Under the pieces are notes generated by a model. That model ran no database searches. It saw only the letters and a program-made list of their open reading frames with translations, and had not been told where the DNA came from. A stretch of 64,000 nucleotides of DNA from a candidate division WOR-3 bacterium (lineage in GTDB: Bacteria; Hydrothermota; Tepidihabitantia; SM23-42; JAOAFX01). Shown here in pieces: positions 1 to 64,000 of this stretch (position 1 is the stretch's first letter; every line of letters begins with the position of its first letter). The stretch covers positions 637-64,636 of the forward strand of contig CBFGJP010000002.1 in NCBI GenBank assembly GCA_965649105.1. The letters run 5' to 3'. The position numbers were made by a program, and so were the translations under genes.

Positions 1-2532
1 ATCCTGGTTATCCCATAATTCCTTGAATTCCATAAAAACACGGTATTTGTAGGCGCCAAGTTTTATAAACCATCCCTTTTCTGCAAGAATAATTGGGTCT
101 ACTAAATAAAAAAGATTTTCTTTGTTTTCTCTACAAAGATAATATACCCCTTCTTTAGAATGTAAATTCAGTCCGGCACACAGGCTTTTCGTATAGAATC
201 TTTCCGAACCTTTGACCCAACCTTGTGCTTCCTGGTAGCGATTATTATAAATGACCAGAATCCGTTCGGATGCACTCCCATTTGAATATGCAAATACATC
301 TTCGTTTATATTCCCATTATCATCAAAAAAATCATAAAGACAAAAATTTTCCACACCACTAAATAAGGAGCGTTTTTTTAATAATGGAAATACCTCTTTT
401 TCGTGCCGTTTGATGAGATATTCATCAACTTTCTCATCCCAGTAAGAGCGATAATATTCCATCCCATATTTTTCCTGAAATCCTTCAATCTGGGCATGTC
501 CAAACATACATAAGCCCGGCATTGTTACCATCATTATACAAACACCGAAATATTTATCATCTTTACCAAATTGCTGGGCTGCCGTCAATTCATCTGGATT
601 GCTCATAAAATTCACAAATCTCCTTAAAATTTCTGGGTTATAATCAAGAACATTTTTCAAAACCTGATGGTATTCTTTATTTTGCTCCATTTTGAGCATA
701 TTCATAAAGGCACTGTTATACACTCGATGCATTCCAAGGTTTCTCACAAAATATCCTTCCATCAACCAGAATGCTTCCGCAAGCAATAATGTATCAGGCG
801 CTTCTTTTGTAATTCGTTCAATAACCTCGCGCCAGAATTCCTTAGGAAATAGTTTGTTAAATTGACTGTTGGTCATACTGTATTCAGTCCTTGAAGGAAT
901 ATCCCCGCCCTTGCCAGGTTCAGGAAACCACAATCTATGATAATGTTTCTTGGTCAGCGTCATTGCGGCATCAAGCCGGATGATGGATGATTTTTTTGCA
1001 ATATCGATGATCTTTTTAATCACTGCTTCTCTAACTTCAGGTAAAAGAAAGTTCAACTGAGCTGTATCATTCCAGGGTGTGCTTGTGCCATCATTGCCAT
1101 GATAAATATACCTAACCCGACCGGTTTTTTTCTCAATCAGTTTAAATACAACCGCAGCATCGGTCCTGTTATAATATCCATCTTCAATATAAATCTCTAA
1201 TTCCGGATCTTCAGAAAGATTTGGACCGGTGAAACGATAATTAAAAAATGGAGGTGTATCACGCTGAATAAACCAATCTGGATGTTCCTTTATCCATCTT
1301 GAATCAATCGCTGTATGATTGGGCACCATATCAACTGCAATTCTGATGTTGAAGTTGAGTGCCCTCTGTTTTAAATTATTAAAAGCTATCTCCCCGCCTA
1401 AATCCTGGGCAACTACATAATCAAATATTGAATAAGCCGAGGCAATCGCTTCTTGATTACCACAAAGTTTTTTTATTTTTGCTGAAGCCTTACTTCTTTC
1501 CCAGATACCGATGAGCCAGATTGCATTGAATCCCCAATCACTCAATATCTTCAATTCTTCATCTGGAATCTCATCCAATCTTTTTATGTCTCTATTATAC
1601 TTTTTGCTCAACTGGTACAGCCAAACATAAGTATGTTTAGCAATCATAACAACCTCTGGCATCCAATCTGTATCAGGGCTGAACCGGGGTTCATCAGAAT
1701 GGATATCGGTATGAACTTCTGGGTTAGAAGAAAAGTCAGGAATGAGTGCTGGACCTGGACCCGATGGCCTTTCTTTTTTCTCTTCACGGATATAATCAAG
1801 CGAGATAAGTATGCGAGCGGAAAGACGATCAACTAATCTCGGTGATAATATCAATTTCCAGTGTTCTTTTATGTATAATAATTGTTTGACAAGGGAATCG
1901 GGAGCGGCACGAATTGGAGATTTTAGGAGATCAACAAGAAATTGATGATAAGGTCCATAAACTGGTTGAGTCTTAAAAAACTCTTCGAGTTCAGAAATAA
2001 CTTTTTGATATTCGGTTAAATTTTTCAATTTTTCATCATCAAATAATTCTTTGAATTGGAAAAAAGCTGGATTTTCATTTGCCAGGCTTAACATTAATAT
2101 CTCCTGAAGTGTAATCAGTGTATTGGGTATGTTATCTGTGGTGCCCCTTAGATATTCATTTATTGTTTCTTTGCGGGAATAAACAGAAAGAGGTGGAAAT
2201 AGTTTAACAAATACTTTTATTACATCAATCACTCCTTTTTTACCTATTTTTCTGTTTAGATAATCAAGGGCCTTTTTGAATGCATCTGGATTTTTTTCTA
2301 TCTGGTATCTCTGGACTACAAGGTGGAATATTTCATCAATAAGACCCATTGCGTTCAGATCGGCTGGACTTATCAGATCTTTTCCCTTATTTTTTCTATA
2401 ATTATTCCATTTATCAGCAAATTTTTTTACTGAGGTAATGTCGATAAAAACTACATTACCGTTCAGTTGGAATAAAGATTTGTCAAACTTATATTTCTCG
2501 CGACATGCTTCACTAATATGAAATTCAAACAT
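1..2532 (-). CDS. GH13 (alpha-amylase superfamily) alpha-glucan-active enzyme, more than 840 aa, C-terminus beyond window start; long N-terminal region of unknown function
   Basis: Hand translation of the minus strand from ATG at 2532 gives a continuous ORF to position 1. GH13 conserved regions are present: VDMVPNHT (region I), IIRLDAAMT (region II, nucleophile Asp), LLAEAFW (acid/base Glu), NFMSNPDE (region IV). Not in the ORF track because the stop lies off-window. Confidence 0.75.
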   Translation of the reverse strand, partial: MFEFHISEACREKYKFDKSLFQLNGNVVFIDITSVKKFADKWNNYRKNKGKDLISPADLNAMGLIDEIFHLVVQRYQIEKNPDAFKKALDYLNRKIGKKGVIDVIKVFVKLFPPLSVYSRKETINEYLRGTTDNIPNTLITLQEILMLSLANENPAFFQFKELFDDEKLKNLTEYQKVISELEEFFKTQPVYGPYHQFLVDLLKSPIRAAPDSLVKQLLYIKEHWKLILSPRLVDRLSARILISLDYIREEKKERPSGPGPALIPDFSSNPEVHTDIHSDEPRFSPDTDWMPEVVMIAKHTYVWLYQLSKKYNRDIKRLDEIPDEELKILSDWGFNAIWLIGIWERSKASAKIKKLCGNQEAIASAYSIFDYVVAQDLGGEIAFNNLKQRALNFNIRIAVDMVPNHTAIDSRWIKEHPDWFIQRDTPPFFNYRFTGPNLSEDPELEIYIEDGYYNRTDAAVVFKLIEKKTGRVRYIYHGNDGTSTPWNDTAQLNFLLPEVREAVIKKIIDIAKKSSIIRLDAAMTLTKKHYHRLWFPEPGKGGDIPSRTEYSMTNSQFNKLFPKEFWREVIERITKEAPDTLLLAEAFWLMEGYFVRNLGMHRVYNSAFMNMLKMEQNKEYHQVLKNVLDYNPEILRRFVNFMSNPDELTAAQQFGKDDKYFGVCIMMVTMPGLCMFGHAQIEGFQEKYGMEYYRSYWDEKVDEYLIKRHEKEVFPLLKKRSLFSGVENFCLYDFFDDNGNINEDVFAYSNGSASERILVIYNNRYQEAQGWVKGSERFYTKSLCAGLNLHSKEGVYYLCRENKENLFYLVDPIILAEKGWFIKLGAYKYRVFMEFKELWDNQD

Positions 2533-2608
2533 TTTTATTGGGAATTAAATATATGAGATGAAAAAAGGTTTAATAATGTCAATTATGAAATTTTCAATAA
2601 AAAACTCC

Positions 2609-2878
2609 CTATGAATCTTTTTTTTCATATTTACTCAACTGTGCTTCAAGCTCTTGAATTTTCTCAACAAGTTTTTCCTTTTCCGCCTCTTTTTCTTTAT
2701 ATGCAATGCGCGTGAGCATGGCAAACGCAATTGCCATTAAAATAATTGCCCAGAATGGTGTGAACCATTCAAAAATGTTAAATATATTAAACAACAATGC
2801 CAAGACGCCCAATAGAAAGATCAAAAGCGCCCAAATAGCCATAAAACCCCCTTTAATAATCGATAAATTATAATCCAC
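2609..2878 (-). CDS. small membrane protein with C-terminal coiled-coil, function unknown
   Basis: 89-aa ORF with two hydrophobic helices (IWALLIFLLGVLALL, FWAIILMAIAFAML) followed by a KE-rich heptad-like tail. Confidence 0.45.
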   Translation of the reverse strand: MDYNLSIIKGGFMAIWALLIFLLGVLALLFNIFNIFEWFTPFWAIILMAIAFAMLTRIAYKEKEAEKEKLVEKIQELEAQLSKYEKKDS

Positions 2879-2908
2879 TGTGATTTTTTGTCAATACCAA
2901 TTGTCAAT

Positions 2909-3904
2909 TTACTTTAACAAATAAAGCAAGATTAAGTTTAAAATGTATAAAAAGATAATGATGAGCGCATCTAAAGATACAGGCAGATGTTTCTTCTCTG
3001 CCCGATAAGTTAGACTGATTATCACTACTGCTGTTATAATTATCCCAAACAATGCAGAGATCTTGTGATTTTGACTTACCATAATTAAGATAGACCCCTT
3101 TGTATAAATAAAATCGATAATTCCCAGAATCGCAATGTTAAATATTGTACTACCCATTAGATTACCCATTGCCAAATCTACTGCCTTACATCTCAACGCA
3201 CCAAAGCAAACAATTGTTTCAGGCAGGGATGTAGAACAGGCGATGAATATATTACCTACAAATGTCTGTCCGAGCCCGGTTATTTCAGCAATACCCTCAC
3301 CAATCTTTGGGAGGAATATTGCTGCGCCAATAACGAGGAATGCATTTATACTAAATAATGTGATTGCTTTATTGAGTGTTATATCAGGGTAAAGTTCAAT
3401 ATTTTGATGATTAATATTTCCAGCGTTCTTCTTTTCATACTGGAAGATTAATCTCATCGCAAATATATATATAATAATAAAAATTAAACTATTCAAACCA
3501 ACCCAACCGAATCTTGGCATATTTTCTTTTAAAGAGAGACTAACGATAACAATACTTAGTTGCAATATTCCAAAACTCCCAGAAATTATGTGTCCTGTCT
3601 GGGCGAGACTTGAAATTGGCATTTTGCGATGAAATAAGTCAAGAAATGCGATTATCAACAGATTGAACACGCAACTTCCAATTAAATCGCCGGCTGCAAT
3701 ATCGGGTACCTGGGCATAAGTAACAGCACTGATTGAATTTACCATTTCAGGAAGGGAGGTAATGGAAGCGACCAGAATGAGTCCAATAAAGGTTCTGCCA
3801 AGCCCGCTTTTTTCTGCAATCACATCACTATAAAATGAAAGCCTTGTTCCAGCAAAAAAAATTATAACGGTACATAAAAGCAAACCTGTAATTAAAAATA
3901 GCAT
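2909..3904 (-). CDS. Ca2+:cation antiporter (CaCA/YrbG-type Na+/Ca2+ exchanger family)
   Basis: 331 aa, polytopic. Contains the duplicated alpha-repeat signature of the family (GLGRTFIGLILVASITSLPE and GLGQTFVGNIFIACSTSLPE). Confidence 0.8.
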   Translation of the reverse strand: MLFLITGLLLCTVIIFFAGTRLSFYSDVIAEKSGLGRTFIGLILVASITSLPEMVNSISAVTYAQVPDIAAGDLIGSCVFNLLIIAFLDLFHRKMPISSLAQTGHIISGSFGILQLSIVIVSLSLKENMPRFGWVGLNSLIFIIIYIFAMRLIFQYEKKNAGNINHQNIELYPDITLNKAITLFSINAFLVIGAAIFLPKIGEGIAEITGLGQTFVGNIFIACSTSLPETIVCFGALRCKAVDLAMGNLMGSTIFNIAILGIIDFIYTKGSILIMVSQNHKISALFGIIITAVVIISLTYRAEKKHLPVSLDALIIIFLYILNLILLYLLK

Positions 3905-3947
3905 AATGTGATTATAATAATTTAAGCTATAAAGTCAATAACACTTC

Positions 3948-3975
3948 TTGACTCATTATGTATTTTAATTATAAT
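3948..3975 (+). promoter_or_regulatory. sigma70-type promoter TTGACT-16-TATAAT; predicted start coincides with ATG 3982 (leaderless)
   Basis: ttgact at 3948-3953, 16-nt spacer, tataat at 3970-3975, ATG 7 nt downstream. Confidence 0.6.
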
Positions 3976-3981
3976 AGAAAT

Positions 3982-6777
3982 ATGACCCCCTTGGTGTTGA
4001 CTTTATTTTTCTTCAATCAATATTTTGGGCAAAACAAAATTCAATATCGTGATTTTAATTTCAAAATTCTTTCCAGCGAGCATTTTGAAATTTATTTTTA
4101 CGCGGGTGGAGAAACTATTGCGCATTTTGCCCAGGATGTACTTGAAGATGGCTATGAACAATTGAGTAAAGATTTTGGCATCGAAGTTGAATTTCGTATT
4201 CCGGTGATACTTTATAATGCACCAAATCATTTTTCGCAGACAAATGTTACTCTCGAACTGATTGAAGAATCGGTTGGTGGTTTTACGGAAATTTTGAAAA
4301 ATCGTATGGTGATACCATTTAATGGTGATTACGAAGAATTTCGCCATGTGCTCATTCACGAGTTAACGCATGTATTTGAGTTTGTAATTTTCTTTCCCTC
4401 AAAACTTGAGGCGCTATTGACGGGAGATCTTTTTTACTCAATACCGCTGTGGGTAATGGAAGGATGTGCGGAGTTTTTTTCTCAGGGCTGGAATCTTGAG
4501 GCAGATATTTATATGCGGGATTTAATTATGCATAATCAGGTAATTCCATTATCAGATCTTGGCAATTATGGTGGTTATATAATATATAAGGAAGGGCAGG
4601 CCTTTTATAATTATGTAAATATCAGATATGGCAGAGAGAAAATCAGTGAATTTATTCACCTTCTTAAATCAAAGAAAAATTTGGAAAATGCATTTGTCAG
4701 CGCGTTTGGTGTCAGTGTTGATGAATTCAATAAACGCTGGATTAAATTTTATCAATTACAATACTGGCCCAAAGTTAAGCTTTCGGAAAATTTCGATAAT
4801 TTTGCGCGTGTTGTCTATGACCATAAAAAAACCCGATCTTTCTATAATACGTCTTCCGCGATATCTCCCAATGGTGATAAAATTGCATTTATCAGTGATC
4901 GTCAGGGAAATGTTGATTTGATTATAATATCAAGTATCGACGGTAGAATTCTGAAAAAACTCATTCGTGCTGAATATTCTTCAGGCTATGAAGGTCTACA
5001 TCTTTATCAAGGTGGCATTAGCTGGTCGCCAGACGAGAAATATATCTGTTTTGCTGCTAAGGCGCGGGGTGATGATGTCCTTTATATAGTAAATGCTCGA
5101 AGCGGAAGAGTGTATAAAAAATTTAAATTAAAACTTAACGGCATATACTCTCCAAAATTTTCACCTGATGGGAAAAAGATTATATTCAGTGGACTTAAGG
5201 ATTCCTATCTTGATATTTATCAAATTGAAATAGCCAGTGGCAGCGTTGAGAGAATAACAAACGATATCTATGCAGATAAATTTCCTGTTATATTTTCAGA
5301 AGACCGAATTGCCTTTGTCTCAGACCGGCCGGATTCCAATGGAAATTATTATTATGGTAGTTATGGTGTTTTCTTGAAAGAAGGAAACGACATTAAAAGA
5401 CTCACGCCACGCGCAACCTACATAGCCTGGCCTTTGTTTAATGCGGACACAGGTATCTACTTCGTTGCTGATTATGACTCAGCCTATAATCTTTATTATT
5501 TTTCATTCAATGCGAATAAAATAGTTAGAAGAACAGATATCCTTACTGGGATTTATTATCCTTCCATTTCCAGAGATTTTCAAAAAATTGCATTCGGGTA
5601 TTATAATGACTATGGCTATGATATTTGTGTTGTGAAAGAGCCACTCAAAAGTATGGTTGAATGTGATTCAATCGAAGTTGAAATTGCTGAAAATTCATAT
5701 AGCGCAGGTGAGCTTAATAACGAAAAAATAAGAAAGTATCGCCTGAAATTTACGCTTGATTATATTGTAGCAAGTGCTTCATATTATACACCACTTGGTT
5801 TCTCCGGAATGACCCAGATTGCCTTAAGCGATATCCTTGGTGACCATCTCATTCAATGCAGCACTGACTTTTATGGGAGTTTATCTTCTTCAGACATATT
5901 TTTTGTTTACTGGTATTTGAAGAAAAGAATGGACTTCGGCTTTGCCTTTTATCAGTATTTGAACTATTTTGCTTCAGGGAATGACCTTGTAATATGGCGT
6001 TATCTTGGTTTAGGTGGTATGGTCCAACATCCATTTACAAAATTTTTCCGAGCCGAACTCGGCCTTTATAAATACAAAATTTATGAAACAAAATGGGTCG
6101 ATTTCTTTGACGATTTTTATTCTGATATATATACAGAAACTTCTTATAATTTCACATATCCTGAACTTTCTTTCATTTTTGATAATGCAAAATGGGGTGA
6201 TACCGGTCCCATAAATGGTGTGCGCACACGCATAACAGGATATACTACTATATTTAGTGATTTTGATATAAAGGTTGGTGTTTTCGACTACCGGCGATAT
6301 TTTAGACTTTCGCCCAGGGCGAGTTTTGCCACCAGATTGGTTTTGGCAGGAAATTTTGGTAAAGAAGATGAACTCTGGTCAATAGGTGGTCCCGGTTCAA
6401 TCCGGGGGTTTGATTATTATACATTTACTGGTACAGATTTAGGATTCTTTAATTTTGAATATCGTTTCCCATTTATAGACCGACTCAGACTGGCATTTCC
6501 AATACCCATGGAAATCAAAAATATCAGGGGAGTTCTGTTTGCTGACTTTGCGGGAATATATTCTGATTCATTTGATGTCTTTGAATCAGCAGAGGGGATT
6601 TTACCAGTTCGCCTCAAAGATGTAAAGATGGGGCTTGGATTTGGATTGCGCTTTAATCTACTTTTCGCAATATTCAAATTAGATTTTGCCCGTTCAAATG
6701 ATCTGCAAAACTGGGTTGATGAAAAGGGCGAACCCTCAAAATGGAAATTTTATCTGACAATCGGCCCCGAATGGTAA
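3982..6777 (+). CDS. Omp85/BamA-family outer-membrane beta-barrel protein with N-terminal HExxH metallopeptidase-like module and TolB-like PD40 beta-propeller repeats
   Basis: HELTHVFEF motif near residue 135. Repeated PD40-like units (SPNGDKIAFISDRQGNVDL; SWSPDEKYICFAA; SPKFSPDGKKIIFSG; EDRIAFVSDRPDSNG). C-terminal approx. 300 aa with alternating amphipathic strands, the Omp85 loop-6 motif IGGPGSIRGF, and a terminal aromatic residue (…TIGPEW). Start moved to ATG 3982 because the track start 3958 lies inside the promoter. Confidence 0.7.
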   Translation: MTPLVLTLFFFNQYFGQNKIQYRDFNFKILSSEHFEIYFYAGGETIAHFAQDVLEDGYEQLSKDFGIEVEFRIPVILYNAPNHFSQTNVTLELIEESVGGFTEILKNRMVIPFNGDYEEFRHVLIHELTHVFEFVIFFPSKLEALLTGDLFYSIPLWVMEGCAEFFSQGWNLEADIYMRDLIMHNQVIPLSDLGNYGGYIIYKEGQAFYNYVNIRYGREKISEFIHLLKSKKNLENAFVSAFGVSVDEFNKRWIKFYQLQYWPKVKLSENFDNFARVVYDHKKTRSFYNTSSAISPNGDKIAFISDRQGNVDLIIISSIDGRILKKLIRAEYSSGYEGLHLYQGGISWSPDEKYICFAAKARGDDVLYIVNARSGRVYKKFKLKLNGIYSPKFSPDGKKIIFSGLKDSYLDIYQIEIASGSVERITNDIYADKFPVIFSEDRIAFVSDRPDSNGNYYYGSYGVFLKEGNDIKRLTPRATYIAWPLFNADTGIYFVADYDSAYNLYYFSFNANKIVRRTDILTGIYYPSISRDFQKIAFGYYNDYGYDICVVKEPLKSMVECDSIEVEIAENSYSAGELNNEKIRKYRLKFTLDYIVASASYYTPLGFSGMTQIALSDILGDHLIQCSTDFYGSLSSSDIFFVYWYLKKRMDFGFAFYQYLNYFASGNDLVIWRYLGLGGMVQHPFTKFFRAELGLYKYKIYETKWVDFFDDFYSDIYTETSYNFTYPELSFIFDNAKWGDTGPINGVRTRITGYTTIFSDFDIKVGVFDYRRYFRLSPRASFATRLVLAGNFGKEDELWSIGGPGSIRGFDYYTFTGTDLGFFNFEYRFPFIDRLRLAFPIPMEIKNIRGVLFADFAGIYSDSFDVFESAEGILPVRLKDVKMGLGFGLRFNLLFAIFKLDFARSNDLQNWVDEKGEPSKWKFYLTIGPEW

Positions 6778-7979
6778 TGTGGTTATTGTTATTTATTTAT
6801 TTAGGATGTGGTAATGTCAAAGAGCAGAAATGCGTTGTATACTTCTGGCATGTTATGGGTGGGCCGATCGGCAGAAAACTTGATGAGATGGTGCAGGAAT
6901 TTAACAGGTTGCACCCTGAAGGTGAGATACGATCAGCCCAGATGGGTTCTTATGATGCCCTGGCGCAAAAACTTATGGGTGCCATTGCTTCAAATTCACC
7001 ACCAACAATCGCTCAAATGTATGAATCATGGACCGACCAGTTTTTTAAAGCAGGATTTTTGGAACCCCTGCAGAATTTTATTGAAAAAGATTCTTCTTTT
7101 GACCTTTTAGATTTTTTCCCGGTATTCATTGAAGATAATACCTTCGACTCAATAATTGTTACGCTCCCTTTTAACAAAAGTCTTCCGGTATTTTATTACA
7201 ATGCAGCGGTATTGGATTCAGTGGGGATAGCAGCATTTCCTGAAAATTGGGTTGATTTCAGAATTATGTGCGAAAAATTGAGAAAATTAAAAATTTGGCC
7301 TACATCCTGGCCCATAGATGTCTGGTATTTTGGTACAATGGTTTATCAAGAAGGTGGTGAGTTGTTCAATGAAAATACGAAAAGACCAATGTTTCATAGT
7401 GAACCAGGGGTCAGGGTGTTAGAATATCTGGTGGGTTTAGTGAAAGATAGTTTATTCTATCTCAATCCGGGGTTTCAACGTCAGGACGAGTTCTTGAGCG
7501 GAAATGTGGCAACAATACCCGCCTCAATTGTCTCTTGGGTATTCTTAAAGGGCCGACCAAAATTTAAAATGGGGGTAGCACCATTCCCCGGTGGGAAAAA
7601 TAAAAAAGTTGTGATCGCCGGCACTAATATTGGAATGTTTAAAAAAGCCAGTCCTGAACAAAAAAACCTTGCCTGGGAATTTATTCGATGGTTTCTGGAA
7701 CCCGAGCAACAGATAAAATGGACAAAAGCAAGTTATTACCTACCTACCCGACAGAGTGTAATCAAATTTCCTGAATTTCAAGAATTTCTGAAAGAAAATC
7801 CCAACTATGACAGGATTGTTGCCCAGCTTGCTCTTGCAACCACCGAGCCTAAGTCAAAAGAATGGTTTACCGGCAGGATATATTTAAACGAAGCACTTGA
7901 AGAAGCCATGCGTCTTGAAAGAACGCCGGAACAGGCACTTGATAATGCCGCAAAAAGATTATTTGTTGACCTGGAGTGA
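6771..7979 (+). CDS. ABC transporter substrate-binding lipoprotein (family 1 extracellular solute-binding, sugar-type)
   Basis: Lipobox LLFIYLGC|G. Similarity pattern of MalE/UgpB-like SBPs across the length. No permease or ATPase genes adjacent. Confidence 0.65.
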   Translation: MVMWLLLFIYLGCGNVKEQKCVVYFWHVMGGPIGRKLDEMVQEFNRLHPEGEIRSAQMGSYDALAQKLMGAIASNSPPTIAQMYESWTDQFFKAGFLEPLQNFIEKDSSFDLLDFFPVFIEDNTFDSIIVTLPFNKSLPVFYYNAAVLDSVGIAAFPENWVDFRIMCEKLRKLKIWPTSWPIDVWYFGTMVYQEGGELFNENTKRPMFHSEPGVRVLEYLVGLVKDSLFYLNPGFQRQDEFLSGNVATIPASIVSWVFLKGRPKFKMGVAPFPGGKNKKVVIAGTNIGMFKKASPEQKNLAWEFIRWFLEPEQQIKWTKASYYLPTRQSVIKFPEFQEFLKENPNYDRIVAQLALATTEPKSKEWFTGRIYLNEALEEAMRLERTPEQALDNAAKRLFVDLE

Positions 7980-8070
7980 TTGTGGATTTTAAACCTGCAA
8001 GACTTGATACATTATCATTAGCAACATCAACAATAACAAGTATAATTTTGATTGTTCTATCTATCTTTTT

Positions 8071-8949
8071 TTGGTAAACCGAATCCCGTACGGATGGTTA
8101 TTCGCTATGTTATTGATTGCTATTCCTTTGGTTAGTTATCTTTTAAGCCCTAAAATTTATTACCTACAAGGTGGACAGTTTATCATTGAAAAAGTTATGG
8201 GCAAAAAGATCAAAATACCGATTAGTGAGATTGAAGGCATTTTTGCGGTTGAAGACTTTTATAAATTGAAACCCGTGAGGTCAATCGGTAATGGTGGATT
8301 ATTTGGTTATTATGGAATATATACTACAAAAGATTATGGGAATATTAACTGTCAATTAACAAGGTTGAAAAGGATTCTGATTATTAAATCAGAAAAAGGA
8401 TATTACGCAATATCACCAGCGAAGACGGAAAGGCTATTTGAATTGTTCAAATCAATGAATGCTATAACACTGACTAAAGAAATTTCGGAAGCCGAGCCAA
8501 TACAAAAGAAGGCGAGTCCGTTGATATTATTAATTCCTGATACAATCGTCGCTCTTCCCTTGATTATGATAATTTTACTTTATCCACAACTACCCGCTAA
8601 TATTGCAATCCATTTTGATGCAAGTGGAACCCCTGACGGATGGGGTCCCAAAATTTCTTTTCTTTATTTTGGATTCATTCCCCAGGTAATAATTATGATA
8701 ATATGCGCAATTTCATTCTTTGCTATGAGAAATAAATTCCGTAATGCAATGCCGGTTTATCTCTTGATAATTATGCTTTCATTGATCCAGCTCATAGTAG
8801 CTTATTTTTCATTTGATATATACTGGTTCAATGTGTACCAATCGCATTTGGCTCCTATGGGTTATCTATTTATAATTTTTACCGGAGTATTTTTGGCCTT
8901 GTTAATTATCTACTATCGGAATTTAACAAAAAAAGAAGACCACAGATAA
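8071..8949 (+). CDS. membrane protein with bacterial PH-like N-terminal domain and DUF1648 (SdpI/YhfL-like) C-terminal domain
   Basis: N-terminal TM segment, then a soluble region, then PANIAIHFDASGTPDGWGPK (DUF1648 signature) followed by several TM helices. Confidence 0.5.
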   Translation: MVNRIPYGWLFAMLLIAIPLVSYLLSPKIYYLQGGQFIIEKVMGKKIKIPISEIEGIFAVEDFYKLKPVRSIGNGGLFGYYGIYTTKDYGNINCQLTRLKRILIIKSEKGYYAISPAKTERLFELFKSMNAITLTKEISEAEPIQKKASPLILLIPDTIVALPLIMIILLYPQLPANIAIHFDASGTPDGWGPKISFLYFGFIPQVIIMIICAISFFAMRNKFRNAMPVYLLIIMLSLIQLIVAYFSFDIYWFNVYQSHLAPMGYLFIIFTGVFLALLIIYYRNLTKKEDHR

Positions 8950-8978
8950 TATTTTGTTAATTCCCAGAGCCATTATTA

Positions 8979-9605
8979 CTACTTGAAAATTTCTTTTCCC
9001 TTACCAACGATTTTATTCAATTGTTCTCTGAAATAGTCAGTATTTTCTACGATATGTTTAGGAATTTGCTGACAATAATACTCCCAGGAGCGTTTTATTT
9101 CAGCACCAAGGAGTTGCACCAGGGTTCCATCGCGCAGACCCTGTTCAACCTTTTCTTGATTATAGAGAACAAGATCAGAAGCAAGTGCCTTGGCAAGTCT
9201 TCTTGCCCTCTCGTGCCACTTTTTATCTTCTTCGCTCATTTCCGGCTGGAGCGGTGTTTTAGGTTTTGAGACAATTTCTGCCTGAGGCGCAACTGGACTT
9301 TCAACTTGGGGAGGTTCGGGAATTTCTGGTTTTGGTGGAGGTTGCACAGTAGGCTGTGGGATATTTTCCTGTGCGGGTTTTTGCATCTCGGATGATACAG
9401 TCGGTTCTACCTTATATGGTGGTTCAACTTTGGGGGGTGGGGGTGGGGTTTCAACACGCGGAACCTCAGGTATTGACGGTGGGCTCTCTTTTTTTATTAA
9501 AATCACATTCTGACACTTTGGGCATTTAACCTTTACACCACTTGCAGGAATTTTATTTTCATCGACATTATATTTTGAATGGCAATTTGTGCATTCAACA
9601 ATCAT
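8979..9605 (-). CDS. zinc-ribbon (MJ0042-type CxxC…CxxC) protein with proline-rich linker and conserved C-terminal domain
   Basis: N-terminus CTNCHSKYNVDENKIPASGVKVKCPKCQN. About 90 aa of P/E/V-rich low-complexity sequence. Structured helical C-terminus. Confidence 0.5.
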   Translation of the reverse strand: MIVECTNCHSKYNVDENKIPASGVKVKCPKCQNVILIKKESPPSIPEVPRVETPPPPPKVEPPYKVEPTVSSEMQKPAQENIPQPTVQPPPKPEIPEPPQVESPVAPQAEIVSKPKTPLQPEMSEEDKKWHERARRLAKALASDLVLYNQEKVEQGLRDGTLVQLLGAEIKRSWEYYCQQIPKHIVENTDYFREQLNKIVGKGKEIFK

Positions 9606-10188
9606 TTTTTAACTCCTTCAAAATCTTCAGGCACTGCCTTTTGAGTTGCCAAAGCGTGCCATTATTTTTTATAACATATTTTGCCGCCCGTTCCATCTCA
9701 GATTCTTTTTTCTGGCTCTGCAGGATACGGTAAAATATCTTTTCCGGAATCCCTCTTTTTTGTGCCCTTGTTTTTTTGGTTTCAAGTGGTGCCTTAACGA
9801 GAATGGGATAATCAACTTTTTTTAATAATTCGGGCCAATCAAAAAGCAATGCAGCATCAATTACCACCATACCACTGGGAATACTATCAATCTTTTTGTT
9901 AATTTCCTCAAGCAATCTGGGATGAGAAAGACGATTAAGAATCCTCAGATATTTTTGATTAGAAAAGACAATGTCCCGCAGTTTTTTTCTGTCAACCTTT
10001 TCACCTGTAAATATCTCATCACCAAAATGGATTTTTAATCTTTCGGCAATTGCTGGCAATATGCTTTTCCCGATGCGATCAGCAGAAATATATTTCATTC
10101 CCCAGGATTGAAACATCTTGGCAACAGTTGTTTTTCCTGAACCAATGTTCCCGCCCACCCCGATCACCACCTTATTTTTTTTCATCAA
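9595..10188 (-). CDS. coaE: dephospho-CoA kinase
   Basis: P-loop GVGGNIGSGKTT at the N-terminus; length 197 aa; CoaE family pattern (DAD…, C-terminal lid). Confidence 0.85.
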   Translation of the reverse strand: MMKKNKVVIGVGGNIGSGKTTVAKMFQSWGMKYISADRIGKSILPAIAERLKIHFGDEIFTGEKVDRKKLRDIVFSNQKYLRILNRLSHPRLLEEINKKIDSIPSGMVVIDAALLFDWPELLKKVDYPILVKAPLETKKTRAQKRGIPEKIFYRILQSQKKESEMERAAKYVIKNNGTLWQLKRQCLKILKELKNDC

Positions 10189-10194
10189 AGAGTT

Positions 10195-11436
10195 TCATTC
10201 AACATATCTCTTAAAACAAAGTGTCGCATTATGCCCACCAAATCCCAGCGAATTTGAGAGTGCGTAATCAATCTTTGTCCTTTTTGATTCTTTTAATACA
10301 AAATTTAAACCCTCACACTCGGGGTCGGGATTTTCAAGATTGACTGACGGATGAAGGATTTGTTCATAGATTGATAAGACCGTTACCACGGCCTCAATTG
10401 CACCTGCAGCACCAAGGGTATGACCGATCATAGATTTTGTGGAATTTAGAAAAATCTTTGGAGCATGGGACCCAAACAAGTCTTTTATTGCCCTTGCCTC
10501 AAATTTATCATTCAAATCGGTTGATGTGCCGTGCGTGTTGATATAGTCTATCTGTTCTTTAGAACATCCTGCTTCTTTTATTGCCCTTTCCATTGACCTG
10601 CGTGCACCTTCTCCTTCTGGTGATGGTGCAGTTATATGATATCCGTCCCCGGTAGCGCCAAATCCAACGATTTCAGCGTAGATCTTTGCGCCACGTCTTT
10701 TGGCAAATTCTAATTCTTCCAATATCAACACTGCCGCACCTTCTGCCATTACAAAACCATCTCTTGCCTGGTCAAATGGTCTTGATGCCTTTTGTGGTTC
10801 ATCATTCCGCCGGGAAAGCGCGCGCATATTACTAAATCCTGCTAAGGCAAAAGGTGTTACTGGTGCCTCGGCACCGCCGGTAACAATGACTGAGGCATTT
10901 CCTAACTTTATTTCTCTAAACGCTGTTCCGATCGCATGAGCACCAGAAGCACAAGCAGAGACTGTAGTATAATTCGGTCCCTTCAAACCATAATGGATTG
11001 CAACATAACCAGAGGTCATATCGGGTATCATCATTGGAATCAAAAATGGCGATACCCTTGCTGGTCCTTGATTAATATATTTGATATGTTCCTCTTCCCA
11101 GGTCAACAACCCGCCAATGCCAGAGCCAATGATAACACCAATATCAGTCTTGTCGTATTTTTCAAAATCAATCTGAGCATCGGCTGCTGATTCAAGTGCT
11201 GCCCATAGACACAACTGAACGCACCGGTCAAGTCTTTTGATCGCCTTGGGATCGAGTTTCGTTTCTGGTTGAAAGTTTTTTACTTCACCAGCAATTTTTA
11301 CATTGTGTTTTGAGGTATCAAAAGATTTTATTAAATCAATACCGCTTTTCCCCTGGAGCATATTATTCCAGGTAGTCCTTACATCGTTACCCAGGGGTGT
11401 TATTGCGCCCAGTCCGGTTATTACAACCCGTTTCAT
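10195..11436 (-). CDS. fabF: 3-oxoacyl-[ACP] synthase II
   Basis: 413 aa; KAS II family throughout (active-site Cys in [16 protein letters not shown] and [12 protein letters not shown] motifs). Confidence 0.95.
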
Positions 11437-11672
11437 TGGGATTTTAATTTATCTTCAAGGTAGGCAATCGCCTTACCTACAGTATCAAGCTTCTGGGCAT
11501 CTTCTTCGGGAATTTGAATGTTGAATTTCTCTTCAAAAGCCATTATTAATTCAACTGTATCAAGAGAGTCTGCACCAAGATCTTCAATAAATTTCGCATC
11601 GGCATTAACCTTCTCGGGTGGAACATGTAATTGTTCCACAATGATATTGCGGACTTCATCAAATATTGCCAT
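11433..11672 (-). CDS. acpP: acyl carrier protein
   Basis: 79 aa, [20 protein letters not shown] phosphopantetheine-attachment motif. Confidence 0.95.
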
Positions 11673-11688
11673 TTTTTCTCCTTTCTTT

Positions 11689-12420
11689 TTACATTACCAT
11701 TCCGCCATCAATGGCGATCACCTGACCAGTAATATAGTCTGCCTGGTCCGAGGCTATAAATAGTGCCAGGTTTGCCACATCTTCAGGTTTACCAAACCTG
11801 CCCAAGGGGATTAATTTGAAATAAGCATGTTTTATTTCTTCAGGTAGTTTTTCGGTCATTCTTGTTTCAATGAACCCCGGGGCTATTGCATTTACTGTAA
11901 TATTCCGTGAGGCAAATTCCTTGGCACAGGATTTTGTAAATCCAATTATACCCGCTTTGCTTGCGGCATAATTTGACTGACCGGCATTTCCAATCAAACC
12001 GATTACTGAAGCAATATTAATGATTTTACCAAAGCGTTGTTTCATCATATATTTTACCACTGCCTTGGTCACAAGAAATGTCCCGGTGAGATTGATATTT
12101 ATTACTTTTTCCCAATCTTCTTTCGACATGCGCACAAGTAATTTGTCATTCGTTATACCGGCATTATTAACCAGAATGTCAATCTTTGTAAAATCGTTTG
12201 CGATTTTATCAATGGTTCCATTAACAGAAACTTCGTCTGCGATATTCATATAATAAAAATGTGCCCTATCACCTAAATTTCGTGCAGTTGTTTTACCCAA
12301 TTCAGCATCCACATCGACAATGATAACAACTGCATCATTTTCAATAAATTTATTTGCAATCGCGGCCCCAATTCCACCGGCACCACCAGTGATAAGGGCA
12401 ATCTTTCCATTGAGCATCAT
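11689..12420 (-). CDS. fabG: 3-oxoacyl-[ACP] reductase
   Basis: SDR family: [12 protein letters not shown] Rossmann motif, NNAG, catalytic YAASKAG. Start set to ATG 12420 rather than the track's TTG 12426. Confidence 0.9.
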
Positions 12421-12424
12421 AGTC

Positions 12425-12453
12425 AATTCTATTTAAAATAACCCGATTGTCAA
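12425..12453 (-). promoter_or_regulatory. sigma70-type promoter (TTGACA-17-TAGAAT) for fabG-acpP-fabF-coaE; leaderless
   Basis: Minus-strand ttgaca at 12453..12448 and tagaat at 12430..12425; ATG 12420 about 5 nt after the -10. Confidence 0.5.
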
Positions 12454-12570
12454 GATGTCTGTTTATTAAATCTTCATTACTTTTTCTAACGATTTTCCAA
12501 AAATTAGTCGCTCATTAAGGTAATTATTATTGGAGTGTTATAAATTAATACAACTTCTTAGAAGTAATCA

Positions 12571-12598
12571 TTGACAATAAAGATAAATTCAATATAAT
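12571..12598 (+). promoter_or_regulatory. sigma70-type promoter TTGACA-16-TATAAT upstream of ORF 12616
   Basis: ttgaca 12571-12576; tataat 12593-12598; AGGAG RBS at 12607-12611. Confidence 0.6.
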
Positions 12599-12615
12599 AA
12601 TATTCTAGGAGCGTT

Positions 12616-13002
12616 ATGCAAGGAAAGGTCATCTTTGATTACGATGAAAAAAGTAACATAGTCTTTACGGAAGACCACTGGGAGATAAAGACCAAACAGG
12701 ATGTTGATGAATTTTTTGCTGAATATCAAAGATACTTTCAGAAATTGGGTAAAAAAGTATATATGATATCAAATATTGATGACCTTTTAGTCCATGCCGA
12801 AGTCGCTGAGTATTATGGAGAGGTAGCAAAGAATACGGTTTCTATTTATCTCTTGGGTTTTGCCCGTTACGGAACAAAGGATTGGGCAAGGATGACTGTG
12901 CGCACAACTTCTTTGAAGGCAAAATTTTCACCCAACATTTATAGCACACGCGAAGAGGCGATACAGGCGATTGAGAAGCAAAAACAACCAAAATCTGAAT
13001 GA
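12616..13002 (+). CDS. hypothetical protein (128 aa), first gene of a five-gene operon
   Basis: ORF with RBS and consensus promoter; no recognisable family motif. Confidence 0.5.
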   Translation: MQGKVIFDYDEKSNIVFTEDHWEIKTKQDVDEFFAEYQRYFQKLGKKVYMISNIDDLLVHAEVAEYYGEVAKNTVSIYLLGFARYGTKDWARMTVRTTSLKAKFSPNIYSTREEAIQAIEKQKQPKSE

Positions 13003-13032
13003 ATATTTGCAAAAAATTAAACAGGGAGTTTT

Positions 13033-14442
13033 ATGGAATATATAAGTTATAAATCTCCAATAATTGGTAAAAAGGGCAAAAAATTAATTGACCGTGATAA
13101 AAAAGTGATGTTTGGCGCCCATACCAGAACGAGAGAAATACCACTCGTTGTGGAAAGGGCAAAGGGTGCCTGGATAACAGATGTTGATGGCAGAAAATAT
13201 CTTGATTTTGGGGCGGGATTTGCCGTTGTTGGCACTGGACACTGCCATCCTGAGGTGATAAAGGCGGTAAACAAACAGATAAGAATGTTGATTCACATTT
13301 CAGGTAGTGATTTTTACTATGAACCACAGATTGCCCTTGCTGAAAAACTCGTTAAAATTACACCAGGAGATTTTGATAAGCGTGTTTATTTTGGAAGTTC
13401 TGGTGCTGAGGCGATAGAGGCATCTTTAAAAATTGCGCGGTATTATACAAGAAGGACGAAGATGATTTCATTCATAGGTGGATTCCACGGCAGAACCTTT
13501 GCAGGAATGACGATGTCCGGGAGCAAAAAGGTCCAGCGTGCACATTTTTCTGCCTTAATCCCGGAGGTTTTCCACACCCCCTATCCATATTGTTATCACT
13601 GTTTCTTCAATCAGACTTATCCGGAGTGTATAAAAAAGGAATTTGAAGAAGTCCCACTCCTTTATTGCCTCTCTTATTTAACTGATGTCATTTTTGAACG
13701 GTTGATAGACCCGGAAGATGTGGCATTGATAATGGTGGAACCCATCCAGGGTGAGGGTGGATATATCGTTCCCCCCAAGGAGTTTCTACCGGCACTCCGG
13801 GCAATTGCAGATAAATACGGGATTGTATTAATCTTTGATGAAATTCAAAGTGGCCTGGGCAGAACCGGCAGGTGGTTTGCCTGTGACCATGTCAATGTTG
13901 CACCGGATATAATTTTGATTGCCAAGGCAATAGCATCGGGACTGCCAATGAGTGCTACAGTGGGAAGGGCAGAACTGATGGATGTAGAGGTGGACACCCG
14001 TGCCTGGGTTCCTGGTTCTCATGGCTCCACATTTGGAGGGAATCCGGTCATTGCCTCAGCTGGAATTGCCTCACTGGAATTGATTGAAAAAGGTTTGATT
14101 GAAAATGCCCGGATTATTGGTGAATATTTGAAGAACGGGTTGATTGAGATAATGAATCGCCATAAGATCATCGGCGAGGTCCGGGGACTCGGTTTGATGA
14201 TTGGACTGGAGATTGTTCAACACAAAGAAACAAAAGAACATTTCCCGAGGGTTGTGACAAAAGATGGCAAGAACATAAAAGAGGTTATTACGGGTGAATG
14301 TTTTAAAAGGGGATTGATTCTCTATGGGGCTGGATTCAACTCCATCAGGATTTCACCTCCACTTGTCATTACAAAGAACGAAGCCGATATTGCATTGAAA
14401 ATAATTGATGAAGTTATAACCTTTGTTGAATCACAATTATGA
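13033..14442 (+). CDS. class-III pyridoxal-phosphate aminotransferase (acetylornithine/GABA/ornithine aminotransferase family)
   Basis: 469 aa; family pattern including GFHGRT and DEIQSGLGRTG motifs; PLP-lysine expected in IAKAIASGLP. Confidence 0.85.
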   Translation: MEYISYKSPIIGKKGKKLIDRDKKVMFGAHTRTREIPLVVERAKGAWITDVDGRKYLDFGAGFAVVGTGHCHPEVIKAVNKQIRMLIHISGSDFYYEPQIALAEKLVKITPGDFDKRVYFGSSGAEAIEASLKIARYYTRRTKMISFIGGFHGRTFAGMTMSGSKKVQRAHFSALIPEVFHTPYPYCYHCFFNQTYPECIKKEFEEVPLLYCLSYLTDVIFERLIDPEDVALIMVEPIQGEGGYIVPPKEFLPALRAIADKYGIVLIFDEIQSGLGRTGRWFACDHVNVAPDIILIAKAIASGLPMSATVGRAELMDVEVDTRAWVPGSHGSTFGGNPVIASAGIASLELIEKGLIENARIIGEYLKNGLIEIMNRHKIIGEVRGLGLMIGLEIVQHKETKEHFPRVVTKDGKNIKEVITGECFKRGLILYGAGFNSIRISPPLVITKNEADIALKIIDEVITFVESQL

Positions 14443-15788
14443 TAAATCCATCAATATTCAGGGAATACGATATAAGGGGCATCGCTGATACCGATTTAAA
14501 CGATGAAAATGCAGAATTGCTGGGATTGGGTCTCGGCACATATTACCGTGTAAATAAGCAAAATACCGTTATCATTGGTGGGGATGTGCGAATCTCCACT
14601 CCACGCATAATGGCGATTTTTATAAAGTGCCTGCGCGATGCTGGATGTAATGTGATTGATATCGGCACTGTCCCTACACCAGTCCTTTATTTTTCGTTAT
14701 TCCACTACAATATCCCCAATGGGATAATTGTGACTGCAAGCCATAATCCGAAGGATTTCAATGGCTGCAAGGTTTGTGCAAAAAAGACCGCAATCTATGG
14801 TGAAGAGATTCAGCAGATTAAAAAGATAATTGAAAAAAGGGAATTTTCAAAAGGGAAGGGAGGTTATGAAAAAAAGGATGTTGTCCCATTTTATATAGAT
14901 TATTTGGTATCCGGCGTAAATATAAAAAGGGAATTGAAGATCGTTATTGACACCGGGAATGGCACCTGCGGTCCGATTATGGAGAAGATATTACAAAGGC
15001 TTGGAGTAAAATTTGATATTTTATTCAAAGAACCGGATGGGAATTTCCCCAATCACCTCCCTGACCCCACGGTTGAGAAGTATATAAAAGATTTGATTGA
15101 AAGGGTCAAATCCGAAAGATTTGATGCGGGAATAGGTCTTGATGGAGATGGTGATAGGATTGGTGTGATAGATGAAAATGGAAATATCATATGGGGCGAT
15201 GTGCTCCTTGCCATCTTTGCGGAAAAGATTATAAAAAATAAACCCGGGGCAAAGATAATATTTGAGGTAAAATGCTCTAAAGGACTGATTGAAAGGATTG
15301 AAAAACTCGGGGGCAAACCGATTATGTATCGGACCGGGCATTCATTGATAAAGGCAAAAATGAAACAGGAGAATGCGCCGCTTGCAGGAGAGATGTCAGG
15401 TCATATATTCTTTGCGGATAGGTATTTTGGTTATGATGATGCAATATACGCATCATTGCGACTCCTTGAAATACTCAGCGAAGGTAAAAAACTTTCTGAA
15501 CTTGCGGGCAGAGTTCCAAAGTATTTTTCCACACCAGAGATTCGTGTTGATACTACTGATGATAAAAAATTTTTGATTGTAGAAAAACTGAAGTCTGAAT
15601 TCAAAAGTAAATACAAAATTATTGATATTGATGGTATCCGTGTTGATTTTGGCGATGGCTGGGGACTTGTGAGGGCGTCAAATACCCAGCCGGTCTTGGT
15701 CTTGCGGTTTGAGGCAAAAACAGAAAAAAGGCTTGAAGAAATAAAAAATTTATTTTTCACCAAGTTAGAGGATATAGGTCTGAAATAA
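14439..15788 (+). CDS. phosphomannomutase/phosphoglucomutase-family phosphohexomutase
   Basis: N-terminal REYDIRG, active-site TASHNP, metal loop DGDGDR, sugar loop GEMSGH. ATGA overlap with the upstream gene. Confidence 0.85.
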   Translation: MINPSIFREYDIRGIADTDLNDENAELLGLGLGTYYRVNKQNTVIIGGDVRISTPRIMAIFIKCLRDAGCNVIDIGTVPTPVLYFSLFHYNIPNGIIVTASHNPKDFNGCKVCAKKTAIYGEEIQQIKKIIEKREFSKGKGGYEKKDVVPFYIDYLVSGVNIKRELKIVIDTGNGTCGPIMEKILQRLGVKFDILFKEPDGNFPNHLPDPTVEKYIKDLIERVKSERFDAGIGLDGDGDRIGVIDENGNIIWGDVLLAIFAEKIIKNKPGAKIIFEVKCSKGLIERIEKLGGKPIMYRTGHSLIKAKMKQENAPLAGEMSGHIFFADRYFGYDDAIYASLRLLEILSEGKKLSELAGRVPKYFSTPEIRVDTTDDKKFLIVEKLKSEFKSKYKIIDIDGIRVDFGDGWGLVRASNTQPVLVLRFEAKTEKRLEEIKNLFFTKLEDIGLK

Positions 15789-15802
15789 CATAAGGGGGTT
15801 TT

Positions 15803-17479
15803 ATGGGCCTAATCTTTTTTGTTCTATTTTCACTTGAAGAACCTTCAGAAATTCTGCCGAAGTGGATGACTGCAGAGGAGAGTCTGAGGGTTGATGAGAT
15901 TGGAAAAGGACATATCGTCACTGCTCCACCCGGTGGGTTTGTTGTCACCCCTGCAGAATATGAGCCAGTGCGCGGTGTATTTGTAACCTGGGCCGGTTAT
16001 ACATCAATATTGAGAGAAATTGTTCGTCATACTGTTCCTACCTGCAAAGCATATATTATATGTTCTGATAGTAATAGTGTGAAAAGCTATTTGACAAGTG
16101 GGGGTGTGCCTTTAGATAGTGTCAGGTTCTATGCCTTTCCCTACAACTCGGTCTGGATTCGTGATTATGGTCCCTGGTTTATAAGAAAGCAGGATAATAC
16201 CGAAGGCATTGTAGATTTTCAGTACAATCGTCCAAGACCCAGTGATGATACAATTCCCTGGCGTATTGGACAGGCCTGGGGGATACCAGTCTATGGTTCA
16301 CCTCTTGAACATCCGGGTGGTAACTTTATGGTGGATGGCCATGGCACCGGATTCTTCAGCAGTTTAATATATGAAGAAAATCCCGGTTATACACCCGCAC
16401 AAATCAATCAACTGATGCTTGAATATAATGGTCTTGAGCAAACAATTCCAGTAAAGAGAATCCTCACCGAATACACCGGTCATATTGATTTGTGGACAAA
16501 GATTCTAAATGATACACTTGTAATGGTTGGTGAATATGCTTCAGGACATCCTAATGATACGGTCCTTGATAACCGGGCTGATTCAATCAGCCGGTGCAAA
16601 AATAGAGAAGGATTCCCTTATCGGGTTGTCAGAATCGTCATGCCCTGGTCAACATCAGATGCACCACCAACATATCTTAATTCGCTTTTTGTAAATAATA
16701 GAATTCTGGTGCCGACCTGGGGATTGTCAACCGACCAACAGGCACTCAATACATATCAGCAATATCTGCCTAATTATACCGTTGTAGGAATAAACTGCTC
16801 ATCAATGAGTGGTTCAGGTGGTGCTATCCATTGTATAACGATGCAGGTCCCAAAATCAGAATTCATCCATATTGCACATAACCGGCTTACTGATACATAT
16901 AATATCTCCACACCCTACCGAGTTCGGGCAAGGATAATAACCTCAAGTAATCTCAGACCTGAATCAACCCTCGTATTGTATAAGAAAAATAGCCAGCCGA
17001 GTTTTACAACAGTTCCATTGAGTGCAGTTCCAGATACTGCGGGTGTTTATGCAGGGTATATACCTCCGCAATCGTCAGGTGATACAGTCCATTACTACAT
17101 TCTTGCAAAGAATAATCACAATATTCGGAGAACTTCACCTTCCTATGTACCGCCACAATTGTATTCTTTCCGTATTCTTCCAGTTGCAGTTTTAGAGCAG
17201 TATGTACGGACTTTAAATGGCTTTGCGATATATCCCAATCCGACAAAGGGGATTCTTAATTTCTTAGTAAACTTACCATATCCCGCAAAAGTAAAGATAG
17301 AGATATACAATGCAATCGGTCAGAAACTGAATATTTTTGAAGGCAAGTATGATAAAGGAAAGCATGTCATCACCTATGACATTAAACATAATAATAAGAA
17401 TCTTCCAGTTGGTGCCTATTTCTATAGGGTAGAGATTGATGAAAACATAATCAGCGGCAAATTCTTGGTGGTAAGATAA
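15803..17479 (+). CDS. secreted agmatine deiminase / Porphyromonas-type peptidylarginine deiminase (PPAD) family protein with T9SS C-terminal sorting domain
   Basis: WIRDYGP and GGAIHCITMQ catalytic-Cys motifs of the guanidino-group-modifying enzyme fold. Hydrophobic N-terminus. C-terminal approx. 80 aa with the T9SS CTD pattern (…GAYFYRVEIDENIISGKFLVVR). Confidence 0.75.
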   Translation: MGLIFFVLFSLEEPSEILPKWMTAEESLRVDEIGKGHIVTAPPGGFVVTPAEYEPVRGVFVTWAGYTSILREIVRHTVPTCKAYIICSDSNSVKSYLTSGGVPLDSVRFYAFPYNSVWIRDYGPWFIRKQDNTEGIVDFQYNRPRPSDDTIPWRIGQAWGIPVYGSPLEHPGGNFMVDGHGTGFFSSLIYEENPGYTPAQINQLMLEYNGLEQTIPVKRILTEYTGHIDLWTKILNDTLVMVGEYASGHPNDTVLDNRADSISRCKNREGFPYRVVRIVMPWSTSDAPPTYLNSLFVNNRILVPTWGLSTDQQALNTYQQYLPNYTVVGINCSSMSGSGGAIHCITMQVPKSEFIHIAHNRLTDTYNISTPYRVRARIITSSNLRPESTLVLYKKNSQPSFTTVPLSAVPDTAGVYAGYIPPQSSGDTVHYYILAKNNHNIRRTSPSYVPPQLYSFRILPVAVLEQYVRTLNGFAIYPNPTKGILNFLVNLPYPAKVKIEIYNAIGQKLNIFEGKYDKGKHVITYDIKHNNKNLPVGAYFYRVEIDENIISGKFLVVR

Positions 17480-18318
17480 TGAAAATTGTAAAAAAAATTG
17501 CCGAACTAAAAAAATTAGTAAAACAAATTAAGAGTAAAAAGAAATCCATCGGTTTTGTGCCAACGATGGGCTATCTCCATGAAGGACATTTATCTTTGAT
17601 AAGAATTGCCCATAAGCATAGCGATTATGTGGTATGTTCAATCTTTGTCAATCCAACACAGTTTGGCCCAAACGAAGACTTTAATCGTTATCCAAGGGAT
17701 CTAAAGCGAGACGAAAATTTGTTAAAAAAAGAAAGGGTTGATTTACTTTTTTATCCTTCGGTAAAAGAGATGTATCCCGATGGCTACAAGACTTATGTTG
17801 AAGTAGAAGAATTGAGTTCTGTTTTGTGTGGAAAATCAAGACCCGGACACTTTCGCGGTGTGGCAACGGTGGTATTGAAATTATTCAACATTGTCCAACC
17901 GGATATTGCGGTTTTTGGCGAGAAAGATTATCAGCAGGCAATTATTATCAAACAGATGGTAAAGGATTTAAACCTTGATGTAAGGGTTATCACCGGACCG
18001 ATTGTGCGTGAATCAGATGGGCTGGCAATGAGTTCGCGTAATACATATTTGAGTCCTGAAGAAAGAATTAATGCAACAATCATTTACAAGGCATTGACCT
18101 GGGCAAAGGATTCATTTTATAAGGAGAATATCAAGAGCCCGGAGTATCTAATAACGCAGATTAGAAAGATGATTGAGGAAAGAGGCGGTAATGTTGATTA
18201 TATATCAATTGTAGATAAAAATGATTTGACGCCAGTGAGGTTTCTTAAAAAAGGCGATCGGATATTACTTGCGGTCTTTTTCGGTAAAACCAGACTAATA
18301 GATAATATCGCGATTTAA
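17479..18318 (+). CDS. panC: pantoate--beta-alanine ligase
   Basis: 279 aa; PTMGYLHEGHLSL HIGH-type motif; family-wide similarity. Confidence 0.9.
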   Translation: MKIVKKIAELKKLVKQIKSKKKSIGFVPTMGYLHEGHLSLIRIAHKHSDYVVCSIFVNPTQFGPNEDFNRYPRDLKRDENLLKKERVDLLFYPSVKEMYPDGYKTYVEVEELSSVLCGKSRPGHFRGVATVVLKLFNIVQPDIAVFGEKDYQQAIIIKQMVKDLNLDVRVITGPIVRESDGLAMSSRNTYLSPEERINATIIYKALTWAKDSFYKENIKSPEYLITQIRKMIEERGGNVDYISIVDKNDLTPVRFLKKGDRILLAVFFGKTRLIDNIAI

Positions 18319-18325
18319 AAAAGGA

Positions 18326-18353
18326 TTGACAAAAATAAAATTATAGATATAAT
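18326..18353 (+). promoter_or_regulatory. sigma70-type promoter TTGACA-16-TATAAT for ORF 18374
   Basis: ttgaca 18326-18331; tataat 18348-18353; AGGAGG RBS before ATG 18374. Confidence 0.6.
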
Positions 18354-18373
18354 CGATATGTAAAGGAGGAAAA

Positions 18374-18853
18374 ATGAGAAAAATCCTTGGGGTAGCAGTT
18401 GTTCTAACAATGCTGAGTGGATTATATGGTTTGACCCTCAGCCTCAGCGGCGCTTATCAGGATATCACCGATGAATACGGGGGAGGTCCATACTTTGGAG
18501 TGAAGGCAGATATTATCGTGGGACTGCTTCCAATTCTTAAGGCACGTGGATTCTTAATGGAGCTTGATTTCAGTGAAGGAACCCCGATGGCGTTTGGGAC
18601 ATTCACCGGTTCAGACCTGTTGATTACTATCCCGATGGCAGCACCGGTTCAGCCTTATGTGGTTGCCGGCTTCTGGTTTGTTAAAGATGCATATATGACA
18701 ATCAGGGGTGGACTCGGTGCAGAGATGGGATTTGGTAATATGAATGGTTATCTTGAAGGACACCTTAACTTCGTTTCGCCTGACCAGGGAGATAGCTATA
18801 TGCCTATCAACATAATGGGTGGCCTCAGATTCCCATTGAAATTAGGATTATAA
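18374..18853 (+). CDS. small secreted / outer-membrane beta-rich protein, function unknown
   Basis: Signal peptide MRKILGVAVVLTMLSG; Gly/aromatic-rich alternating pattern; C-terminal LKLGL. Confidence 0.45.
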   Translation: MRKILGVAVVLTMLSGLYGLTLSLSGAYQDITDEYGGGPYFGVKADIIVGLLPILKARGFLMELDFSEGTPMAFGTFTGSDLLITIPMAAPVQPYVVAGFWFVKDAYMTIRGGLGAEMGFGNMNGYLEGHLNFVSPDQGDSYMPINIMGGLRFPLKLGL

Positions 18854-18875
18854 TTGAGCCACCACAGATTTTTAA

Positions 18876-18906
18876 AAAAGGCGGGCATAAGCCCGCCTTT
18901 TTTATT
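18876..18906. terminator. bidirectional rho-independent terminator between ORF 18374 (+) and nadE (-)
   Basis: aaaaaaG GCGGGC ataa GCCCGC C ttttttatt: GC-rich 7-bp stem flanked by an A-run and a T-run. Confidence 0.8.
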
Positions 18907-18981
18907 AATCTTATCAGTTCTCGTCGGGCAAACCTTCAGGTTTGAATTTATTTTGATATAAGGCAGATACTATGACATGTC

Positions 18982-20622
18982 TTAAAATACTGCCGCGACC
19001 GGCATTCTCCTTCCCAATCCAAATGCCTTTGATGTAACCTTTAATACAGGTGGTGCCTGCCGCCTTTTATATTCATTTTTATTTACTGCCTTTATTACCC
19101 AATTTACAACTTCTTCTTTATAGCCTTTTGCTACAATTTCTTCTTTTGAAAGGCCATCTTCAACATAAAATTGCAAGATCGGGTCAAGGATTTCATAGGG
19201 TGGTAGGGTGTCCTGGTCACACTGGTTGGGTTTTAATTCAGCAGAAGGCAGCTTCTTGATAATCGTCTTGGGAATTATTTCTTCTTTGCGATTGATGAAT
19301 TCAGCAATCGCATAAACCATTGTCTTGGGCACATCTCCAATCACCGCCAGACCACCGCTCATATCGCCATAGAGTGTGCAATAACCAACCGCAAGTTCAC
19401 TTTTATTTCCCGTTGTTAAAACCAGATAACCAAACTTATTTGAAAGCGCCATTAAAATATTACCCCTTATTCGTGCCTGAATATTTTCTTCGGTGGTATC
19501 AGATGCTTTACCTTCAAAAACATCTTTTAATGTCTTGAGATATGAATCATAAATATCAGTTATCGGAATTACTTTTAATTCAATCCCTAAATTTTCAGCA
19601 AGTTTCTTAGAATCTTCAACACTTCCTGCGGAAGAGAATGGTCCAGGCATTGTTATGCCCAGGACATTATCTTTTCCGATTGCCTCAGCAGCAATGCAGG
19701 CAACAACTGCGGAGTCAATCCCACCGGATAATCCCAGAATCGCCTTTTTAAATCCACATTTCTTCATATAATCACGCACACCGAGAACGAGGGCATTGAA
19801 AACGCTTTCAATATGACCAAGTGGTGAATAGTTTTTTGATGCCCCTTTTGAATGAATCTCAATGGTCTTTATACATTCGCCAAATGGAAGCAGAACATCT
19901 ACCGGATTGCCATCTTTATCTACCATCATACTCCTACCATCAAATATTAATTCATCATTTGCACCGACTTGATTCACAAAAACAAATGGTAGGTGATATT
20001 TTTTTGCATAACTTTGGATAATCTTATAACGAATCTCTTCTTTACCCATTGTAAATGGTGATGCAGAGATATTTATCAAAATGGTTGCCCCTTTTTGCAC
20101 AAGTATTTCAATCGGGTCAATGTCATAAATCTGTCTATACCATAACTCCGGAATATTCCAGGCATCTTCACAGATAGAAATTCCGATTACTTCGTCTTTA
20201 AATTTAATTGGCTTTATTTCATCTGCCGGGTCAAAATATCTTGCCTCATCAAATACATCATAAGTGGGTAAAAGAGATTTATGTTGAATATGATTTATCA
20301 ATCCGCAGTGAATGAAAATTGCTGAATTATACAACCCTCTTCCGGTATTTTTGTGAGAAAACATAGGTGCACCAAAAATGATCCCGAGATCAGGATAAAA
20401 TGAAGATAGTTTAAGGATTTCCTCTATTGCTTTTTCAATCTTTTTAATAAACCATTTTCGTTCGAGCAAATCCTGGGGTGGATAGCCCGAGAGAAATAAT
20501 TCAGAGAAAACAACCAGATTACTATTTTCCGTCTGTGCCTGTTTTATCGTCTGGATTATTTTCTCAAAGTTACCATCTATGTTGCCGACAACTGGATTTA
20601 ACTGGGCAATAGTAATTTTCAT
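18982..20622 (-). CDS. nadE: glutamine-dependent NAD+ synthetase
   Basis: 546 aa. N-terminal nitrilase/CN-hydrolase domain (…VVFSELFLSGYPP…CEDAW). C-terminal NAD synthase PP-loop LGLSGGIDSAVV. Confidence 0.9.
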   Translation of the reverse strand: MKITIAQLNPVVGNIDGNFEKIIQTIKQAQTENSNLVVFSELFLSGYPPQDLLERKWFIKKIEKAIEEILKLSSFYPDLGIIFGAPMFSHKNTGRGLYNSAIFIHCGLINHIQHKSLLPTYDVFDEARYFDPADEIKPIKFKDEVIGISICEDAWNIPELWYRQIYDIDPIEILVQKGATILINISASPFTMGKEEIRYKIIQSYAKKYHLPFVFVNQVGANDELIFDGRSMMVDKDGNPVDVLLPFGECIKTIEIHSKGASKNYSPLGHIESVFNALVLGVRDYMKKCGFKKAILGLSGGIDSAVVACIAAEAIGKDNVLGITMPGPFSSAGSVEDSKKLAENLGIELKVIPITDIYDSYLKTLKDVFEGKASDTTEENIQARIRGNILMALSNKFGYLVLTTGNKSELAVGYCTLYGDMSGGLAVIGDVPKTMVYAIAEFINRKEEIIPKTIIKKLPSAELKPNQCDQDTLPPYEILDPILQFYVEDGLSKEEIVAKGYKEEVVNWVIKAVNKNEYKRRQAPPVLKVTSKAFGLGRRMPVAAVF

Positions 20623-20628
20623 TTTGTA

Positions 20629-20657
20629 ATTATAATAAATATAATCTTTGAAGTCAA
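20629..20657 (-). promoter_or_regulatory. sigma70-type promoter TTGACT-17-TATAAT for nadE; leaderless
   Basis: Minus-strand ttgact 20657..20652, tataat 20634..20629, ATG 20622 six nt after the -10. Confidence 0.55.
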
Positions 20658-20663
20658 GGATTA

Positions 20664-20691
20664 TAAAAAAAGGGCGGGCAAGAGCCCGCCC
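20664..20691 (-). terminator. rho-independent terminator for lipoprotein gene 20712-21491
   Basis: Minus-strand GGGCGGGC tctt GCCCGCCC followed by tttttttat. Confidence 0.8.
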
Positions 20692-20711
20692 TATGCTAAA
20701 ATTTCGTTCTT

Positions 20712-21491
20712 TTAATCAACCACACACCAGCGCAGACCAGCAATTCGCTGATAGGCAAGTTTAAGGGTAACCTGCACTCCATTTATTCCCACAACTTGAA
20801 TTTTACCAAAGTGGTCAGTTGCTGCATCCCAATTGTCATTGTTGGGATCAATCCAGAAATAATACACTGCACCACTTGCAATGTCAGTTTGAGTTGAGTA
20901 TCCGCCAGGGGCATCAGCTATCGTTACATTGTCATAGTTGGATTGGCCACTGTTTTTTGTCACATTGACTTCGTTATTCAAGGGTGGAGTACGATCGCTT
21001 GGTGAGACGAAACGAATAGTTCCACCACCTGCTGTGCTATAAATCCAGTAATCAATCAAAGGATGATTATTGGCATTGGCGAGAGAATACGCTACTGCAT
21101 TCCCCTGGGCATTAAAACCAAATGCACTGGGATGGGTAGTATCAGGGTCTGAACTACCATAGACAATAAGCGAAGCAGTTTCAACTGCGCCACAATCAAC
21201 CGCATCTTTGCCGCTTTCTTGATCACCGGCATAGGCAGAGACTTCGTATAGTGCGGCCGGTGTAGTAGCGTTATAAGATGTAGTTGTCACGGTATCAATT
21301 ACCGCCCCATCCGCATAGATTAGATATCCATCAGCATCTGTGATTTCATCCCACTCAAGGGTAAGAGTTCCGCCCTGGTCACTGGTTGCAACTGTATATG
21401 TTACATCGGGTGTTTCCAGGGTTACTTCCTTCTCGCAGCCAACAAAAATAAACAAGGCAGAAATGATTGTTAAGGGTATAAATTTCTTCAT
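20712..21491 (-). CDS. lipoprotein, T/A/G/D-rich beta-rich extracellular protein (possible Ig/FN3-like fold)
   Basis: Lipobox LFIFVGC|E. Composition very different from neighbouring proteins (low Lys/Ile, high Thr/Ala/Gly/Asp). Locally higher GC. Confidence 0.5.
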   Translation of the reverse strand: MKKFIPLTIISALFIFVGCEKEVTLETPDVTYTVATSDQGGTLTLEWDEITDADGYLIYADGAVIDTVTTTSYNATTPAALYEVSAYAGDQESGKDAVDCGAVETASLIVYGSSDPDTTHPSAFGFNAQGNAVAYSLANANNHPLIDYWIYSTAGGGTIRFVSPSDRTPPLNNEVNVTKNSGQSNYDNVTIADAPGGYSTQTDIASGAVYYFWIDPNNDNWDAATDHFGKIQVVGINGVQVTLKLAYQRIAGLRWCVVD

Positions 21492-21500
21492 TTTATCCTC

Positions 21501-21776
21501 CTATTTCTGAGTTGGGGGTCTTAAACCACCACCGGTTCCGCCACCGCTTGGTGGTTTTGGCATACTTTTATGATATTTATCAAGATGCGCATTATAATTG
21601 GCGGTTAGCGAATCGAGTGCGGTCTGAAGACTTGTCACCTGCGCCTTCAGAGCACTGATTTCGGCTTTTGCCGCATCCAGTTGCTCTGTCGTCACCACAT
21701 TTGCCTGTTGTGGTGGTTGACAACCGATTATCGCAAAGGCAACCGCGATAATCAGTAGTGTTGCGAGTTTTTTCAT
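21501..21776 (-). CDS. small lipoprotein with coiled-coil segment and Gly/Pro-rich tail
   Basis: Lipobox AIIGC|Q; AGGAGG RBS; LDAAKAEISALKAQVTSLQTALDSL heptads; PKPPSGGGTGGGLRPP tail. Confidence 0.5.
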   Translation of the reverse strand: MKKLATLLIIAVAFAIIGCQPPQQANVVTTEQLDAAKAEISALKAQVTSLQTALDSLTANYNAHLDKYHKSMPKPPSGGGTGGGLRPPTQK

Positions 21777-21872
21777 ATCTTACCTCCTTGTTCCTCGCCA
21801 TTTTTGTGCAATTTCTCGCACCGCTACACAAGGTAGCACATCTTTATTAATATAGATGGCTTAGACCATCTA

Positions 21873-21946
<74 letters not shown>

Positions 21947-22037
21947 ATTTTGAAAGATCGTCTATGGTTATAAGGTTTGGAAGCCTGTAGCGTCAAAGGT
22001 AAAAAGTTTTTAGTTCCATTATGCTCCAAACCATATA

Positions 22038-22065
22038 ATTATACTCCAAATTCAATCTTTGTCAA
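22038..22065 (-). promoter_or_regulatory. sigma70-type promoter TTGACA-16-TATAAT driving tRNA-Ile, with a leader of about 85 nt
   Basis: Minus-strand ttgaca 22065..22060, tataat 22043..22038. Confidence 0.55.
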
Positions 22066-22118
22066 TAGAAAATTACCAACTTCGCAACCTAACGGGTTTT
22101 AACTATTTAACAAATCTT

Positions 22119-22325
22119 CTATTTCCTTGGATGTTCCGGGTCTGGCACGCAGGCACCAACCGGACAGACTGATGCACACTGCGGTTCATCAAAATGACCC
22201 ACACACTCCACACACTTATTGAAATCAATGACATATATTGGGTCGCCTTCGCTTATTGCCTGAACCGGACATTCTGGTGCACAAAGCCCACAGGCTGTGC
22301 AATCTTCGGTAATCTTATAAGCCAT
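22119..22325 (-). CDS. 2[4Fe-4S] ferredoxin
   Basis: 68 aa with two Cys clusters ([12 protein letters not shown] and [18 protein letters not shown]). Confidence 0.9.
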
Positions 22326-22349
22326 TTTACCTCCTTTAGAAATTGAGAG

Positions 22350-22377
22350 ATTATATATAAATTTCTGCCAATGTCAA
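22350..22377 (-). promoter_or_regulatory. sigma70-type promoter TTGACA-16-TATAAT for ferredoxin gene (leadered, strong SD)
   Basis: Minus-strand ttgaca 22377..22372, tataat 22355..22350, AGGAGG before ATG 22325. Confidence 0.6.
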
Positions 22378-22402
22378 GCATTCGCTGACAACTCAATTTA
22401 AA

Positions 22403-23107
22403 TCAATGTGCGGGATGAAGATTATTCTTTAAAATTTCTTTTGCCCTTATTCCAATCGGTGAATTTGGGTATTTTACAACCAGTTCTTCAAGCATCTTTA
22501 ACCCCTCCTGTTTTTTTCCCATTTTTATGTAGATTTCGGCGACAAAAATCTTTGCCCGATGGATACGATTTGCTGGAAATTCTTTTTTCAACTCTTCAAG
22601 GGCAGATAATGCCTTCTCAAATTCATTTCTCTTGTCATAAACAAGCGAGAGGTAGAAGAGCGCAAAATCCCCAAGGTTTGTCTTTATGATCTTTTTTAAA
22701 CTATCCTCAGCAGATTTTAGGTCGTTGATTTCGTATCGGTAAATTGATTGTACCAATCTTTTCAAAAGAGCAGTATCCTTACGCGTAGACTCAATTAGAT
22801 GGAGCCTTTCCAGTGCCTCGTTCGCATACTTTGCATTAGAAAACCGCGCCACCGTTTTTAAATATTGTTCGCGCGCGGATAGTATTTCACATTTAAAAAA
22901 TAGATTTTCACCCATCAGATAATTTATCTCTGCCTCCGCCTCTAATCCGAAGCTATTTTCATATTTTTTTAGATAAAAGTTGGCACTATCAAATAAGCCC
23001 ATTTTGCGATATGCATCATTCAATGCAATGATATATGAATAATCTGGTTTTATTTCAATCAAATTCTTTAAGGAATCTATCTCCATAAAGAGTAAAATTA
23101 AGATCAT
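22403..23107 (-). CDS. TPR-repeat protein
   Basis: 234 aa of helical TPR-like repeats. ATGA overlap with the upstream giant ORF. Confidence 0.6.
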   Translation of the reverse strand: MILILLFMEIDSLKNLIEIKPDYSYIIALNDAYRKMGLFDSANFYLKKYENSFGLEAEAEINYLMGENLFFKCEILSAREQYLKTVARFSNAKYANEALERLHLIESTRKDTALLKRLVQSIYRYEINDLKSAEDSLKKIIKTNLGDFALFYLSLVYDKRNEFEKALSALEELKKEFPANRIHRAKIFVAEIYIKMGKKQEGLKMLEELVVKYPNSPIGIRAKEILKNNLHPAH

Positions 23108-26100
23108 TCTTGCTCCAGCAATGCCTTAAAATATTCTCTTATATAAGCTTCATATTCTACAGGATGGGGTTGTTTCAAAGCCCTTTGGATTATTTCCATT
23201 AATGCATCATGCCCCAATTCCTGCGGTAAGGAAGCCGGGGAAAGATGTCTTATATCTTCACCCGGCTTACTTTTTCTTTCTTTGGTCCAGTCTTCCTGTC
23301 TTATTGATCTTTCAGCATCAAGTAGCCTTGATATGATTAATTGCTGGCGTTCAATGAGTTTCCTATCTATTTTGTACTGATACAATGCTTCTTCCGTCTC
23401 TTTCATTTCTTCCGCAATATTATCGAGCAGTTCCTGGAATTTCCCCGCCTCAGGATAGCCTTTCAGCGATTCAAGTGCCTGTCTAAGTTCACGCTGTTTT
23501 CCGGCAAGGCGTTGAATCTGTGCCATTTGTTCGGAAGTTAATCCACTTGATAGAATGGGGAAGAGGTTAAATATTGATTGCCCAATACCCATCTGGTTTT
23601 GTGCCAGCGAAGATAAATTTTTCAAAAATTCATCAATACCAGTTGATGAACCGCTACCTTCCACAGCCTTTTTCAAACTCTGGAGCATTGATAAAGATGC
23701 AAGATTCAATTGTTTCATTGCCTCCCGAACATGGAATTTACCAGTATTTGCCGGATTTAAAGATGCTAATTCCATTTCCTTCAAAGCCTTGCTCAATCTT
23801 TTGCCAATCTCCGGTCCGACATAAATGCTTTTTACCTGCTGGGCATAAAGACTTTCTGCTACTTCATTTGTTGCCTTTGCAATCAACGATTGCCTATCCG
23901 GGTCAATCTTTTCTAATGTCAACAATTCTTCTTCAAGTTTAGACAACTCAATCAATTGATTCAGTGTTTCAAGGAGATTCCTTCGTAAATTTGCTGCCCT
24001 GCCTTTTGTCAATTCTTCATACAACCTCTGTAAATCTGCGGATAGTTTATTCAGTTCCTTTTTTAGTTCTTCGGGATTGAGGTTTTCTCCGTGAGACATT
24101 GAATGCGCCTGTTTTGAAGCCTGTTTTAATTGTTCTGAGATTTCTGGTTCAAGATTTTCGGATTCAGAAAGTTTTTCAATTTCTTTTGCAAGGCTATCAA
24201 TGGTTCGGTAAAGACTATCAAGGGATTCTTTCAATCCTTCCATTCCTTTGATTTCGCCAAGTCTTTTTAAATCTTCTGCCTGCTCCGACAATTCCTTTGC
24301 CTTATCGGCAAGTTCTTTTAATCTTTCTTCCTGTTGATACCTTTTTAGTAGTTCAAGGGTTCTCTCCAATGCGTTAGCAAGTTCTTCCTGGGCTTCCTTC
24401 AATTGTTCCATTGCCTTTTTTAGTTCTTCAGGATTTTTATGCAATGCCTGCTGCAAGTTCTCAAGTGCCCTTTTTAACTCCTCGGGTGCAATTTCTTTAA
24501 GTATTTTCGTAATCTCCTGGAGTCTTTCAATCGATTTCTGATCGAGAAAGATTCCGCTCTTTAATTTATCAATCGTATTCTTCAATTCATTTTGCCATTC
24601 TTCAATCTTTTTTAGGACCTCCTCTTCTTTATTTATGACTTCTTTAAGTTTTTCATTATCAAGCCAGGATAATTCTCGCTCCCGTTTTAATTTCTCTTCA
24701 AGCCTTTTTACTTCCTTCATTCCTTCCTGATGAGTACTTTTGAGATCTTTAATTTCAGATACAACCATTTCTTCCCTGCCCTTTACTTCTTCATATATTT
24801 GTTCCATTGTGGGGAAGTAAATGAAATATGTCTTGCTCTTAGTACGCTGACCACCCTGGTCCTGGACGACAACAAAATAAGAAACTCTATCTCCCGGCAA
24901 CATCCTCAGTTCGCTTAAATCCCACACATAAAAGATTGTATCATCAGTGCTGCCTTTTTTAAACTTCAAACTTATATCTTCCGCATTCTTGAATTGATAC
25001 ATTAGATTAACCTTACTCAAGCCATAATCATCACTGCATCTTATCCCCAAGGTGATTTTCATATTCGGGGGCATATTGATGTTGTATCCGGGAGAAAAAA
25101 TCTCTACAAGAGGCGCGAGGTCTGGTATTGCATAGATTGATATTTCTTCATTATGCGACGTTTCTCCGATGATTATTAAATTGGCTGTACCGCTTGAAGC
25201 AATTTTAAATCTTCCCGAAAATGATTCTCCATTACAGATAAGTTCTGTTGTATCGTTAAATAATAATCTTGCCTGGTTAATAACCTGCGATGCCTTTCCT
25301 TTTATCTCTACTTCTGTTCCCACAGGAACAATCAACTGTCTATCGTTCTTTATTTCATCCCACAACTTTGTATATTTTGGATAATGAATATAAAAGGTTA
25401 ACTCTTTTAGATATATTGGTTCAATAACACCTATGCTATAATCACCGGTCTTCAAATTGAAGAATTCAAAATGATAATTGAATGGTTCAATTATTTCAAT
25501 CTTTTTGTTTGCTTTACCATCAATAACCGGTAGTTCAAATCTTTTTATCCCGGTTTTTGTTTTGTAAACAAACACTACTTTTTCTGGAATATATGGTCCA
25601 AAAAGATTTAATGTAAATTCTACATTATCATTACGGCTAAATCTCCCTGATTTTGGTATAACAGTATATTCAATCCTGTGATTCAACGCAAACCAGAATC
25701 TACCCGGTAAGAATCCTGGAAAAGAAAGGACAAAGAGTAATGAAATTAAAAAAAACCCCAATGACCAGTTTAGAAACTTCTTGTCCGTAAATTTTTTGAC
25801 TTCAATATTAGCAAATTTTTCATCTGTAGATTCAACAAACGCATTTATCAGTTCTCTTGAGTAACCTTCACGATTATTTTCAGGGATGTGGAATATCTCA
25901 ATGGTGCTCACAATCTCGCCATTTGCGCCAACTTTCCGGTCTAACTCTTTTGCCCACTCGGCAAATTTTTTCCTACGATAAAAAATTATTGGAATTAAAC
26001 CGATAAATCCGTATAACGGAGATTTCAATAAAAATAACGAGACGGTTGTAGAAATCAGAATTGCACCTAAGGTGAATAAAAGCAAAGCAAAAAAATTTAT

Positions 26101-26151
26101 TAATCCTTGTTTATGTGCATACTTAATTACTTTTCTATCAATTATTGTCAT
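23104..26151 (-). CDS. giant membrane-anchored protein: N-terminal double TM and second TM pair, beta-rich middle region, approx. 320-aa coiled-coil, helical C-terminal domain
   Basis: 1015 aa. TM segments at approx. 20-60 and 125-150. Residues approx. 440-760 are strongly heptad-like E/K/L-rich. Translationally coupled to DUF4159 (upstream) and TPR (downstream) genes. Confidence 0.6.
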   Translation of the reverse strand: MTIIDRKVIKYAHKQGLINFFALLLFTLGAILISTTVSLFLLKSPLYGFIGLIPIIFYRRKKFAEWAKELDRKVGANGEIVSTIEIFHIPENNREGYSRELINAFVESTDEKFANIEVKKFTDKKFLNWSLGFFLISLLFVLSFPGFLPGRFWFALNHRIEYTVIPKSGRFSRNDNVEFTLNLFGPYIPEKVVFVYKTKTGIKRFELPVIDGKANKKIEIIEPFNYHFEFFNLKTGDYSIGVIEPIYLKELTFYIHYPKYTKLWDEIKNDRQLIVPVGTEVEIKGKASQVINQARLLFNDTTELICNGESFSGRFKIASSGTANLIIIGETSHNEEISIYAIPDLAPLVEIFSPGYNINMPPNMKITLGIRCSDDYGLSKVNLMYQFKNAEDISLKFKKGSTDDTIFYVWDLSELRMLPGDRVSYFVVVQDQGGQRTKSKTYFIYFPTMEQIYEEVKGREEMVVSEIKDLKSTHQEGMKEVKRLEEKLKRERELSWLDNEKLKEVINKEEEVLKKIEEWQNELKNTIDKLKSGIFLDQKSIERLQEITKILKEIAPEELKRALENLQQALHKNPEELKKAMEQLKEAQEELANALERTLELLKRYQQEERLKELADKAKELSEQAEDLKRLGEIKGMEGLKESLDSLYRTIDSLAKEIEKLSESENLEPEISEQLKQASKQAHSMSHGENLNPEELKKELNKLSADLQRLYEELTKGRAANLRRNLLETLNQLIELSKLEEELLTLEKIDPDRQSLIAKATNEVAESLYAQQVKSIYVGPEIGKRLSKALKEMELASLNPANTGKFHVREAMKQLNLASLSMLQSLKKAVEGSGSSTGIDEFLKNLSSLAQNQMGIGQSIFNLFPILSSGLTSEQMAQIQRLAGKQRELRQALESLKGYPEAGKFQELLDNIAEEMKETEEALYQYKIDRKLIERQQLIISRLLDAERSIRQEDWTKERKSKPGEDIRHLSPASLPQELGHDALMEIIQRALKQPHPVEYEAYIREYFKALLEQE

Positions 26152-26783
26152 CTCAGCGTTAATACATAAACAACAATATTTATTCCCATTCTCAATGCCT
26201 GTTCTCTTTTTTCCGGTGGGTCATTATGCACATCCGGGTCTTCCCAACCGTCACCAAGATCAGTCTCATAGGAATAGAATAATACAAGACGATTATTATA
26301 AAATATACCGAATCCCTGGGCAGGTTTATTATCATGCTCATGGATTTTAGGAAGTCCTTCAGGAAAATCATAAAAAGAATGGTATATAGGATGGTCAAAG
26401 GGTAGTGGAATCAATGGTGAATCAGGAAACACCCGTGCTATTTCTTTTCTAAAAGAAGAATCCATCCCATAACAGTCATCTGCGTGGAGAAAGCCACCAT
26501 TGATTAGATAATTCCTTAAAATTTTTACCTCTTCATCACTAAATTTAACATTACCATGGCCAGTCATATAAAGATAAGGGTATTTAAATATATCAGGGTT
26601 TGTGAGTTCAACCACCGCCTCTTTTGGTGCGGCGCGAATGTTGGTTCTTTCATTAATTGCCTTCAATAGATTGGGTAGGGAACTCGGGTCACAATACCAA
26701 TCTCCGCCGCCTCCATATTTCAATCGCGCAATGGTAAAATCATACTGGTTGAACAACAAAAGTTCAAGAAGCAAAAAGACCAT
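26148..26783 (-). CDS. DUF4159-family protein
   Basis: 211 aa; hydrophobic N-terminus; conserved motifs YGGGGDWYCDP, YPYLYMTGHG, GGFLHADDCYG as remembered for DUF4159. Confidence 0.55.
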   Translation of the reverse strand: MVFLLLELLLFNQYDFTIARLKYGGGGDWYCDPSSLPNLLKAINERTNIRAAPKEAVVELTNPDIFKYPYLYMTGHGNVKFSDEEVKILRNYLINGGFLHADDCYGMDSSFRKEIARVFPDSPLIPLPFDHPIYHSFYDFPEGLPKIHEHDNKPAQGFGIFYNNRLVLFYSYETDLGDGWEDPDVHNDPPEKREQALRMGINIVVYVLTLR

Positions 26784-26860
26784 ATTTTTATTATAAACTA
26801 AAACAAATCTTTGTCAAGATAAGAATAAATTCAGTTGCTGCCTTTAATAAAAAATATATC

Positions 26861-26888
26861 TTGCATATTGATATTATTTATATATAAT
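26861..26888 (+). promoter_or_regulatory. sigma70-type promoter TTGCAT-16-TATAAT; leaderless start at yidD ATG 26896
   Basis: ttgcat 26861-26866, tataat 26883-26888, ATG 7 nt later. Confidence 0.55.
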
Positions 26889-26895
26889 CCCTTAA

Positions 26896-27258
26896 ATGAT
26901 TTTAATAATCTTATTTCTTCTCAGCCAGCAACCGAAAGAGACAAATCCGGTAAAGGTAGTCTTTAAAACAACTATAAAATTATATCAAAAACTTATTTCA
27001 CCAGCCCAGGGTGATGTCTGTAATTTTTCTCCTTCCTGTTCTCATTTTGCCTCAGCAGCAATTGAAAAATATGGAATATTCTGGGGTTCCTTGATGGCTG
27101 CTGACCGTCTGATGCGGTGCAATCCTTCAGCAATAAATTACTTTGATACATTTTATTCCGGCATAAAGGATAATAAAGTATATGACCCTGTAGAAAATAA
27201 TTATATTTTAGGATCGATTAAAAAGCATTTTGAAATATTTATTGAGCCGATAGAATGA
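26896..27258 (+). CDS. yidD: membrane protein insertion efficiency factor YidD
   Basis: ISPAQGDVCNFSPSCSHFASAAIEKYG…RLMRCNP matches the YidD (DUF37) signature. Confidence 0.8.
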   Translation: MILIILFLLSQQPKETNPVKVVFKTTIKLYQKLISPAQGDVCNFSPSCSHFASAAIEKYGIFWGSLMAADRLMRCNPSAINYFDTFYSGIKDNKVYDPVENNYILGSIKKHFEIFIEPIE

Positions 27259-27959
27259 TTATCTTTTTTATCTTATTTCAGTCAGAATTATTCAATCCTG
27301 AGCAAATTTTAAAATTTGGTGATTGTTTATTCATTGAAGGCGATTATAATGCGGCGTTAAATGAATATCGTAGATACTTATATTTATGCGATAGCAATAA
27401 ACAGGTGGTTAATGAAAAAATAATTGATTGTCTGGCACATTTGGGGAGATATGATGAAGCCATCTCGGCATTAAAGTATTTTGATGATTCAACCAAACTA
27501 ATATATACAAAATCCTGGTTATATCTATTAAAAAAAGATTATCCCGCAGTCAGAGATTTGCTTAAGGATAAAGTTAATGAACAAAAGGCAAGGCATTATA
27601 TCGGATTGAGTTATGCCGGTGAATTCAACTTTGCAAAGGCCGGCGAATTCATTAATTTACCAAACCCCCTACCTCGGCATAAGAGCCCATTCCTTGGTGG
27701 ATTATTCTCTTTATTCCCCGGTGGTGGCAATTTTTATTGCAAAAGAGTCGGAGATGGAATCTACTCAATGCTTATAATCGGTACCGGTGCGGGAATTGCT
27801 TACTATTATCATTCGCAAAATGAAAATACAAAATTTTATCTCGCCCTCGGGATAAGTCTTTTATTTTATGCCGGCAACATTTATGGCGGGATAAATGCTG
27901 TGCGTAACTATAATTATTACGAAGATGTAAGATATCGGGATTTAATTTTTAATAGATGA
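27255..27959 (+). CDS. TPR-like N-terminal domain / Gly-rich membrane C-terminal domain protein (paralog A)
   Basis: C-terminal LFPGGGNFYCKRVGDG…IGTGAGIAYYY…YAGNIYGGINA pattern; ATGA coupling on both sides. Confidence 0.5.
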   Translation: MIIFFILFQSELFNPEQILKFGDCLFIEGDYNAALNEYRRYLYLCDSNKQVVNEKIIDCLAHLGRYDEAISALKYFDDSTKLIYTKSWLYLLKKDYPAVRDLLKDKVNEQKARHYIGLSYAGEFNFAKAGEFINLPNPLPRHKSPFLGGLFSLFPGGGNFYCKRVGDGIYSMLIIGTGAGIAYYYHSQNENTKFYLALGISLLFYAGNIYGGINAVRNYNYYEDVRYRDLIFNR

Positions 27960-28711
27960 TACTTTTAATCTTCAGTCAATTTTGTCTTGCTGAATCTTTG
28001 TTCTATAATAATCAATACGATCTGGCAGTGATTGAATATAAAAGATTATTCTTCTTTGATTCTACTTCATATAAAAATATGCAATTGCGTTTGCATTACA
28101 CCATTACACGCCTTTATAAAGATTATTTCTCAGGCTATGAAGATCTACAAAAATTATTGAATGATTTTCCGGATATTGATGCAGAATCTAGAATCTTGCT
28201 TGCTAAAGAGCTCATCAATACTGATAATTTTAGCCTTGCCATTGATGTTTTGAAATCAATCAGCGAAGATAATCTTTTGAAAAAAAGGTTAACCGGTTAC
28301 GGTTATTTATTTAACCATCAATATTATAATGCCTTGCACGAATTTCAAGGTATGGATGAAAATCTCAGTGCAGAGATAGAGCGGTATATAAATGGGTCAC
28401 GAAAGTCAATCACCCGTGCAATGTTATTCTCCGCAATTCTACCGGGCACGGGTGAAGTATATGCGGGTGATTTAAAAAGAGGAATTCAGGATTTCATTCT
28501 TACCTTTTTGAGTGGATTTCTGATGTATAACTCAATCAAAAATAAAAAATATGTAGATGCCGGGATTATATTTAGTCTTGCATTCAATCGTTTTTACTTT
28601 GGTTCAATATCTAATGCGGGAAGGATTGTTTATAAAATAAATGAACAATCAGAAGAGGAATTTTTAAAAAAAATAAAATTGAAATATTATCAACAGGAGT
28701 TCAATGATTAA
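27956..28711 (+). CDS. TPR-like N-terminal domain / Gly-rich membrane C-terminal domain protein (paralog B)
   Basis: Same architecture as 27255-27959, with C-terminal ILPGTGEVYAGDLKRG…FLSGFLMYN motif. Confidence 0.5.
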   Translation: MILLIFSQFCLAESLFYNNQYDLAVIEYKRLFFFDSTSYKNMQLRLHYTITRLYKDYFSGYEDLQKLLNDFPDIDAESRILLAKELINTDNFSLAIDVLKSISEDNLLKKRLTGYGYLFNHQYYNALHEFQGMDENLSAEIERYINGSRKSITRAMLFSAILPGTGEVYAGDLKRGIQDFILTFLSGFLMYNSIKNKKYVDAGIIFSLAFNRFYFGSISNAGRIVYKINEQSEEEFLKKIKLKYYQQEFND

Positions 28712-28795
28712 AAATTATCCTCGCCACCGGCTAATTTTTAAGAGTGCATTAGCCTGGGCAGGGAAAGAAAAATGGCAAGGATAAGCCATTAAATA

Positions 28796-28823
28796 TTGAC
28801 ATTGGAAACTATGTGAATATAAT
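28796..28823 (+). promoter_or_regulatory. sigma70-type promoter TTGACA-16-TATAAT for M6 protease / kinase operon (near-leaderless)
   Basis: ttgaca 28796-28801; tataat 28818-28823; ATG 28835. Confidence 0.55.
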
Positions 28824-28834
28824 TATTTGGTATT

Positions 28835-30496
28835 ATGATTCCACTAATTTTTATTTTATTATCAATGCCACCAAGTCCGTATACCCGGGCACCGATTAAA
28901 CCCCCCAAATTTCCTGCCTTAATGAATAGAGGCCCGGGATTTATTCAACCGGCACTCGGTGAAAAAAAGACAATTGTAATACTTGTGGATTTTTCCGATA
29001 ATGTAGCACAATATCCTAAGTCAGGATTTGATTCTTTGATCTATGGCGAAAATGAAAATTCTATGCGTAAATACTACAGTGAAGTATCCTATGGAAAGTT
29101 TACCATCAGCAAACAGAGTAATATCGTCGGCTGGGTTCGTGCACCGCAGAATTATGACTATTATGTCGGTGATTCATTTGGCTTTTACAGTGATTATCCC
29201 CATAATGTGCAGAAACTTGTCGAAGATGCCTGTGCCCTTGCTGACCCTTATGTTGATTTTTCTCAATATGACGGCGATGGCGATGGAATAGTGGATGGGA
29301 TATTCATTGTCCATGCCGGTCCGGGTGCTGAAGAAACCGGTAGTCCAAATGATATCTGGTCCCACCAGTGGCAACTCTCAAATACCGGGACGAGTTGTCC
29401 CGGACCTTATCAGACCCAAGACGGGGTGAAGGTAGATTATTACTCAATGGAACCGGAAAAGCTTGTTAATCCGCCTTCAAGGATCACGGTTGGTGTCTTT
29501 GTCCATGAATTTGGCCATGTACTTGGATTGCCTGATTTGTACGATATAGATTACTCAACAAATGGAATTGGTTTGTTCTGTTTAATGGCGGCTGGTTCCT
29601 GGGGTAGAATCAATTCTGCAGATCTCCCCGGCAATTCGCCATCCCATCCTTCTGCCTGGTGCAAATATCAACTGGGCTGGCTTACACCGACACCGGTAGA
29701 ACAGTCTGGGATTAGCAAATTGGAGCAGCAGTTAATTCCCTGCTCAGCAAAGAGTCCATTTGCAATTCGGATGTGTGAAGACCCGGGTGGTCCAGACTGG
29801 AATAGTTATACTGGTGGAAGGGGTGAATATTTCCTGATTGAGAACAGATACCGAACTGGATTTGACCGCGCGCTTCCTGGTAATGGATTGCTCATTCTCC
29901 ATGTTGATGATTCAAGAACAACCAACCAAAATGAAAACCATCCATTGGTCGGTATTATGCAGGCAGATGGTGAGGCTGGTTTTTTGCTTCCAAGGTCCAC
30001 CTGGGGAAGGGCTGAAGACTTATGGAAGAATGACACGATTGGATTCTATGATGGTTCAATACCATCAAGTAGATTTTATGGCGATTCCGCAAGCGGTGTA
30101 ACAGTTTATAATATCGGACCTGCAGATTCTATAATGACCGCATCCTTCTGGATAAGCCCAGTATTTCTGGGAAGGGTTGCTTCGTTTCCTAATCCATTTC
30201 GAGCTGATCGATTACCGTCGTGGGGCAAAAGTGTTGTTATTTCATATACACCATCTGATACCACCGAGTTAGGTGCTCAACATCCACCGTTTAAAGTCAC
30301 AATATATAATATCGCAGGAGAAAGGGTAAGAATTCTTGATACCCCAGATGAAATTGACATCTATAGAAGGTGTGCATTATGGGATTTGAAGAACGAAAAA
30401 GGAAATGATGTGGTGAGTGGGATGTATATCTATGTTATTGAATTACAGACAGAAAGGGTAGAAAGGAGTAAGGGTAGACTCACTATAATCAGATAA
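28835..30496 (+). CDS. secreted M6-family (immune inhibitor A-like) zinc metalloprotease with T9SS C-terminal sorting domain
   Basis: HEFGHVLGLPDLYD zincin motif in M6 context; N-terminal signal sequence; C-terminal approx. 80 aa with T9SS CTD pattern (…KVTIYNIAGERVRIL…GMYIYVIELQT…). Confidence 0.75.
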   Translation: MIPLIFILLSMPPSPYTRAPIKPPKFPALMNRGPGFIQPALGEKKTIVILVDFSDNVAQYPKSGFDSLIYGENENSMRKYYSEVSYGKFTISKQSNIVGWVRAPQNYDYYVGDSFGFYSDYPHNVQKLVEDACALADPYVDFSQYDGDGDGIVDGIFIVHAGPGAEETGSPNDIWSHQWQLSNTGTSCPGPYQTQDGVKVDYYSMEPEKLVNPPSRITVGVFVHEFGHVLGLPDLYDIDYSTNGIGLFCLMAAGSWGRINSADLPGNSPSHPSAWCKYQLGWLTPTPVEQSGISKLEQQLIPCSAKSPFAIRMCEDPGGPDWNSYTGGRGEYFLIENRYRTGFDRALPGNGLLILHVDDSRTTNQNENHPLVGIMQADGEAGFLLPRSTWGRAEDLWKNDTIGFYDGSIPSSRFYGDSASGVTVYNIGPADSIMTASFWISPVFLGRVASFPNPFRADRLPSWGKSVVISYTPSDTTELGAQHPPFKVTIYNIAGERVRILDTPDEIDIYRRCALWDLKNEKGNDVVSGMYIYVIELQTERVERSKGRLTIIR

Positions 30497-30501
30497 AGTA
30501 A

Positions 30502-31773
30502 ATGGCACAAAAAAGCAATTATCCGAGAGATATATCAATCGTCTCGGCGGTATTTATACTTTTGATAATTTTCCTGGCGATAGTAAATCTATACATTGGC
30601 ACCCAACTAAGAAAAACATTTCTGAATTCCCAGCAAGAAAAGATATACTCTATAGCAAGCCTTTGTGGTTATTATTTAAATAATCCCGATAGTGCAAAGG
30701 CATTAAAGATAATTTCCGAATCTTTTGGTATTGGTAGGCTCATTATCAGTGATTCTCTGGGTAGAAGGATTTATGATTCTGCCATTTCTGTGAAAATCCC
30801 CGGGATTGTCTTTGATGAAACAAGGAAATTTTCTAAATTACCCGGGCAGGGGGATATTATTCAAGTAGCTAATGATGTTGTCTATCATAATCCCCAGCCT
30901 GATTTTTATTTATATCTTTTTGACTTTACAAATTATGCAATGATTGATAATATCTTCCGCTGGCATATGATATATATCACACTATCTTTGCTTTTCATAT
31001 CATTTCTTGGTGTTTTTTTGCTCAGAAATCTTTTTCTACCAATGCAATATGTTGCGGGAGTTGCCCGCAAATACGGTATAGAAATGAAAAAAGAAGATTT
31101 TGTTTTCACAACCTTTGGTGAAATTTTTAACAAAATAAAAGAGAAAGAGAAAGAACTCCTTGAACTTTCTGCTTATATTGCCCATGAATTCAGAAATTCG
31201 CTTGCTACAATTACCGGTCTTGCACATTTGATTGAAAAAGGCAAAAAAGAGCCAGCAGAGATTATTAAAGAATGTAATATAATGGACGGTTTGATCAATA
31301 GCCTCATCGAATATGCCCGCCCGGTAAAATTGATGAAGACGGCATTCGAATTAACTACTTTGATTGACGAAGGAATAAAAAAGGCGAATATCCCTGTGGA
31401 AATAAAGGTTGAGAAAGATTATAAATACCAGGGAAAATTAACTGCTGATTATGAATTAATATTAGGTGCAGTAATTAATATTTTAAAAAACAGCGTTGAG
31501 GCAATGGACACAGGTGGTAAGATAAGAATAACTACGAATAAAAATAAAGAAGAAGATTCAGTTTTAATATCAATTGCTGATACTGGGAAAGGTATTCCAT
31601 CGGATATGATAAAAAATATTTTTAGTCCATTTTATTCAGGCAAAAAAGAAGGAACGGGACTGGGACTGGCATTTGTTAAAAAAGTCATCGATATTCATGA
31701 TGGAAGGATAAACGTTAATTCTAAGGTTGGCAAAGGGACAGAATTTTTAATAAGAATACCGCTCAATCTCTGA
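30502..31773 (+). CDS. sensor histidine kinase (orphan; no cognate response regulator adjacent)
   Basis: Two TM helices flanking a periplasmic domain; H-box AHEFRNSLATI; HATPase_c G-boxes (DTGKGIP, GTGLGLAFVKK). Confidence 0.8.
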   Translation: MAQKSNYPRDISIVSAVFILLIIFLAIVNLYIGTQLRKTFLNSQQEKIYSIASLCGYYLNNPDSAKALKIISESFGIGRLIISDSLGRRIYDSAISVKIPGIVFDETRKFSKLPGQGDIIQVANDVVYHNPQPDFYLYLFDFTNYAMIDNIFRWHMIYITLSLLFISFLGVFLLRNLFLPMQYVAGVARKYGIEMKKEDFVFTTFGEIFNKIKEKEKELLELSAYIAHEFRNSLATITGLAHLIEKGKKEPAEIIKECNIMDGLINSLIEYARPVKLMKTAFELTTLIDEGIKKANIPVEIKVEKDYKYQGKLTADYELILGAVINILKNSVEAMDTGGKIRITTNKNKEEDSVLISIADTGKGIPSDMIKNIFSPFYSGKKEGTGLGLAFVKKVIDIHDGRINVNSKVGKGTEFLIRIPLNL

Positions 31774-32466
31774 TTAGATCTTTTTAAGAATAAGCATCAT
31801 ATCCCGGGCGTTTTTCAACATGTTGTGATTATTATTAAAAAACACATATACTTTATCGGCATGAGCTAAAGCAATCCTTTTTGAAATCTCGTTTAACTCT
31901 TTTGTAGTATAATTATGGACATACCATTCAGTCCGGCCATGCATTCTTAGATAGATAATCCTTGCGGTGTTAAATATTGTGCGCGGAAATTCAGGTGCAT
32001 CAATTGATACAAGTGTGATCCCCAGGGATTCTGCCCATTTTAATATTTCTTCAACAAACCAGGTGTTATGTCTGAATTCAAGAGCAAATTTCTCATTAAT
32101 TTTGATTCTGTCAATAAACCCTGCGATTTTATCCCTTGCATTTTTACTTAAATTTGGTGGTAATTGGAAAAGATAAAAATCAATAAACTCCTCAAGGGGC
32201 ATAAATAAATTATGAAATGTTTTCCAGGTTTCCAATGCATTCTCAGAAAATTTATGTTGATGGGTAATAAGTCGGTTGACTTTTATCGCCCAGTGCAAAT
32301 TACTCCCCTTTTTTGCCCAGGATTTTATCTGGCTGGGAAATGGAAAATGATAAAAAGATGCATTCAACTCAATTGCGTTGAGTCCTGAATTTTTTATATA
32401 CCAGTCCAGGGTTAACCCTTCATTCCAATCATAATACCAGCCCGATGTCCCAATGAATATCTGCAT
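31774..32466 (-). CDS. DUF72 (YecE-like) family protein
   Basis: N-terminal IGTSGWYYDW signature and overall DUF72 pattern. Confidence 0.7.
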   Translation of the reverse strand: MQIFIGTSGWYYDWNEGLTLDWYIKNSGLNAIELNASFYHFPFPSQIKSWAKKGSNLHWAIKVNRLITHQHKFSENALETWKTFHNLFMPLEEFIDFYLFQLPPNLSKNARDKIAGFIDRIKINEKFALEFRHNTWFVEEILKWAESLGITLVSIDAPEFPRTIFNTARIIYLRMHGRTEWYVHNYTTKELNEISKRIALAHADKVYVFFNNNHNMLKNARDMMLILKKI

Positions 32467-32544
32467 TTTTTATTCTTTAATTTAAATAATACTGCACAAA
32501 TTTATTAAGTCAATCACAAGATGAGTATTAAATCTTCATCACCC

Positions 32545-32572
32545 TTGACGATGATAAAAATTTGATTATAGT
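32545..32572 (+). promoter_or_regulatory. sigma70-type promoter TTGACG-16-TATAGT for tldD-TPR-pyrKDFE operon
   Basis: ttgacg 32545-32550; tatagt 32567-32572; AGGAG RBS. Confidence 0.5.
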
Positions 32573-32591
32573 TAAATTACAGGAGTAGAAA

Positions 32592-34019
32592 ATGGAAAAG
32601 ATATTAAAGAATATAATTGACACATTGAAATTAAAAAAAGCTACATACGGTGATGTGCGCCTTGTTCAAGAAGAGACCGAGACTATAATGATAAAGAACG
32701 GAATCGTCGAGGCACTCACCCATAGTTTTGATATGGGATTTGGTGTAAGGGTACTAAAAAATAACGCCTGGGGATTTGCTTCTTCAAACTTGGTTAATAA
32801 TAGTGAGGGGAACCGCGTGACAAAGAATGCACTATTGATTGCCGGAGCGTCAGCAAAGATTAAAGGGAATCCGGTAATCTTGAGCCCCATTGGGCCACAA
32901 AATGGTTCATACCTTACTGCAGTCAAGGTCGATCCATTCAAACTCCCGTTGAGCAAAAAGATTGACCTATTACTTAAATGTGATAAAGTGATATCTGGAG
33001 ATCAAAGAATAAAGACAAGATTTTCTTTTATATCATTCCGCCGGGTGAAGGTCTATTTCTATTCCACCGAGGGGTCTAAGATAATTCAGGAATTCACCTA
33101 TGTGGGTGGCGGAGTAAAGGCATTTGCCATGGACCAGGGCGAATTACAAATTCGTTCTTATGATGATTATGGACAGGCAGGTTATGAATTTATAGAAGGA
33201 TTGGATTTAATTAAAAATGCTGAACGGGTAAAGGAAGAAGCCATTATGCTTTTGAGTGCAAAACCCTGTCCTTCTATGAAAACAACGGTGATTCTTGATT
33301 CCAATCAGATGGTCCTGCAGGTTCATGAATCCTGTGGACATCCAACTGAACTTGATCGCGTTTTAGGAACCGAAGCTTCCTATGCAGGCACATCTTTCAT
33401 GACACCAGAAAAACTGAACAATCTAAGATACGGTTCTGATATTGTGAATATTGTAGCAGATGCTACAATCCCTGGTGGTCTTGGTACATTTGGTTGGGAT
33501 GATGAGGGTATACCAGCGCAGAAAGTATACTTAATAAAAAATGGTTTATTCGTAGGTTATCAAAGTTCTCGAGAAACAGCACCGGTGGTAAACGCCAAAT
33601 CAAGCGGCAATATGAGGGCGGATGGTTGGAACCGGATACCACTGATAAGAATGACGAATATAAATCTCTTACCGGGTGAATGGAAACTTGAAGATATGAT
33701 TGCCGATACAAAAGAAGGTATCTTTATGACAACGAATAAATCATGGTCGATTGATGATAAAAGATTGAATTTCCAATTTGGTTGTGAACTCGCACGCAGA
33801 ATTGAAAATGGAAAATTGACAGAGGTTTATAAGAATCCAACTTATGCAGATATAACACCACAGTTCTGGAATAAATGTGATGCCATAGGGAATAAGGATT
33901 ATTGGCATCTCTACGGGGTACCTAATTGTGGAAAGGGTGAACCTGGACAGACGATGTTCGTTGGGCACGCAACGGCACCTGCCCGATTTAGAGACGTCCA
34001 GGTTGGGATTGCAAAATGA
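32592..34019 (+). CDS. tldD: TldD-family metalloprotease (cytoplasmic)
   Basis: 475 aa; TldD/PmbA fold pattern with HESCGHPTELD (HExxxH) motif. Confidence 0.8.
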   Translation: MEKILKNIIDTLKLKKATYGDVRLVQEETETIMIKNGIVEALTHSFDMGFGVRVLKNNAWGFASSNLVNNSEGNRVTKNALLIAGASAKIKGNPVILSPIGPQNGSYLTAVKVDPFKLPLSKKIDLLLKCDKVISGDQRIKTRFSFISFRRVKVYFYSTEGSKIIQEFTYVGGGVKAFAMDQGELQIRSYDDYGQAGYEFIEGLDLIKNAERVKEEAIMLLSAKPCPSMKTTVILDSNQMVLQVHESCGHPTELDRVLGTEASYAGTSFMTPEKLNNLRYGSDIVNIVADATIPGGLGTFGWDDEGIPAQKVYLIKNGLFVGYQSSRETAPVVNAKSSGNMRADGWNRIPLIRMTNINLLPGEWKLEDMIADTKEGIFMTTNKSWSIDDKRLNFQFGCELARRIENGKLTEVYKNPTYADITPQFWNKCDAIGNKDYWHLYGVPNCGKGEPGQTMFVGHATAPARFRDVQVGIAK

Positions 34020-34041
34020 TGTTAAATAGCTAAAGTTTAAA

Positions 34042-35325
34042 ATGTCTAAACAGTTAAATTCCAAATTAGGATTTTTCTTGTTGACTATGCTAACACATTG
34101 TGCTTATTTCAACACCTTTTATAATGCCCAAAATTATTTTAATCAGGGAATGAAATTGGTTAAAGACGACACCCTTAAATACGATAATGAATATTTTGAC
34201 AAGACTATTGAAAAGTCTGCATTGGTGATTGCTAAATATCCAGAGTCAAGATATGTTGACGATGCCTTATTTATGATGGGTGTAGCATATTATTTTAAAG
34301 GTGACTATACCCGGGCGATTGATAAACTTGAATTTCTAACTACAAACTTCCCGGCTTCAAAACTATATGATGATGCAATGTACTATAGTGGGCTTGCATA
34401 CTACAAGAATGATAAATTGAGTAAAGCAATAATTGCTTTGAAAGAGGCAACAAAAACCAAAAGTTTTAGCAAAAGAGCAAATATAGTGCTCTGCTATGCA
34501 TACTTTCGTGATCGGAATTATCGCGATTTAATGAATACCGCCCATTCACTTCTCCAGGAAAAACTAAGACGTCGTGAAAGATTGGTTATATTGAATATAC
34601 TCGGTGAAGCAGCTTATTTAATGAATGAATATGAATCCGCGCTTCAGACTTTTAACGAAGTAAAAATTTTACAGGATTCTCCTCAAGAAAAGAAAAATAC
34701 AAAATTGAAGATTGCTAATATTTACCTAAAAATGGGTAAATATGATGAATGCAAAAATTTCCTTCAAAATGAATCGGACCCTGAATTCAGGGTGTTGCTT
34801 GCTGATTTATATGTCCAAACCGATAGTATTGAAACCGCAAAGGAGTTATATAAAGAAATAAAAGAGACCCAGGCGCCTGAATTTGCAGCTAAGGCACTAT
34901 ACGAACTTGCTCTGGTTGCGGAGAAAGAAGATAGCCTTGAACTGGCAATTGCATATTACGATTCACTCATTCCTAAGGCAAGTGGCGAGATTCTGAACAA
35001 GGCAAAAGCGCGGTCTGAAATCTTAAAAAAAATAGTAGAATTAACAAAAAAAACTGATGAACTTGATAAAGCACAATTTGCATTGGGTGAATTGTATTTT
35101 GTTGATGTGAAGGATATCCCAAGGGCAATGAAATATTATGAGAATGTATATGTAAATTATCCAAAAAGTAGTTTTTCACCCAAAGCATTGTATGCAAATT
35201 TCTGGATAAGCAAAATGATTTTAAAACAGGACAGTCTTGCACAGAAACTGGTAGATGAATTGATTAAAAGATATCCGGATACTGAATATGCTCAGAGCGC
35301 AATTAATTTAATGAATAAGGAATGA
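34042..35325 (+). CDS. TPR-repeat lipoprotein
   Basis: Lipobox LTMLTHC|A; multiple TPR repeats (YxxAxxxxxxxxY pattern). Confidence 0.65.
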   Translation: MSKQLNSKLGFFLLTMLTHCAYFNTFYNAQNYFNQGMKLVKDDTLKYDNEYFDKTIEKSALVIAKYPESRYVDDALFMMGVAYYFKGDYTRAIDKLEFLTTNFPASKLYDDAMYYSGLAYYKNDKLSKAIIALKEATKTKSFSKRANIVLCYAYFRDRNYRDLMNTAHSLLQEKLRRRERLVILNILGEAAYLMNEYESALQTFNEVKILQDSPQEKKNTKLKIANIYLKMGKYDECKNFLQNESDPEFRVLLADLYVQTDSIETAKELYKEIKETQAPEFAAKALYELALVAEKEDSLELAIAYYDSLIPKASGEILNKAKARSEILKKIVELTKKTDELDKAQFALGELYFVDVKDIPRAMKYYENVYVNYPKSSFSPKALYANFWISKMILKQDSLAQKLVDELIKRYPDTEYAQSAINLMNKE

Positions 35326-36068
35326 TAGAAAATCGAGTCAAAATTTTAAGAAAAAGATGGCTTGGTCCGGATATTTTTAGTATTGAATGTGGCCCATTAA
35401 GAATAAATCCCGCACCCGGACAGTTTTTACAAATTCAGGTGAACGAGTCATTTGACCCTTTATTAAATAGACCTATAAGCATTGCTGATTATTCAAAAAA
35501 CAAAGTGTTGATGATTATTAAAGTTGTGGGCAAAGGGACAAAGATCTTGGGTGAAAAAAAATGTGGTGATGAATTGATTGTCTTTGGACCTTTTGGCAGA
35601 AGATTAAAATTAAAGAAAAAAAAGAGCATTATAATTGCTGGAGGCATTGGAGTTGCGCCGCTGTATTTCCTTGCTCAACATCTTAAAAAATTAAGAACTG
35701 ATTTTACATTTATATATGGTGCTAAAAAACCTGAAGACCTTGTATTAAAAAGCGAGATTAAAAAAATCTGCTCTAATTCAATATTTATAACCGAATCAGG
35801 AAGAAGGAAGACCGGAACTGCTCTCTCCATTTTGAATGAGATAGAACTGCATGACTATGAAATCGGTTACGCCTGCGGTCCAAAGACAATGTTAAAAGAA
35901 TTAAAAAAAATGGATTTTAAATTCCCCATGTATGCTTTCTGTGAAGATTTTCTCGGTTGTGGCTGTGGACTATGCCTTGGTTGCGCAATTAGATATTATG
36001 GAACATATAAAAGGATATGTGAAGATGGTCCAGTATTTGAACTTAAAGGGATAGAATTCAATGATTGA
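35322..36068 (+). CDS. pyrK: dihydroorotate dehydrogenase (class 1B) electron-transfer subunit
   Basis: FAD/NAD-binding ferredoxin-reductase fold (RPISIAD…) and C-terminal Cys cluster CGCGLCLGCA for [2Fe-2S]. Confidence 0.85.
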   Translation: MIENRVKILRKRWLGPDIFSIECGPLRINPAPGQFLQIQVNESFDPLLNRPISIADYSKNKVLMIIKVVGKGTKILGEKKCGDELIVFGPFGRRLKLKKKKSIIIAGGIGVAPLYFLAQHLKKLRTDFTFIYGAKKPEDLVLKSEIKKICSNSIFITESGRRKTGTALSILNEIELHDYEIGYACGPKTMLKELKKMDFKFPMYAFCEDFLGCGCGLCLGCAIRYYGTYKRICEDGPVFELKGIEFND

Positions 36069-36894
36069 GTTGTTTGATTTAAAATTCAAAAATCCTGTTT
36101 TCCTTGCGTCAGGGGTGTTCGGGTTTGGGTTGAAATATAAATCCATAACCAGAGCCGTTGGGGGAATTTTCACCAAGGGGATTACCTTAATGCCGAGAAT
36201 AGGAAATCCACCACCCAGAATTTATGAAACTTCATCGGGAGTTATAAATTCTGTTGGGCTTGAAAATCCCGGAGTAAAAGAATTCAAAAAAAATATACTA
36301 CCACGAATTAAAAAAATAAACGACCGCATTTTTGTAAACATTGCAGGATTTAAGGTTGAAGAATATGTAAAGATTGTAGAAGAAATTGGTGATGATGTAA
36401 CGGGCTTTGAACTAAACGTTTCCTGCCCCAATGTGAAAGAAGGGGGTGTATTATTTGGACAAAATCCTGGGATAGTCAGCAGAATTGTAAAAATGGTGCG
36501 CAAAAAAACAAAACTACCAATTATTGTGAAGTTAACGACGAATTTCTGTGACCCGCTGATTGTAGCCAGGGCGAGCATCGAGTCTGGTGCTGATGGTATT
36601 TCATTAATTAATACAATCTATGGGATGGCATTTGATATAAATACAAGAAAGCCATTAATCAAAGGTGGTTTATCCGGGCCGGCAATAAAACCCTTTGCCC
36701 TGTATTGTGTTCACCGACTGAAGGATCTAAATATACCAATAATTGGTATGGGTGGTATTATGAGTGGGAGAGATGCTTACGAATTCATCCTTGCCGGTGC
36801 ATCAGCCGTCGCTGTAGGAACTGCGGTTTTACGCGATCCCTATGCGCCAATTAGAATTATCAGAGAATTAAATTCCCTGTTAAAAGGGAGGTAG
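36061..36894 (+). CDS. pyrD: dihydroorotate dehydrogenase (class 1B) catalytic subunit
   Basis: TIM-barrel DHOD motifs (NSVGLENPG, NVSCPN, GIMSGRDA). Confidence 0.9.
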   Translation: MIELFDLKFKNPVFLASGVFGFGLKYKSITRAVGGIFTKGITLMPRIGNPPPRIYETSSGVINSVGLENPGVKEFKKNILPRIKKINDRIFVNIAGFKVEEYVKIVEEIGDDVTGFELNVSCPNVKEGGVLFGQNPGIVSRIVKMVRKKTKLPIIVKLTTNFCDPLIVARASIESGADGISLINTIYGMAFDINTRKPLIKGGLSGPAIKPFALYCVHRLKDLNIPIIGMGGIMSGRDAYEFILAGASAVAVGTAVLRDPYAPIRIIRELNSLLKGR

Positions 36895-36895
36895 T

Positions 36896-37615
36896 ATGTC
36901 AGAAAAATTGATTGTTGCACTTGATTCAAATGATATAAATAAAATAAAAATGTTGGTAGATAAATTACAGGGGGTAGTGAAATGTTTCAAAGTAGGGGCA
37001 ATTCCTTTTACCTCTTTTGGTCCGGAAATTGTGCGCTTTTTAAAAGAACGGGGACTTAAGGTGATGCTCGATTTAAAATATCACGACATTCCCAATACTG
37101 TTGCCCGTGCTTGCGAAAGTGCGATGGAACTTGGTGTTGATATGCTCACAATGCATACCAGTGGTGGATTTATGATGATGGAAGAGGCAGTAAAAGCAGT
37201 TTCTATTGTGTCTGATGTCAAAAAACTTCCCAGACCGAAACTGCTGGGTATCACGGTCCTAACCAGTATAGATGAAGCATATTTTAAAGATCTGTTTGGC
37301 GATGTAAAAAGAACAATTGAAGAACAGGTTGTATTCCTTGCCCGTCTTGCCCAGAGTGCAGGCTTAGATGGAGTGGTTGCTTCTCCCCAAGAAATAGAAA
37401 GTATTAGAAATAATTGTGGCAGGGATTTTTTGATTGTTACACCGGGAATCAGAACAGAAGGCGAAATGGTTGAAGACCAGGCACGGACGATGACCCCGGC
37501 ACGGGCGATAAAATCCGGAGCCGATTTTATTGTTGTGGGCAGACCAATCGTTGCAGCAAAAGACCCACTTCATGCCACAAAAAATATAATTAAGGAGATT
37601 GAAAATGCAAGTTGA
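36896..37615 (+). CDS. pyrF: orotidine-5'-phosphate decarboxylase
   Basis: LIVALD…DLKYHDIPNT…VVGRPI motifs. Confidence 0.9.
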   Translation: MSEKLIVALDSNDINKIKMLVDKLQGVVKCFKVGAIPFTSFGPEIVRFLKERGLKVMLDLKYHDIPNTVARACESAMELGVDMLTMHTSGGFMMMEEAVKAVSIVSDVKKLPRPKLLGITVLTSIDEAYFKDLFGDVKRTIEEQVVFLARLAQSAGLDGVVASPQEIESIRNNCGRDFLIVTPGIRTEGEMVEDQARTMTPARAIKSGADFIVVGRPIVAAKDPLHATKNIIKEIENAS

Positions 37616-38153
37616 AGATATTCTAAAAAAATACAAAGTATTAATAGAAGGACACTTTATCTTAAATTCAGGCTTGCACAGCAAATACTACTTTGAAAAA
37701 TTTCGCATCCTTGAAAATCCCGAAGCCACAAGCATACTCTGTGCAATGATTGCAGAAAAATTTAAAGATAAGAATATTGAATGGGTGATTGGACCAACAA
37801 CCGGTGGAATAATTATTGCCTTTGAAACTGCCCGACAATTGAAATGTAATGCGGGATTTGCTGAGGAACGAGAGGAGAAAAGAGTTGTCGCAAGGGGCTT
37901 TGACATTTCTGAAAAGAATGTTCTGATAGTTGATGATGTTTTGACCACTGGTAAGTCACTGAATGAAACTATAGAAGCGGTGAAGGAAAAGGGTGCAAAT
38001 ATAGTAGGCATTGTCGTATTGATTGACCGCAGTTCTTCCAAAATGCCATTCGAATATCAATCACTTTATAAAAAAGAGGTGCAAAATTTTAGACCCGAAG
38101 AATGTCCATTATGTAGCAATAATATTCCAATAACAAAACCGGGGGGCGCTTAA
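37599..38153 (+). CDS. pyrE: orotate phosphoribosyltransferase
   Basis: PRPP-binding LIVDDVLTTGKS motif; family length. Confidence 0.9.
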   Translation: MKMQVEDILKKYKVLIEGHFILNSGLHSKYYFEKFRILENPEATSILCAMIAEKFKDKNIEWVIGPTTGGIIIAFETARQLKCNAGFAEEREEKRVVARGFDISEKNVLIVDDVLTTGKSLNETIEAVKEKGANIVGIVVLIDRSSSKMPFEYQSLYKKEVQNFRPEECPLCSNNIPITKPGGA

Positions 38154-38293
38154 ACCTGAATATTATTGTAAATATCCTTAATTTTTGCTACTCTTCTTCC
38201 TGGGTAAGCGCATCGGTATTTATACCTTTAATCGCACAGCAGTATACTGATAATCTTTTTCTGATTTCACTCATACTCGTATTATATAATGGA

Positions 38294-39229
38294 ATGCTCT
38301 TTTTTTCTTCATTTCTATTCGGCAGGCTTGGTGATTTTTATGGCCGGAAAAAAATCATTATGTGGGGATTTTTAATTTCTTCAATTGTATTATATGCCCA
38401 TACTCTAATAAAAAATCTGCCGGCAATTTTTATACTACGCGGATTGGCTGGTTTGAGCATTGGAATGATTCCAGGCTCAGTTATCGCACTTGCCTGGGGA
38501 AATTCTCTGGGCTGGTTTTCAGGGTTTGGTTCTCTGGGTTATACATTAGGCAATTTTATTCCTGGTATTCTGAAAAATAATTTTATAATTTTTATGACAG
38601 CAGCTCTGTTATGTATGCTCGGATTTATTTTCAGCCTCTTAATTAAGGAAGAAGAAAAGAAAATTTCGGTGCCATTATTTCCCTATCAGATTATCAGAAA
38701 AAATCTTGGTGTTTATTTACCGTTCTTTATAAGACATAGCGCGGCTCAGGCAATATGGGCAATATTTCCAATATACCTTACCGAACTTGGTGCTAATAAA
38801 TTTCACATAGGTATATTGTACGCAATAAACCCCTTTGCCCAGTTCATTTTTATGGTTCTTATGGAAAAAGAAAACTGTGAAAAATTGATTCTTATGGGAA
38901 TCATCTGCTCTGCCCTCACATTCTTAGGCTACGGGCTTTCCCACAATTGGCGGGTGATGATATTTTTACAGGTCCTGCTCGGATTTTCCTGGGCAACATT
39001 ATATCTGGGTTCAATTAAGTATTTATTGAAGAACAACTTTGAACAGGCAACTGTTTCTGGTTTTTTGAACTCAGTCATTGGTCTATCCGGTATTGCAGGT
39101 CCATTATTGGGCGGTGTTATTGCTACCTTTGGTATTCGAGTTTTATTATTTTCCTCAGCAGTTTTATCTTTCCTCGCATTTTTCATAAAAAGGAGTATGT
39201 TAGAAAATTCAAAATCTATTAATGTCTAA
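38294..39229 (+). CDS. MFS transporter (N-terminal TM1 apparently encoded upstream of the first start codon)
   Basis: Motif A GRLGDFYGRKKII near the annotated N-terminus. In-frame upstream codons 38123-38293 encode a TM1-like helix but contain no ATG/GTG/TTG. Confidence 0.6.
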   Translation: MLFFSSFLFGRLGDFYGRKKIIMWGFLISSIVLYAHTLIKNLPAIFILRGLAGLSIGMIPGSVIALAWGNSLGWFSGFGSLGYTLGNFIPGILKNNFIIFMTAALLCMLGFIFSLLIKEEEKKISVPLFPYQIIRKNLGVYLPFFIRHSAAQAIWAIFPIYLTELGANKFHIGILYAINPFAQFIFMVLMEKENCEKLILMGIICSALTFLGYGLSHNWRVMIFLQVLLGFSWATLYLGSIKYLLKNNFEQATVSGFLNSVIGLSGIAGPLLGGVIATFGIRVLLFSSAVLSFLAFFIKRSMLENSKSINV

Positions 39230-39257
39230 ATGCTGTGAAACAGCTTGTTATAGAATG

Positions 39258-39285
39258 TTGACAAATAATACTAAAAGTTTATAAT
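39258..39285 (+). promoter_or_regulatory. sigma70-type promoter TTGACA-16-TATAAT for rnpB
   Basis: ttgaca 39258-39263; tataat 39280-39285. Confidence 0.6.
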
Positions 39286-39289
39286 ATTA

Positions 39290-39720
39290 CCGGGGTGGTC
39301 GGATAGCCGCCTTGCACTGCTGGTGCGAGGAGGAAAGTCCGGGCTTCACAGGGCAGGATGCTTCCTAACGGGAAGGGGCTGTCTATGAATGGATTTGCAT
39401 CGGTTAAATGCAAAACATTCTTAGATGGCTACGGAAAGTGCCACAGAAAATATACCGCCTGCCGCTATTGCTGGCAGGTAAGGGTGAAAAGGTGGGGTAA
39501 GAGCCCACCGCTCCAGTGGTGACACTGGAGGCATGGCAAACCCCATCCGAAGCAAGACCAAACAGTCCTGTATATAGTTGCCCGCTTGGTCTTAAAAAGA
39601 CGCAGGACAGGTAGGTCGCTTGAGTCCGATGGTGACATCGGTCCCAGATAAATGGCTATCTATGTCCGCCATTCACTATGGCGAACTAAAACAGAACCCG
39701 GCTTATGAACCACCCCATCC
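39290..39720 (+). ncRNA. rnpB: RNase P RNA (bacterial type A)
   Basis: Conserved GAGGAAAGTCCGGGCTTCACAGGGCA (P4 region), AAGGGTGAAAAGGTGGGGTAAGAGCCCACC, and 3' ACAGAACCCGGCTTA…ACCACCCC pairing with 5' GGGGTGGT (P1). Confidence 0.85.
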
Positions 39721-39725
39721 TACTA

Positions 39726-39753
39726 CTTGATATATTCTTTTATTTCAGTAAAA
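39726..39753 (+). promoter_or_regulatory. sigma70-type promoter TTGATA-16-TAAAAT; leaderless start at ATG 39761
   Basis: ttgata 39726-39731; taaaat 39748-39753; ATG 7 nt later. Confidence 0.45.
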
Positions 39754-39760
39754 TTGCAGA

Positions 39761-40678
39761 ATGGATAAACAAAAGAAGGCATATATTTTTGCACTAATTG
39801 TAGTTTTGTTTTGGGCGACCGTTGCTTCAGCATTTAAGATTACACTTAGATATCTAAATTTTATACAATTAGTATTCTGGTCATCTTTTACTTCAATGAT
39901 TGTATTATTCTGTATATCTTTGTTTGAAAGACAGATAAAACAATTTTTAACAACATTCAAAAAAGGTTGGTTAAATTCTTTATTCCTCGGGTTCCTCAAT
40001 CCATTTCTCTACTATCTTGTTCTTTTCAAAGCATATTCTTTATTGCCCGCTCAGCAGGCACAGCCATTGAACCAAACCTGGGCAATTATTCTCGCATTTC
40101 TTTCCGCAATTATACTTAAACAGAAGATTGGATTAAAAAGTATCGTTGCTCTTTTTATAAGTTTTTCTGGGGTGCTTTTAATATCAACCCGTGGTGAATT
40201 GACTGCCCTTAAATTTTCCAGTGTCCCTGGCGTATTGCTGGCCTTAGGAAGTGCTTTTATCTGGGCATTTTACTGGATATTGAATGTAAAGGACCCGCGT
40301 GACCCGATTATAAAACTCTGTACAAATTTTGTTTTCGGTACATTTTACATTTTAATATCAATGTTAATAGTAAAAGAAAAATTCTTTCCCAATTCATACG
40401 GTATTATTGGCGGAATCTATATCGGTATTTTTGAAATGGGGGTGGCTTTCTATTTCTGGCTTAAGGCATTAAGTCTGTCGAGAACAACTGCGAAGATTGG
40501 CAATATGGTTTATCTGGTTCCATTCCTTTCCCTCATTGTTATTAGATTGACTGTGGGTGAAAGGATTTTGCCTGCTACAATCTTTGGTTTAATCTGTATC
40601 GTCATTGGAATATTTATTCAGCAGTATAATTTCAATCAGCGAAAGAATACGAATAATAGGATGCTCGATATTAAATAA
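39761..40678 (+). CDS. EamA/DMT-family transporter
   Basis: 305 aa, ten TM helices in two EamA-like halves. Confidence 0.75.
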   Translation: MDKQKKAYIFALIVVLFWATVASAFKITLRYLNFIQLVFWSSFTSMIVLFCISLFERQIKQFLTTFKKGWLNSLFLGFLNPFLYYLVLFKAYSLLPAQQAQPLNQTWAIILAFLSAIILKQKIGLKSIVALFISFSGVLLISTRGELTALKFSSVPGVLLALGSAFIWAFYWILNVKDPRDPIIKLCTNFVFGTFYILISMLIVKEKFFPNSYGIIGGIYIGIFEMGVAFYFWLKALSLSRTTAKIGNMVYLVPFLSLIVIRLTVGERILPATIFGLICIVIGIFIQQYNFNQRKNTNNRMLDIK

Positions 40679-41754
40679 AGAAAACTGGTTGTGAAGAACG
40701 GTGGCGTATAAGATGCAAGATGTTCAATCAAAAGACCGCCAATACTTGCACTCAAACCCCTGCCTGCTGTCCAGGCTATAACGAGTAAGGCATTGGTAAT
40801 AGGTTGTTCATCTTTGTGCACCTTTTCCATAGCAAAATTTGTAAATAGTGGTTGTGCCATATTCATAAGTGATGCTCTTATTAAAAAAGAAATAACCGCA
40901 AGTGGAATATTTTTCGTAATACCCATTATTATCAAAAATGGGATAGAAAAAATTTGCGAAAAGAAGACGGTTCTTATTTTACCTATTTTTTCGGAAATAA
41001 GGGGCGCAAGGAGCAGACCGGTGATTATTAAAAGCTGGGACATACTGAAATATAATCCTATTTGATTTGTTGGTATATTGAGCCAGTTTTTGAAATATAG
41101 ATTTATAAAAGGGATGCTTAAACCGGCACCGAGCCCGGTGATTAAATTGGGCAAAAATAATTTTATAATGATCGAAGTTTGGGTTTTAAATTGGAAAAAA
41201 TTCTCTTGCGGCATAGAGGTTTTTTCAACCTTTTCATCGATCATTAAATAGGGAATAAAAGCGACCATGACAAGTCCACCAAATATGTATAATGTGTAAC
41301 GATAGGTGAGATGTGCAGAAAGCCCGTAGTGCTCAATAATTCCTGGTAATATTCCACCAAGAATACTGCCAATTATACCAGCAACAAGTGAAGCGGCAAA
41401 GTTAAGACTGAATAAATAAGGTCTCTCTTTTGGTGTAGAGTTGCGCATAAAAAAGGGTGCGGCAGTGACCTGAAAAAAGACTGAAGCAACTCCGGAAATA
41501 AGGCTTGTCCAGATTATGGTTTGATAACTATTTGTTGAAACCTGTATTAAATAACAGATAAGGGTGATGGGAGTTGAAAATAACAAAATCTTTTTGATTG
41601 ATAATTTTTTAATAACCAGTGATGCGGGGATTGCCATCACAAGGGTACCAATGGTGCTGGAGGTGATTATATTGCCGATTCTGCCTTCGCCAAGGTTTAT
41701 CGCCTTTAGATAAAGATTGAATAATAACATAAATCCCGAAAATCCCATCCCCAT
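40636..41754 (-). CDS. MFS transporter
   Basis: 372 aa, polytopic, MFS-like helix packing and loop motifs. Confidence 0.65.
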   Translation of the reverse strand: MGMGFSGFMLLFNLYLKAINLGEGRIGNIITSSTIGTLVMAIPASLVIKKLSIKKILLFSTPITLICYLIQVSTNSYQTIIWTSLISGVASVFFQVTAAPFFMRNSTPKERPYLFSLNFAASLVAGIIGSILGGILPGIIEHYGLSAHLTYRYTLYIFGGLVMVAFIPYLMIDEKVEKTSMPQENFFQFKTQTSIIIKLFLPNLITGLGAGLSIPFINLYFKNWLNIPTNQIGLYFSMSQLLIITGLLLAPLISEKIGKIRTVFFSQIFSIPFLIIMGITKNIPLAVISFLIRASLMNMAQPLFTNFAMEKVHKDEQPITNALLVIAWTAGRGLSASIGGLLIEHLASYTPPFFTTSFLYLISSILLFVFFR

Positions 41755-41885
41755 AAAAAATGTCCCAGATAGAAATAGCCAACTATTACGGGAAATTAGT
41801 TTTAGATTTTGGCGATAAATATCTTTTGCGATATGTATCTTTCTAAAAATATTTTGATTGATTATGGGTATAATAGCTCTTCTTT

Positions 41886-42659
41886 CTACTTAAGTTTTTT
41901 TATTAATATTTCTGCCAACTTCTTACCTGACAATAACATACCTCCAAATATTGGACCCATTCTTGGTCCGCCAAATACCGCATTTGCTGCCATACCACAG
42001 ACATATAAACCGGGATAGACTTCGCGGGTATTTTTTATGGTCATATTTTCAGCGATTTCCGCCCACATTGATTTTTCGCCTTCAATCTTCCCTGAGACAG
42101 TCAAAAGCCTGCCTCCACTTTTTCTCTCCACTATATGTACAATTTCGCATTGGTGCCCAGTAGCATCAATCACGACCTTTGACTTGAATGTAATCGGGTC
42201 AATATGGAGTTTGGCAATATCAACACTCGTCCAGTTTACTACTACACCACAGACTTTGTCTTCCCTAATCATCACATCTTCAATCTTCATGAGATTAAAG
42301 ATTTTCAAGCCATGTTTTAATGCCTTATCCGTGAGACAGGCGGTTGCCTCAAGCGAGTCTGCAACATAATAACCTTTTTCGTATTCTTTATATCTTATTC
42401 CGAATTCTTCAAGAATTTCCAATCCCTGTTTTTGCACGACAATTTTATTAAACATAATCCCACCGCCGGGCATACCTCCACCAAGTTTTAGAGCACTCTC
42501 AAAAAGGGCCGTCTTGAACCCATTTTTCGCAAGATAATAACCTACACATAGTCCAGAAGGACCTGCACCACCAATGATTACATCTGATTCCACATAATTT
42601 AAAAGGTCTTTTAAATAGGTCTCTATGATTGCCCGTGAAATAATTGTTTCATCAATCAT
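41886..42659 (-). CDS. thi4: thiazole synthase Thi4 (archaeal/anaerobe-type)
   Basis: FAD/NAD dinucleotide motif [11 protein letters not shown] and Thi4 family pattern to …GMLLSGKK. Confidence 0.8.
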
Positions 42660-42661
42660 TA

Positions 42662-43177
42662 TTATAATACCCCAAATCTTGCACCAAAAGAGAGTCGGAA
42701 CAATGCTTCAGTATCGCCCGCATCATAAACGATGATGCCTGGTTCAACAAATAATTTTGTTTTTAGATTTAATGAGTAATTAAAACCCATACCAAATCGG
42801 AAAGAAAAAAATGTTTGGGTATCTGCTTGTCCAGGCGGGTCAAAAATTTCAAACCCAAGTCCACCATGGACATAGGGTTCAATTTCTGTCATCGGGATAT
42901 AGAATAATCCATCAATAGAAAGTCCACTTGCCACCCATCCTCCAGAATTTAAATAAAATCTGGTGCCATTACCAAAAACCACTTCAGTAAATGTCATTCT
43001 TAAACCTATCTGCTTAATGGGATTGATAATGCATTCTCCACCAATACCGAAATAGGCATCGTTACCGATGTACATACTTGCTTTAGGAGCAAGTTCAAGA
43101 ACAGCAAATTGTCTTTTAAAACCTTTTGCCTGGGCAAAAAATATTAGAATGATAATGAAAATAATAAACTTTTTCAT
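42662..43177 (-). CDS. small outer-membrane beta-barrel protein (OmpW/Opa-like)
   Basis: Signal peptide; alternating hydrophobic beta-strands; C-terminal …RFGVL. Confidence 0.55.
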
Positions 43178-43263
43178 TTTTTTCTCCTTTTTATTAATAT
43201 TATTAATAGATTATACACGAATTTGCCAAATTTTCAAGGGGGATTATTTAGAAAATAATATTA

Positions 43264-43291
43264 TTGACTTTAACTAAAAATTGGGTATAAT
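43264..43291 (+). promoter_or_regulatory. sigma70-type promoter TTGACT-16-TATAAT for porGDAB, with structured leader of about 95 nt
   Basis: ttgact 43264-43269; tataat 43286-43291; leader hairpin ACCCTG…CAGGGT at approx. 43333-43356; AAGGAG RBS. Confidence 0.55.
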
Positions 43292-43392
43292 AAATCGAAA
43301 AAGACATTTCCTAAAAAGGACGATTATATTCAACCCTGCTTTAATTCAACAGGGTAATTATTTATAGATTAACTTTAAAAAAGGAGTAAATA

Positions 43393-43971
43393 ATGGCAAT
43401 GCTTGAAATAAGATGGCATGGACGGGGTGGTCAGGGTGCAAAGACTGCTGCCTTGCTCTTTGCCGATGCAGCAGTAGAGACTGGAAAATATATTCAGGCT
43501 TTTCCTGAATATGGTCCGGAAAGGATGGGTGCACCGGTATTTGCATTCAACCGGCTTTCAGATAAACCCATTCTTCAACATTGTGGCATTAAAAATCCGA
43601 ATATTGTCGTGGTTCTCGATCCAACTTTAATGGAGACAATTGATGTTACAGAAGGAATAGCGGAAAATGGAATCATTCTGGTTAATACCCAGAAGACGGC
43701 GCAGGAAATAAGAGAACAACTGAAGATAAAGAGTGATAAAATTAAGGTATATGTTGTGGATGCGAGTAAGATTGCAAAAGAGATTTTAAAGAGGGATATT
43801 CCCAATACACCGATGCTGGGCGCATTAATTAAGGTTTCAAAACTTCTTGAATTTAAACCTATGCTTGAGTCAGTAAAAAAGAGGCTTGAACACAAATTTC
43901 CAAACCGTCCCGATGTGGTGGAAGGTAATATTAAGGCAATAGTTCGTGCCTATGAGGAGGTAAAAGAATGA
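43393..43971 (+). CDS. porG: pyruvate:ferredoxin oxidoreductase gamma subunit
   Basis: 192 aa, GRGGQGAKTAA…family pattern. Confidence 0.9.
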   Translation: MAMLEIRWHGRGGQGAKTAALLFADAAVETGKYIQAFPEYGPERMGAPVFAFNRLSDKPILQHCGIKNPNIVVVLDPTLMETIDVTEGIAENGIILVNTQKTAQEIREQLKIKSDKIKVYVVDASKIAKEILKRDIPNTPMLGALIKVSKLLEFKPMLESVKKRLEHKFPNRPDVVEGNIKAIVRAYEEVKE

Positions 43972-44258
43972 AGAAAGAAAAGAAAAATTGGAAAGATTTA
44001 CCAATAGGGCTTGCCTGGAAATCAGGAACAAGCAAGGAATTTGAAACCGGTGACTGGCGTAGTGATAAGCCGATCTGGGATGAGAAGAAATGTACCCACT
44101 GTCTTATCTGCTGGATATACTGTCCGGATTCAGCAATTATCATCAAAGATGGCAAGGTCCAGGGTATTGATTATAAATATTGCAAAGGATGTGGTATCTG
44201 TGCCGAGGAATGTCCGCCAAAGATAAAGGCAATTACAATGGTAAGGGAGGAAAAATGA
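43968..44258 (+). CDS. porD: pyruvate:ferredoxin oxidoreductase delta subunit (2[4Fe-4S])
   Basis: CTHCLICWIYCP and CKGCGICAEECP clusters. Confidence 0.9.
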   Translation: MKKEKKNWKDLPIGLAWKSGTSKEFETGDWRSDKPIWDEKKCTHCLICWIYCPDSAIIIKDGKVQGIDYKYCKGCGICAEECPPKIKAITMVREEK

Positions 44259-45427
44259 TTGTTGCAAGGACTGGTAATGAGGCGATGGCAGAGGCAATGC
44301 GACAGATAAATCCAGATGTTGTCGCTGCATATCCAATCACACCGGCAACCGAGGTTGTACAATTATTTGCTTCTTTTGTTGCTGATGGTCAGGTCACAAC
44401 CGAATTCGTGCCCGCAGAAAGCGAACATTCGGCGCTGAGTGCCTGTGTTGGCGCCTCGGCCGCCGGTGCCAGGGTGATGACATCCACTTCTTCCCAGGGA
44501 CTTGCCCTGATGCATGAAATATTATTCATTGCGAGTGGCTTGAGATTGCCCATTGTTATCTGTCTTGTTAATCGTGCCTTATCAAGCCCGATAAATATCC
44601 ATTGCGACCATTCGGATTCACTTGCCTCAAGAGATGCCGGTTGGCTCCAGATATTTACGGAAAATACACAGGAAGCTTATGATACAACAATTATGGCAAT
44701 AAAAATGGCGGAAGAGATTATGCTGCCGGCAATGGTTACAACCGATGGTTTTATCATCAGCCATGGCATGGAAAGAATAGAATTGATTGATGACGATAAG
44801 GTTCCAAAATGGCTGGGTGAAAGGAAGGTTGTAAACAATCTTTTAGATGTAGATAATCCAATCACCCTTGGTATGCTTGACCTTCAGGATTACTATTTTG
44901 AACACAAACGTCAGGAAATAGAAGCAATGAATAATTGCCTGCCAATAATTGAAAAAGTCCAGAAGGATTTTGGTGATACATTTGGTAGATATTATTCAGT
45001 CGTTGATGAATATAAGATGGATGATGCCGAGGTTGCAATCCTCGCTATGGGTTCAACTGGTGGGACTGCAAAGGTTGCCGTAGATAGAATGCGCGAAAAG
45101 GGCAAGAAGGTCGGTTTGATTCGCTGTCGGATTTATAGACCATTTCCCCGGGAAGCGATGTTAAAGGCTATTACAAAGGTTAAAGTGCTTGGCGTAATGG
45201 ACCGCGCTGACACACTTTCTACAATGGGTGGCCATCTGTATAATGATTGCAGGTCTATCCTTTATGAATCAGAAAGGAAACCATTGTTGAAGAATTATGT
45301 CTATGGACTCGGTGGCAGGGACATTAGCATCGAAGAGATTGAACAGATCTTTGAACAGTTGTTGAAGATTAAAGAGACGGGCAAGATTGATAAGGATATT
45401 GTCTATTATGGGGTAAGGGGGGAATAA
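44255..45427 (+). CDS. porA: pyruvate:ferredoxin oxidoreductase alpha subunit
   Basis: Family pattern from MIVARTGNEAMAEA…. Start set at ATG 44255 (AGGGAGG RBS, ATGA overlap with porD) rather than track start 44180. Confidence 0.9.
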   Translation: MIVARTGNEAMAEAMRQINPDVVAAYPITPATEVVQLFASFVADGQVTTEFVPAESEHSALSACVGASAAGARVMTSTSSQGLALMHEILFIASGLRLPIVICLVNRALSSPINIHCDHSDSLASRDAGWLQIFTENTQEAYDTTIMAIKMAEEIMLPAMVTTDGFIISHGMERIELIDDDKVPKWLGERKVVNNLLDVDNPITLGMLDLQDYYFEHKRQEIEAMNNCLPIIEKVQKDFGDTFGRYYSVVDEYKMDDAEVAILAMGSTGGTAKVAVDRMREKGKKVGLIRCRIYRPFPREAMLKAITKVKVLGVMDRADTLSTMGGHLYNDCRSILYESERKPLLKNYVYGLGGRDISIEEIEQIFEQLLKIKETGKIDKDIVYYGVRGE

Positions 45428-46347
45428 TGGCGACATTAAAAGAACTTGCTCAGCAGGGAGAAAAATTTCTGGGTGGCCACCGCGCTTGCGCTGGTTGCGG
45501 GGCAACAATTGTTGCAAGGCAGGTCCTGCTCGCAGCACAATATCCTGTGATCGTAGGTGCAGCAACGGGCTGTCTTGAGGTTATCTCTACGATCTTCCCT
45601 TATTCTGCCTGGAATGTGCCGTATATTCATAATGCCTTTGAGAATGTGGCAGCAACGATGTCCGGTGTTGAAGCGGCATATAAGGCTTTAAAGAAGAAAG
45701 GCAAAATAAATAAGGATTTAAGATTTATTGCCTTTGGCGGTGATGGTGGGACTTACGACATCGGTTTGCAATCGCTATCCGGAATGATTGAACGAAGACA
45801 CCGTGTTTTATATGTCTGCTACAATAATGAGGCTTATATGAATACTGGAATCCAGCGTTCATCGGCGACCCCTTATGGTGCACATACTACAACATCACCG
45901 GCTGGAACGGTAATCCCGGGTAAGCTACAACCGCGCAAGAATCTTACCGAAATAATTATTGCCCATGAGCCCGCCTATGCTGCTCAGGCAACAATTGGTT
46001 ACTGGAATGACCTGGCGACAAAAGTTCGTAAGGCACTCGATGCGGACGGTCCTTCATTTATCAATGTATTTTCACCCTGTAGACTGGGTTGGGCTTATCC
46101 ACCGGAAAAGACAGTTGCAATTACCAAACTTGCCGTTGAAACCTGTGTCTGGCCACTTTATGAATATGAAAATGGAAAATATAGAATCACGGTAAAACCG
46201 AAAGAGAAAAAGCCTGTTGAGGAATTCTTAAAAATGCAGGGCAGATTTACTCATTTATTCAAACTAAAAGATTTGACACTGATTAAAGAATTTCAGGCAG
46301 AAGTAGATAGGATCTGGGAAAGACTACAGAAGCGAACTGCCGAATAA
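45427..46347 (+). CDS. porB: pyruvate:ferredoxin oxidoreductase beta subunit (TPP-binding)
   Basis: GHRACAGCG and TPP motif GGDGGTYDIG. Confidence 0.9.
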   Translation: MATLKELAQQGEKFLGGHRACAGCGATIVARQVLLAAQYPVIVGAATGCLEVISTIFPYSAWNVPYIHNAFENVAATMSGVEAAYKALKKKGKINKDLRFIAFGGDGGTYDIGLQSLSGMIERRHRVLYVCYNNEAYMNTGIQRSSATPYGAHTTTSPAGTVIPGKLQPRKNLTEIIIAHEPAYAAQATIGYWNDLATKVRKALDADGPSFINVFSPCRLGWAYPPEKTVAITKLAVETCVWPLYEYENGKYRITVKPKEKKPVEEFLKMQGRFTHLFKLKDLTLIKEFQAEVDRIWERLQKRTAE

Positions 46348-46355
46348 TAAATTAA

Positions 46356-46398
46356 TGGGATATCAAGGGGCAACTAATGTGTCACCCTTGATATCCCA
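46356..46398 (+). terminator. long perfect hairpin (14-bp stem, contains GATATC) after porB; probable terminator or protein-binding palindrome
   Basis: TGGGATATCAAGGGG caactaatgtgt CACCCTTGATATCCCA. Confidence 0.5.
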
Positions 46399-46440
46399 TT
46401 ATCACTCTTGAACTGCCTTGGTTCTTTCTGTCAATAAACT

Positions 46441-47055
46441 ATGTTAAAAGTTATCATCTTTGATCTTGACGGGACCTTATACACCAGTGCCGAGGTCTAT
46501 CAAAAATTTGCTCAAGCAGCATACCATACATACGCAAAATTAAAGAAATCAACCATTGAACAGGCAAAGGAGATTCTTGAGAAACGCAGAGAAGAGATGA
46601 AAAAAGAAAGAGGTTATGCAGTCCCTTACACCCTTGCCCTCCTGTCATTTGGGATTCCGATTGAAGAATGGCATAAGGAGAATATAAAATTTTTTAATGC
46701 GGGTGATTTTTTAATGAAAGATGAGGTATTAAAAAAAATTTTAACAAAACTTAAAGAAAAATACAAACTTGCAGTATTTACCAATAACAACAAAATTCAA
46801 ACTGAAAGAATTTTAAAGGCACTGGGAATAGAAAAATTATTTGATTACATCTTTACTTATGAAAGCTTTGAACTCATCAAACCAAACCCAGAAGTTTTTA
46901 AAAAGATCATAAAAGAACTAAAAGTTAAACCTAACGAATGTATGATGGTTGGAGACCGGTATTATGTTGACCTTCTGCCGGCAAAAGAACAGGGGATGGA
47001 GATACATGAAGTTAAGGGTCCGGAAGACATTTCTGAATTATTAGAAATCCTTTAA
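46441..47055 (+). CDS. HAD-superfamily hydrolase (subfamily IA)
   Basis: Motif I IIFDLDGTL at the N-terminus; motif IV MVGDRYYVD. Confidence 0.8.
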   Translation: MLKVIIFDLDGTLYTSAEVYQKFAQAAYHTYAKLKKSTIEQAKEILEKRREEMKKERGYAVPYTLALLSFGIPIEEWHKENIKFFNAGDFLMKDEVLKKILTKLKEKYKLAVFTNNNKIQTERILKALGIEKLFDYIFTYESFELIKPNPEVFKKIIKELKVKPNECMMVGDRYYVDLLPAKEQGMEIHEVKGPEDISELLEIL

Positions 47056-47146
47056 AAATCAGGTATTGAAAAGTTTCGGTGTAGCCATTGGAAGTAGCTT
47101 AGACATTTACAAAGTCAAAAATTGAAAGTATTAGATTTGCGAATTC

Positions 47147-47174
47147 TTGACTTTAACCAGATTCGGTCTATAAT
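47147..47174 (+). promoter_or_regulatory. sigma70-type promoter TTGACT-16-TATAAT for the secreted TldD/TldE-like gene pair
   Basis: ttgact 47147-47152; tataat 47169-47174; AAGGAGG RBS. Confidence 0.6.
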
Positions 47175-47196
47175 TTAAATCATTAAGGAGGTTTTG

Positions 47197-48867
47197 ATGA
47201 AAAAATTAATGATTTCTTTAATTCTGACATTTCTAATTGCTGGCTTTGCAGAGAATGTGGTTCTTAATACAATGTCAAATGAGCTGAATCGTTCTTACCG
47301 TATTCTTGGCAAACAAAAGCCATACCCACTTTATTTTCTACAATATGAGATAATGGACGAACACCAGGTATTTATCCTGGCATCATTGGGTGCAATTACC
47401 GAAGACTATGAGCAGAAACACCGCTATCTTGATGTAGATGTTAGAATTGGTTCATGCCGGCTCGATAATACCCATGAAATTAGGGGGGCAGAAGAGTATG
47501 ATTGGTGGAAATCACCGGTTGAAGTCCCGATTGATAATAATGGCGATGCATTACGTTTGCTCTTATGGGCAGAAACGGATAAAAAATTCAAAGCAGCGCA
47601 GGAAAGGTACATAAAAATTATTAATGAAAGACAGGTGAAAGTTTTAGAAGCAGATACATCACCTGATTTTAGTGTTGCACCAAAAGTGATTTATGAGGGA
47701 AATCTTGATACAATTATTTTTGATAAAGAATTGTGGAAGGCAAAACTTCGTAGACTATCAAACATTTTTAAAGATTATCCATGGATCTACAACTCCCGCG
47801 TCGCACTTCGGGCGAATTCTTTGACCAAGTATCTTGTAAATACTGATGGCACAAAATTAGTTCACAATAAAATTGGTTATTATCTAAATATTTACGCTGA
47901 GACAATGGCTGATGATGGAATGGAACTCTATCTTAGTTATCCGGTTTATGTGAGAAATCTTAAAGATATGCCTGATGAAGAGATTTTAAAAAGCTATACT
48001 GATTCTTTGATTCAAAATTTATATGCATTAAGAAATGCGCCGATGGTTGAACCATATTCAGGACCTGCAATTATGATGAATCGTGCGTGCGGTGTATTCT
48101 TTCATGAAATTTTTGGACATCGGATTGAAGGGCATAGACAGAAGAGCGAATTTGAAGGGCAGACATTCACGAAAAAATTGAATGAAAGGATAATGCCTGA
48201 ATTTATTTCGGTATATGATGACCCTACGATGGAAAGATATGGAAATCAGGATTTAAATGGTCATTATCTATTTGATGATGAAGGGGTAAGGGCACAGAAA
48301 GCAACGATAGTTGAAAATGGAATACTGAAATGTTTTTTAATGAGTAGATCACCAATCGCAAATTTCCCATCTTCAAATGGCCATGGTAGAAGACAATATG
48401 GCAGAAAGGTTGTAGCACGCCAGGGTGTTCTGTATATAAAGTCAAGCAATGAAGTTCCTTTTGAAAAATTACGCAATGCATTAATTGAGGAATGCAAAAG
48501 GCAGAATAAGCCATATGGTCTTATCTTTTATGATATTTCCGGTGGATTTACTACTACTGGTAGAGAGGGACCACAGACCTTTAAAGTCATTCCCCTGTTA
48601 GTAAAAATGGTCTATGTAGATGGCAGACCGGATGAGGTTGTGAGAGGTGTTGATATTGTTGGAACACCGCTTCTTTCGCTATCAAAAATTATTCTAACCG
48701 GTAATGACTACGATATTTTTAATGGAACCTGTGGTGCAGAGTCAGGATGGGTTCCGGTCTCGGCGATTGCCCCTTCCATTCTGGTCTCTGAAATTGAGGT
48801 TGAAAAAAAGGCAAAAGGTCAGGACAAACCGCCGATTTTACCTGCACCAGGTGAATCATCAAGATAG
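47197..48867 (+). CDS. secreted TldD-like metalloprotease (HExxxH present)
   Basis: Signal peptide MKKLMISLILTFLIAGFA; HEIFGHRIEGH motif; C-terminal PmbA/TldD domain (…SNGHGRRQ…). Start set to ATG 47197 (track start is TTG 47194). Confidence 0.75.
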   Translation: MKKLMISLILTFLIAGFAENVVLNTMSNELNRSYRILGKQKPYPLYFLQYEIMDEHQVFILASLGAITEDYEQKHRYLDVDVRIGSCRLDNTHEIRGAEEYDWWKSPVEVPIDNNGDALRLLLWAETDKKFKAAQERYIKIINERQVKVLEADTSPDFSVAPKVIYEGNLDTIIFDKELWKAKLRRLSNIFKDYPWIYNSRVALRANSLTKYLVNTDGTKLVHNKIGYYLNIYAETMADDGMELYLSYPVYVRNLKDMPDEEILKSYTDSLIQNLYALRNAPMVEPYSGPAIMMNRACGVFFHEIFGHRIEGHRQKSEFEGQTFTKKLNERIMPEFISVYDDPTMERYGNQDLNGHYLFDDEGVRAQKATIVENGILKCFLMSRSPIANFPSSNGHGRRQYGRKVVARQGVLYIKSSNEVPFEKLRNALIEECKRQNKPYGLIFYDISGGFTTTGREGPQTFKVIPLLVKMVYVDGRPDEVVRGVDIVGTPLLSLSKIILTGNDYDIFNGTCGAESGWVPVSAIAPSILVSEIEVEKKAKGQDKPPILPAPGESSR

Positions 48868-48875
48868 GAGGAGAA

Positions 48876-50690
48876 ATGGCAATTATTAATTTCAAATGTC
48901 AAATGAAAAATTCCAGAAAGAAAGAGAATGGTCAGTTGGTTGGGATTGGTAGGCTAATTTTTTCATTGATTACACTGATTACCTCGGTCTTTAGTTTTTC
49001 ATCAGAACCAACAGAGAAAAATATTTTATTCCAGGCATTGCAGGATGAGATGACGAGGAGTATTAACGAATTACAATTAGAGAATCAGGCAAAGCCTTAT
49101 TATATCGCCTACCGTGTTAAGGATATTAATGAGATTGAAATAAAGGCATCATTCGGCGGATTGTTATCAAGTGTTGAATCAAAAAAACGGGAAATCTTTG
49201 TTGATTTAAGGGTGGGCGATTATCAATTGGATAATAGCAATTTTATCTGTCAGACTACGGGTTCAAGGATAATACAATCTGAAAGGGCTGACCTGCCGAT
49301 TGAAGATGAATATTTTGCTTTAAGGCAGGCAATCTGGCTTGTCACAGACGGCACATATAAGAAGGCACTTGAGAAACTTGCCCGAAAAAAGGCTTACTAT
49401 CAGAATAAACAGACCACGGATACAGTCCCTGATTTTATTAGGGTCAAACCCTGCTCACTTATTGAACCTGTCCCAATTTTTATATACGATATAAATAAAC
49501 TGAATGCAGAAGTTGTCAGGTTTTCAAAAATTTTAAAAAATTATAAATCAATCTTTGAATCAAATGTACAGTTTATGTTAAAATACGGGAATCAATATTT
49601 TCTGGATAGCGATGGGGCAAAGAATGTGCGTCAGGAGATTATTGCAGGTATTGAGGTGAAGGCGAAGGCACAGGCAAAGACCGGCGAGGACATTGAAGAT
49701 TTCATTGGATTTTATGGTAAAAGTCTTGAAGATTTAGATTTTGCAGGAATTGAAAAATCAATTAATGCTTGGGCAGAAACATTAATGGTTAAGGTTAATG
49801 CAAAGAATGAAGAAGGTTATTCAGGACCTGTTTTATTTCTTGGGCAGGCTGCATGTGAATTATTCTTTCAGATTCTTGGTAAAGGTGCAAGTGGTGTTAG
49901 ACAACCGGTTGTTGAAAGCGAAATGATTGACAGAAACATACCAAAGTCAAACTTCGGTTTACTTTCTAATCGTCTTAACAAGCGCATATTACCGGAGTTC
50001 ATTTCGGTATTTGATGACCCCAATTTAAGAGAATATAAGGAAATACCTTTGATTGGTGGTTTTTCAATAGATGAACAGGGTGTAAAGTCAGAAAGGGTTG
50101 AACTTGTTAGAGAAGGTAAATTGATAAATTTCTTGATGAGCAGGACCCCAACAAATAAAATAAAAGAATCAAATGGCCATGCGCGGTATTATGATGAATT
50201 CTATGGTTCAAGATATATTGGATTTGTGAGTAATCTGATAGTCAATTCCAGGCAAAGATTGAGTGAAACAGAACTTATAGAAAAATTAAAAACGCTGGCA
50301 AAGGATTATGGAAATGATTATGGAATCATCATTACCAGATTACAGACTACCGCACCGCAAAATGCAATGGACCGATATAGAAGATTTTACCAGGCAAGGG
50401 CAAAACAACTACCATTGATTTCTGCACCGGAAAATATATATCGTATTGATACAAAGACCGGTTCTGTAGAATTGATTGGCGGTCTGGAATTTTCTCAAAT
50501 TACACCGGGCATTTTAAAAGACATCGTTGCAACCGGAGATAAAGAATATATATACAATTCTGTATATCGGAGTGATTATGGTGATGAGTATCCAATCTCC
50601 ATTGTTGCACCTGCAATCCTTATAGAAGAGATAGAATTGGTTCCAAAGAAGCCTGAAACAAAAAAACCGCCGATTGTTCCCCGTCCCTAA
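48876..50690 (+). CDS. secreted TldE/PmbA-like partner protein (HExxxH replaced, predicted non-catalytic)
   Basis: Paralogous to the upstream gene over the C-terminal domain (ILPEFISVFDDP…FLMSRTP…SNGHARY). QILGKGASGV in place of the HExxxH site. N-terminal hydrophobic signal/anchor. Confidence 0.7.
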   Translation: MAIINFKCQMKNSRKKENGQLVGIGRLIFSLITLITSVFSFSSEPTEKNILFQALQDEMTRSINELQLENQAKPYYIAYRVKDINEIEIKASFGGLLSSVESKKREIFVDLRVGDYQLDNSNFICQTTGSRIIQSERADLPIEDEYFALRQAIWLVTDGTYKKALEKLARKKAYYQNKQTTDTVPDFIRVKPCSLIEPVPIFIYDINKLNAEVVRFSKILKNYKSIFESNVQFMLKYGNQYFLDSDGAKNVRQEIIAGIEVKAKAQAKTGEDIEDFIGFYGKSLEDLDFAGIEKSINAWAETLMVKVNAKNEEGYSGPVLFLGQAACELFFQILGKGASGVRQPVVESEMIDRNIPKSNFGLLSNRLNKRILPEFISVFDDPNLREYKEIPLIGGFSIDEQGVKSERVELVREGKLINFLMSRTPTNKIKESNGHARYYDEFYGSRYIGFVSNLIVNSRQRLSETELIEKLKTLAKDYGNDYGIIITRLQTTAPQNAMDRYRRFYQARAKQLPLISAPENIYRIDTKTGSVELIGGLEFSQITPGILKDIVATGDKEYIYNSVYRSDYGDEYPISIVAPAILIEEIELVPKKPETKKPPIVPRP

Positions 50691-50763
50691 CGCCTTTCTT
50701 ATTTATGAAAAATTGTTTTTTTCAGATAATAAAATATATAATACAATCTGGAGGATTTACTCC

Positions 50764-51972
50764 TTATTTCTTTAAATTAAATTTTGTCAGGAGTACATTA
50801 ATTGCTTCCTCAAGGAATTCTTTCTTTAAGAATATGTTGATTGATAATTCTGATGTGGTGACTGCTTCAATGTGTGTCTTGATCTTTGAAAATTCTTTAA
50901 AGATATCGGCTAAAATCTTATTTTCAGAACCGATTCCTGCACCAATAATACTCAATGAACTGATGTCAAGGGATTCTTTTATCTCTTTTATCTTTAATTT
51001 TCTTGCCAATTTCCCGATTATTTTCTTAACCAATTCTTTTTCCTCAAGGGGCGTGATAAATGAAAGATCAAAGCGTGGTGCATCAGAGATTCCGTGGAAG
51101 AAGAATTTTAGATGGACGCCGGCTTTTGTTAATTCGGTTGTAACCTGAGATAGATATTTTGGATTTTTTGGAACCTGGACAAGGGTTATTAAATACAGTC
51201 CTTCACTATGTGTGATTGCCTTGGGTTTTGGATGTTCCATACCATTTATATGGGTGATAAGTGTACCTGCTTTATTATTAAAACTATTTTTTACTTCAAT
51301 GGGAACACCAAATCTTGCACCGATTCCAGTTGCCCTTGGATGTAAGACCTTTGCCCCACGACTGGCAAGTTCAAGCATTTCTTCGTAGGATATTTTATCG
51401 ATCTTTTTCACTCCCGGAAATCTATTCGGGTCCTCGGTGAATACACCATCCACATCCGTATAAATAATACATTTTTGTGCATTCAAAGCGGCAGCAATGG
51501 CAACCGCAGTCGTATCAGAGCCACCCCTGCCTAATGTTGTTATTTCTTTTTCAAAACTCACACCTTGGAATCCACAGACCACAGGAACAAAACCCTGGCT
51601 TAATGCGTTTTTTATCCTTTCATCACGAATTTCAATTATCCTGGCGTCGGTATGACGGTTATCCGTAATTATCCCAACCTGTGAACCAGTAAATGAAATC
51701 GCCTTTAATCCCCATTTTTGCAACGCCATTGTGAATAGTGCAACTGAGATTCTCTCGCCAGCGGTGAGGAGCATATCCATCTCCCTTGCCTTAGGGTTTT
51801 TTGTTATTTGATTTGAGAGTTTAATCAATTCATCCGTCGTATGCCCCATTGCCGAAACCACGACAACTACATCATTATCTTTTTTCATCTTTGCCACGCG
51901 TTTTGCTGCCTTCAATATGAGTTGCGCATCAGCAACCGATGTTCCACCAAATTTGACAACAGAAAGACGCAT
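50764..51972 (-). CDS. lysC: aspartate kinase
   Basis: KFGGTSV N-terminal motif, amino-acid kinase fold, two C-terminal ACT domains. Confidence 0.9.
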   Translation of the reverse strand: MRLSVVKFGGTSVADAQLILKAAKRVAKMKKDNDVVVVVSAMGHTTDELIKLSNQITKNPKAREMDMLLTAGERISVALFTMALQKWGLKAISFTGSQVGIITDNRHTDARIIEIRDERIKNALSQGFVPVVCGFQGVSFEKEITTLGRGGSDTTAVAIAAALNAQKCIIYTDVDGVFTEDPNRFPGVKKIDKISYEEMLELASRGAKVLHPRATGIGARFGVPIEVKNSFNNKAGTLITHINGMEHPKPKAITHSEGLYLITLVQVPKNPKYLSQVTTELTKAGVHLKFFFHGISDAPRFDLSFITPLEEKELVKKIIGKLARKLKIKEIKESLDISSLSIIGAGIGSENKILADIFKEFSKIKTHIEAVTTSELSINIFLKKEFLEEAINVLLTKFNLKK

Positions 51973-51978
51973 CCTTGG

Positions 51979-52006
51979 ATTATATAAATTTTTAAAAAAA
52001 GGTCAA
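51979..52006 (-). promoter_or_regulatory. sigma70-type promoter TTGACC-16-TATAAT for lysC; leaderless
   Basis: Minus-strand ttgacc 52006..52001, tataat 51984..51979, ATG 51972. Confidence 0.5.
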
Positions 52007-52009
52007 TAT

Positions 52010-53944
52010 CTAAGTTTTTTGTTTGAATTTTAATTTTTCCTCATACATCATTTTATCTGCGATGTTGATAATGTCCTTCAGGCTTTTTGAATCACTGGGA
52101 TTAAAATAGGCATAACCAATACTCAAGGATATTTCGGGATAGTTGTTTGATTCATTATGTTTTTGGATATTGTTTTTTAAACGATTCAGCATCACATCAA
52201 TCGTTTCTGGTTGGGCTTCAGCTGCTAATATAATAAATTCATCCCCACCAACACGGGCAATTATATCAGACTTTCTAAAACTATTTTTTAATATATTTCC
52301 TACCTGTTTCAAGACCATATCACCGGTATTGTGCCCGAATCTATCATTCAATTGCTTCATACCGTTCAAGTCGCAATATAATATATAAAATCCTTTACCG
52401 GTCTTTTTTGATAGATAAATCTGCTGTTCTCCAAGTTTATTAAAACCGCGGCGATTGAACAAACCAGTTAGTTCATCTAACATTGATTGCGCAGTCAATT
52501 TTTCTTCGAACTTTTTACGGGCAGTGATATCTACAATATAGTTTCTTGTGCCAACAATTTTGCCATTTTTTTGTAAAATGATTGTATTTACCTCAAGGTT
52601 TATGATATTGCCATTTTTATAAATTCCCCGCACTTCGTAGATTTTAGGCGCATCTTCTCCCTTTATTCTTTGCCGGTGATAAAATCTGACAATCCTTAAA
52701 TCATCAGGGTGGATATAATCTTCAACCCTTAATTTTTTGAATTCCTTCGATGTGTATCCAAATATACGCGCAAGTTTTTCATTAAAGTATACCACATTAC
52801 CATCTATGTCATCAACGAGAATCCCTACCTCGGCATTTTCCACAAGGTCACGATATCTATTTTCGCTTTCAATAATCTCTTTTTTCTGCTGATTGATTGT
52901 TTCAAGCATACTATTTGTCGTTTTAATGAGGTCAATGAATTCCTTGCTTGCACCCGAAACTTGAATCCTTTTCTGGGTTTTTTCTAAATCAATGTCACTT
53001 AACTGCCGGGAAATCTGAGTGAGGGGTTTCAAAATTGAATTATTGATTACAATTATGATTAGATGAAATATCAAAAGACCAAAAATAATAATCGTTGTTA
53101 ATATATAGCTCAGTGTCTTTTTTCCCTGATGTACAATTGCATTACTTTCATAGATATTTACACATATTATCTTTTGTGATATGACATCGTAGAATTTATG
53201 ACTGGCACCGATTCGGTCCTTTTCGTTCCATATTGAAAGCAGATGCTCTTCATTAATATTATTCAATAAACATAAATCTGTTGAATCATCGTATCTCACA
53301 TCAATCATAATACCGGTTAGATCCATAATCGGCTTCAGATTTAATGGTCTTGCCATTAAAAGCCAGCCTGTAAAAGGTCCCTTGCGCTGACTGGTGAGTA
53401 TGGATTCTGCAGATATCAAATAAGGTTTGTCTCTGATGATTGTGAATTCACCAGCAATCAGATGGTTTCTCAATTGTTCGTTCTGAATTATCTTTTGGAA
53501 TTTATCACATAATTCATTGTCTGGCATAATTATCGTCTCGGTCTCCGGTTCATATTGTCCGGCATAAATAACATTACCATTGAGATCATAGTAGATGATG
53601 AATCTTAAGTCCAGGGTAACAAAAGATGCGGGGATAAGATTATTCTCTTTATAGGCTGGATTCTTTCCAAGGACAAATTGATAGGTTTCATCCCATACAC
53701 CCCAATCTTTGTTGATCTGCACAAGCCGGGATATTTCAGAGTCAATCAGTCTATGCACTATCTCAATTTTATCCTTGATTTGTTTATGGGCGAGATTCTG
53801 GAATTGCCTTCTAAATATTATCTCTGTGACGGCAATAATTACTATGAGAAAGGCAAGGGCAAGTAGAAAAAGATATACTGTTAACTTTCTTTTTAGCGGT
53901 ATCCTTGATAAATCGTAAGTTCTCATCGCCTTATATATATGCAA
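52010..53944 (-). CDS. membrane sensor diguanylate cyclase (periplasmic sensor domain – TM – PAS – GGDEF)
   Basis: Two TM helices bracketing an approx. 250-aa extracytoplasmic domain. PAS-like segment. GGDEF domain with RVGGDEFIIL and RxxD I-site-like KQLNDRFGH context. Confidence 0.85.
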   Translation of the reverse strand: MHIYKAMRTYDLSRIPLKRKLTVYLFLLALAFLIVIIAVTEIIFRRQFQNLAHKQIKDKIEIVHRLIDSEISRLVQINKDWGVWDETYQFVLGKNPAYKENNLIPASFVTLDLRFIIYYDLNGNVIYAGQYEPETETIIMPDNELCDKFQKIIQNEQLRNHLIAGEFTIIRDKPYLISAESILTSQRKGPFTGWLLMARPLNLKPIMDLTGIMIDVRYDDSTDLCLLNNINEEHLLSIWNEKDRIGASHKFYDVISQKIICVNIYESNAIVHQGKKTLSYILTTIIIFGLLIFHLIIIVINNSILKPLTQISRQLSDIDLEKTQKRIQVSGASKEFIDLIKTTNSMLETINQQKKEIIESENRYRDLVENAEVGILVDDIDGNVVYFNEKLARIFGYTSKEFKKLRVEDYIHPDDLRIVRFYHRQRIKGEDAPKIYEVRGIYKNGNIINLEVNTIILQKNGKIVGTRNYIVDITARKKFEEKLTAQSMLDELTGLFNRRGFNKLGEQQIYLSKKTGKGFYILYCDLNGMKQLNDRFGHNTGDMVLKQVGNILKNSFRKSDIIARVGGDEFIILAAEAQPETIDVMLNRLKNNIQKHNESNNYPEISLSIGYAYFNPSDSKSLKDIINIADKMMYEEKLKFKQKT

Positions 53945-54044
53945 AATCTGTGCCTGAAAACTATTTGAAATTTCAAGTGTTTCTTATCCTCGGTTGTTTC
54001 ACAAACAAACATATGTCTGTTCAAACACGAAATCTTAGAATCAA

Positions 54045-54236
54045 TTAGTATGCATCAGCGCAAGAAAAGGAAATTCCGAGTTTTAAAGGCGAAGATACCG
54101 GTATCCCTTCTGGTGTAAAGACATCAAAAACCATAAAAGAATTCTTTGTTCGTCTCATTCCTCTGTTCAGCCCATTTCTGGAAATCCTTCGGTTTCTTTT
54201 TTTGCCATCTGTATTTTTTTGCTTTTTAGGGTCCAT
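54045..54236 (-). CDS. small basic protein (63 aa), possible nucleic-acid-binding; uncertain
   Basis: Strong RBS AAGGAGG 5 nt before ATG; Lys/Arg-rich N-terminal half; located immediately downstream of a terminator. Confidence 0.3.
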   Translation of the reverse strand: MDPKKQKNTDGKKRNRRISRNGLNRGMRRTKNSFMVFDVFTPEGIPVSSPLKLGISFSCADAY

Positions 54237-54274
54237 TTTGCCTCCTTTCTTTTAAACCCTATTAAAAAGCCAAC

Positions 54275-54300
54275 AAAAAAGCCCACCATTTCTGGTGGGC
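54275..54300 (-). terminator. rho-independent terminator (minus strand)
   Basis: Minus-strand GCCCACCA gaaa TGGTGGGC followed by TTTTTTG. Confidence 0.75.
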
Positions 54301-54422
54301 CCTCTGTGCCTGAAAATTCCTTCAAGGCACCATAGAGCCCAACCCTCTTAAAAGAATTACTATTCCCAATATGGAAATCAGGGATAAGTGAGTGCGCGCA
54401 AAATTAAATTGATTATTCATAG
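54301..54422 (-). ncRNA. candidate small RNA, or leaderless micro-ORF (32 aa, single TM helix), bracketed by consensus promoter and terminator
   Basis: Minus-strand TTGACA (54456..54451), 16-nt spacer, TATAAT (54434..54429). Transcript of about 145 nt ending at the 54275-54300 terminator. Contains a long imperfect hairpin GGGCUCUAUGGUGCC…GGCACAGAGGGCCC, and an ATG at 54420 opening MNNQFNFARTHLSLISILGIVILLRGLGSMVP. Confidence 0.35.
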
Positions 54423-54428
54423 CCTAAA

Positions 54429-54456
54429 ATTATATTAAAAAAACAAACTTTGTCAA
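54429..54456 (-). promoter_or_regulatory. perfect consensus sigma70 promoter TTGACA-16-TATAAT (minus strand)
   Basis: Sequence read directly; see the candidate sRNA feature. Confidence 0.55.
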
Positions 54457-54495
54457 GCATAATTGACATTTATCAAATAATCAATAAACTTCCAT

Positions 54496-55746
54496 ATGCT
54501 CGACCTTTTTAAGAAAAAGGGCATCTTATTCCTTACATTATCCAATGGGACATCCCAATTAGGCGACAGGTTAACCCATATGGTTATAATCACGCTCATC
54601 GGTGTAAAATACCCGGGTAAAATCTCTACCTTCAGTGAATTTGCCATAACCTTTTCTCTCCCGGTAATAATCCTTGCACCATTTGTTGGTGTGATTGTTG
54701 ACCACTGGAATCGACAGACCATAATGTTTCACTGCCATTTAATCCAATCAATTTTGATTTTTTTAACACCGAGTTTTGTGGTTTTGTTTAATAGTTTCAT
54801 ACCAATATGGATCCTTGTCTTTGTCTTCTTTGCACTCGATGTCTTTAATAACACCGCCAAGAATGCAATCGTTCCGGATTTAGTTGAATATAATGAACTT
54901 GTTTCGGCAAATTCTTTTATTATAACAATTGCCCGTATTGCCACATTTTTAGGAATGGTGGGCGGTGGTTATTTAATAAAATGGGTGGGCTGGAGATTGG
55001 GATTTTATCTTGATGCAAGCACCCATCTTATTGCTGGTTTCCTGGCACTCGGGATTGGTGCAAGAATATTATTTGAACCATCAGCAAAGACTGAAATATC
55101 ACTTAAACAGAAATTAAAAGAATCATGCCGAATTTTTTTGCTGGATTTAAAGGAATTAATAAATTTGCTATTTCGCGACCGGGTCGTTATGTTCGTGATG
55201 ATTTCAGTATTTATCCTGCCTTTTTCTGCCGCAATTGCTTATACTGTGCTTATATATCTAATCCAGCAAACATTCAATATGGGAACATCTGGTGTAGGTT
55301 GGTTGGGTGGCATAATCGGTGCCGGGATGTTTTTGGGGGGAGTTCTTATGGGATTTTTGGGAAAGAGAGTAAATCGGCCCTCGATAATAATCTGTAGTAT
55401 GACGGTTTTATCTTCTTTTTTTATCATAGGTCCATTTTTTATTACACCCATATTTTTATATTCAATTGCATTTGTTTCGGGAATGGTATTTTCTTTTGTG
55501 GGTATTGCCCAGGATACGATCTTACAGGAAGATGTTATGAAATCAATCAGGGGTAGAATGTTTGCAACAAAGGAATTTGTTATAAATTCTGCTTTTCTTA
55601 TCTGTGCCGGTGGGATTGGATTGATTTCAAATATTTTAAAGCCATTCACCATTCTCAGATTCACGGGTGTAATAATCGGATGCTTAACGATCCTTGCTAT
55701 TTTTATCTTACATTCCATACCCGCTCAGGAGAGAAAAAGACTATAA
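54496..55746 (+). CDS. MFS transporter
   Basis: 416 aa, 12 predicted TM helices, MFS loop motifs. Confidence 0.75.
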   Translation: MLDLFKKKGILFLTLSNGTSQLGDRLTHMVIITLIGVKYPGKISTFSEFAITFSLPVIILAPFVGVIVDHWNRQTIMFHCHLIQSILIFLTPSFVVLFNSFIPIWILVFVFFALDVFNNTAKNAIVPDLVEYNELVSANSFIITIARIATFLGMVGGGYLIKWVGWRLGFYLDASTHLIAGFLALGIGARILFEPSAKTEISLKQKLKESCRIFLLDLKELINLLFRDRVVMFVMISVFILPFSAAIAYTVLIYLIQQTFNMGTSGVGWLGGIIGAGMFLGGVLMGFLGKRVNRPSIIICSMTVLSSFFIIGPFFITPIFLYSIAFVSGMVFSFVGIAQDTILQEDVMKSIRGRMFATKEFVINSAFLICAGGIGLISNILKPFTILRFTGVIIGCLTILAIFILHSIPAQERKRL

Positions 55747-55757
55747 ATATTTCCTCC

Positions 55758-55785
55758 TTTACAAACTTAGAAATATTGGTATAAT
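55758..55785 (+). promoter_or_regulatory. sigma70-type promoter TTTACA-16-TATAAT; leaderless at ATG 55791
   Basis: tttaca 55758-55763; tataat 55780-55785; ATG 6 nt later. Confidence 0.5.
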
Positions 55786-55790
55786 TCTCT

Positions 55791-57200
55791 ATGTTTATCA
55801 GAGGGAAAAGAATAATTAGAGAAAAAAAGATTGGTGTGATAAATCCTTATAATAATTACCTGATAGAGGAAATCGGATTGAGCACAGAAAAGGATGTTAC
55901 TGAAGCCATTCAGATTGCCCAAAAAGGGTTTAGTATACTCAAAAATATCACGGCAGGAGAAAGAGCAAAAATTCTTGAACGAACCGCCAAGATAATTTCT
56001 GAAAAAAAAGAGGATTTTGCCCGAACGATCTGCCTAGAGGTCGGAAAAACAATAAACGAGGCGAGGACAGAGGTTGAGCGCGCAATAAATACGATAAAAC
56101 TATCAAGTATGGTAGCAATGAGCCTGAAAGGCGAAACCGTCAGAATGGACCTCAGCGGTTCAACGAAAAAAATGGGATTTTACCTGCGGGTTCCCTTGGG
56201 AATAGTGCTTGCAATTTCGCCGTTTAATTTTCCTTTAAATTTGAGTTGTCATAAAATTGGACCGGCAATAGCCGCGGGTAATTCGGTTATATTCAAACCC
56301 GCTACAAAGACTCCACTCTCGGGCTTGATGCTGGCGCAGGCCCTCATTGAGGCTGGATTACCAGAAGAAGGGATTTCAGTCCTTGTTGGTCCGGGTTCAA
56401 CCATTGGAATGGCATTGGTGCGGGCACCGGAAATTCGAAAGGTGAGTTTCACCGGTTCATTAGAAGTTGGAGAAACGATTATGGCTAATTGTGGTATGAA
56501 GAAAGTGACAATGGAACTCGGTTCAAATTCAGCAGTGGTTGTATTTAAAGATGCGCCATTAAACCTTGTTGCAAAAAAGATTCGTAAGGGTGGTTATACA
56601 CTTGCTGGACAGGTATGTATTTCAGTTCAACGGGTATATGTGGAGGAAGCAATAGCAGAAGAATTTTTGAGAGAATTATCGCTTGAGGTCGGTCAAATAA
56701 AATATGGTGACCCGATCCATGAAGATACAGAAATGGGTCCGATGATTGATGAATCTGCATTAAAAAAGGCAGAAGAATTCGTTGAAGATGCCAGGAAACA
56801 TAAAGGCATATTGATTCTTGGTGGTTCAAGATTGGGAAATATCTTTTTACCGACAATCATTTTTGATGTTGATGAAAATGCGAAGATAATTCAGGAAGAG
56901 GCATTTGCCCCAATGGTGAGTGTGAACAAATTCAAAACTATTGATGAGGCGATTGGGAAGGTCAATAATACAAAATATGGACTCCAGACCGGGATATTTA
57001 CAAAAGATATAAATCTTGCTTTGAAATGTGCTAAAGAGATTGAATCCGGTGGTGTATTAATAAATGAAATACCAACATTCCGCGTTGATAATATGCCTTA
57101 CGGTGGTATGAAGGGTAGTGGATTGGGCAGAGAAGGACCGGAATTTGCGATAAAGGAAATGACGGAAGAAAAATTGATTATTTTTGACGAGATAGAATAG
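55791..57200 (+). CDS. NAD(P)-dependent aldehyde dehydrogenase family protein
   Basis: ALDH motifs: catalytic Glu in MELGSNSA, catalytic Cys in GQVCISVQR, and EEAFAPM. Confidence 0.85.
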   Translation: MFIRGKRIIREKKIGVINPYNNYLIEEIGLSTEKDVTEAIQIAQKGFSILKNITAGERAKILERTAKIISEKKEDFARTICLEVGKTINEARTEVERAINTIKLSSMVAMSLKGETVRMDLSGSTKKMGFYLRVPLGIVLAISPFNFPLNLSCHKIGPAIAAGNSVIFKPATKTPLSGLMLAQALIEAGLPEEGISVLVGPGSTIGMALVRAPEIRKVSFTGSLEVGETIMANCGMKKVTMELGSNSAVVVFKDAPLNLVAKKIRKGGYTLAGQVCISVQRVYVEEAIAEEFLRELSLEVGQIKYGDPIHEDTEMGPMIDESALKKAEEFVEDARKHKGILILGGSRLGNIFLPTIIFDVDENAKIIQEEAFAPMVSVNKFKTIDEAIGKVNNTKYGLQTGIFTKDINLALKCAKEIESGGVLINEIPTFRVDNMPYGGMKGSGLGREGPEFAIKEMTEEKLIIFDEIE

Positions 57201-57202
57201 AA

Positions 57203-57529
57203 TTGAACTTAATTGAATACTTAAAAAACTGGCTATTCAAAATTCAGACTGATTATGGTGTGAATCCCGTGGTATTCGCCATTATTTATTTCGCGGGCGC
57301 ACCATTCTTTTGGCTTTCCATATATAAAATTATCAAAGGATTGAAGGATAGAAATTTTAACCAGGTAAGGATATTTGGCATAATTCTTGGTATCACAACT
57401 ATTGCTCCCTTTGTGTATATCGCAATCTTTGGACACAACGTGCCATTCTGGTTTTGGCTATTCGGGGGTGCGATTATTGCCTACACATTCTACAGTGCAA
57501 TTATCAGGATAAGAAAGACCCAGGTTTGA
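57203..57529 (+). CDS. small membrane protein (3 TM), unknown function
   Basis: 108 aa, hydrophobic helices, immediately follows the ALDH stop. Confidence 0.4.
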   Translation: MNLIEYLKNWLFKIQTDYGVNPVVFAIIYFAGAPFFWLSIYKIIKGLKDRNFNQVRIFGIILGITTIAPFVYIAIFGHNVPFWFWLFGGAIIAYTFYSAIIRIRKTQV

Positions 57530-57532
57530 ATT

Positions 57533-58297
57533 TTAACTAACGATAGACGCAATTTTTTTGACGAATTTTAAATTGAGATTATGCGATGTATTCTTTGCGA
57601 TAATTTTTCCAGCCAGATTCTTTCTCAATAAATATAAATCGCCGAGCAAATCAAGAATTTTGTGACGTACGGGTTCATCCGGGAACCGCAGTGGTTCGGC
57701 ACTATAAATTCTTTTTGCGGTTATGCCTATTCCGTAAGGTGGTAAATTTTTCAATCTCGGGTCAGATTCATCAGTAAATACGAATGTGCGGGCAGGGGCA
57801 ATTTCTTTAATATAAATTTCTTTTGTGATTTGAATAGAAATCCTTTGTTTGCCTATGTATGGATGGCTTAATTCCATTTCAACAAAAAGTTTATCGACAT
57901 ACGGTTCAAATAAGATAAATGAGTCTTTTCCCTGGATAAAGATATTTTTATTTATCTTTAGGAATCTGATATCATCTTTAACCGGAAAATCCTTTAATAT
58001 TTTTACAAAATCTATACTTGAGCCATCAAAGAATGGCAGTTCTTTTCCATGGATGTCAATTCCAATATTGAAGATACTCAACCCATAAAGGGCAGAAAAC
58101 AGATGTTCAACAACTTTTACTTTTTTGTCGATGGAAATTGTATGATTTTCAACCGAGATGTTTTGAAATGTTATGGGTATTTTTGAGGCTTCTCCCTCTT
58201 TATAAATATTGATAAAAAAATCAGGTGCCGAAAAAAAATCTACTCGGCAACTGCCACCAGATAAACAATCACCCTGAATTGTCCATTTTTTCCCCAT
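57533..58297 (-). CDS. lpxC: UDP-3-O-acyl-N-acetylglucosamine deacetylase
   Basis: VEHLFSALYGLSIFNIGIDIHGKELPFFDGSS and HKILDLLGDL…NTSHNLN motifs match LpxC. Start chosen at ATG 58297 (track start 58414 would overlap lpxD by 115 nt). Confidence 0.85.
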   Translation of the reverse strand: MGKKWTIQGDCLSGGSCRVDFFSAPDFFINIYKEGEASKIPITFQNISVENHTISIDKKVKVVEHLFSALYGLSIFNIGIDIHGKELPFFDGSSIDFVKILKDFPVKDDIRFLKINKNIFIQGKDSFILFEPYVDKLFVEMELSHPYIGKQRISIQITKEIYIKEIAPARTFVFTDESDPRLKNLPPYGIGITAKRIYSAEPLRFPDEPVRHKILDLLGDLYLLRKNLAGKIIAKNTSHNLNLKFVKKIASIVS

Positions 58298-58298
58298 A

Positions 58299-59228
58299 TT
58301 AAAGACCTTTATAAAGCCTTGCGAGTGCCTTGAGTACGAGATAATGCTCACGCGCCGGAATACCCGAATATTTTTTCCCGGGAGCAAGGTTTGAAAAGAC
58401 TGCACTCTTTGCATAAATTACGGCATTTTCTCCGACTTTTAAATGGTCGCTTATACCACTTTGACCACATATTATTACATTATCGCCGATCTCGGTTGAC
58501 CCGGCAATACCCGCCTGTCCCATAATAAGACAGTTCTTTCCAATATGGACATTGTGGGCAACATGGACGAGATTGTCAATTTTTGTGCCTGAACCGATTA
58601 TCGTCTTCCCAATCGTTGCACGGTCAATACAAACATTGGAACCAATTTCAACATAATCTCCGATTACGACATTACCAATATGGGGTATGCGTTTATAATT
58701 TTTTAATTTTATATATCCAAACCCTTCTTTACCAATAACTGAATTTGCACTGATATGAACATAATTCCCGATAATTGTCTTTCTATATATTACTACATTA
58801 TGCTCAATTGTGCAATAATCACCAATAATAACATCTTCATCAATGTAAACACCACTTCCAAGATAACAACCCTTTCCAATTCTTGCCCCCCTTTTTATGA
58901 TTGCGTAGTCTTCAATTGTAGTGGAACCAAAAATCTTGGCATCGTTTGCAATTATGGCGGTTGCGGCAATAGTGGTATCCCTTTTTAAATTTGAAATGCT
59001 TTTGAGTAAATAATACATTGCCTTTTTGCAATTTTTTACTACAATGCAGTTTTTATTAACGATTCTTACTTCAGAAATCACTGCACCCGCCTTTGTTTGC
59101 AATTTAGTGTTGAATAAGAAAGTAATACTATTTTTATTAGCCTCTTCAGGTGGTAAAATGGCTTTTACTTCAATGTTTTTACCATAAACTTTACCTTTAA
59201 TAATTCGCGCAATTTGGCTTAATCGCAT
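58299..59228 (-). CDS. lpxD: UDP-3-O-acylglucosamine N-acyltransferase
   Basis: Left-handed beta-helix hexapeptide repeats through the C-terminal two-thirds; LpxD N-terminal domain. Confidence 0.85.
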
Positions 59229-59233
59229 ATTCT

Positions 59234-59261
59234 ATGCTATCCAATACAGAGTGTATGTCAA
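59234..59261 (-). promoter_or_regulatory. putative promoter TTGACA-16-TAGCAT for lpxD-lpxC (leaderless)
   Basis: Minus-strand ttgaca 59261..59256; tagcat 59239..59234; ATG 59228. Confidence 0.35.
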
Positions 59262-59278
59262 GAGTGGCGACCCGACTA

Positions 59279-59306
59279 TTGAAATCTTTTATATTTTGGA
59301 TAAAAT
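59279..59306 (+). promoter_or_regulatory. promoter TTGAAA-16-TAAAAT; leaderless at larC ATG 59312
   Basis: ttgaaa 59279-59284; taaaat 59301-59306; ATG 6 nt later. Confidence 0.4.
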
Positions 59307-59311
59307 TGATT

Positions 59312-60460
59312 ATGAGGATAATATATTTTGATCCGATACTCGGTGCAAGTGGTGATATGATCTTGTCAAGTTTAATAGACCTTGGTGTTGATAAAGATTA
59401 TTTGAAAGAATCATTAAAATTCATTCCTGATTTAAAGATCAAGGTTGAAAAAGTCTCACACTCTGGGATCAGAGCAAAGCAGATTGAATTTATTACAAAA
59501 AAGGTTGTAAAAGAAAAAGATTTTATCCCCCTAATAAAAAAAAGTGATTTAAAAGATTCTATCAAAAACGACGCAATAAAAATTATTAGCCGTATATTTG
59601 ATGCGGAAAAAAAAGTTCACGGTGCACGGCATCTACATCTCCATGAACTTGCAGATGTTGATACAATAATTGATATAACTGGCGCACTCATTGCCCTTGA
59701 TTTTTTAAATGTTGATAAAGTATATTCACGAACCCTGAAAGCAGGAATGGGATTGATTGATACTGTTGAAGGAAAGATGCCGGCATTTAATCTTGCCACT
59801 GCTCAATTGTTAAAGGATACCCCGGTTGAATTTTTGCCCATACCATTTGAGTTTACTACACCCACTGCGGCAGCCATATTGAGCACAATCGCTGAATTTA
59901 AAGATGCTTTGATGATAAACAAAATTGAAAGAATTGGACTTGGTGCTGGTACCAGGAAAATAGCTGGGTATCCTAACCTTTTAAGGGCTTTTCTTGGTGA
60001 GGTTGATTCGGGTTTCAGCGATGAATGCCTTGTAATTGAAACAAACATTGACGACCAGAACCCTCAGGATTTTGAATTAATATTGGAAAAATTATATCAG
60101 GCGGGTGCGCTTGAAGTGTTTTATACGCCCGTGATAATGAAACATTCGAGGCCCGGGATCTTGCTTAGTGTGATAGCCGAAAGTTATAATCAGAAAATAA
60201 TAGATACGATTTTTAATGAAACGACAACCCTCGGTATAAGGATGGACTATAGAAAACGAATAAAATTAAATAGGGAGATAAAAAAGATAAAAACACCCTG
60301 GGGCGATTTGCGGATAAAAGTCTCTAATTTTAACAGAAGTAAACGATTCACGATAGAATATCAGGATTTGAAATCGATAGCAGGGAGATTGAATAAACCG
60401 ATAAGATATTTAAGAATAGAAATTGAAAAATATGTCAGCAAAGAAGGGCTCGTTGATTGA
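59312..60460 (+). CDS. larC: LarC-family nickel-pincer cofactor nickel insertase (DUF111)
   Basis: N-terminal MRIIYFDPILGASGDMILSSLIDLGVD signature of LarC/DUF111. Start at ATG 59312 rather than 59234. Confidence 0.75.
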   Translation: MRIIYFDPILGASGDMILSSLIDLGVDKDYLKESLKFIPDLKIKVEKVSHSGIRAKQIEFITKKVVKEKDFIPLIKKSDLKDSIKNDAIKIISRIFDAEKKVHGARHLHLHELADVDTIIDITGALIALDFLNVDKVYSRTLKAGMGLIDTVEGKMPAFNLATAQLLKDTPVEFLPIPFEFTTPTAAAILSTIAEFKDALMINKIERIGLGAGTRKIAGYPNLLRAFLGEVDSGFSDECLVIETNIDDQNPQDFELILEKLYQAGALEVFYTPVIMKHSRPGILLSVIAESYNQKIIDTIFNETTTLGIRMDYRKRIKLNREIKKIKTPWGDLRIKVSNFNRSKRFTIEYQDLKSIAGRLNKPIRYLRIEIEKYVSKEGLVD

Positions 60461-61031
60461 ACAGGTAAACGAATTAAAGACCCGTTTGTCTAAATATCAA
60501 AAGCTAAGCGATGAAGAACTTGTTCAGTTGGTTAAAATGGGCGAGGTTGAGCCTTTTGATGAACTCGTCCGCAGGCACGAGATTAAGGTTCATAATCTTT
60601 GCTATAAAATGTTGAAAAATTATGATGATGCAAAGGATATGGCACAGGAGACTTTTTTAAAGGCATACCGGAATATAAAAAGTTTTGATGGGCGTTCTAA
60701 ATTCACCACCTGGTTATATCGGATCGCGGTGAATAATTGCATAAACTTTATGAAAAAGGAGCATCCATCTGAAGAAATAAAAGACGAAATCCTGGAAATT
60801 CCTATGGATGATCCGGTGGAGCAATATAAAAAGAAAAAAATGAAAGAGGTTATTTATAATGCAATTTCAAAATTACCAGAGGTTCAGAAAAGTGTTTTTA
60901 CCTTAAGGGCACTTGAAGAATTACCTTATCAGGAGATAAGTACGATACTGAATAAACCAGTGAATACGGTGAAGGTAAATTATCATCTTGCTGTGAAGAA
61001 TTTGAAAAATTATTTAAAGGGTAAGATATGA
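60423..61031 (+). CDS. ECF-type RNA polymerase sigma factor
   Basis: Region 2 (…TFLKAYRNIKSFDGRSKFTTWLYRIAVNNCI…) and region 4 (…ELPYQEISTILNKPVNTVKVNYHLAVKNL). Confidence 0.85.
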   Translation: MKNMSAKKGSLIEQVNELKTRLSKYQKLSDEELVQLVKMGEVEPFDELVRRHEIKVHNLCYKMLKNYDDAKDMAQETFLKAYRNIKSFDGRSKFTTWLYRIAVNNCINFMKKEHPSEEIKDEILEIPMDDPVEQYKKKKMKEVIYNAISKLPEVQKSVFTLRALEELPYQEISTILNKPVNTVKVNYHLAVKNLKNYLKGKI

Positions 61032-61489
61032 ACTGTTTTGAAGTTCAAGAAAGAATTATTGATTTAATTATCGATGAGATTGAACCTGAAGAAAAAGAGC
61101 TAATCCTTGCGCATATTAATTGCTGTCCGAGCTGTGCCGAAGATTTTTATTTTATCCGGCAGTGTATTGATGTATGTTGTTCCTGCCCTGACTTTGAAGA
61201 AAATGATGAATACTGGGAAGAGTTCCTTGTATCGGTCCATGAAAGAATATCTCTGACAAAACCCAAAAATCCGTTTCCGTTCCATATTGTAGTTCCGGTA
61301 GCCGCAGGCGCTATGGGTGTATTTGGTTTGCTATATTTACTCTTTTTCCGTCCGTCACCCAAGGAGATTGCTCAACCTCAGATTCCAGAATTCAATAATA
61401 AAGAGCCGATCTATGAAGTTTATGAATTGTCTCCGGAAGAGCAAAGAGAATTCATAAAAATGGTAAATCAAAAGTATTTTGGTGAATAA
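61028..61489 (+). CDS. ZAS-type (H-x3-C-x2-C) anti-sigma factor with single TM
   Basis: LAHINCCPSC motif near the N-terminus; TM VVPVAAGAMGVFGLLYLLFF; ATGA coupling to the sigma factor gene. Confidence 0.75.
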   Translation: MNCFEVQERIIDLIIDEIEPEEKELILAHINCCPSCAEDFYFIRQCIDVCCSCPDFEENDEYWEEFLVSVHERISLTKPKNPFPFHIVVPVAAGAMGVFGLLYLLFFRPSPKEIAQPQIPEFNNKEPIYEVYELSPEEQREFIKMVNQKYFGE

Positions 61490-61490
61490 C

Positions 61491-61973
61491 CTATAATTTA
61501 TAGCCAATCTTTCTCAAAAATTTATATCTTTCTTCCTTTGCTTTATCATCTTCTATGCCTTTTGCAGCATAACCGTCAATTACCCCGATAACCCCTTTTC
61601 CTTGTTCATCTTCAACAAATAGAATCTCTACTGGATTGGCAGTTGCACAGAAAATATTTAAGACTTCGTGGCAATTTTTTATTTTATCCAGAACATTTAT
61701 GGGAAAGGCATTTTTTATAAAGATTATAAAAAAATGTCCGGCACCGATTTTATACGCATAATCTTTAGCCAGTTCCACCAATTCTGCATCGTTGCCGTCA
61801 TATCGCACAAGACAGGGGCCTGAGGCTTCACAAAAGCCAATGCCAAATTTGATAACCGGAACGGAATTTACCAGGGCTTCATATAAATCTTCGACGGTTT
61901 TAATGAAATGCGTCTGACCGCAGATAATATTAGTTCCTTCGGGCAGTTTTATCTCAATCTTCTTGATTTCCAT
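61491..61973 (-). CDS. adenosine-specific kinase-like protein (PF04008-like, archaeal-type family)
   Basis: 160 aa with GQTHFIKTVEDLYEAL…FGIGFCEASGPCL…IGAGHFFI pattern remembered for the adenosine-specific kinase family. Confidence 0.5.
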   Translation of the reverse strand: MEIKKIEIKLPEGTNIICGQTHFIKTVEDLYEALVNSVPVIKFGIGFCEASGPCLVRYDGNDAELVELAKDYAYKIGAGHFFIIFIKNAFPINVLDKIKNCHEVLNIFCATANPVEILFVEDEQGKGVIGVIDGYAAKGIEDDKAKEERYKFLRKIGYKL

Positions 61974-62063
61974 GGTACCTCCTTTAAGGTTAAATAGTAA
62001 TTGGTTAAATTGTTAAAGACAAACTGGAAAAGCAATTATAAAACCAATTATCCTTTAATCATA

Positions 62064-62930
62064 TCAATAACCCATTTCTTTTAAAAAGACAGGGTCTTTT
62101 CGCCATTTTTCTCTGACCTTCACCCATAGATCAAGATAAACTTCTCTGCCTAATAAATTTTCTATTTCCTTCCTCGCTTCGGTTCCGATCCTTTTTAATA
62201 AATTTCCACTCTTACCGATTAAAATTCGCTTCTGTGTGTCCCTTTCGACATAAATTGTTGCCCTTATTAAGATTTTTCGTCCTTCCTGTTCTTTAAACTC
62301 TTCAATCATTACACAGGTTGCATAGGGGATTTCTTTTTTTAAATGAATGAATATTTTTTCGCGAATTATTTCGCCGACGAAGAAACGCTCGGGCTGATCC
62401 GAAATCTGGTCCGGTTCATATAAAAATGGTCCTTCAGGAAGTTTTTGCAGAACGGCCTTTTTTAATTCTTCCACACCATCACCGTTCAATGCCGAAATCA
62501 TAAATATTTCATCAGGGTTGTATACCTTTAATTTCTCAATCAGGGGCAAAATATCATTCTTTTTGATAAGGTCAATTTTATTGATTATAATTATAAGTTT
62601 TTTGCCATCAAAAAATTTTAAAAACTTAAGTGGGAATTTTTCCGATTTGAAAAATGGATCAACGAGCCACAACAATAAATCCGCATCGTTTATTGCCTCT
62701 TTTGCAGCATTGACCATCCTTTCCTGAAGTTCATAGGTTGGTTCAAAAATCCCCGGCGTATCAATAAATATACATTGACATTCGTTTTCCGTCAGGATCC
62801 CTAAGATTTTATTCCTTGTTGTCTGCGGTTTATTACTAACAATAGAAAGTTTTGTGTTTATTAAACGATTGAGCAATGTGGATTTGCCAACATTGGGTTC
62901 CCCGATTATTGCTACATATCCGCTCTTCAT
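62064..62930 (-). CDS. era: GTPase Era
   Basis: G1 GEPNVGKST, G3 DTPG, G4 NKID, C-terminal KH domain. Confidence 0.9.
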   Translation of the reverse strand: MKSGYVAIIGEPNVGKSTLLNRLINTKLSIVSNKPQTTRNKILGILTENECQCIFIDTPGIFEPTYELQERMVNAAKEAINDADLLLWLVDPFFKSEKFPLKFLKFFDGKKLIIIINKIDLIKKNDILPLIEKLKVYNPDEIFMISALNGDGVEELKKAVLQKLPEGPFLYEPDQISDQPERFFVGEIIREKIFIHLKKEIPYATCVMIEEFKEQEGRKILIRATIYVERDTQKRILIGKSGNLLKRIGTEARKEIENLLGREVYLDLWVKVREKWRKDPVFLKEMGY

Positions 62931-63003
62931 ATTTCTTCAAGTAAACCGAAGGGTAATGGAATTTTAGTCCCACTACCCTTCATAATCTAATCGCTGTTTA
63001 TTT

Positions 63004-64000
63004 TTACTCTTTCTTTTCTTCTGTTGATTTTTCTTGGACTGACTCTTCTTCTTTCTTATGCTGTTTTTTTGCTTTCTTCTCTTCTTCCTTTTCTTCGGGT
63101 TTTTCTTCCGCTTTTTCCTCAAAAGTTTCTTCTTTTATTTCAAGTAGGTTTTTATCATCTTTTTTCTTTACAAGCACTGCGAATGTCAATGTATTCCCGG
63201 CATAGTAGATTGAGCAACCGAGAGACATTACACCGAGAACTATCAAATAATAAATTATTCCCAAAATAAAAGAAGCAATTGCACCGGCCCAGGTTTCGTA
63301 GGCGGCTACATATTCAGGCGGGAATAAGAGATTGGGCATGCCTATCCATTCTATATACCCCGTAATAAAATTCCTTACTGATTCCGGGTAAAAATCTGGA
63401 ATAACAAGTTTAACATAATATGCTGCATTGGCGAATATATTTCCAATCTTTTCTGCCGGAACAATTATGCCGATTACGGTGTAGCATAAAAATATTGCCT
63501 TTGCCGCAAAAAATCCGAGAATTGCAACACCCAATACCATGACAATTATTAGCAAAAATTCATAGGTAATAAATCGCCAGGGTTGGTCATTTATAACTGA
63601 AAATGATTCAAAAAGCGTATCAAAGGTATCGTTACCTGTAGTGCCGACGATTGATGGGCCGATGATTAAAGAGACAATTGTAACAATAAATAGGTAAAGA
63701 ATGAAGATACATACAAAAAATGCTGGTACGGCCATAATGGAGAAGAACAACTGTCCAAAATAAGGAATCCAGGTTATCAATGCAAGAATGATGCCCATGA
63801 CAATAAGTGAGGCGATAAAGACGATGAGAACAAATGGCGCAAGTATCGCTGATTTACCATTCTTTAATGCAAATTTAAACGCTTCTTTTATTTCGTAAAA
63901 TTCATCGCCTTTCAGTTGTTCATAGGTTACCTTAGAAACCGCCACCCCGGTGATCAAAGTCACGCACAGCCACCAGATAATACCTAAGATCCATAATACC
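63004..64000 (-). CDS. polytopic membrane protein with Lys/Glu-rich acidic-basic C-terminal tail; N-terminus beyond window end
   Basis: The ORF continues in frame past 63963 (an upstream TM helix …VLWILGIIWWLCV… is encoded to the window edge). Six or more TM helices. C-terminal tail EEKAEEKPEEKEEEKKAKKQHKKEEE. Confidence 0.5.
   Translation of the reverse strand, partial: VLWILGIIWWLCVTLITGVAVSKVTYEQLKGDEFYEIKEAFKFALKNGKSAILAPFVLIVFIASLIVMGIILALITWIPYFGQLFFSIMAVPAFFVCIFILYLFIVTIVSLIIGPSIVGTTGNDTFDTLFESFSVINDQPWRFITYEFLLIIVMVLGVAILGFFAAKAIFLCYTVIGIIVPAEKIGNIFANAAYYVKLVIPDFYPESVRNFITGYIEWIGMPNLLFPPEYVAAYETWAGAIASFILGIIYYLIVLGVMSLGCSIYYAGNTLTFAVLVKKKDDKNLLEIKEETFEEKAEEKPEEKEEEKKAKKQHKKEEESVQEKSTEEKKE

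Follow-up and report, generated by a model that had tools for sequence, protein, structure and literature searches.

The window, a stretch of 64,000 nucleotides from a candidate division WOR-3 bacterium, carries on its forward strand a gene whose product joins a metallopeptidase domain, a beta-propeller and an Omp85-type outer-membrane barrel in one chain, directly followed by the gene of a binding-protein-type lipoprotein. The features of the locus are the following (window positions).

3948..3975, + strand: sigma-70-type promoter (TTGACT 3948-3953, 16-nt spacer, TATAAT 3970-3975)
3982..6777, + strand: peptidase-propeller-Omp85 coding sequence, 931 aa plus stop
3982..4029, + strand: putative signal peptide, short and hydrophobic, residues 1-16 (MTPLVLTLFFFNQYFG), from the N-terminal alignment
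4030..4806, + strand: gluzincin (clan MA) metallopeptidase domain, residues 17-275
4273-4290, + strand: invariant upstream motif ending VGGFTE, inside the peptidase domain
4357-4371, + strand: HELTH, residues 126-130, inside the peptidase domain
4450-4476, + strand: third-ligand motif WVMEGCAEF, inside the peptidase domain
4807..5637, + strand: PD40/TolB-like beta-propeller, six-bladed, residues 276-552
5638..5748, + strand: variable linker, residues 553-589 (37 residues), from the AlphaFold2 model and the alignment
5749..6774, + strand: 16-strand Omp85 barrel, residues 590-931 (model strands span 590-927)
6382-6411, + strand: IGGPGSIRGF, residues 801-810, in loop 6
6400-6411, + strand: IRGF, residues 807-810, in the 27-residue loop 6 between strands 11 (780-791) and 12 (819-837)
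6538-6555, + strand: FADFAG, residues 853-858, in strand 13
6760-6774, + strand: terminal IGPEW
6771..7979, + strand: SBP_bac_1/SBP_bac_8-type lipoprotein, weakly UgpB/MalE-like, lipobox LFIYLG|C, start probable

The open frame runs from 3958 to 6777 on the + strand (939 aa counted from its first ATG). The true start is likely the in-frame ATG at 3982 (931 aa), in agreement with the lengths of the homologues (about 920-936 aa) and the geometry of the promoter. An earlier reading of the locus, made from the sequence only, had placed the start at 3948, which is the first base of the TTGACT hexamer and lies outside the ORF. Its description of a single ORF of about 930 aa with three modules was borne out by Pfam, an AlphaFold2 model and motif checks, and the motifs it quoted (HELTH, IGGPGSIRGF and the C-terminal IGPEW) were all located in the translation. 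Given the Pfam, family-profile and AlphaFold2 results (full-length model with pLDDT 84 and pTM 0.82), we regard all three modules as real. The fusion is not an assembly chimera: it recurs as one ORF in more than 79 independent loci. Searches of the six-frame translation of the window with the module HMMs revealed no paralogues, matching this gene alone.

The promoter matches the consensus at 11 of 12 positions, and with the -10 hexamer ending 6 nt upstream of the ATG (3982) it would yield a leaderless mRNA. The same pattern of promoter plus ATG occurs nine times in the window (chance expectation 0.8), each time where an ORF of 211-931 aa begins. In most orthologous loci the two hexamers and their spacing from the start codon are retained, while the sequence between the hexamers has diverged. 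The consensus promoter and leaderless transcript of the sequence-only reading therefore become a near-consensus promoter and an mRNA that is probably leaderless.

The three modules

The putative signal peptide of the window protein lacks a basic n-region, and residues 1-17 are modelled with pLDDT below 50; distant relatives have classical Sec signal peptides at the same position of the N-terminal alignment. The domain that follows scores 33.0 bits with Pfam Peptidase_MA_2 (cut-off 32.4; residues 64-264), and its best fold matches are collagenases and M1 aminopeptidases, at 12-15% identity. The HExxH is followed about 30 residues downstream by a Glu in an EGxAE helix, and none of H126, E127, H130, E160 and E164 varies among 32 sequences with identities down to 39%. 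A coincidental HExxH is thus ruled out by the gluzincin fold together with the invariant ligand residues, and the zincin-like motif that had been noticed lies in a zincin fold with a third ligand. Searches of solved structures with the N-domain, both as a single sequence and as a 16-sequence profile, returned noise (MxiA and filovirus nucleoproteins, E >= 0.2), so that the peptidase assignment rests on Pfam and fold comparison.

Judged by its residues, the peptidase domain appears catalytically intact. It is also the most conserved module in the alignment, with 13.9% invariant positions versus 9.9% in the barrel and 7.2% in the propeller. Among its invariant elements is GGF(T/S)E, 23 residues upstream of the HExxH, a site that we take to correspond to the GxMEN position of M1 enzymes. 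The gluzincin fold is common to the window protein and the M9 collagenases and M1 aminopeptidases of clan MA(E), from which it differs by its low identity and by the absence of accessory domains.

The TolB-like propeller that had been proposed is supported by Pfam PD40 (55.6 bits, in three stretches) and by the AlphaFold2 model, in which about 24 strands between residues 276 and 552 form six blades. Weak matches to DPPIV_N and Dpp5 were also obtained, and homologues carry precomputed Tricorn_N and Tricorn_2nd matches. The protein shares only the propeller with TolB; canonical TolB was ruled out (75 bits with TIGR02800 against a cut-off of 343, no TolA-binding domain and no tol-pal operon). Between the propeller and strand 1 of the barrel lies the linker, in which none of the 37 positions is invariant and the model has one short helix and one short strand. 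We found no POTRA domain there, consistent with the sequence-only reading of an Omp85 barrel without POTRA.

The C-terminal module was modelled as a 16-strand barrel whose closest folds are TamA and BamA, so that both the propeller and the BamA/TamA-type barrel expected from the sequence were recovered by structure prediction. Domain HMM scans gave a divided result: Peptidase_MA_2 and PD40 scored above cut-off, but Omp85 remained below the Pfam and NCBIfam thresholds, with no match of the window protein to PF01103 at E <= 1 and 26 bits with NCBIfam Omp85_fam (cut-off 200). Full-length homologues do pass PF01103 (P0075 with 35.7 bits and P0109 with 51.5 bits; cut-off 24), and the family profile matches solved BamA barrels (9ccg, 6e-12; E. 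coli BamA, 2.5e-7). R808 and D855 are invariant in the 32 sequences, down to 39% identity. Across the family alignment, strands 11 and 12 are joined by a long loop that holds (I/V/L)RG(F/Y), the Asp of FxDxG is invariant, and the C-terminus reads G-x-(D/E)-(F/W); these retained Omp85 motifs also stabilise the barrel fold and are no proof of insertase or translocase activity. The modelled periplasmic turns have 2-8 residues, and loops 6, 7 and 8 have 27, 20 and 15 residues, respectively. Short turns and long loops 6-8 correspond to the canonical Omp85 orientation, which would put the N-terminal modules on the periplasmic side.

A known Omp85 subfamily and its relatives

Outer-membrane biogenesis centres on Omp85 proteins and, to our knowledge, all that have been studied rely on POTRA domains. 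The sequence-only reading implied that the fusion was novel; however, the same three modules are already tabled for the "WD40-like Omp85" subfamily defined by Heinz & Lithgow (2014, Front Microbiol 5:370; PMC4104836). For about 100 members, Table S3 of that work gives Phyre matches to BamA/TamA, TolB and aminopeptidase/collagenase, the N-terminal folds of the latter kind being 1Z5H, 4KXD and 4AR1, and no POTRA match for the subfamily. Its main text deals with the propeller only, as a BamA-BamB-like fusion, and leaves the peptidase undiscussed. The listed members come from cultured Bacteroidetes, Chlorobi, Ignavibacteria, Rhodothermus/Salinibacter, Caldithrix, Myxococcales, Geobacter, Vibrionaceae and others, whereas the window protein comes from WOR-3.

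The window protein fits this subfamily, placed by architecture and fold assignments rather than by direct alignment to a listed accession: its Omp85 barrel is preceded by a PD40 (PF07676) TolB-like propeller without POTRA, and an aminopeptidase/collagenase-like fold lies N-terminal to the propeller. Full-length relatives with 38-39% identity occur in Cloacimonadota (L067 and L075), a phylum whose listed member is B0VIY2. An exhaustive search at E <= 1e-30 returned 1,207 representatives of 50%-identity clusters; among the best 150 of them most have 870-1,190 aa, a few are shorter, and the match extends across peptidase and propeller. Distant representatives, from Poribacteria and Hydrogenedentota, are named "hypothetical protein" or "BamA/TamA family outer membrane protein". 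The locus represents no novel type of system; the family, a large one, had been catalogued in 2014. That the protein might belong to an annotated family with a described function, as had been allowed for, holds for the family and its domains but not for the function: the subfamily was still not well characterized according to Hanson et al. (2024; PMC11116518), and our literature search found no experimental study of any member.

Several better-known systems share part of this architecture. The 16 strands, the loop-6 (V/I)RG(F/Y), the strand-13 FxDxG and the terminal aromatic residue are those of BamA and TamA; unlike these, the window protein lacks POTRA, has shorter extracellular loops and carries an N-terminal enzyme and a propeller. 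Canonical BamA/TamA was ruled out by the missing POTRA and by scores far below the NCBIfam BamA/TamA equivalog cut-offs. PlpD likewise has an N-terminal enzyme domain fused to an Omp85 barrel, but its enzyme is a patatin lipase, it has one POTRA and it forms homodimers, whereas the window protein has a gluzincin, a propeller and no POTRA. For PlpD, experiments have located the enzyme domain at the N-terminus in the periplasm (PMC11116518). A type Vd autotransporter (passenger-POTRA-barrel) was discarded on account of the missing POTRA and the different passenger enzyme. The closest functional analogy, which is one of mechanism and not of homology, is BepA, a zinc metallopeptidase that, according to passages in PMC13478230 and PMC8423444, docks on BAM in the quality control of stalled outer-membrane proteins. 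BepA is a separate soluble protein with an M48 peptidase and TPR; the window protein has a Peptidase_MA_2-type domain and PD40, fused to its barrel.

Omp85 subfamilies in which enzymes replace POTRA are widespread and functionally blank, and workers in the area have singled them out for structural and functional work (PMC11116518). To these the locus adds a WD40-like subfamily peptidase that is the most conserved module and, by sequence, catalytically intact, a confident full-length model, and a recurrent downstream lipoprotein gene as a candidate partner or client. The cultured members listed in 2014 offer a better experimental entry than an uncultured WOR-3 genome.

The downstream lipoprotein and the gene neighbourhood

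The lipoprotein gene probably begins (ATG 6771) before the Omp85 gene has ended, giving the start-stop overlap ATGGTAA. This overlap is kept in close relatives, and the two genes are probably co-transcribed. The SBP_bac_1/8 match and the lipobox agree with the sugar-type binding lipoprotein noted earlier, of sugar/glycerol-phosphate type. It had been called an orphan, and indeed no ABC permease gene adjoins it, nor did we find one among 18 further ORFs scanned in the window. The Omp85 gene itself is flanked by genes for a Na/Ca exchanger and the binding protein.

A binding-protein lipoprotein lies directly downstream in 24 loci including the window, all of them with an Omp85 protein of 56-100% identity, and in no locus where identity is 52% or less. 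This neighbour is confined to one WOR-3 clade and absent in most of the family. In a clade at 35-52% identity (25 loci), a different lipoprotein of about 410 aa is encoded directly downstream and co-directionally; homology between the two lipoprotein families was ruled out (hhalign probability 0.7%), which means that a lipoprotein at this position arose twice. In the sister group (57-65% identity) no lipoprotein follows; the gene at this place encodes a protein of about 570 aa that is not a lipoprotein. In one relative (L034) a mobile-element-like ORF separates the Omp85 and lipoprotein genes.

We found no shared functional operon: the upstream genes vary by clade and are mostly housekeeping, with no envelope quality-control signal. 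By eye, those of a distant clade look like tmk, an S41 protease, fpg and an asparaginase gene, and those of another clade like genes of the Metallophos, patatin and GGDEF types.

Proposed function and alternative explanations

The sequence-only reading had put forward, as a hypothesis, a module that captures and processes substrates on a translocon. [quoted passage not shown] Topology rules and one precedent, PlpD, make a periplasmic peptidase and propeller the most likely arrangement, and the surface, the other of the two locations first offered, the less likely one. The barrel would sit in the outer membrane with propeller and gluzincin replacing the POTRA domains at its N-terminus. We infer a metallopeptidase that is anchored in the membrane and gated by its propeller, and that would cleave unfolded or partly folded envelope polypeptides at or near the barrel; candidate substrates are stalled outer-membrane proteins or lipoproteins. 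The barrel may do more than anchor, and the single chain would be an analogue of the BAM-BepA arrangement. It would be expressed from a leaderless transcript with a near-consensus promoter and, in the WOR-3 clade, translationally coupled to the binding-protein-type lipoprotein, a possible partner or client. We hold the identity and architecture of the protein with high confidence. The specific mechanism is tentative, and we place it somewhat below an even chance; the explanation taken as a whole (identity, topology, mechanism and expression) we regard as evenly balanced.

The barrel could instead be a passive tether, the gluzincin trimming imported periplasmic oligopeptides for nutrition in the manner of tricorn or DPP-IV, with the binding protein unrelated. 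The collagenase and M1 aminopeptidase folds, the DPPIV_N, Dpp5 and Tricorn matches of the propeller, the invariant GGF(T/S)E at its presumed M1 site and the lack of a binding-protein neighbour in most of the family all speak for such an enzyme. Tethering, though, could be had from a lipid anchor or a simple barrel, and the loop-6 RG(F/Y), FxDxG and terminal G-x-x-aromatic signature is conserved down to 39% identity in a fusion kept in more than 1,000 50%-identity clusters. The pTM of the model also suggests modules packed firmly on the barrel rather than loosely tethered to it. We consider this explanation unlikely.

A stronger form of the envelope-peptidase mechanism would be a self-contained processing translocon, in which an Omp85 lateral gate or lumen is coupled to the propeller-gated zinc peptidase and specific clients, among them the co-translated lipoprotein, would be cleaved, matured or exported. 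If true, Omp85 machines would gain a new functional class, with proteolysis and membrane handling in one chain; we think it distinctly unlikely.

It is still less probable that the barrel translocates its own peptidase and propeller to the surface, in the manner of type V systems, for the degradation of extracellular proteins. PMC4104836 proposed this for the related Omp85 "Metallo" subfamily by analogy with PlpD, the N-domain resembles secreted collagenases, and WOR-3 relatives encode numerous secreted proteases that are T9SS substrates. PlpD no longer serves as a precedent, its N-domain having proved to be periplasmic (PMC11116518), and the surface proteases of these lineages use T9SS C-terminal domains, of which the window protein has none. 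Without POTRA, and with a 37-residue linker and a folded passenger of about 560 residues, self-translocation through a 16-strand barrel is implausible.

We give little credence to a two-partner system, in which the fusion would assemble, export, process or dock the downstream lipoprotein, as in TpsB-TpsA or BamA and its lipoproteins. The conserved ATGGTAA overlap and the co-directional lipoproteins of unrelated families in 24 and 25 loci point towards it, and UgpB-type binding proteins can act as periplasmic chaperones (PMC8144458), but adjacency within each clade may simply be inherited gene order, the 57-65% sister group lacks the lipoprotein and an ORF intervenes in L034. Least probable of all is a non-proteolytic, BamA-BamB-like assembly factor in which the propeller docks and the "peptidase" merely binds: this is the conservative hypothesis of PMC4104836 and agrees with a barrel closest to TamA and BamA, but the zinc ligands and the catalytic Glu are all invariant, and the highest conservation of the three modules would be unexpected for a degenerate binding domain.

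Architecture and family of the Omp85 fusion

The open reading frame of the Omp85 fusion spans 3958..6777 (+), 939 aa counted from its first ATG. The in-frame ATG at 3982, from which residues are numbered here, gives a product of 931 aa, as long as its nearest homologues in the database (920-936 aa, 92-57% identity), whose source names assign the window to candidate division WOR-3. The sequence-only reading had put the start at 3948, where a TTGACT hexamer begins, not the ORF. The motifs it listed are all present: HELTH at residues 126-130, IGGPGSIRGF at residues 801-810, and a terminal aromatic residue (...IGPEW). The protein begins with a signal peptide. In the family alignment, the signal peptides of the WOR-3 clade (3982-4029 in the window) are very short (12-16 residues), in many cases lack any basic residue, and are followed by a conserved (Y/F)FGQNK(I/V)QY; those of distant relatives are of the classical kind, 20-45 residues long, and include a basic n-region. 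The short ones may be related to leaderless starts.

On the window protein, Pfam recovered Peptidase_MA_2 at residues 64-264 (33.0 bits, cut-off 32.4) and PD40 (55.6 bits). The Pfam Omp85 model did not match it, but two full-length homologues exceeded its cut-off (P0075 with 35.7 bits over profile positions 35-325, P0109 with 51.5 bits). The NCBIfam models Omp85_fam and TolB-propeller gave sub-threshold scores of 26 and 75 bits on the window protein. Among solved structures, a profile built from 32 family members matched TolB at 4e-18, Fusobacterium BamA (9ccg) at 6e-12 with the whole barrel covered, and E. coli BamA barrels at 2.5e-7. An AlphaFold2 model built on the 32-sequence family alignment (pLDDT 84, pTM 0.82) contained both the propeller and the 16-strand barrel anticipated from sequence.

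Modules of the Omp85 fusion in the AlphaFold2 model
Residues 28-275: mixed alpha/beta domain
Residues 276-552: six-bladed propeller, about 24 beta-strands
Between propeller and barrel: linker of 37 residues
Residues 590-927: barrel of 16 long strands

The predicted packing between domains is confident, and the model leaves no room for a POTRA domain between propeller and barrel. Fold comparison places the HExxH motif in a gluzincin fold, bearing out the suspected zincin. The propeller is TolB-like and six-bladed, and the barrel is BamA/TamA-like and bears the structural motifs of the Omp85 family. The three-module reading was right according to Pfam, the family profile and the model; it is correct well beyond chance, and we regard the identity and architecture of the protein as highly likely.

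The implied novelty of the fusion did not survive, since the same architecture was catalogued in 2014. Heinz and Lithgow (PMC4104836) recognised ten subfamilies within the Omp85/TpsB superfamily, among them “WD40-Omp85 / WD40-like”, for which their domain table gives PF01103 together with PF07676 repeats. Their Table S3, covering about 100 WD40-like members, gives Phyre matches to BamA/TamA (4K3B, 4C00) and TolB (2W8B) and a column “best aminopeptidase hit” (1Z5H, 4KXD, 4AR1, 3QNF and others), the same fold families as recovered independently here. The subfamily has been described as not well characterised and an intriguing target (Hanson et al. 2024, PMC11116518); our literature searches found no experimental study of it, and the family is not named by any NCBIfam model. 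With one genome taken per species, a pattern scan returned 369 stretches encoding a relative, the best 80 belonging to WOR-3, Stahlbacteria, TA06, Latescibacterota, Cloacimonadota and Hydrothermota. Searched exhaustively with HMMER, 1.84 billion cluster representatives yielded 1,207 proteins at E <= 1e-30; among the best 150, most have lengths of 870-1,190 aa, with a few shorter ones (minimum 483 aa), and nearly all match over peptidase and propeller. In more distant clusters, the members that carry names are from Poribacteria and Hydrogenedentota. The window protein is thus a WOR-3 addition to a large, catalogued Omp85 subfamily that has never been studied experimentally. Its architecture will not surprise a specialist; the role of non-POTRA Omp85 enzymes is a real question, to which cultured members offer a better route.

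Promoters and probable leaderless expression

The consensus promoter claimed for the gene is near-consensus:

3948, +: -35 hexamer TTGACT, followed by a 16-nt spacer
3970-3975, +: -10 hexamer TATAAT, 6 nt before ATG 3982

A composite pattern (-35 hexamer with at least 5/6 matches, 16-18 nt, -10 hexamer with at least 5/6 matches, 5-7 nt, ATG) occurs nine times in the window, against 0.8 +/- 1.0 expected from Markov-simulated windows. The spacers are 16 or 17 nt, the gaps from -10 to ATG 5-6 nt, and all nine ATGs open ORFs (211-931 aa).

Promoter-ATG sites in the window
3904, -: Na/Ca-exchanger gene
3982, +: Omp85 fusion gene
12420, -
20622, -
26783, -
39761, +
51972, -
55791, +
59312, +

The Na/Ca-exchanger gene, divergent from the Omp85 fusion, shows the mirror arrangement, and orthologous loci at 90-57% identity keep both hexamers, equally far from the start codon, while the spacer sequence differs. 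Because of the nine-site recurrence, this mirror arrangement and the conserved hexamers, the proposed leaderless mRNA is probable, and leaderless mRNAs appear, from sequence, to be common in the source WOR-3 genome. Two more distant loci have leaders of 13-14 nt, and one has a Shine-Dalgarno-like leader. The two divergent promoters, each with 11/12 matches, stand back to back within 3911-3975, their -35 hexamers 9 nt apart. Elsewhere, an apparent operon whose first gene has a leaderless-type promoter comprises a DUF4159 gene (26148-26783), a 1,015-aa ORF (23104-26151, -) without a Pfam match at E <= 1e-5, and a TPR gene (22403-23107).

Downstream lipoproteins and neighbouring genes

The ORF at 6741..7979 (+) matches SBP_bac_8/SBP_bac_1 (E 1e-36 and 1e-30) and is weakly UgpB/MalE-like. 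This binding protein probably starts at ATG 6771, giving the lipoprotein signal MVMWLLLFIYLG/C, and that ATG overlaps the Omp85 fusion stop codon (ATGGTAA); at least six relatives show the same 4-nt overlap between start and terminal codons. It is locally an orphan, as had been proposed: no ABC permease gene adjoins it or occurs among the further window ORFs scanned. The gene lies directly 3' in 24 loci, counting the window, whose Omp85 proteins are 56-100% identical, and is absent from a sister group at 57-65% identity and from all loci at <=52%. Another lipoprotein, about 410 aa long, is encoded directly 3', often overlapping, in 25 loci at 35-52% identity (L045 8827-10056, L072 8714-9964, L062 8743-10011 and 22 more). 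It matches no Pfam family, with only a weak MucB/RseB N-terminal match and a precomputed SecDF_P1_head match. Homology between the two lipoproteins was ruled out (hhalign probability 0.7%).

The remaining neighbours are variable and housekeeping-like. Both in the window and in the 10 closest loci (74-100% identity), the binding-protein gene is succeeded by a gene for a bPH_5 + DUF1648 membrane protein (8071-8949, +), so that the block conserved in this sub-clade runs from the Omp85 fusion through the binding protein to bPH/DUF1648. In the closest species-level relative (L034, 90% identity), a 329-aa ORF (8825-9814), its N-terminus resembling REP-associated/IS200-like transposases by eye, separates the Omp85 fusion and binding-protein genes and disrupts the stop/start overlap. 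A 427-aa TPR protein is encoded at 34042-35325 (+), after a gene for a PmbA/TldD metallopeptidase (32592-34019) and at a distance of 27 kb from the Omp85 fusion. It matches YfiO/BamD (PF13525) with 40 bits against a cut-off of 25, and the source genome may have in it its BamD-like lipoprotein.

Active site and proposed role

Across 32 sequences, with identity down to 39%, H126, E127 and H130 are invariant, as are E160 and E164 within W-x-x-EG-x-x-E, an M1-like third-ligand helix; at sequence level the gluzincin active-site signature is intact. R808 of (I/V/L)RG(F/Y) and D855 of FxDxG are also invariant, and every sequence ends in G-x-(D/E)-(F/W). Invariant positions make up 13.9% of the peptidase, 7.2% of the propeller, 9.9% of the barrel and 0% of the linker. 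By this alignment the enzyme module is under the strongest constraint, which speaks against its being a degenerate pseudo-peptidase.

In the model, the turns on one side of the barrel have 2-8 residues, and the opposite side carries longer loops: one of 27 residues that joins strands 11 and 12 and bears IRGF, then two of 20 and 15 residues. This predicted pattern agrees with the canonical topology of Omp85 barrels, and the N-terminal modules would accordingly join strand 1 at its periplasmic end. The N-terminal enzyme of PlpD, also an Omp85 protein, is periplasmic by experiment (PMC11116518). Given the barrel topology and this precedent, the soluble peptidase and propeller would remain in the periplasm beneath the barrel. 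The propeller could limit peptidase access to unfolded chains, a restriction established for propeller-containing peptidases. The clients might be envelope polypeptides at or near the barrel, by functional analogy with BepA, a zinc peptidase that docks on BAM. As one mechanism, we give this tentative proposal somewhat less than an even chance.

A barrel serving as passive anchor for a nutritional peptidase we consider unlikely. Surface display, which would need the enzyme on the side opposite to that predicted by the topology and seen in PlpD, is less likely still. A two-partner relation with the downstream lipoprotein draws on the recurrence of such a gene, which is suggestive, yet could be inherited gene order; we rate it as improbable. 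A non-proteolytic assembly factor, set against the constraint on the peptidase, is the least probable.

Upstream of HExxH by 23 residues, QTN..L.L.EE..GGF(T/S)E..KNR.V.PF (residues 89-113; 4246-4320) is invariant down to 39% identity. Its GGF(T/S)E stretch presumably corresponds in position to the GxMEN exopeptidase motif of M1 aminopeptidases, which we take as a lead. The whole segment may be a mobile substrate-binding or lid element; residues 90-98 within it, with pLDDT <50, are where the model of the peptidase is least confident.

Follow-up and report, generated by a model that had tools for sequence, protein, structure and literature searches.

Consensus-like promoters at operon heads of a candidate division WOR-3 bacterium appear set for leaderless mRNAs

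Promoter-like elements that end only a few nucleotides before a start codon raise the question of where transcription begins and how the ribosome finds the resulting mRNA. This question is posed by the DNA analysed here, a stretch of 64 kb (the window) whose nearest genomes belong to candidate division WOR-3. A sequence-only reading had claimed that at least a dozen of its units carry TTGACA-like and TATAAT-like hexamers, 16-17 nt apart and ending 5-7 nt before the start codon, with no Shine-Dalgarno sequence (SD). We analysed the window (AT-rich, 37.5% GC) together with about 265 kb of relatives, a part-genome sample of a lineage with 36-42% GC, and scored an SD as present when a core of at least 4 nt was found. 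As a control set for the distance between -10 and start codon, we used 1.07 Mb of Nitrospirota loci and distant LarC loci.

In the window, 12 transcription-unit heads have this layout, with the -10 ending 5-7 nt before the ATG and no SD (Table 1). They make up about 40% of the roughly 30 protein-coding units in these 64 kb, and all 12 lie in intergenic settings that are either divergent or offer at least 37 nt of spacing. The promoters of the genes starting at 3904 and 3982, for example, stand back to back, with 77 bp between the two genes. Nearly all spacers are 16 nt long, and the upper end of the earlier range applies once, to nadE. Of the 11 genes listed in the sequence-only reading 9 hold, and three of our cases (3904-, 26783- and 54496+) were missing from that list. 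The M6 protease does not belong to the 5-7 nt class, as its gap is 11 nt; it is near-leaderless, with a predicted leader of about 4-5 nt. The HAD hydrolase promoter, called probable, matches the consensus at only 6-7 of 12 positions and is not conserved, its orthologs in L002, L003 and L004 having GTG starts or being SD-like or motif-free, and we rejected it. The lpxD promoter, also called probable, has the layout and is kept in relatives. We also rejected a call at fabF (9/12, 15-nt spacer, gap 4), the sole operon-internal one, as a false positive; fabF follows the overlapping acpP (11433-11672) in the fabG-acpP-fabF operon, of which fabG is the head. The gene at 3982 had been labelled an Omp85 chimera, whereas Pfam gives Peptidase_MA_2 and PD40.

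Table 1. Promoters and start codons in the window. Under elements, the last number is the gap in nt between -10 and ATG; for SD-led units, the distance or leader is given with its SD.
Feature	ATG	Positions	Strand	Elements	Remarks
Layout of 5-7 nt
Na/Ca-exchanger gene (2909-3904)	3904	3902..3938	-	TTGACT-N16-TATAAT-6	Pfam Na_Ca_ex; ATG is first start codon of ORF
931-aa Peptidase_MA_2/PD40 protein	3982	3948..3984	+	TTGACT-N16-TATAAT-6	
fabG	12420	12418..12453	-	TTGACA-N16-TAGAAT-5	adh_short domain begins at residue 6
nadE	20622	20620..20657	-	TTGACT-N17-TATAAT-6	CN_hydrolase profile position 1 at residue 2
DUF4159 gene	26783	26781..26817	-	TTGACA-N16-TATAAT-6	perfect 12/12; heads operon 26783->22403
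yidD	26896	26861..26898	+	TTGCAT-N16-TATAAT-7	weak -35; Pfam YidD
EamA transporter	39761	39727..39763	+	TTGATA-N16-TAAAAT-6	
lysC	51972	51970..52006	-	TTGACC-N16-TATAAT-6	
MFS transporter	54496	54463..54498	+	TTGACA-N16-TAAACT-5	
Aldehyde dehydrogenase	55791	55758..55793	+	TTTACA-N16-TATAAT-5	
lpxD	59228	59226..59261	-	TTGACA-N16-TAGCAT-5	
larC	59312	59279..59314	+	TTGAAA-N16-TAAAAT-5	Ni_insertion profile position 1 at residue 4
Outside the layout
M6 protease	28835	28796..28837	+	TTGACA-N16-TATAAT-11	perfect; no SD
HAD hydrolase (rejected)	46441	46408..46443	+	TTGAAC-N17-TCAATA	6/12; best alternative 7/12
SD-led units
12616 operon	12616	12571..12618	+	perfect promoter; 17 nt incl. TAGGAG	SD kept in L005
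18374 ORF	18374	18326..18376	+	perfect promoter; 20 nt incl. AAGGAGG	
68-aa 4Fe-4S ferredoxin	22325	22323..22377	-	perfect promoter; 24 nt incl. AAGGAGG	
POR operon	43393	43264..43395	+	TTGACT-N16-TATAAT (43264-43291); leader about 95 nt, AAAGGAG	
TldD/PmbA pair	47197	47147..47199	+	TTGACT-N16-TATAAT; 22 nt incl. AAGGAGG	SD kept in relatives
Stable RNA
RNase P RNA class A (39291-39721)		39258-39285	+	perfect promoter	5' end from Rfam

Most of the remaining units have the same type of promoter followed by a leader with AGGAGG, mostly a short one (17-32 nt after the -10), and operon-internal genes have an SD or 4-nt start/stop overlaps. At each of the units named earlier as SD-led (ferredoxin, por operon, 18374, TldD pair and 12616 operon) the SD was indeed read, and SD-led genes stay SD-led in relatives.

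The layout is real and occurs far above chance. Perfect 12/12 promoter matches number 9 in the window against 0.07 expected, and matches of at least 11/12 number 21 against 2.9. The sequence-only reading had proposed comparing the motif near starts with a shuffled background, and this comparison bears it out: the layout occurs at 11 of 55 gene starts, whereas shuffling the upstream regions yields 0.23 on average and never more than 3. It is present at 7 of 2181 other ATGs (Fisher p=2e-14), at 1 of 375 in-frame internal ATGs and at 2 of 237 intergenic non-start ATGs. The distances between -10 and ORF start form a sharp peak at 5-7 nt, both in the window (9 matches) and in WOR-3 loci (32 matches); no such peak was found in the 1.07 Mb of Nitrospirota loci or in the distant LarC loci. 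Within the window the layout is confined to operon heads and excludes the SD, which is present at 0 of 12 layout genes and 21 of 43 others (p=0.0017).

The start codons themselves are well defined. No other start codon precedes the ATG in the ORFs of 9 of the 12 genes, and the Pfam profiles of FabG, NadE, LysC, LarC and EamA begin within 1-6 residues of the ATG. The ATG at 3958, upstream of that at 3982, falls within the promoter spacer. ORFs had been suspected of beginning upstream of the true ATG, and for larC this is the case: 23 homologs have a start codon at the corresponding position, and in every one of them the N-terminus aligns at ATG 59312, so the ORF that opens further upstream, at 59234, is too long. 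Correct gene-start calling is the main practical value of the leaderless-type promoters here.

The promoters and their spacing are also kept in WOR-3 relatives, with variable intervening bases, at lysC, larC, lpxD, EamA, the aldehyde dehydrogenase and the MFS transporter. The lysC promoter is kept in 12/12 relatives, with a variable discriminator sequence, the larC promoter in 9/9 close relatives, and the MFS promoter in 2/2 (L003, L005). The EamA promoter is kept in 4/4 (L085, L086, L088, L089), with a gap of 5 nt in each, and for the aldehyde dehydrogenase 2/2 (L082, L087) keep the -10 together with its 5-nt gap. For lpxD the promoter is kept in 4/4, with a gap of 5 in L081, L082 and L087 and of 8 in L084, and the larC gap is 9-10 nt in four relatives; the arrangement thus appears to drift between leaders of 0 nt and of 2-4 nt. 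Over 168 kb of relatives, such sites are about as dense as in the window.

Stable-RNA genes, which a sigma-70-type housekeeping promoter is expected to drive, provide a calibration. RNase P RNA is preceded by a perfect promoter that ends about 5-6 nt before the Rfam boundary, and G39292, with which its P1 stem opens, is nt 7 past the -10. With a 5' end 6-7 nt past an identical promoter, +1 would fall on the A of the ATG in the protein-coding cases. Another such promoter lies upstream of tRNA-Ile. T stands at -1 in 18 of 27 non-redundant sites (p=2e-4). Initiation favours a pyrimidine at -1 and a purine at +1, and the enrichment of T(-1)/A(+1) fits this rule.

We consider it very probable, from the arrangement of the sequences, that these are genuine WOR-3 housekeeping promoters set for leaderless mRNAs, with the transcription start and the translation mechanism as predicted parts of this reading. 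Housekeeping sigma-70/RpoD-type promoters would start RNA at, or within 1 nt of, the A of the ATG, that is, on nt 6 or 7 past the -10 hexamer. Such mRNAs would have neither a 5' untranslated region nor an SD, so the ribosome would have to recognise the 5'-terminal AUG directly, by the leaderless initiation pathway. ATG is the start codon at 43 of 45 sites, GTG and TTG having been allowed, and family N-termini lie at the ATG, both consistent with initiation on a 5'-terminal AUG. The earlier proposal of a dual strategy, with leaderless and SD-led units side by side, is upheld by the restriction to operon heads, the exclusion of the SD, the N-termini, RNase P RNA and conservation in WOR-3. As a counter-point, a gap of 5 nt puts the A at just nt 6 past the -10, a position that E. 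coli favours less as a start.

Could transcription from these promoters instead begin 1-4 nt 5' of the ATG, so that the mRNAs would have a very short leader and not be strictly leaderless? Gaps of 7-11 nt do exist (yidD 7, the 54420- unit 8, M6 11, the larC relatives 9-10 and the lpxD relative 8), and the choice of start site is flexible by one or two nucleotides. However, gaps of 5-6 nt, which 10 of the 12 window cases have, leave no room for such leaders, since transcription that starts 6-7 nt past the -10 starts on the A; RNase P RNA yields the same distance, and T(-1)/A(+1) shows enrichment. We therefore regard very short leaders as unlikely, and they would be too short for an SD and so presumably translated like leaderless mRNAs. 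Alternatively, the mRNA could have a leader and come from a more distant upstream promoter, with the TATAAT-like box acting as a translation enhancer that is AT-rich, unstructured or bound by S1, as in the non-SD initiation of Bacteroidota. The genome is AT-rich, and it has been discussed whether AT-rich signals before non-SD genes might bind S1 (PMC5397173). Yet a TTGAC-type -35 lies exactly 16 nt upstream at 43 of 45 sites, RNase P RNA and, at other distances, SD-led genes have the same composite element in front of them, and operon-internal non-SD genes lack the motif. Moreover, three divergent pairs with 77-112 bp of intergenic DNA leave no space for other promoters, and we judge an enhancer to be highly improbable.

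Finally, the layout could be an artefact, arising by chance in AT-rich DNA or from true start codons lying elsewhere, downstream or upstream. At a loose threshold (at least 9/12) enrichment is indeed mild, with 90 matches against 67.9 +/- 7.4 expected, and the weak fabF call and the HAD case proved spurious. High-scoring matches, in contrast, are enriched 7- to 130-fold, the starts are fixed by family-profile N-termini and homolog alignments, and the layout is kept across genomes with 63-91% protein identity. On enrichment, N-termini and conservation we rejected this explanation for the 12 genes, and it retains next to no probability.

The sigma-70/sigma-A promoters of E. coli and Bacillus (TTGACA-17 bp-TATAAT) have the same hexamer consensus and the same distance of 6-7 nt from -10 to start. 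About half of our sites have a TGn extended -10; the position matrix of our sites is biased, as they were chosen by consensus match. The spacer differs: it is 16 nt in 97 of 113 strong matches in WOR-3 (86%) against 5 of 40 in control phyla, where 17-18 dominates, and measurements in E. coli put the optimum at 17 bp (PMC12641261). The WOR-3 value is within the accepted range of 17 +/- 1 but shifted, and the 16-bp spacer is a lineage-specific extra curiosity. Bacteroidota/FCB genomes (group B), with an AT-rich ribosome-binding signal and distinct sigma-AB promoters, resemble the window in having many non-SD genes and an AT-rich signal near the start. The group B signal also precedes internal operon genes (PMC6028130) and therefore cannot be a promoter, whereas the signal here is confined to operon heads and coupled to a -35, and strong AGGAGG sites are used as well.

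The closest match is GeneMarkS-2 group C, in which first-in-operon start codons have a Pribnow box a few nt upstream, leaderless operons are predicted to make up 25-50% of the total, and the remaining and internal genes have an SD (PMC6028130). The group C architecture of Actinobacteria (e.g. Mycobacterium tuberculosis) and Deinococcus-Thermus (e.g. Deinococcus deserti) is the same as in the window, where we found a short, fixed -10 distance, at operon heads only, with the SD absent there and present on leadered genes. There are differences: code-11 genomes of group C are almost all high-GC (MetaGeneMark-2 preprint), in contrast to WOR-3; M. tuberculosis has no more than TANNNT as its motif, whereas the window has a near-consensus -35 plus -10; and the gap reported for group C is 6-8 nt, against 5-7 nt here. 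Judging from its use of RefSeq genomes, the group C survey of roughly 5000 genomes would have left out WOR-3, and our literature search found no paper naming both 'leaderless' and 'WOR-3'. This is a known bacterial leaderless strategy in a phylum without an earlier report of it. WOR-3 has lipid-A biosynthesis genes and is presumably diderm. It is quite possible, if short of probable, that WOR-3 (Caldifarciminota), a low-GC lineage outside Actinobacteria and Deinococcus-Thermus, uses leaderless mRNAs at roughly 40-50% of operons with a shifted holoenzyme geometry (16-bp spacer optimum, start 6-7 nt after the -10). If so, leaderless-rich expression would be commoner, and possibly more ancestral, among uncultivated phyla than surveys of cultured isolates show. 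What WOR-3 has, as its sequences predict, is the group C leaderless architecture in a new, low-GC phylum.

We read the 60 nt upstream of each start codon that the sequence-only reading had listed as leaderless-type, that is, with a promoter ending 5-7 nt before the ATG and no Shine-Dalgarno (SD) sequence. At nine of the eleven listed starts a -35-like and a -10-like hexamer stand 16 nt apart (17 nt in nadE alone), and the ATG follows the latter after 5-7 nt. The promoter of the M6 protease gene is a perfect TTGACA-N16-TATAAT, but it lies outside the 5-7 nt rule. At the HAD hydrolase gene (ATG 46441), TTGAAC-N17-TCAATA agrees with TTGACA plus TATAAT at only 6 of 12 positions, and we rejected the gene as a leaderless case, its match being 6-7/12 and its orthologs showing GTG, an SD-like sequence or no motif. 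Three starts found in a scan of the whole window (37.5% GC) had been overlooked, and the strict total is 12 (nine listed, three added). The gene at 3982 had been called an Omp85 chimera; Pfam instead gives Peptidase_MA_2 (residues 56-256) and PD40 beta-propeller repeats, and a solute-binding protein gene is next downstream. The leaderless-type observation is confirmed, and its interpretation, with these corrections, is supported. Three divergent gene pairs are leaderless-type on both sides; their back-to-back promoters occupy nearly all of the 77-112 bp of intergenic DNA, and the -35 boxes of the pair upstream of 3982 are separated by only 9 bp.

Start codons, promoters and neighboring features of the window, by class (gap, nt between the -10 hexamer and the start codon)
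Feature	Position	Strand	Class	Detail
Peptidase_MA_2/PD40 gene	3982-6777	+	leaderless-type	upstream read
fabG	12420	-	leaderless-type	upstream read
nadE	20622	-	leaderless-type	upstream read
yidD	26896	+	leaderless-type	upstream read
EamA transporter	39761	+	leaderless-type	upstream read
lysC	51972	-	leaderless-type	upstream read
aldehyde dehydrogenase	55791	+	leaderless-type	upstream read
larC	59312	+	leaderless-type	upstream read
lpxD	59228	-	leaderless-type	upstream read
Na/Ca exchanger	3904	-	leaderless-type	whole-window scan
DUF4159	26783	-	leaderless-type	whole-window scan; perfect 12/12 promoter
MFS transporter	54496	+	leaderless-type	whole-window scan
M6 protease	28835		near-leaderless	gap 11
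32-codon ORF of mini-unit	54420	-	near-leaderless	gap 8
	12616		SD-led	gap 17
	18374		SD-led	gap 20
	32592		SD-led	gap 19
ferredoxin	22325		SD-led	gap 24
small ORF	2842		SD-led	gap 24
TldD/PmbA pair	47197		SD-led	gap 22
	43177		SD-led	gap 32
POR operon	43393		SD-led	leader about 95 nt
	32466	-	leadered without SD
Divergent pairs	3905-3981; 26784-26895; 59229-59311		intergenic
Solute-binding protein	6741-7979		neighboring gene
acpP	11433-11672	-	neighboring gene
tRNA-Ile(GAT)	21872-22065 (region)	-	RNA gene
RNase P RNA, class A	39291-39721		RNA gene	302 bits (Rfam); promoter ends at 39285
Mini-unit	54276-54456	-	side observation	continues to 53944
Mini-unit promoter	54456-54429	-	side observation	perfect
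Mini-unit terminator	54305-54276	-	side observation	strong, intrinsic

Could such promoters arise by chance in AT-rich DNA? Against first-order Markov shuffles, matches of at least 11/12 number 21 versus 2.9 expected, and perfect matches 9 versus 0.07. At a threshold of at least 10/12, the layout precedes 11 of 55 gene starts versus 7 of all 2181 other ATG trinucleotides (Fisher p=2e-14), with 1/375 among in-frame internal ATGs and 2/237 among intergenic non-start ATGs; when these upstream regions were shuffled 2000 times, the mean was 0.23 layouts and the maximum 3. The motif near starts therefore stands well above a shuffled background, the comparison that had been proposed for it. A loose scan at 9/12 or better was only mildly enriched (90 vs 67.9 +/- 7.4), and we rejected that threshold as uninformative; in DNA as AT-rich as this, the signal is confined to matches of at least 10-11/12.

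The proposed dual strategy of leaderless-type and SD-led units also held. All 12 leaderless-type cases stand at the heads of transcription units, and an SD core precedes none of them versus 21 of 43 other genes (p=0.0017). SD-led units have the same promoter type but leaders that differ in length, and a promoter with an SD leader was seen for every such unit named earlier (the ferredoxin, the POR operon, 18374, the TldD pair and 12616). Protein-coding units in the window tally as 12 strictly leaderless-type, 2 near-leaderless, 8 SD-led with a mapped promoter, 1 leadered without SD and about 7 of unclear class. The one apparent internal leaderless case, fabF (ATG 11436; 9/12, N15, gap 4), is a false positive, because acpP, earlier overlooked, overlaps its start by ATGA. 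Orphan perfect promoters were considered as drivers of small leaderless ORFs; most proved to belong elsewhere, namely to the ferredoxin and the small ORF, both SD-led, or to the tRNA-Ile and RNase P RNA genes. The perfect promoter of tRNA-Ile(GAT) lies about 84 nt before the mature 5' end of the tRNA, and a weaker one (TTGACG-N18-TATAAC) lies about 13 nt before it.

For 9 of the 12 leaderless-type genes, no possible start codon precedes the ATG within the ORF. Pfam coordinates place the family N-terminus at this ATG in FabG (adh_short position 1 at residue 6), NadE (CN_hydrolase position 1 at residue 2), LysC (AA_kinase position 3 at residue 4), EamA (position 2 at residue 6), aldehyde dehydrogenase (position 7 at residue 12) and LarC (Ni_insertion position 1 at residue 4). 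The remaining three ORFs begin upstream of the assigned ATG. The earlier claim of ORFs that open too far 5' holds for larC: the ORF from 59234 adds 26 residues, all unmatched, and M-[KR]-x-x-Y-F-D begins the protein at the position of ATG 59312 in the 23 homologous loci that have a start codon there. For 3982 the claim is only plausible, ATG 3958 being a putative wrong start because it lies inside the promoter spacer. At 12420 the sole upstream alternative, TTG 12426, is two codons away and overlaps the final nucleotide of the -10. Elsewhere in the window, two ORF-list starts are probably wrong: 41754 (41754-41886, -), whose upstream DNA is conserved and coding-like in four homologous loci (L003, L086, L088, L089), and TTG 44180 (44000-44180, +), which is CTG in relatives and sits within a conserved 4Fe-4S (POR delta-like) coding stretch. 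The 311-aa ORF at 38294-39229 (+) matches MFS_1 from residue 145 only (profile position 6) and has an odd TATTATATAATGGA directly 5' of its ATG; this transporter gene may have been truncated, fused or given a wrong start.

The RNase P RNA gene provides a calibration of the transcription start. Its promoter is a perfect TTGACA-N16-TATAAT; counted from the -10, the Rfam model opens at the 6th nt and its P1 stem, GGGGUGG paired to CCACCCC, at the 7th. In leaderless-type genes the A of the ATG is the 6th (gap 5) or 7th (gap 6) nt, and the polymerase would evidently start at this distance, 6-7 nt past the -10. A T precedes the ATG at 18 of 27 non-redundant sites (p=2e-4), which fits the pyrimidine(-1)/purine(+1) initiation preference. 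Leaderless translation is AUG-dependent, and ATG at 43 of 45 sites, with GTG and TTG allowed, agrees with this.

The layout is conserved among relatives. The closest LysC relatives in a genome scan are WOR-3 metagenome-assembled genomes (MAGs; 63-91% identity), of a phylum that NCBI currently names Caldifarciminota. TTGAC/TTGAT-N16-TATAAT, 5-7 nt and ATG are kept before lysC in 11/11 WOR-3 loci and one metagenome locus, a signature of positional rather than sequence constraint, because the bases between -10 and ATG vary while promoter and spacing are kept. The larC promoter is kept in 9/9 close relatives from a metagenome scan (70-85% identity, 36-39% GC), five of which have a gap of 5-6 nt and four a gap of 9-10 nt, these last with predicted leaders of 2-4 nt; in distant LarC homologs (at most 53% identity) the upstream DNA is coding sequence instead. 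The layout is likewise kept for lpxD (4/4, including its unusual -10, TAGCAT), EamA (4/4), the aldehyde dehydrogenase (2/2) and the MFS gene (2/2), and SD-led window genes are SD-led in relatives too. Sites occur in 11 of 12 WOR-3 genome loci, including one from a 51% GC genome; in the exception, L004, lysC is cut by the contig end. The -10-to-start distances of WOR-3 loci form a peak at 5-7 nt; no such peak appears in 1.07 Mb of control loci (Nitrospirota and others, about 43% LysC identity). A GTG at 1613 of the homologous locus L006 was rejected as a leaderless site, its promoter being that of the SD-led 18374 ortholog. In a 46% GC metagenome locus (L091), an lpxD ortholog (52% LpxD identity) has TTGACA-N17-TACGAT, 5 nt and GTG; the layout may thus extend past the close WOR-3 group, with GTG usable.

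One self-contained mini-unit, with downstream genes after it, consists of a promoter, a 32-codon hydrophobic ORF and a terminator, followed by AAAGGAGG and ATG 54236 (a 63-aa basic ORF), then a CHASE4-PAS-GGDEF gene. Promoter, ATG, terminator and downstream SD are kept in one homologous locus (L003; 83% column identity). Rfam gave only one hit to the unit, below threshold (BTnc231, 25 bits; gathering score 80), and its fold has a z-score of -2.0. The unit may act as an attenuator or encode a leader peptide; an unknown sRNA or cis-regulatory RNA is the other candidate.

These results are useful for start annotation in WOR-3 MAGs, where SD-tuned gene callers can misplace leaderless starts (LarC would gain 26 spurious residues), and TTGAC-N16-TAnAAT-5/7-ATG offers a simple corrective and a marker of operon heads. 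Promoters this rich in information make promoter and operon prediction from sequence feasible in this lineage. The finding does not overturn current understanding and would not surprise a specialist; it is of mild interest for the 16-bp spacer and for how widely leaderless expression is spread among phyla, where it would add an uncultivated low-GC phylum to a list so far mostly of high-GC Actinobacteria and Deinococcus-Thermus. Our literature search found no paper mentioning both "leaderless" and "WOR-3", none mentioning Caldifarciminota and no report of a lineage-wide 16-bp spacer.

The promoter placement seen here is that of GeneMarkS-2 bacterial group C. In that group the first genes of operons have a Pribnow box a few nt upstream of the start, SD sequences are used elsewhere and 25-50% of operons are predicted to be leaderless; it is the usual class in Actinobacteria (90%) and Deinococcus-Thermus (97%), whereas 90% of the FCB group falls into group B (PMC6028130). 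The lineage departs from the described members in three respects. It is low-GC, whereas nearly every code-11 genome of group C is high-GC (MetaGeneMark-2 preprint), and its promoters carry a near-consensus -35 rather than a bare TANNNT, the M. tuberculosis motif. Finally, the spacer is 16 nt in 97 of 113 matches of at least 11/12 (the window plus L001-L012 and L081-L089, homologous loci), spanning leaderless-type, SD-led and RNA-gene promoters, versus 5 of 40 in control phyla, where it is 17-18 nt; the measured E. coli optimum is 17 bp (PMC12641261), and the strict 16-bp spacing may reflect a slightly different sigma/RNA polymerase geometry.

Follow-up and report, generated by a model that had tools for sequence, protein, structure and literature searches.

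Organization of the deiminase locus

The DNA analysed here, referred to as the window, is a 64-kb stretch from a candidate division WOR-3 bacterium. It contains a run of five co-directional genes encoding a small protein, a class-III aminotransferase, a phosphohexomutase, a deiminase and PanC, and these neighbours of the deiminase gene are the ones that the original prediction had named. Coupling of stop and start codons had also been claimed and was confirmed by direct reading of the junctions. The mutase start overlaps the aminotransferase stop in the sequence ATGA (14439–14442), and the panC ATG overlaps the deiminase stop in TAATG (17477–17481). Because a TAA triplet lies in frame at 15791–15793, the deiminase ORF has no possible earlier start. 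The promoter-like sequence at 12571–12598 was found by a sigma-70 consensus scan, which is not evidence of function. At the other end, the terminator-like hairpin closes both the plus-strand unit and the convergent nadE gene. An exact look-up of the deiminase protein in public assemblies returned no record of an identical copy. The features of the locus are listed in Table 1.

Table 1. Features of the deiminase locus and their positions in the window
Feature	Position	Strand	Basis
Sigma-70-like promoter, TTGACA-16 nt-TATAAT, 12/12 matches; precedes the five-gene unit	12571–12598	+	Consensus scan only
128-aa ORF, first in the unit; no family match, kept only in close relatives	12616–13002	+	
Class-III aminotransferase, acetylornithine aminotransferase family (PRK05769, 552.8 vs cut-off 552)	13033–14442	+	
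Phosphoglucomutase/phosphomannomutase, four PGM_PMM domains	14439–15788	+	Pfam, NCBIfam
Shine-Dalgarno-like AAGGGGG, 4 nt before the deiminase ATG	15792–15798	+	Read from sequence
Gene for a putative PPAD-type deiminase; 558 aa with leader and C-terminal domain	15803–17479	+	ORF, domain and fold data
Minimal hydrophobic leader MGLIFFVLFSLEEP, no K/R n-region; presumed Sec signal	15803–15844	+	
Conserved N-terminal segment (I)LPxWMTxEESLRxxEIGKGH	15851–15919	+	Also in Bacteroidota PPAD-like proteins
Pentein-fold catalytic domain, residues 40–350; holds D121, H227, D229, N293 and C344	15920–16852	+	
R143-P-R145 of YNRPRP, equivalents of PPAD Arg152/Arg154	16229–16237	+	Residue mapping; PMC4893104
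Cys344 codon, putative catalytic nucleophile (PPAD Cys351)	16832–16834	+	Residue mapping
Ig-like beta-sandwich domain, residues 355–458; aligns with the PPAD Ig-like fold	16865–17176	+	
T9SS type-A C-terminal sorting domain, residues 473–558	17219–17476	+	
panC, pantoate-beta-alanine ligase	17479–18318	+	Pfam, NCBIfam
Second perfect sigma-70-like promoter; precedes a 159-aa ORF (18374–18853, no family match)	18326–18353	+	Consensus scan
Terminator-like hairpin, 14 pairs, T-runs on both sides; sole strong one found	18873–18904	.	

The operon neighbours are cytoplasmic housekeeping enzymes, and no functional link between them and the deiminase was seen. The order aminotransferase–mutase–deiminase recurs in 19–22 of 38 WOR-3 loci. 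Loci with this order have dnaX and ybaB as downstream genes, while the context in another sub-lineage is quite different, and in three loci a gene for a 23S rRNA intervening-sequence protein splits the mutase from the deiminase. In view of the inserted gene, the dnaX and ybaB genes downstream and the variable context, we rejected a pathway shared by the aminotransferase or the mutase and the deiminase as unsupported. The deiminase gene appears to be co-transcribed with housekeeping genes, which points to constitutive expression and not to a common pathway.

Domain architecture and relation to PPAD

The original prediction described a guanidino-modifying enzyme tagged for T9SS, and both elements were recovered. 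The signature motifs WIRDYGP and GAIHCITMQ (the latter at 16820–16846) are present, and the PAD_porph profile (Pfam PF04371) matched residues 51–350 (E = 1.3e-45, 156.5 bits versus a cut-off of 25). At the other end of the protein, Por_Secre_tail (PF18962) matched residues 476–555 with 34.1 bits (cut-off 27) and TIGR04183 also gave 34.1 bits (cut-off 23), such that both profiles exceeded their curated cut-offs. The AlphaFold2 model had a mean pLDDT of 84.5. Residues 355–458 were modelled as beta strands with pLDDT values of ~80–95, and values over residues 1–20 were <50.

The closest solved relative by sequence was PPAD, the Porphyromonas gingivalis peptidylarginine deiminase, which aligned over residues 40–457, i.e. 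the catalytic and Ig-like domains, with an E-value of 1.4e-57; the best agmatine-deiminase-like solved chain gave 1.5e-28. The structural comparison of the two enzyme types that had been proposed gave the same result, with a far stronger fold match to PPAD. PPAD entries were the top Foldseek matches (best 4ytb, E = 1.5e-40, 430 aligned columns), whereas agmatine deiminases matched over the catalytic domain only, with E-values of 8e-27 or weaker, in the order of 1e-27 to 1e-20. PPAD (PDB 4YT9, 4YTB and 5AK7) is 556 aa long compared to 558 aa for the window protein, and the two have the same order of leader, N-terminal segment, pentein domain, Ig-like domain and T9SS type-A C-terminal domain. 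The N-terminal segment listed in Table 1 corresponds to the pro-peptide region of PPAD, which is a degenerate form of a segment (LPxWMTxEE...IGKGH) that is well conserved in the family of the window protein; PPAD Arg43 aligns with K35. However, identity between the two proteins is just 32.5%, PPAD Ile234 is replaced by Thr, and PPAD has an ordinary, charged signal peptide in contrast to the minimal leader of the window protein. The hosts differ as well, PPAD belonging to an oral pathogen and the window protein to a free-living uncultured WOR-3 bacterium, and no sign of an Arg-gingipain partner such as that of PPAD was seen in the 64-kb window.

Asp130, His236, Asp238, Asn297 and Cys351 constitute the catalytic set of PPAD, and the C-terminal carboxylate of the substrate is held by Arg152, Arg154 and Tyr233; PPAD activity falls when the clamp arginines are mutated (PMC4893104). 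The exo-specificity of PPAD is determined by this clamp. Residue mapping placed W118, D121, R143, R145 and Y224 of the window protein at PPAD W127, D130, R152, R154 and Y233, and H227, D229, N293 and C344 at PPAD H236, D238, N297 and C351. The catalytic pentad (D121, H227, D229, N293 and C344) is therefore kept in the alignment, as are Trp127 and the clamp. The catalytic and clamp residues were identical in all 120 homologues covering them among the matches listed, and W118 was likewise unchanged wherever a listed homologue covered it. Judged by alignment and predicted structure, the window protein retains the domain order of PPAD and every one of its catalytic and carboxylate-binding residues.

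By homology, Asp121 and Asp229 would hold the guanidinium group of the substrate arginine, and Arg143, Arg145 and Tyr224 would clamp its free alpha-carboxylate. Cys344 would attack the guanidino carbon with the help of His227 and Asn293, and hydrolysis of the resulting thiouronium intermediate would release ammonia and leave citrulline. Because the clamp would bind a free alpha-carboxylate, the expected substrate is a C-terminal arginine of a peptide; free L-arginine would be a poorer substrate, and agmatine would not be accepted.

The prediction had left the choice between an arginine and an agmatine deiminase open. An enzyme of the AguA type would convert agmatine to N-carbamoylputrescine, in this case extracellularly or in the periplasm. 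Homologues of the window protein are publicly named 'agmatine deiminase family protein', PF04371 takes in both enzyme types, and putrescine or GABA are conceivable substrates of the class-III aminotransferase in the same unit. AguA (TIGR03380; PDB 2JER, 3HVM and 1VKP; putatively 1XKN) also has the pentein fold and the Cys/His/Asp catalytic machinery in common with the window protein. However, AguA is a cytoplasmic single-domain protein of 330–390 aa without an Ig-like or C-terminal sorting domain, whereas the 558-aa window protein has both as well as a leader, and AguA is a much weaker match by sequence and fold. The window protein scored 79.5 against the agmatine deiminase equivalog TIGR03380 (cut-off 381.8) and 76.4 against NF010070, another agmatine deiminase profile (cut-off 483), and for both profiles the best-scoring stretch spanned only the final ~60 residues of the domain. 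Moreover, agmatine lacks the carboxylate for which the Arg/Arg/Tyr clamp is suited, and no N-carbamoylputrescine amidase is encoded nearby, the sole CN_hydrolase domain being that of NadE. On account of the equivalog scores and the clamp we regard the agmatine half of the earlier claim as very unlikely, and favour the arginine half.

Free L-arginine deserves more weight than agmatine. The clamp accommodates free arginine as well as C-terminal arginine, free L-arginine is a lesser substrate of PPAD itself (PMC6367333), and the gene is conserved and set among housekeeping genes across WOR-3. The enzyme could thus be chiefly a surface deiminase of free L-arginine that harvests ammonia and citrulline instead of modifying peptides. 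We nevertheless consider this unlikely. PPAD prefers peptidyl substrates (PMC6367333), neither an ornithine carbamoyltransferase nor a carbamate kinase was seen in the 64-kb window, and in other WOR-3 lineages the orthologue is co-located with genes for secreted C25-like and C1 peptidases.

In a second WOR-3 context, that of another sub-lineage, the orthologue lies 27–130 bp downstream of a gene for a T9SS-tagged gingipain-family (C25) protein. A surface deiminase would act on peptides made by co-secreted peptidases. The analogy with gingipains is weakened by the absence of the catalytic histidine from these neighbours. In the adjacent C25-like copies His211 is replaced by Glu or Thr and the S1 residue Asp163 falls in a gap, and we rejected them as equivalents of Arg-gingipain on these grounds. 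The 64-kb window itself contains no C25 gene. Considering the architecture, the retained residues and the C-terminal sorting domain together, we think it probable, though with some reserve, that the product of the gene is a WOR-3 peptidyl-arginine deiminase of the PPAD type, acting on C-terminal arginine, and that it is directed to the surface by a T9SS-like route.

Leader and proposed export route

The protein would cross the inner membrane by means of its very short uncharged leader, and the C-terminal domain would then steer it to the cell surface by a T9SS-like route. The leader has 10–11 hydrophobic residues, which is atypically short, and no upstream extension is possible. As it is short and lacks a basic n-region, export of the deiminase is not certain. 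T9SS core genes were absent from the 64-kb window when nearly all ORFs of at least 110 aa were compared with Pfam and NCBIfam for a set that included GldK/L/M/N, SprA/Sov, PorV and PorU. Similarly, no SprA-sized ORF was present in any of the 83 loci inspected. Two candidates for core components were considered. The barrel protein encoded beside the orthologue in some loci, which looked like a candidate PorV, had no PorV match and resembled BamG weakly (63.3 versus a cut-off of 250). The C25 protein was rejected as the PorU sortase, as it scored 79.4 against the profile NF033707 (cut-off 420). WOR-3 is absent from a 2024 list of phyla possibly having T9SS, and two WOR-3 genome papers mention neither secretion, peptidases nor arginine.

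These properties, together with the position of the gene among those of cytoplasmic enzymes, could mean that the C-terminal domain is vestigial or has another role, and that the enzyme is cytoplasmic or periplasmic. This explanation is quite unlikely in our view. Both curated cut-offs are exceeded by the C-terminal domain, whose PNP, GxY and GK motifs vary little or not at all among 52 family members sharing 55–90% identity with the query. Furthermore, a similar minimal leader is carried by other proteins of the window that appear to be exported, including an M6 peptidase that itself ends in a T9SS C-terminal domain. This window, like other WOR-3 loci, encodes many further cargo-type proteins with such a domain, peptidases among them. 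The cell envelope is consistent with surface display: LpxC and LpxD are encoded in the window and a cultured WOR-3 strain shows an outer membrane (PMC12285271), which together indicate a two-membrane (diderm) cell. The description of the enzyme as secreted and surface-attached stood as far as the C-terminal domain is concerned; secretion is only presumed, given the atypical leader and the absence of a core gene from the window. Conservation of the sorting domains implies that WOR-3 has an export route resembling T9SS, and our literature search found no prior report linking the two.

Distribution of the family and its significance

The architecture of the window protein had been thought to be otherwise known only from PPAD. 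This proved incorrect, as thousands of proteins share it, in WOR-3, in Bacteroidota and in other members of the Fibrobacterota–Chlorobiota–Bacteroidota (FCB) group. The window gene is thus one of a very large environmental family that has hardly been studied. The orthologue is also carried by the complete WOR-3 chromosomes CP070664.1, CP070834.1 and CP070795.1. Among the nearest 147 clusters at the 50% identity level, about 137 contain the YNRPRP motif. With PPAD as the query more than 100 clusters were obtained, and the named ones are from Bacteroidota, with 48–57% identity. We considered the WOR-3 family as the nearest kin of PPAD and rejected this, as the named Bacteroidota/Bacteroidales MAG proteins are closer. 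In a neighbour-joining tree the WOR-3 family is the sister of the clade formed by PPAD and the Bacteroidota proteins (74% bootstrap).

These uncharacterised PPAD-like proteins, which are abundant in uncultured Bacteroidota, share YNRPRP, the catalytic residues and the T9SS C-terminal domain with the window protein, and their N-terminal HWMTPEE...IG(R/K) segment is the counterpart of its own. They differ in being about 670–690 aa long (~110 residues longer), in carrying ordinary signal peptides, and in their low identity to the window protein, which is just ~34%.

One paper (PMC6367333) refers to the enzyme as 'the only known prokaryotic PPAD', and the homologues named in a 2026 review (PMC13539308) are confined to P. 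gulae and P. loveana. The literature thus still regards the enzyme as essentially confined to Porphyromonas, whereas many lineages of a candidate phylum of free-living bacteria conserve a homologue with the full architecture and an intact clamp. If the WOR-3 and Bacteroidota proteins are active, bacterial C-terminal citrullination would be an environmental trait older than pathogenicity, and the automatic label 'agmatine deiminase family protein' would mislead metabolic reconstructions. PPAD physiology could then also be studied in non-pathogens, including the newly cultured WOR-3 strain sy37 should it bear the gene.

A broader and rather improbable extension is that C-terminal citrullination is an ancient housekeeping surface function of FCB bacteria, not a virulence invention of Porphyromonas, and that WOR-3 bacteria display the enzyme constitutively. 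Arginine C-termini would in that case be neutralised on proteins that the cell itself secretes or displays, or on peptides that it scavenges, and some lineages would have coupled the enzyme to a dedicated gingipain-family partner without the catalytic histidine. This would amount to a conserved extracellular protein-modification module never described outside one oral pathogen.

Two other types of T9SS-tagged PAD_porph protein share the catalytic pentad and the T9SS C-terminal domain with the window protein. The 'YYxGR' type is found in Flavobacteriales, Kapabacteria and Chlorobiota; Bacteroidales and some WOR-3 carry the 'YNNSG' type. In each of them at least one of the two clamp arginines is missing, and the 'YYxGR' type is also without Tyr233; as these clamp residues are missing, their substrate is probably different. 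Each type formed a separate clade with 100% bootstrap in the neighbour-joining tree.

The window protein is closer to PPAD than to agmatine deiminases

The original prediction described a secretion-tagged deiminase embedded in a metabolic operon. This description was right overall, with three corrections: agmatine is unlikely to be the substrate, the architecture occurs widely and the operon partners are uninformative. The open reading frame was confirmed together with both quoted motifs, the neighbouring genes and the overlaps between them. Pfam PAD_porph covered residues 51-350 of the window protein (E 1.3e-45) and Por_Secre_tail covered 476-555 with 34.1 bits (cut-off 27), while the NCBIfam model TIGR04183 also gave 34.1 bits (cut-off 23); the proposed catalytic and type IX secretion system (T9SS) C-terminal domains were both matched above cut-offs. 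In a sequence search of all solved structures, the five entries of Porphyromonas gingivalis peptidylarginine deiminase (PPAD) were the best matches (E 1.4e-57 to 9.5e-56), with an alignment from query residues 40 to 457 spanning the catalytic and Ig-like domains. The best agmatine-deiminase-like chain was 1XKN (1.5e-28), and bona fide agmatine deiminases scored about 1e-14 or weaker. An AlphaFold2 model built with 52 homologues (mean pLDDT 84.5) contained the catalytic domain, a beta-sandwich (355-458), a disordered linker (463-471) and a second beta-sandwich (473-556). When this model was compared with the PDB using Foldseek, PPAD entries ranked first (E about 1e-40, about 430 aligned columns), whereas agmatine deiminases ranked next (E 1e-27 to 1e-20) and aligned over the catalytic domain only.

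Crystallography identified Asp130, His236, Asp238, Asn297 and Cys351 as the PPAD catalytic residues and showed that Arg152, Arg154 and Tyr233 grip the free carboxylate of a C-terminal arginine; activity drops when Arg152/Arg154 are mutated (PMC4893104). We took PPAD numbering from the printed alignment, which agrees with published numbering. The window equivalents of the catalytic residues were D121, H227, D229, N293 and C344, such that every catalytic Cys, His and Asp was retained. Those of the carboxylate clamp were R143, R145 and Y224, and W118 corresponded to Trp127. All of these residues were identical wherever covered among the 120 homologues listed. Identity to PPAD was 32.5% over 406 positions (codons of key residues checked), and of the residues compared only PPAD Ile234 differed, being Thr in the window protein. 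What makes conservation of the arginines informative is a comparison with two other T9SS-tagged PAD_porph subfamilies (samples from Flavobacteriales, Kapabacteria, Chlorobiota and Bacteroidales), in which the catalytic pentad is intact but one or both arginines are missing. With the clamp kept here, the pocket is taken to be built for a guanidino substrate whose alpha-carboxylate is free, either a C-terminal arginine or free arginine. Agmatine, the alternative substrate originally proposed, has no carboxylate. With a clamp for that group present, and scores against the NCBIfam agmatine deiminase equivalogs far under their cut-offs (79.5 versus 381.8; 76.4 versus 483), it is unlikely to be the substrate.

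By homology, Asp121 and Asp229 would hold the arginine side chain and Arg143, Arg145 and Tyr224 its free carboxylate, while Cys344 would attack the guanidino carbon, assisted by His227 and Asn293. Ammonia would then depart, and water would resolve the thiouronium intermediate to citrulline. The enzyme would probably act on arginine-ending peptides made by secreted peptidases, with free arginine as a lesser substrate, as in PPAD (PMC6367333). Physiologically, it may serve to provide ammonia or regulate pH, to strip peptides of positive charge, or to modify surface proteins of the cell itself; the purpose of PPAD is an equally open question (PMC6367333).

Distribution of the PPAD-type family

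PPAD has been described as unique, its homologues being confined to P. gulae and P. loveana (PMC13539308, PMC6367333). One preprint remarks that PPAD-type genes are more widespread than thought. Among the candidates that we scored, 3709 proteins matched at E 1e-5; among 50%-identity representatives, 6678 matched at E 1e-3 and 947 at 1e-30. YNRPRP, the motif containing R143 and R145, was present in about 137 of the 147 nearest representatives, the full D-H-D-N-C set in 140 and a recognisable C-terminal sorting domain in at least 94. Thus, the architecture is common in bacteria of the Fibrobacterota-Chlorobiota-Bacteroidota group rather than, as had been supposed, peculiar to PPAD. A reciprocal search with PPAD returned two Porphyromonas-type clusters (99% and 87% identity) and then the other 118 clusters listed, which were 48-57% identical across the whole query, mostly about 680 aa long and equipped with a T9SS C-terminal domain. 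The named ones came from Bacteroidales or Bacteroidota metagenome-assembled genomes and one from Cloacimonadota, under the label 'agmatine deiminase family protein'. The full arginine pair was found in 117 of the 120 clusters listed.

The closest homologues (up to 90% identity) came from metagenome-assembled genomes of candidate division WOR-3. Scanning species-representative genomes gave 38 loci that carry the deiminase gene (>50% identity). Their label is WOR-3 or Stahlbacteria, apart from a few bins listed as Cloacimonadota, Latescibacterota, Gemmatimonadota or Zixibacteria. Neighbour-joining of the catalytic domain resolved four clades, each with 100% bootstrap: WOR-3, PPAD plus Bacteroidota, and the two arginine-less subfamilies. 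The WOR-3 clade was sister to the PPAD/Bacteroidota clade (74% bootstrap), and within its WOR-3 branch the window gene is unremarkable. A longer form of the WOR-3 deiminase, about 870 aa in length, occurs in five loci (L024, L026, L028, L029 and L034; proteins P0091, P0100, P0101 and P0108); its additional stretch of roughly 300 residues separates the Ig-like from the C-terminal sorting domain. Two WOR-3 genome papers, one of them PMC12285271, make no mention of the deiminase, peptidases or secretion. The window protein is uncharacterised and of an already known PPAD-type kind, which would not surprise a specialist familiar with the databases; its use lies in setting annotation right and in offering a model outside pathogens.

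Genomic context

The neighbours were those of the metabolic operon originally described, with an ATGA overlap at 14439 and a TAATG overlap at 17477-17481 read in the sequence. An in-frame TAA at 15791-15793 leaves no earlier start for the deiminase. These partners give no clue to deiminase function. One speculation is that beta-alanine for pantothenate synthesis might come from the aminotransferase; coaE also lies near this operon.

Features of the window and copies of the C25 protein in other WOR-3 loci
Feature	Sequence	Position	Strand	Remarks
coaE	window	9595-10188	-
Promoter-like TTGACA-16-TATAAT	window	12571		perfect; ahead of first gene of unit
128-aa ORF	window		+	no family (Pfam, NCBIfam)
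Class-III aminotransferase	window	13033-14442	+	Pfam, NCBIfam
Phosphogluco/phosphomannomutase	window		+	four domains (Pfam, NCBIfam)
Shine-Dalgarno-like AAGGGGG	window	4 nt 5' of deiminase ATG	+	read from sequence
Deiminase ORF	window	15803..17479	+	558 aa
LPxWMTxEESLRxxEIGKGH segment	window	15851-15919		conserved in WOR-3 and Bacteroidota PPAD-like proteins
panC	window	17479-18318	+	Pfam, NCBIfam
Second promoter-like site	window	18326		perfect; ahead of 159-aa ORF
Terminator-like hairpin	window	18873-18904		strong; only such one
tRNA-Ile(GAT) gene	window	21872-21947	-
M6-family metallopeptidase	window	28835-30496	+	TIGR03296, 218 bits
Canonical TldD/PmbA-type gene	window	32592-34019
RNase P RNA class A	window	39291-39721	+	302 bits; 431-nt match vs 367-position model
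C25 protein	L015	443-2782		second WOR-3 sub-lineage
C25 protein	L019	871-3198		second WOR-3 sub-lineage
C25 protein	L021	3358-5658		second WOR-3 sub-lineage
C25 protein	L023	5030-7339		second WOR-3 sub-lineage
C25 protein	L030	4614-6914		second WOR-3 sub-lineage
C25 protein	L081/L082	2668-4971		second WOR-3 sub-lineage
C25 protein	L083	2665-4974		second WOR-3 sub-lineage

Clustering of ORFs in the 38 WOR-3 loci revealed two recurrent contexts. The first consists of aminotransferase, mutase and deiminase (mutase in 21/38 loci, aminotransferase in 18-19/38), usually followed by ybaB and dnaX on the opposite strand. This order persists down to 55% deiminase identity and includes two complete chromosomes; panC lies 3' of the deiminase in close relatives only (78% identity or more). 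The mutase-deiminase gap is 13-17 bp in the window and closest relatives and up to more than 200 bp elsewhere, and three loci have a gene for a 23S rRNA intervening-sequence protein between the two. We read this context as an inherited order among housekeeping genes giving constitutive co-transcription, not as a pathway.

In the second context, which was not found in the window, the gene upstream of the deiminase, at a distance of 27-130 bp, encodes a protein of about 770 aa that combines a Peptidase_C25 domain (E 7e-48) with a T9SS C-terminal domain; its best solved relative is gingipain R (E 8e-16). Three further contigs showed this context as well, and on two of them there is also a divergently transcribed C1 peptidase with a weak sorting-domain match. 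The arrangement is reminiscent of the Arg-gingipain/PPAD pairing in P. gingivalis (PMC6367333). However, five aligned copies (L015-L030) have Glu or Thr for gingipain catalytic His211 and an alignment gap where gingipain has Asp163 of the S1 site, with Cys244 kept. The parallel is therefore only suggestive, and the C25 neighbour may be a pseudo-peptidase partner.

Predicted export of the deiminase

P478-N479-P480, G537-x-Y539 and G552-K553 of the sorting domain were invariant or nearly so in 52 family members sharing 55-90% identity with the query. A sorting-domain HMM derived from the deiminase family matched the window M6 metallopeptidase (E 1.4e-7), whose C-terminus falls under the Pfam threshold and which is probably a second T9SS-type cargo. 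The HMM also matched many peptidase-like and FG-GAP proteins in WOR-3 loci, indicating that many WOR-3 proteins carry such a domain.

Every full-length WOR-3 family member begins with Met and about 10-13 mostly hydrophobic residues without Lys/Arg, followed by the conserved LPxWMTxEESLRxxEIGKGH segment. In Bacteroidota homologues, in contrast, the same segment is preceded by an ordinary, charged signal peptide 20-30 residues long. PPAD has a degenerate form of it, and the PPAD pro-peptide cleavage site Arg43 aligns with window K35, a position that is K or R in 37/52 family members. These features hint that the segment is a conserved pro-peptide or N-terminal structural element. Similar leaders (Met plus 8-11 hydrophobic residues, no Lys/Arg) occur at gene starts 15803-15844, 28835, 27255, 27956, 22403 (-) and 26148 (-). 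As these include other exported-looking proteins such as the M6 peptidase, the leader seems to be customary in this lineage rather than defective, and may be a lineage-specific minimal signal peptide. Several members of a cluster at 22403-28711, which encodes a DUF4159 protein, a 1015-aa protein without a Pfam match and TPR proteins, have this uncharged leader.

LpxC and LpxD are encoded in the window, and an outer membrane is present in the sole WOR-3 strain in culture (PMC12285271). Pfam and NCBIfam searches covering nearly all ORFs of at least 110 aa in the 64-kb window found no T9SS core genes, and our literature search found no paper treating WOR-3 and T9SS together. We therefore regard secretion as a well-founded inference rather than as demonstrated. 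The protein would be exported by Sec, transferred to a T9SS-like route and displayed on the surface.

Elsewhere in the window, two tandem TldD/PmbA-like metallopeptidase homologues at 47194-48867 and 48876-50690 (+) are unusually long (557 and 604 aa), the first having a signal-like N-terminus.
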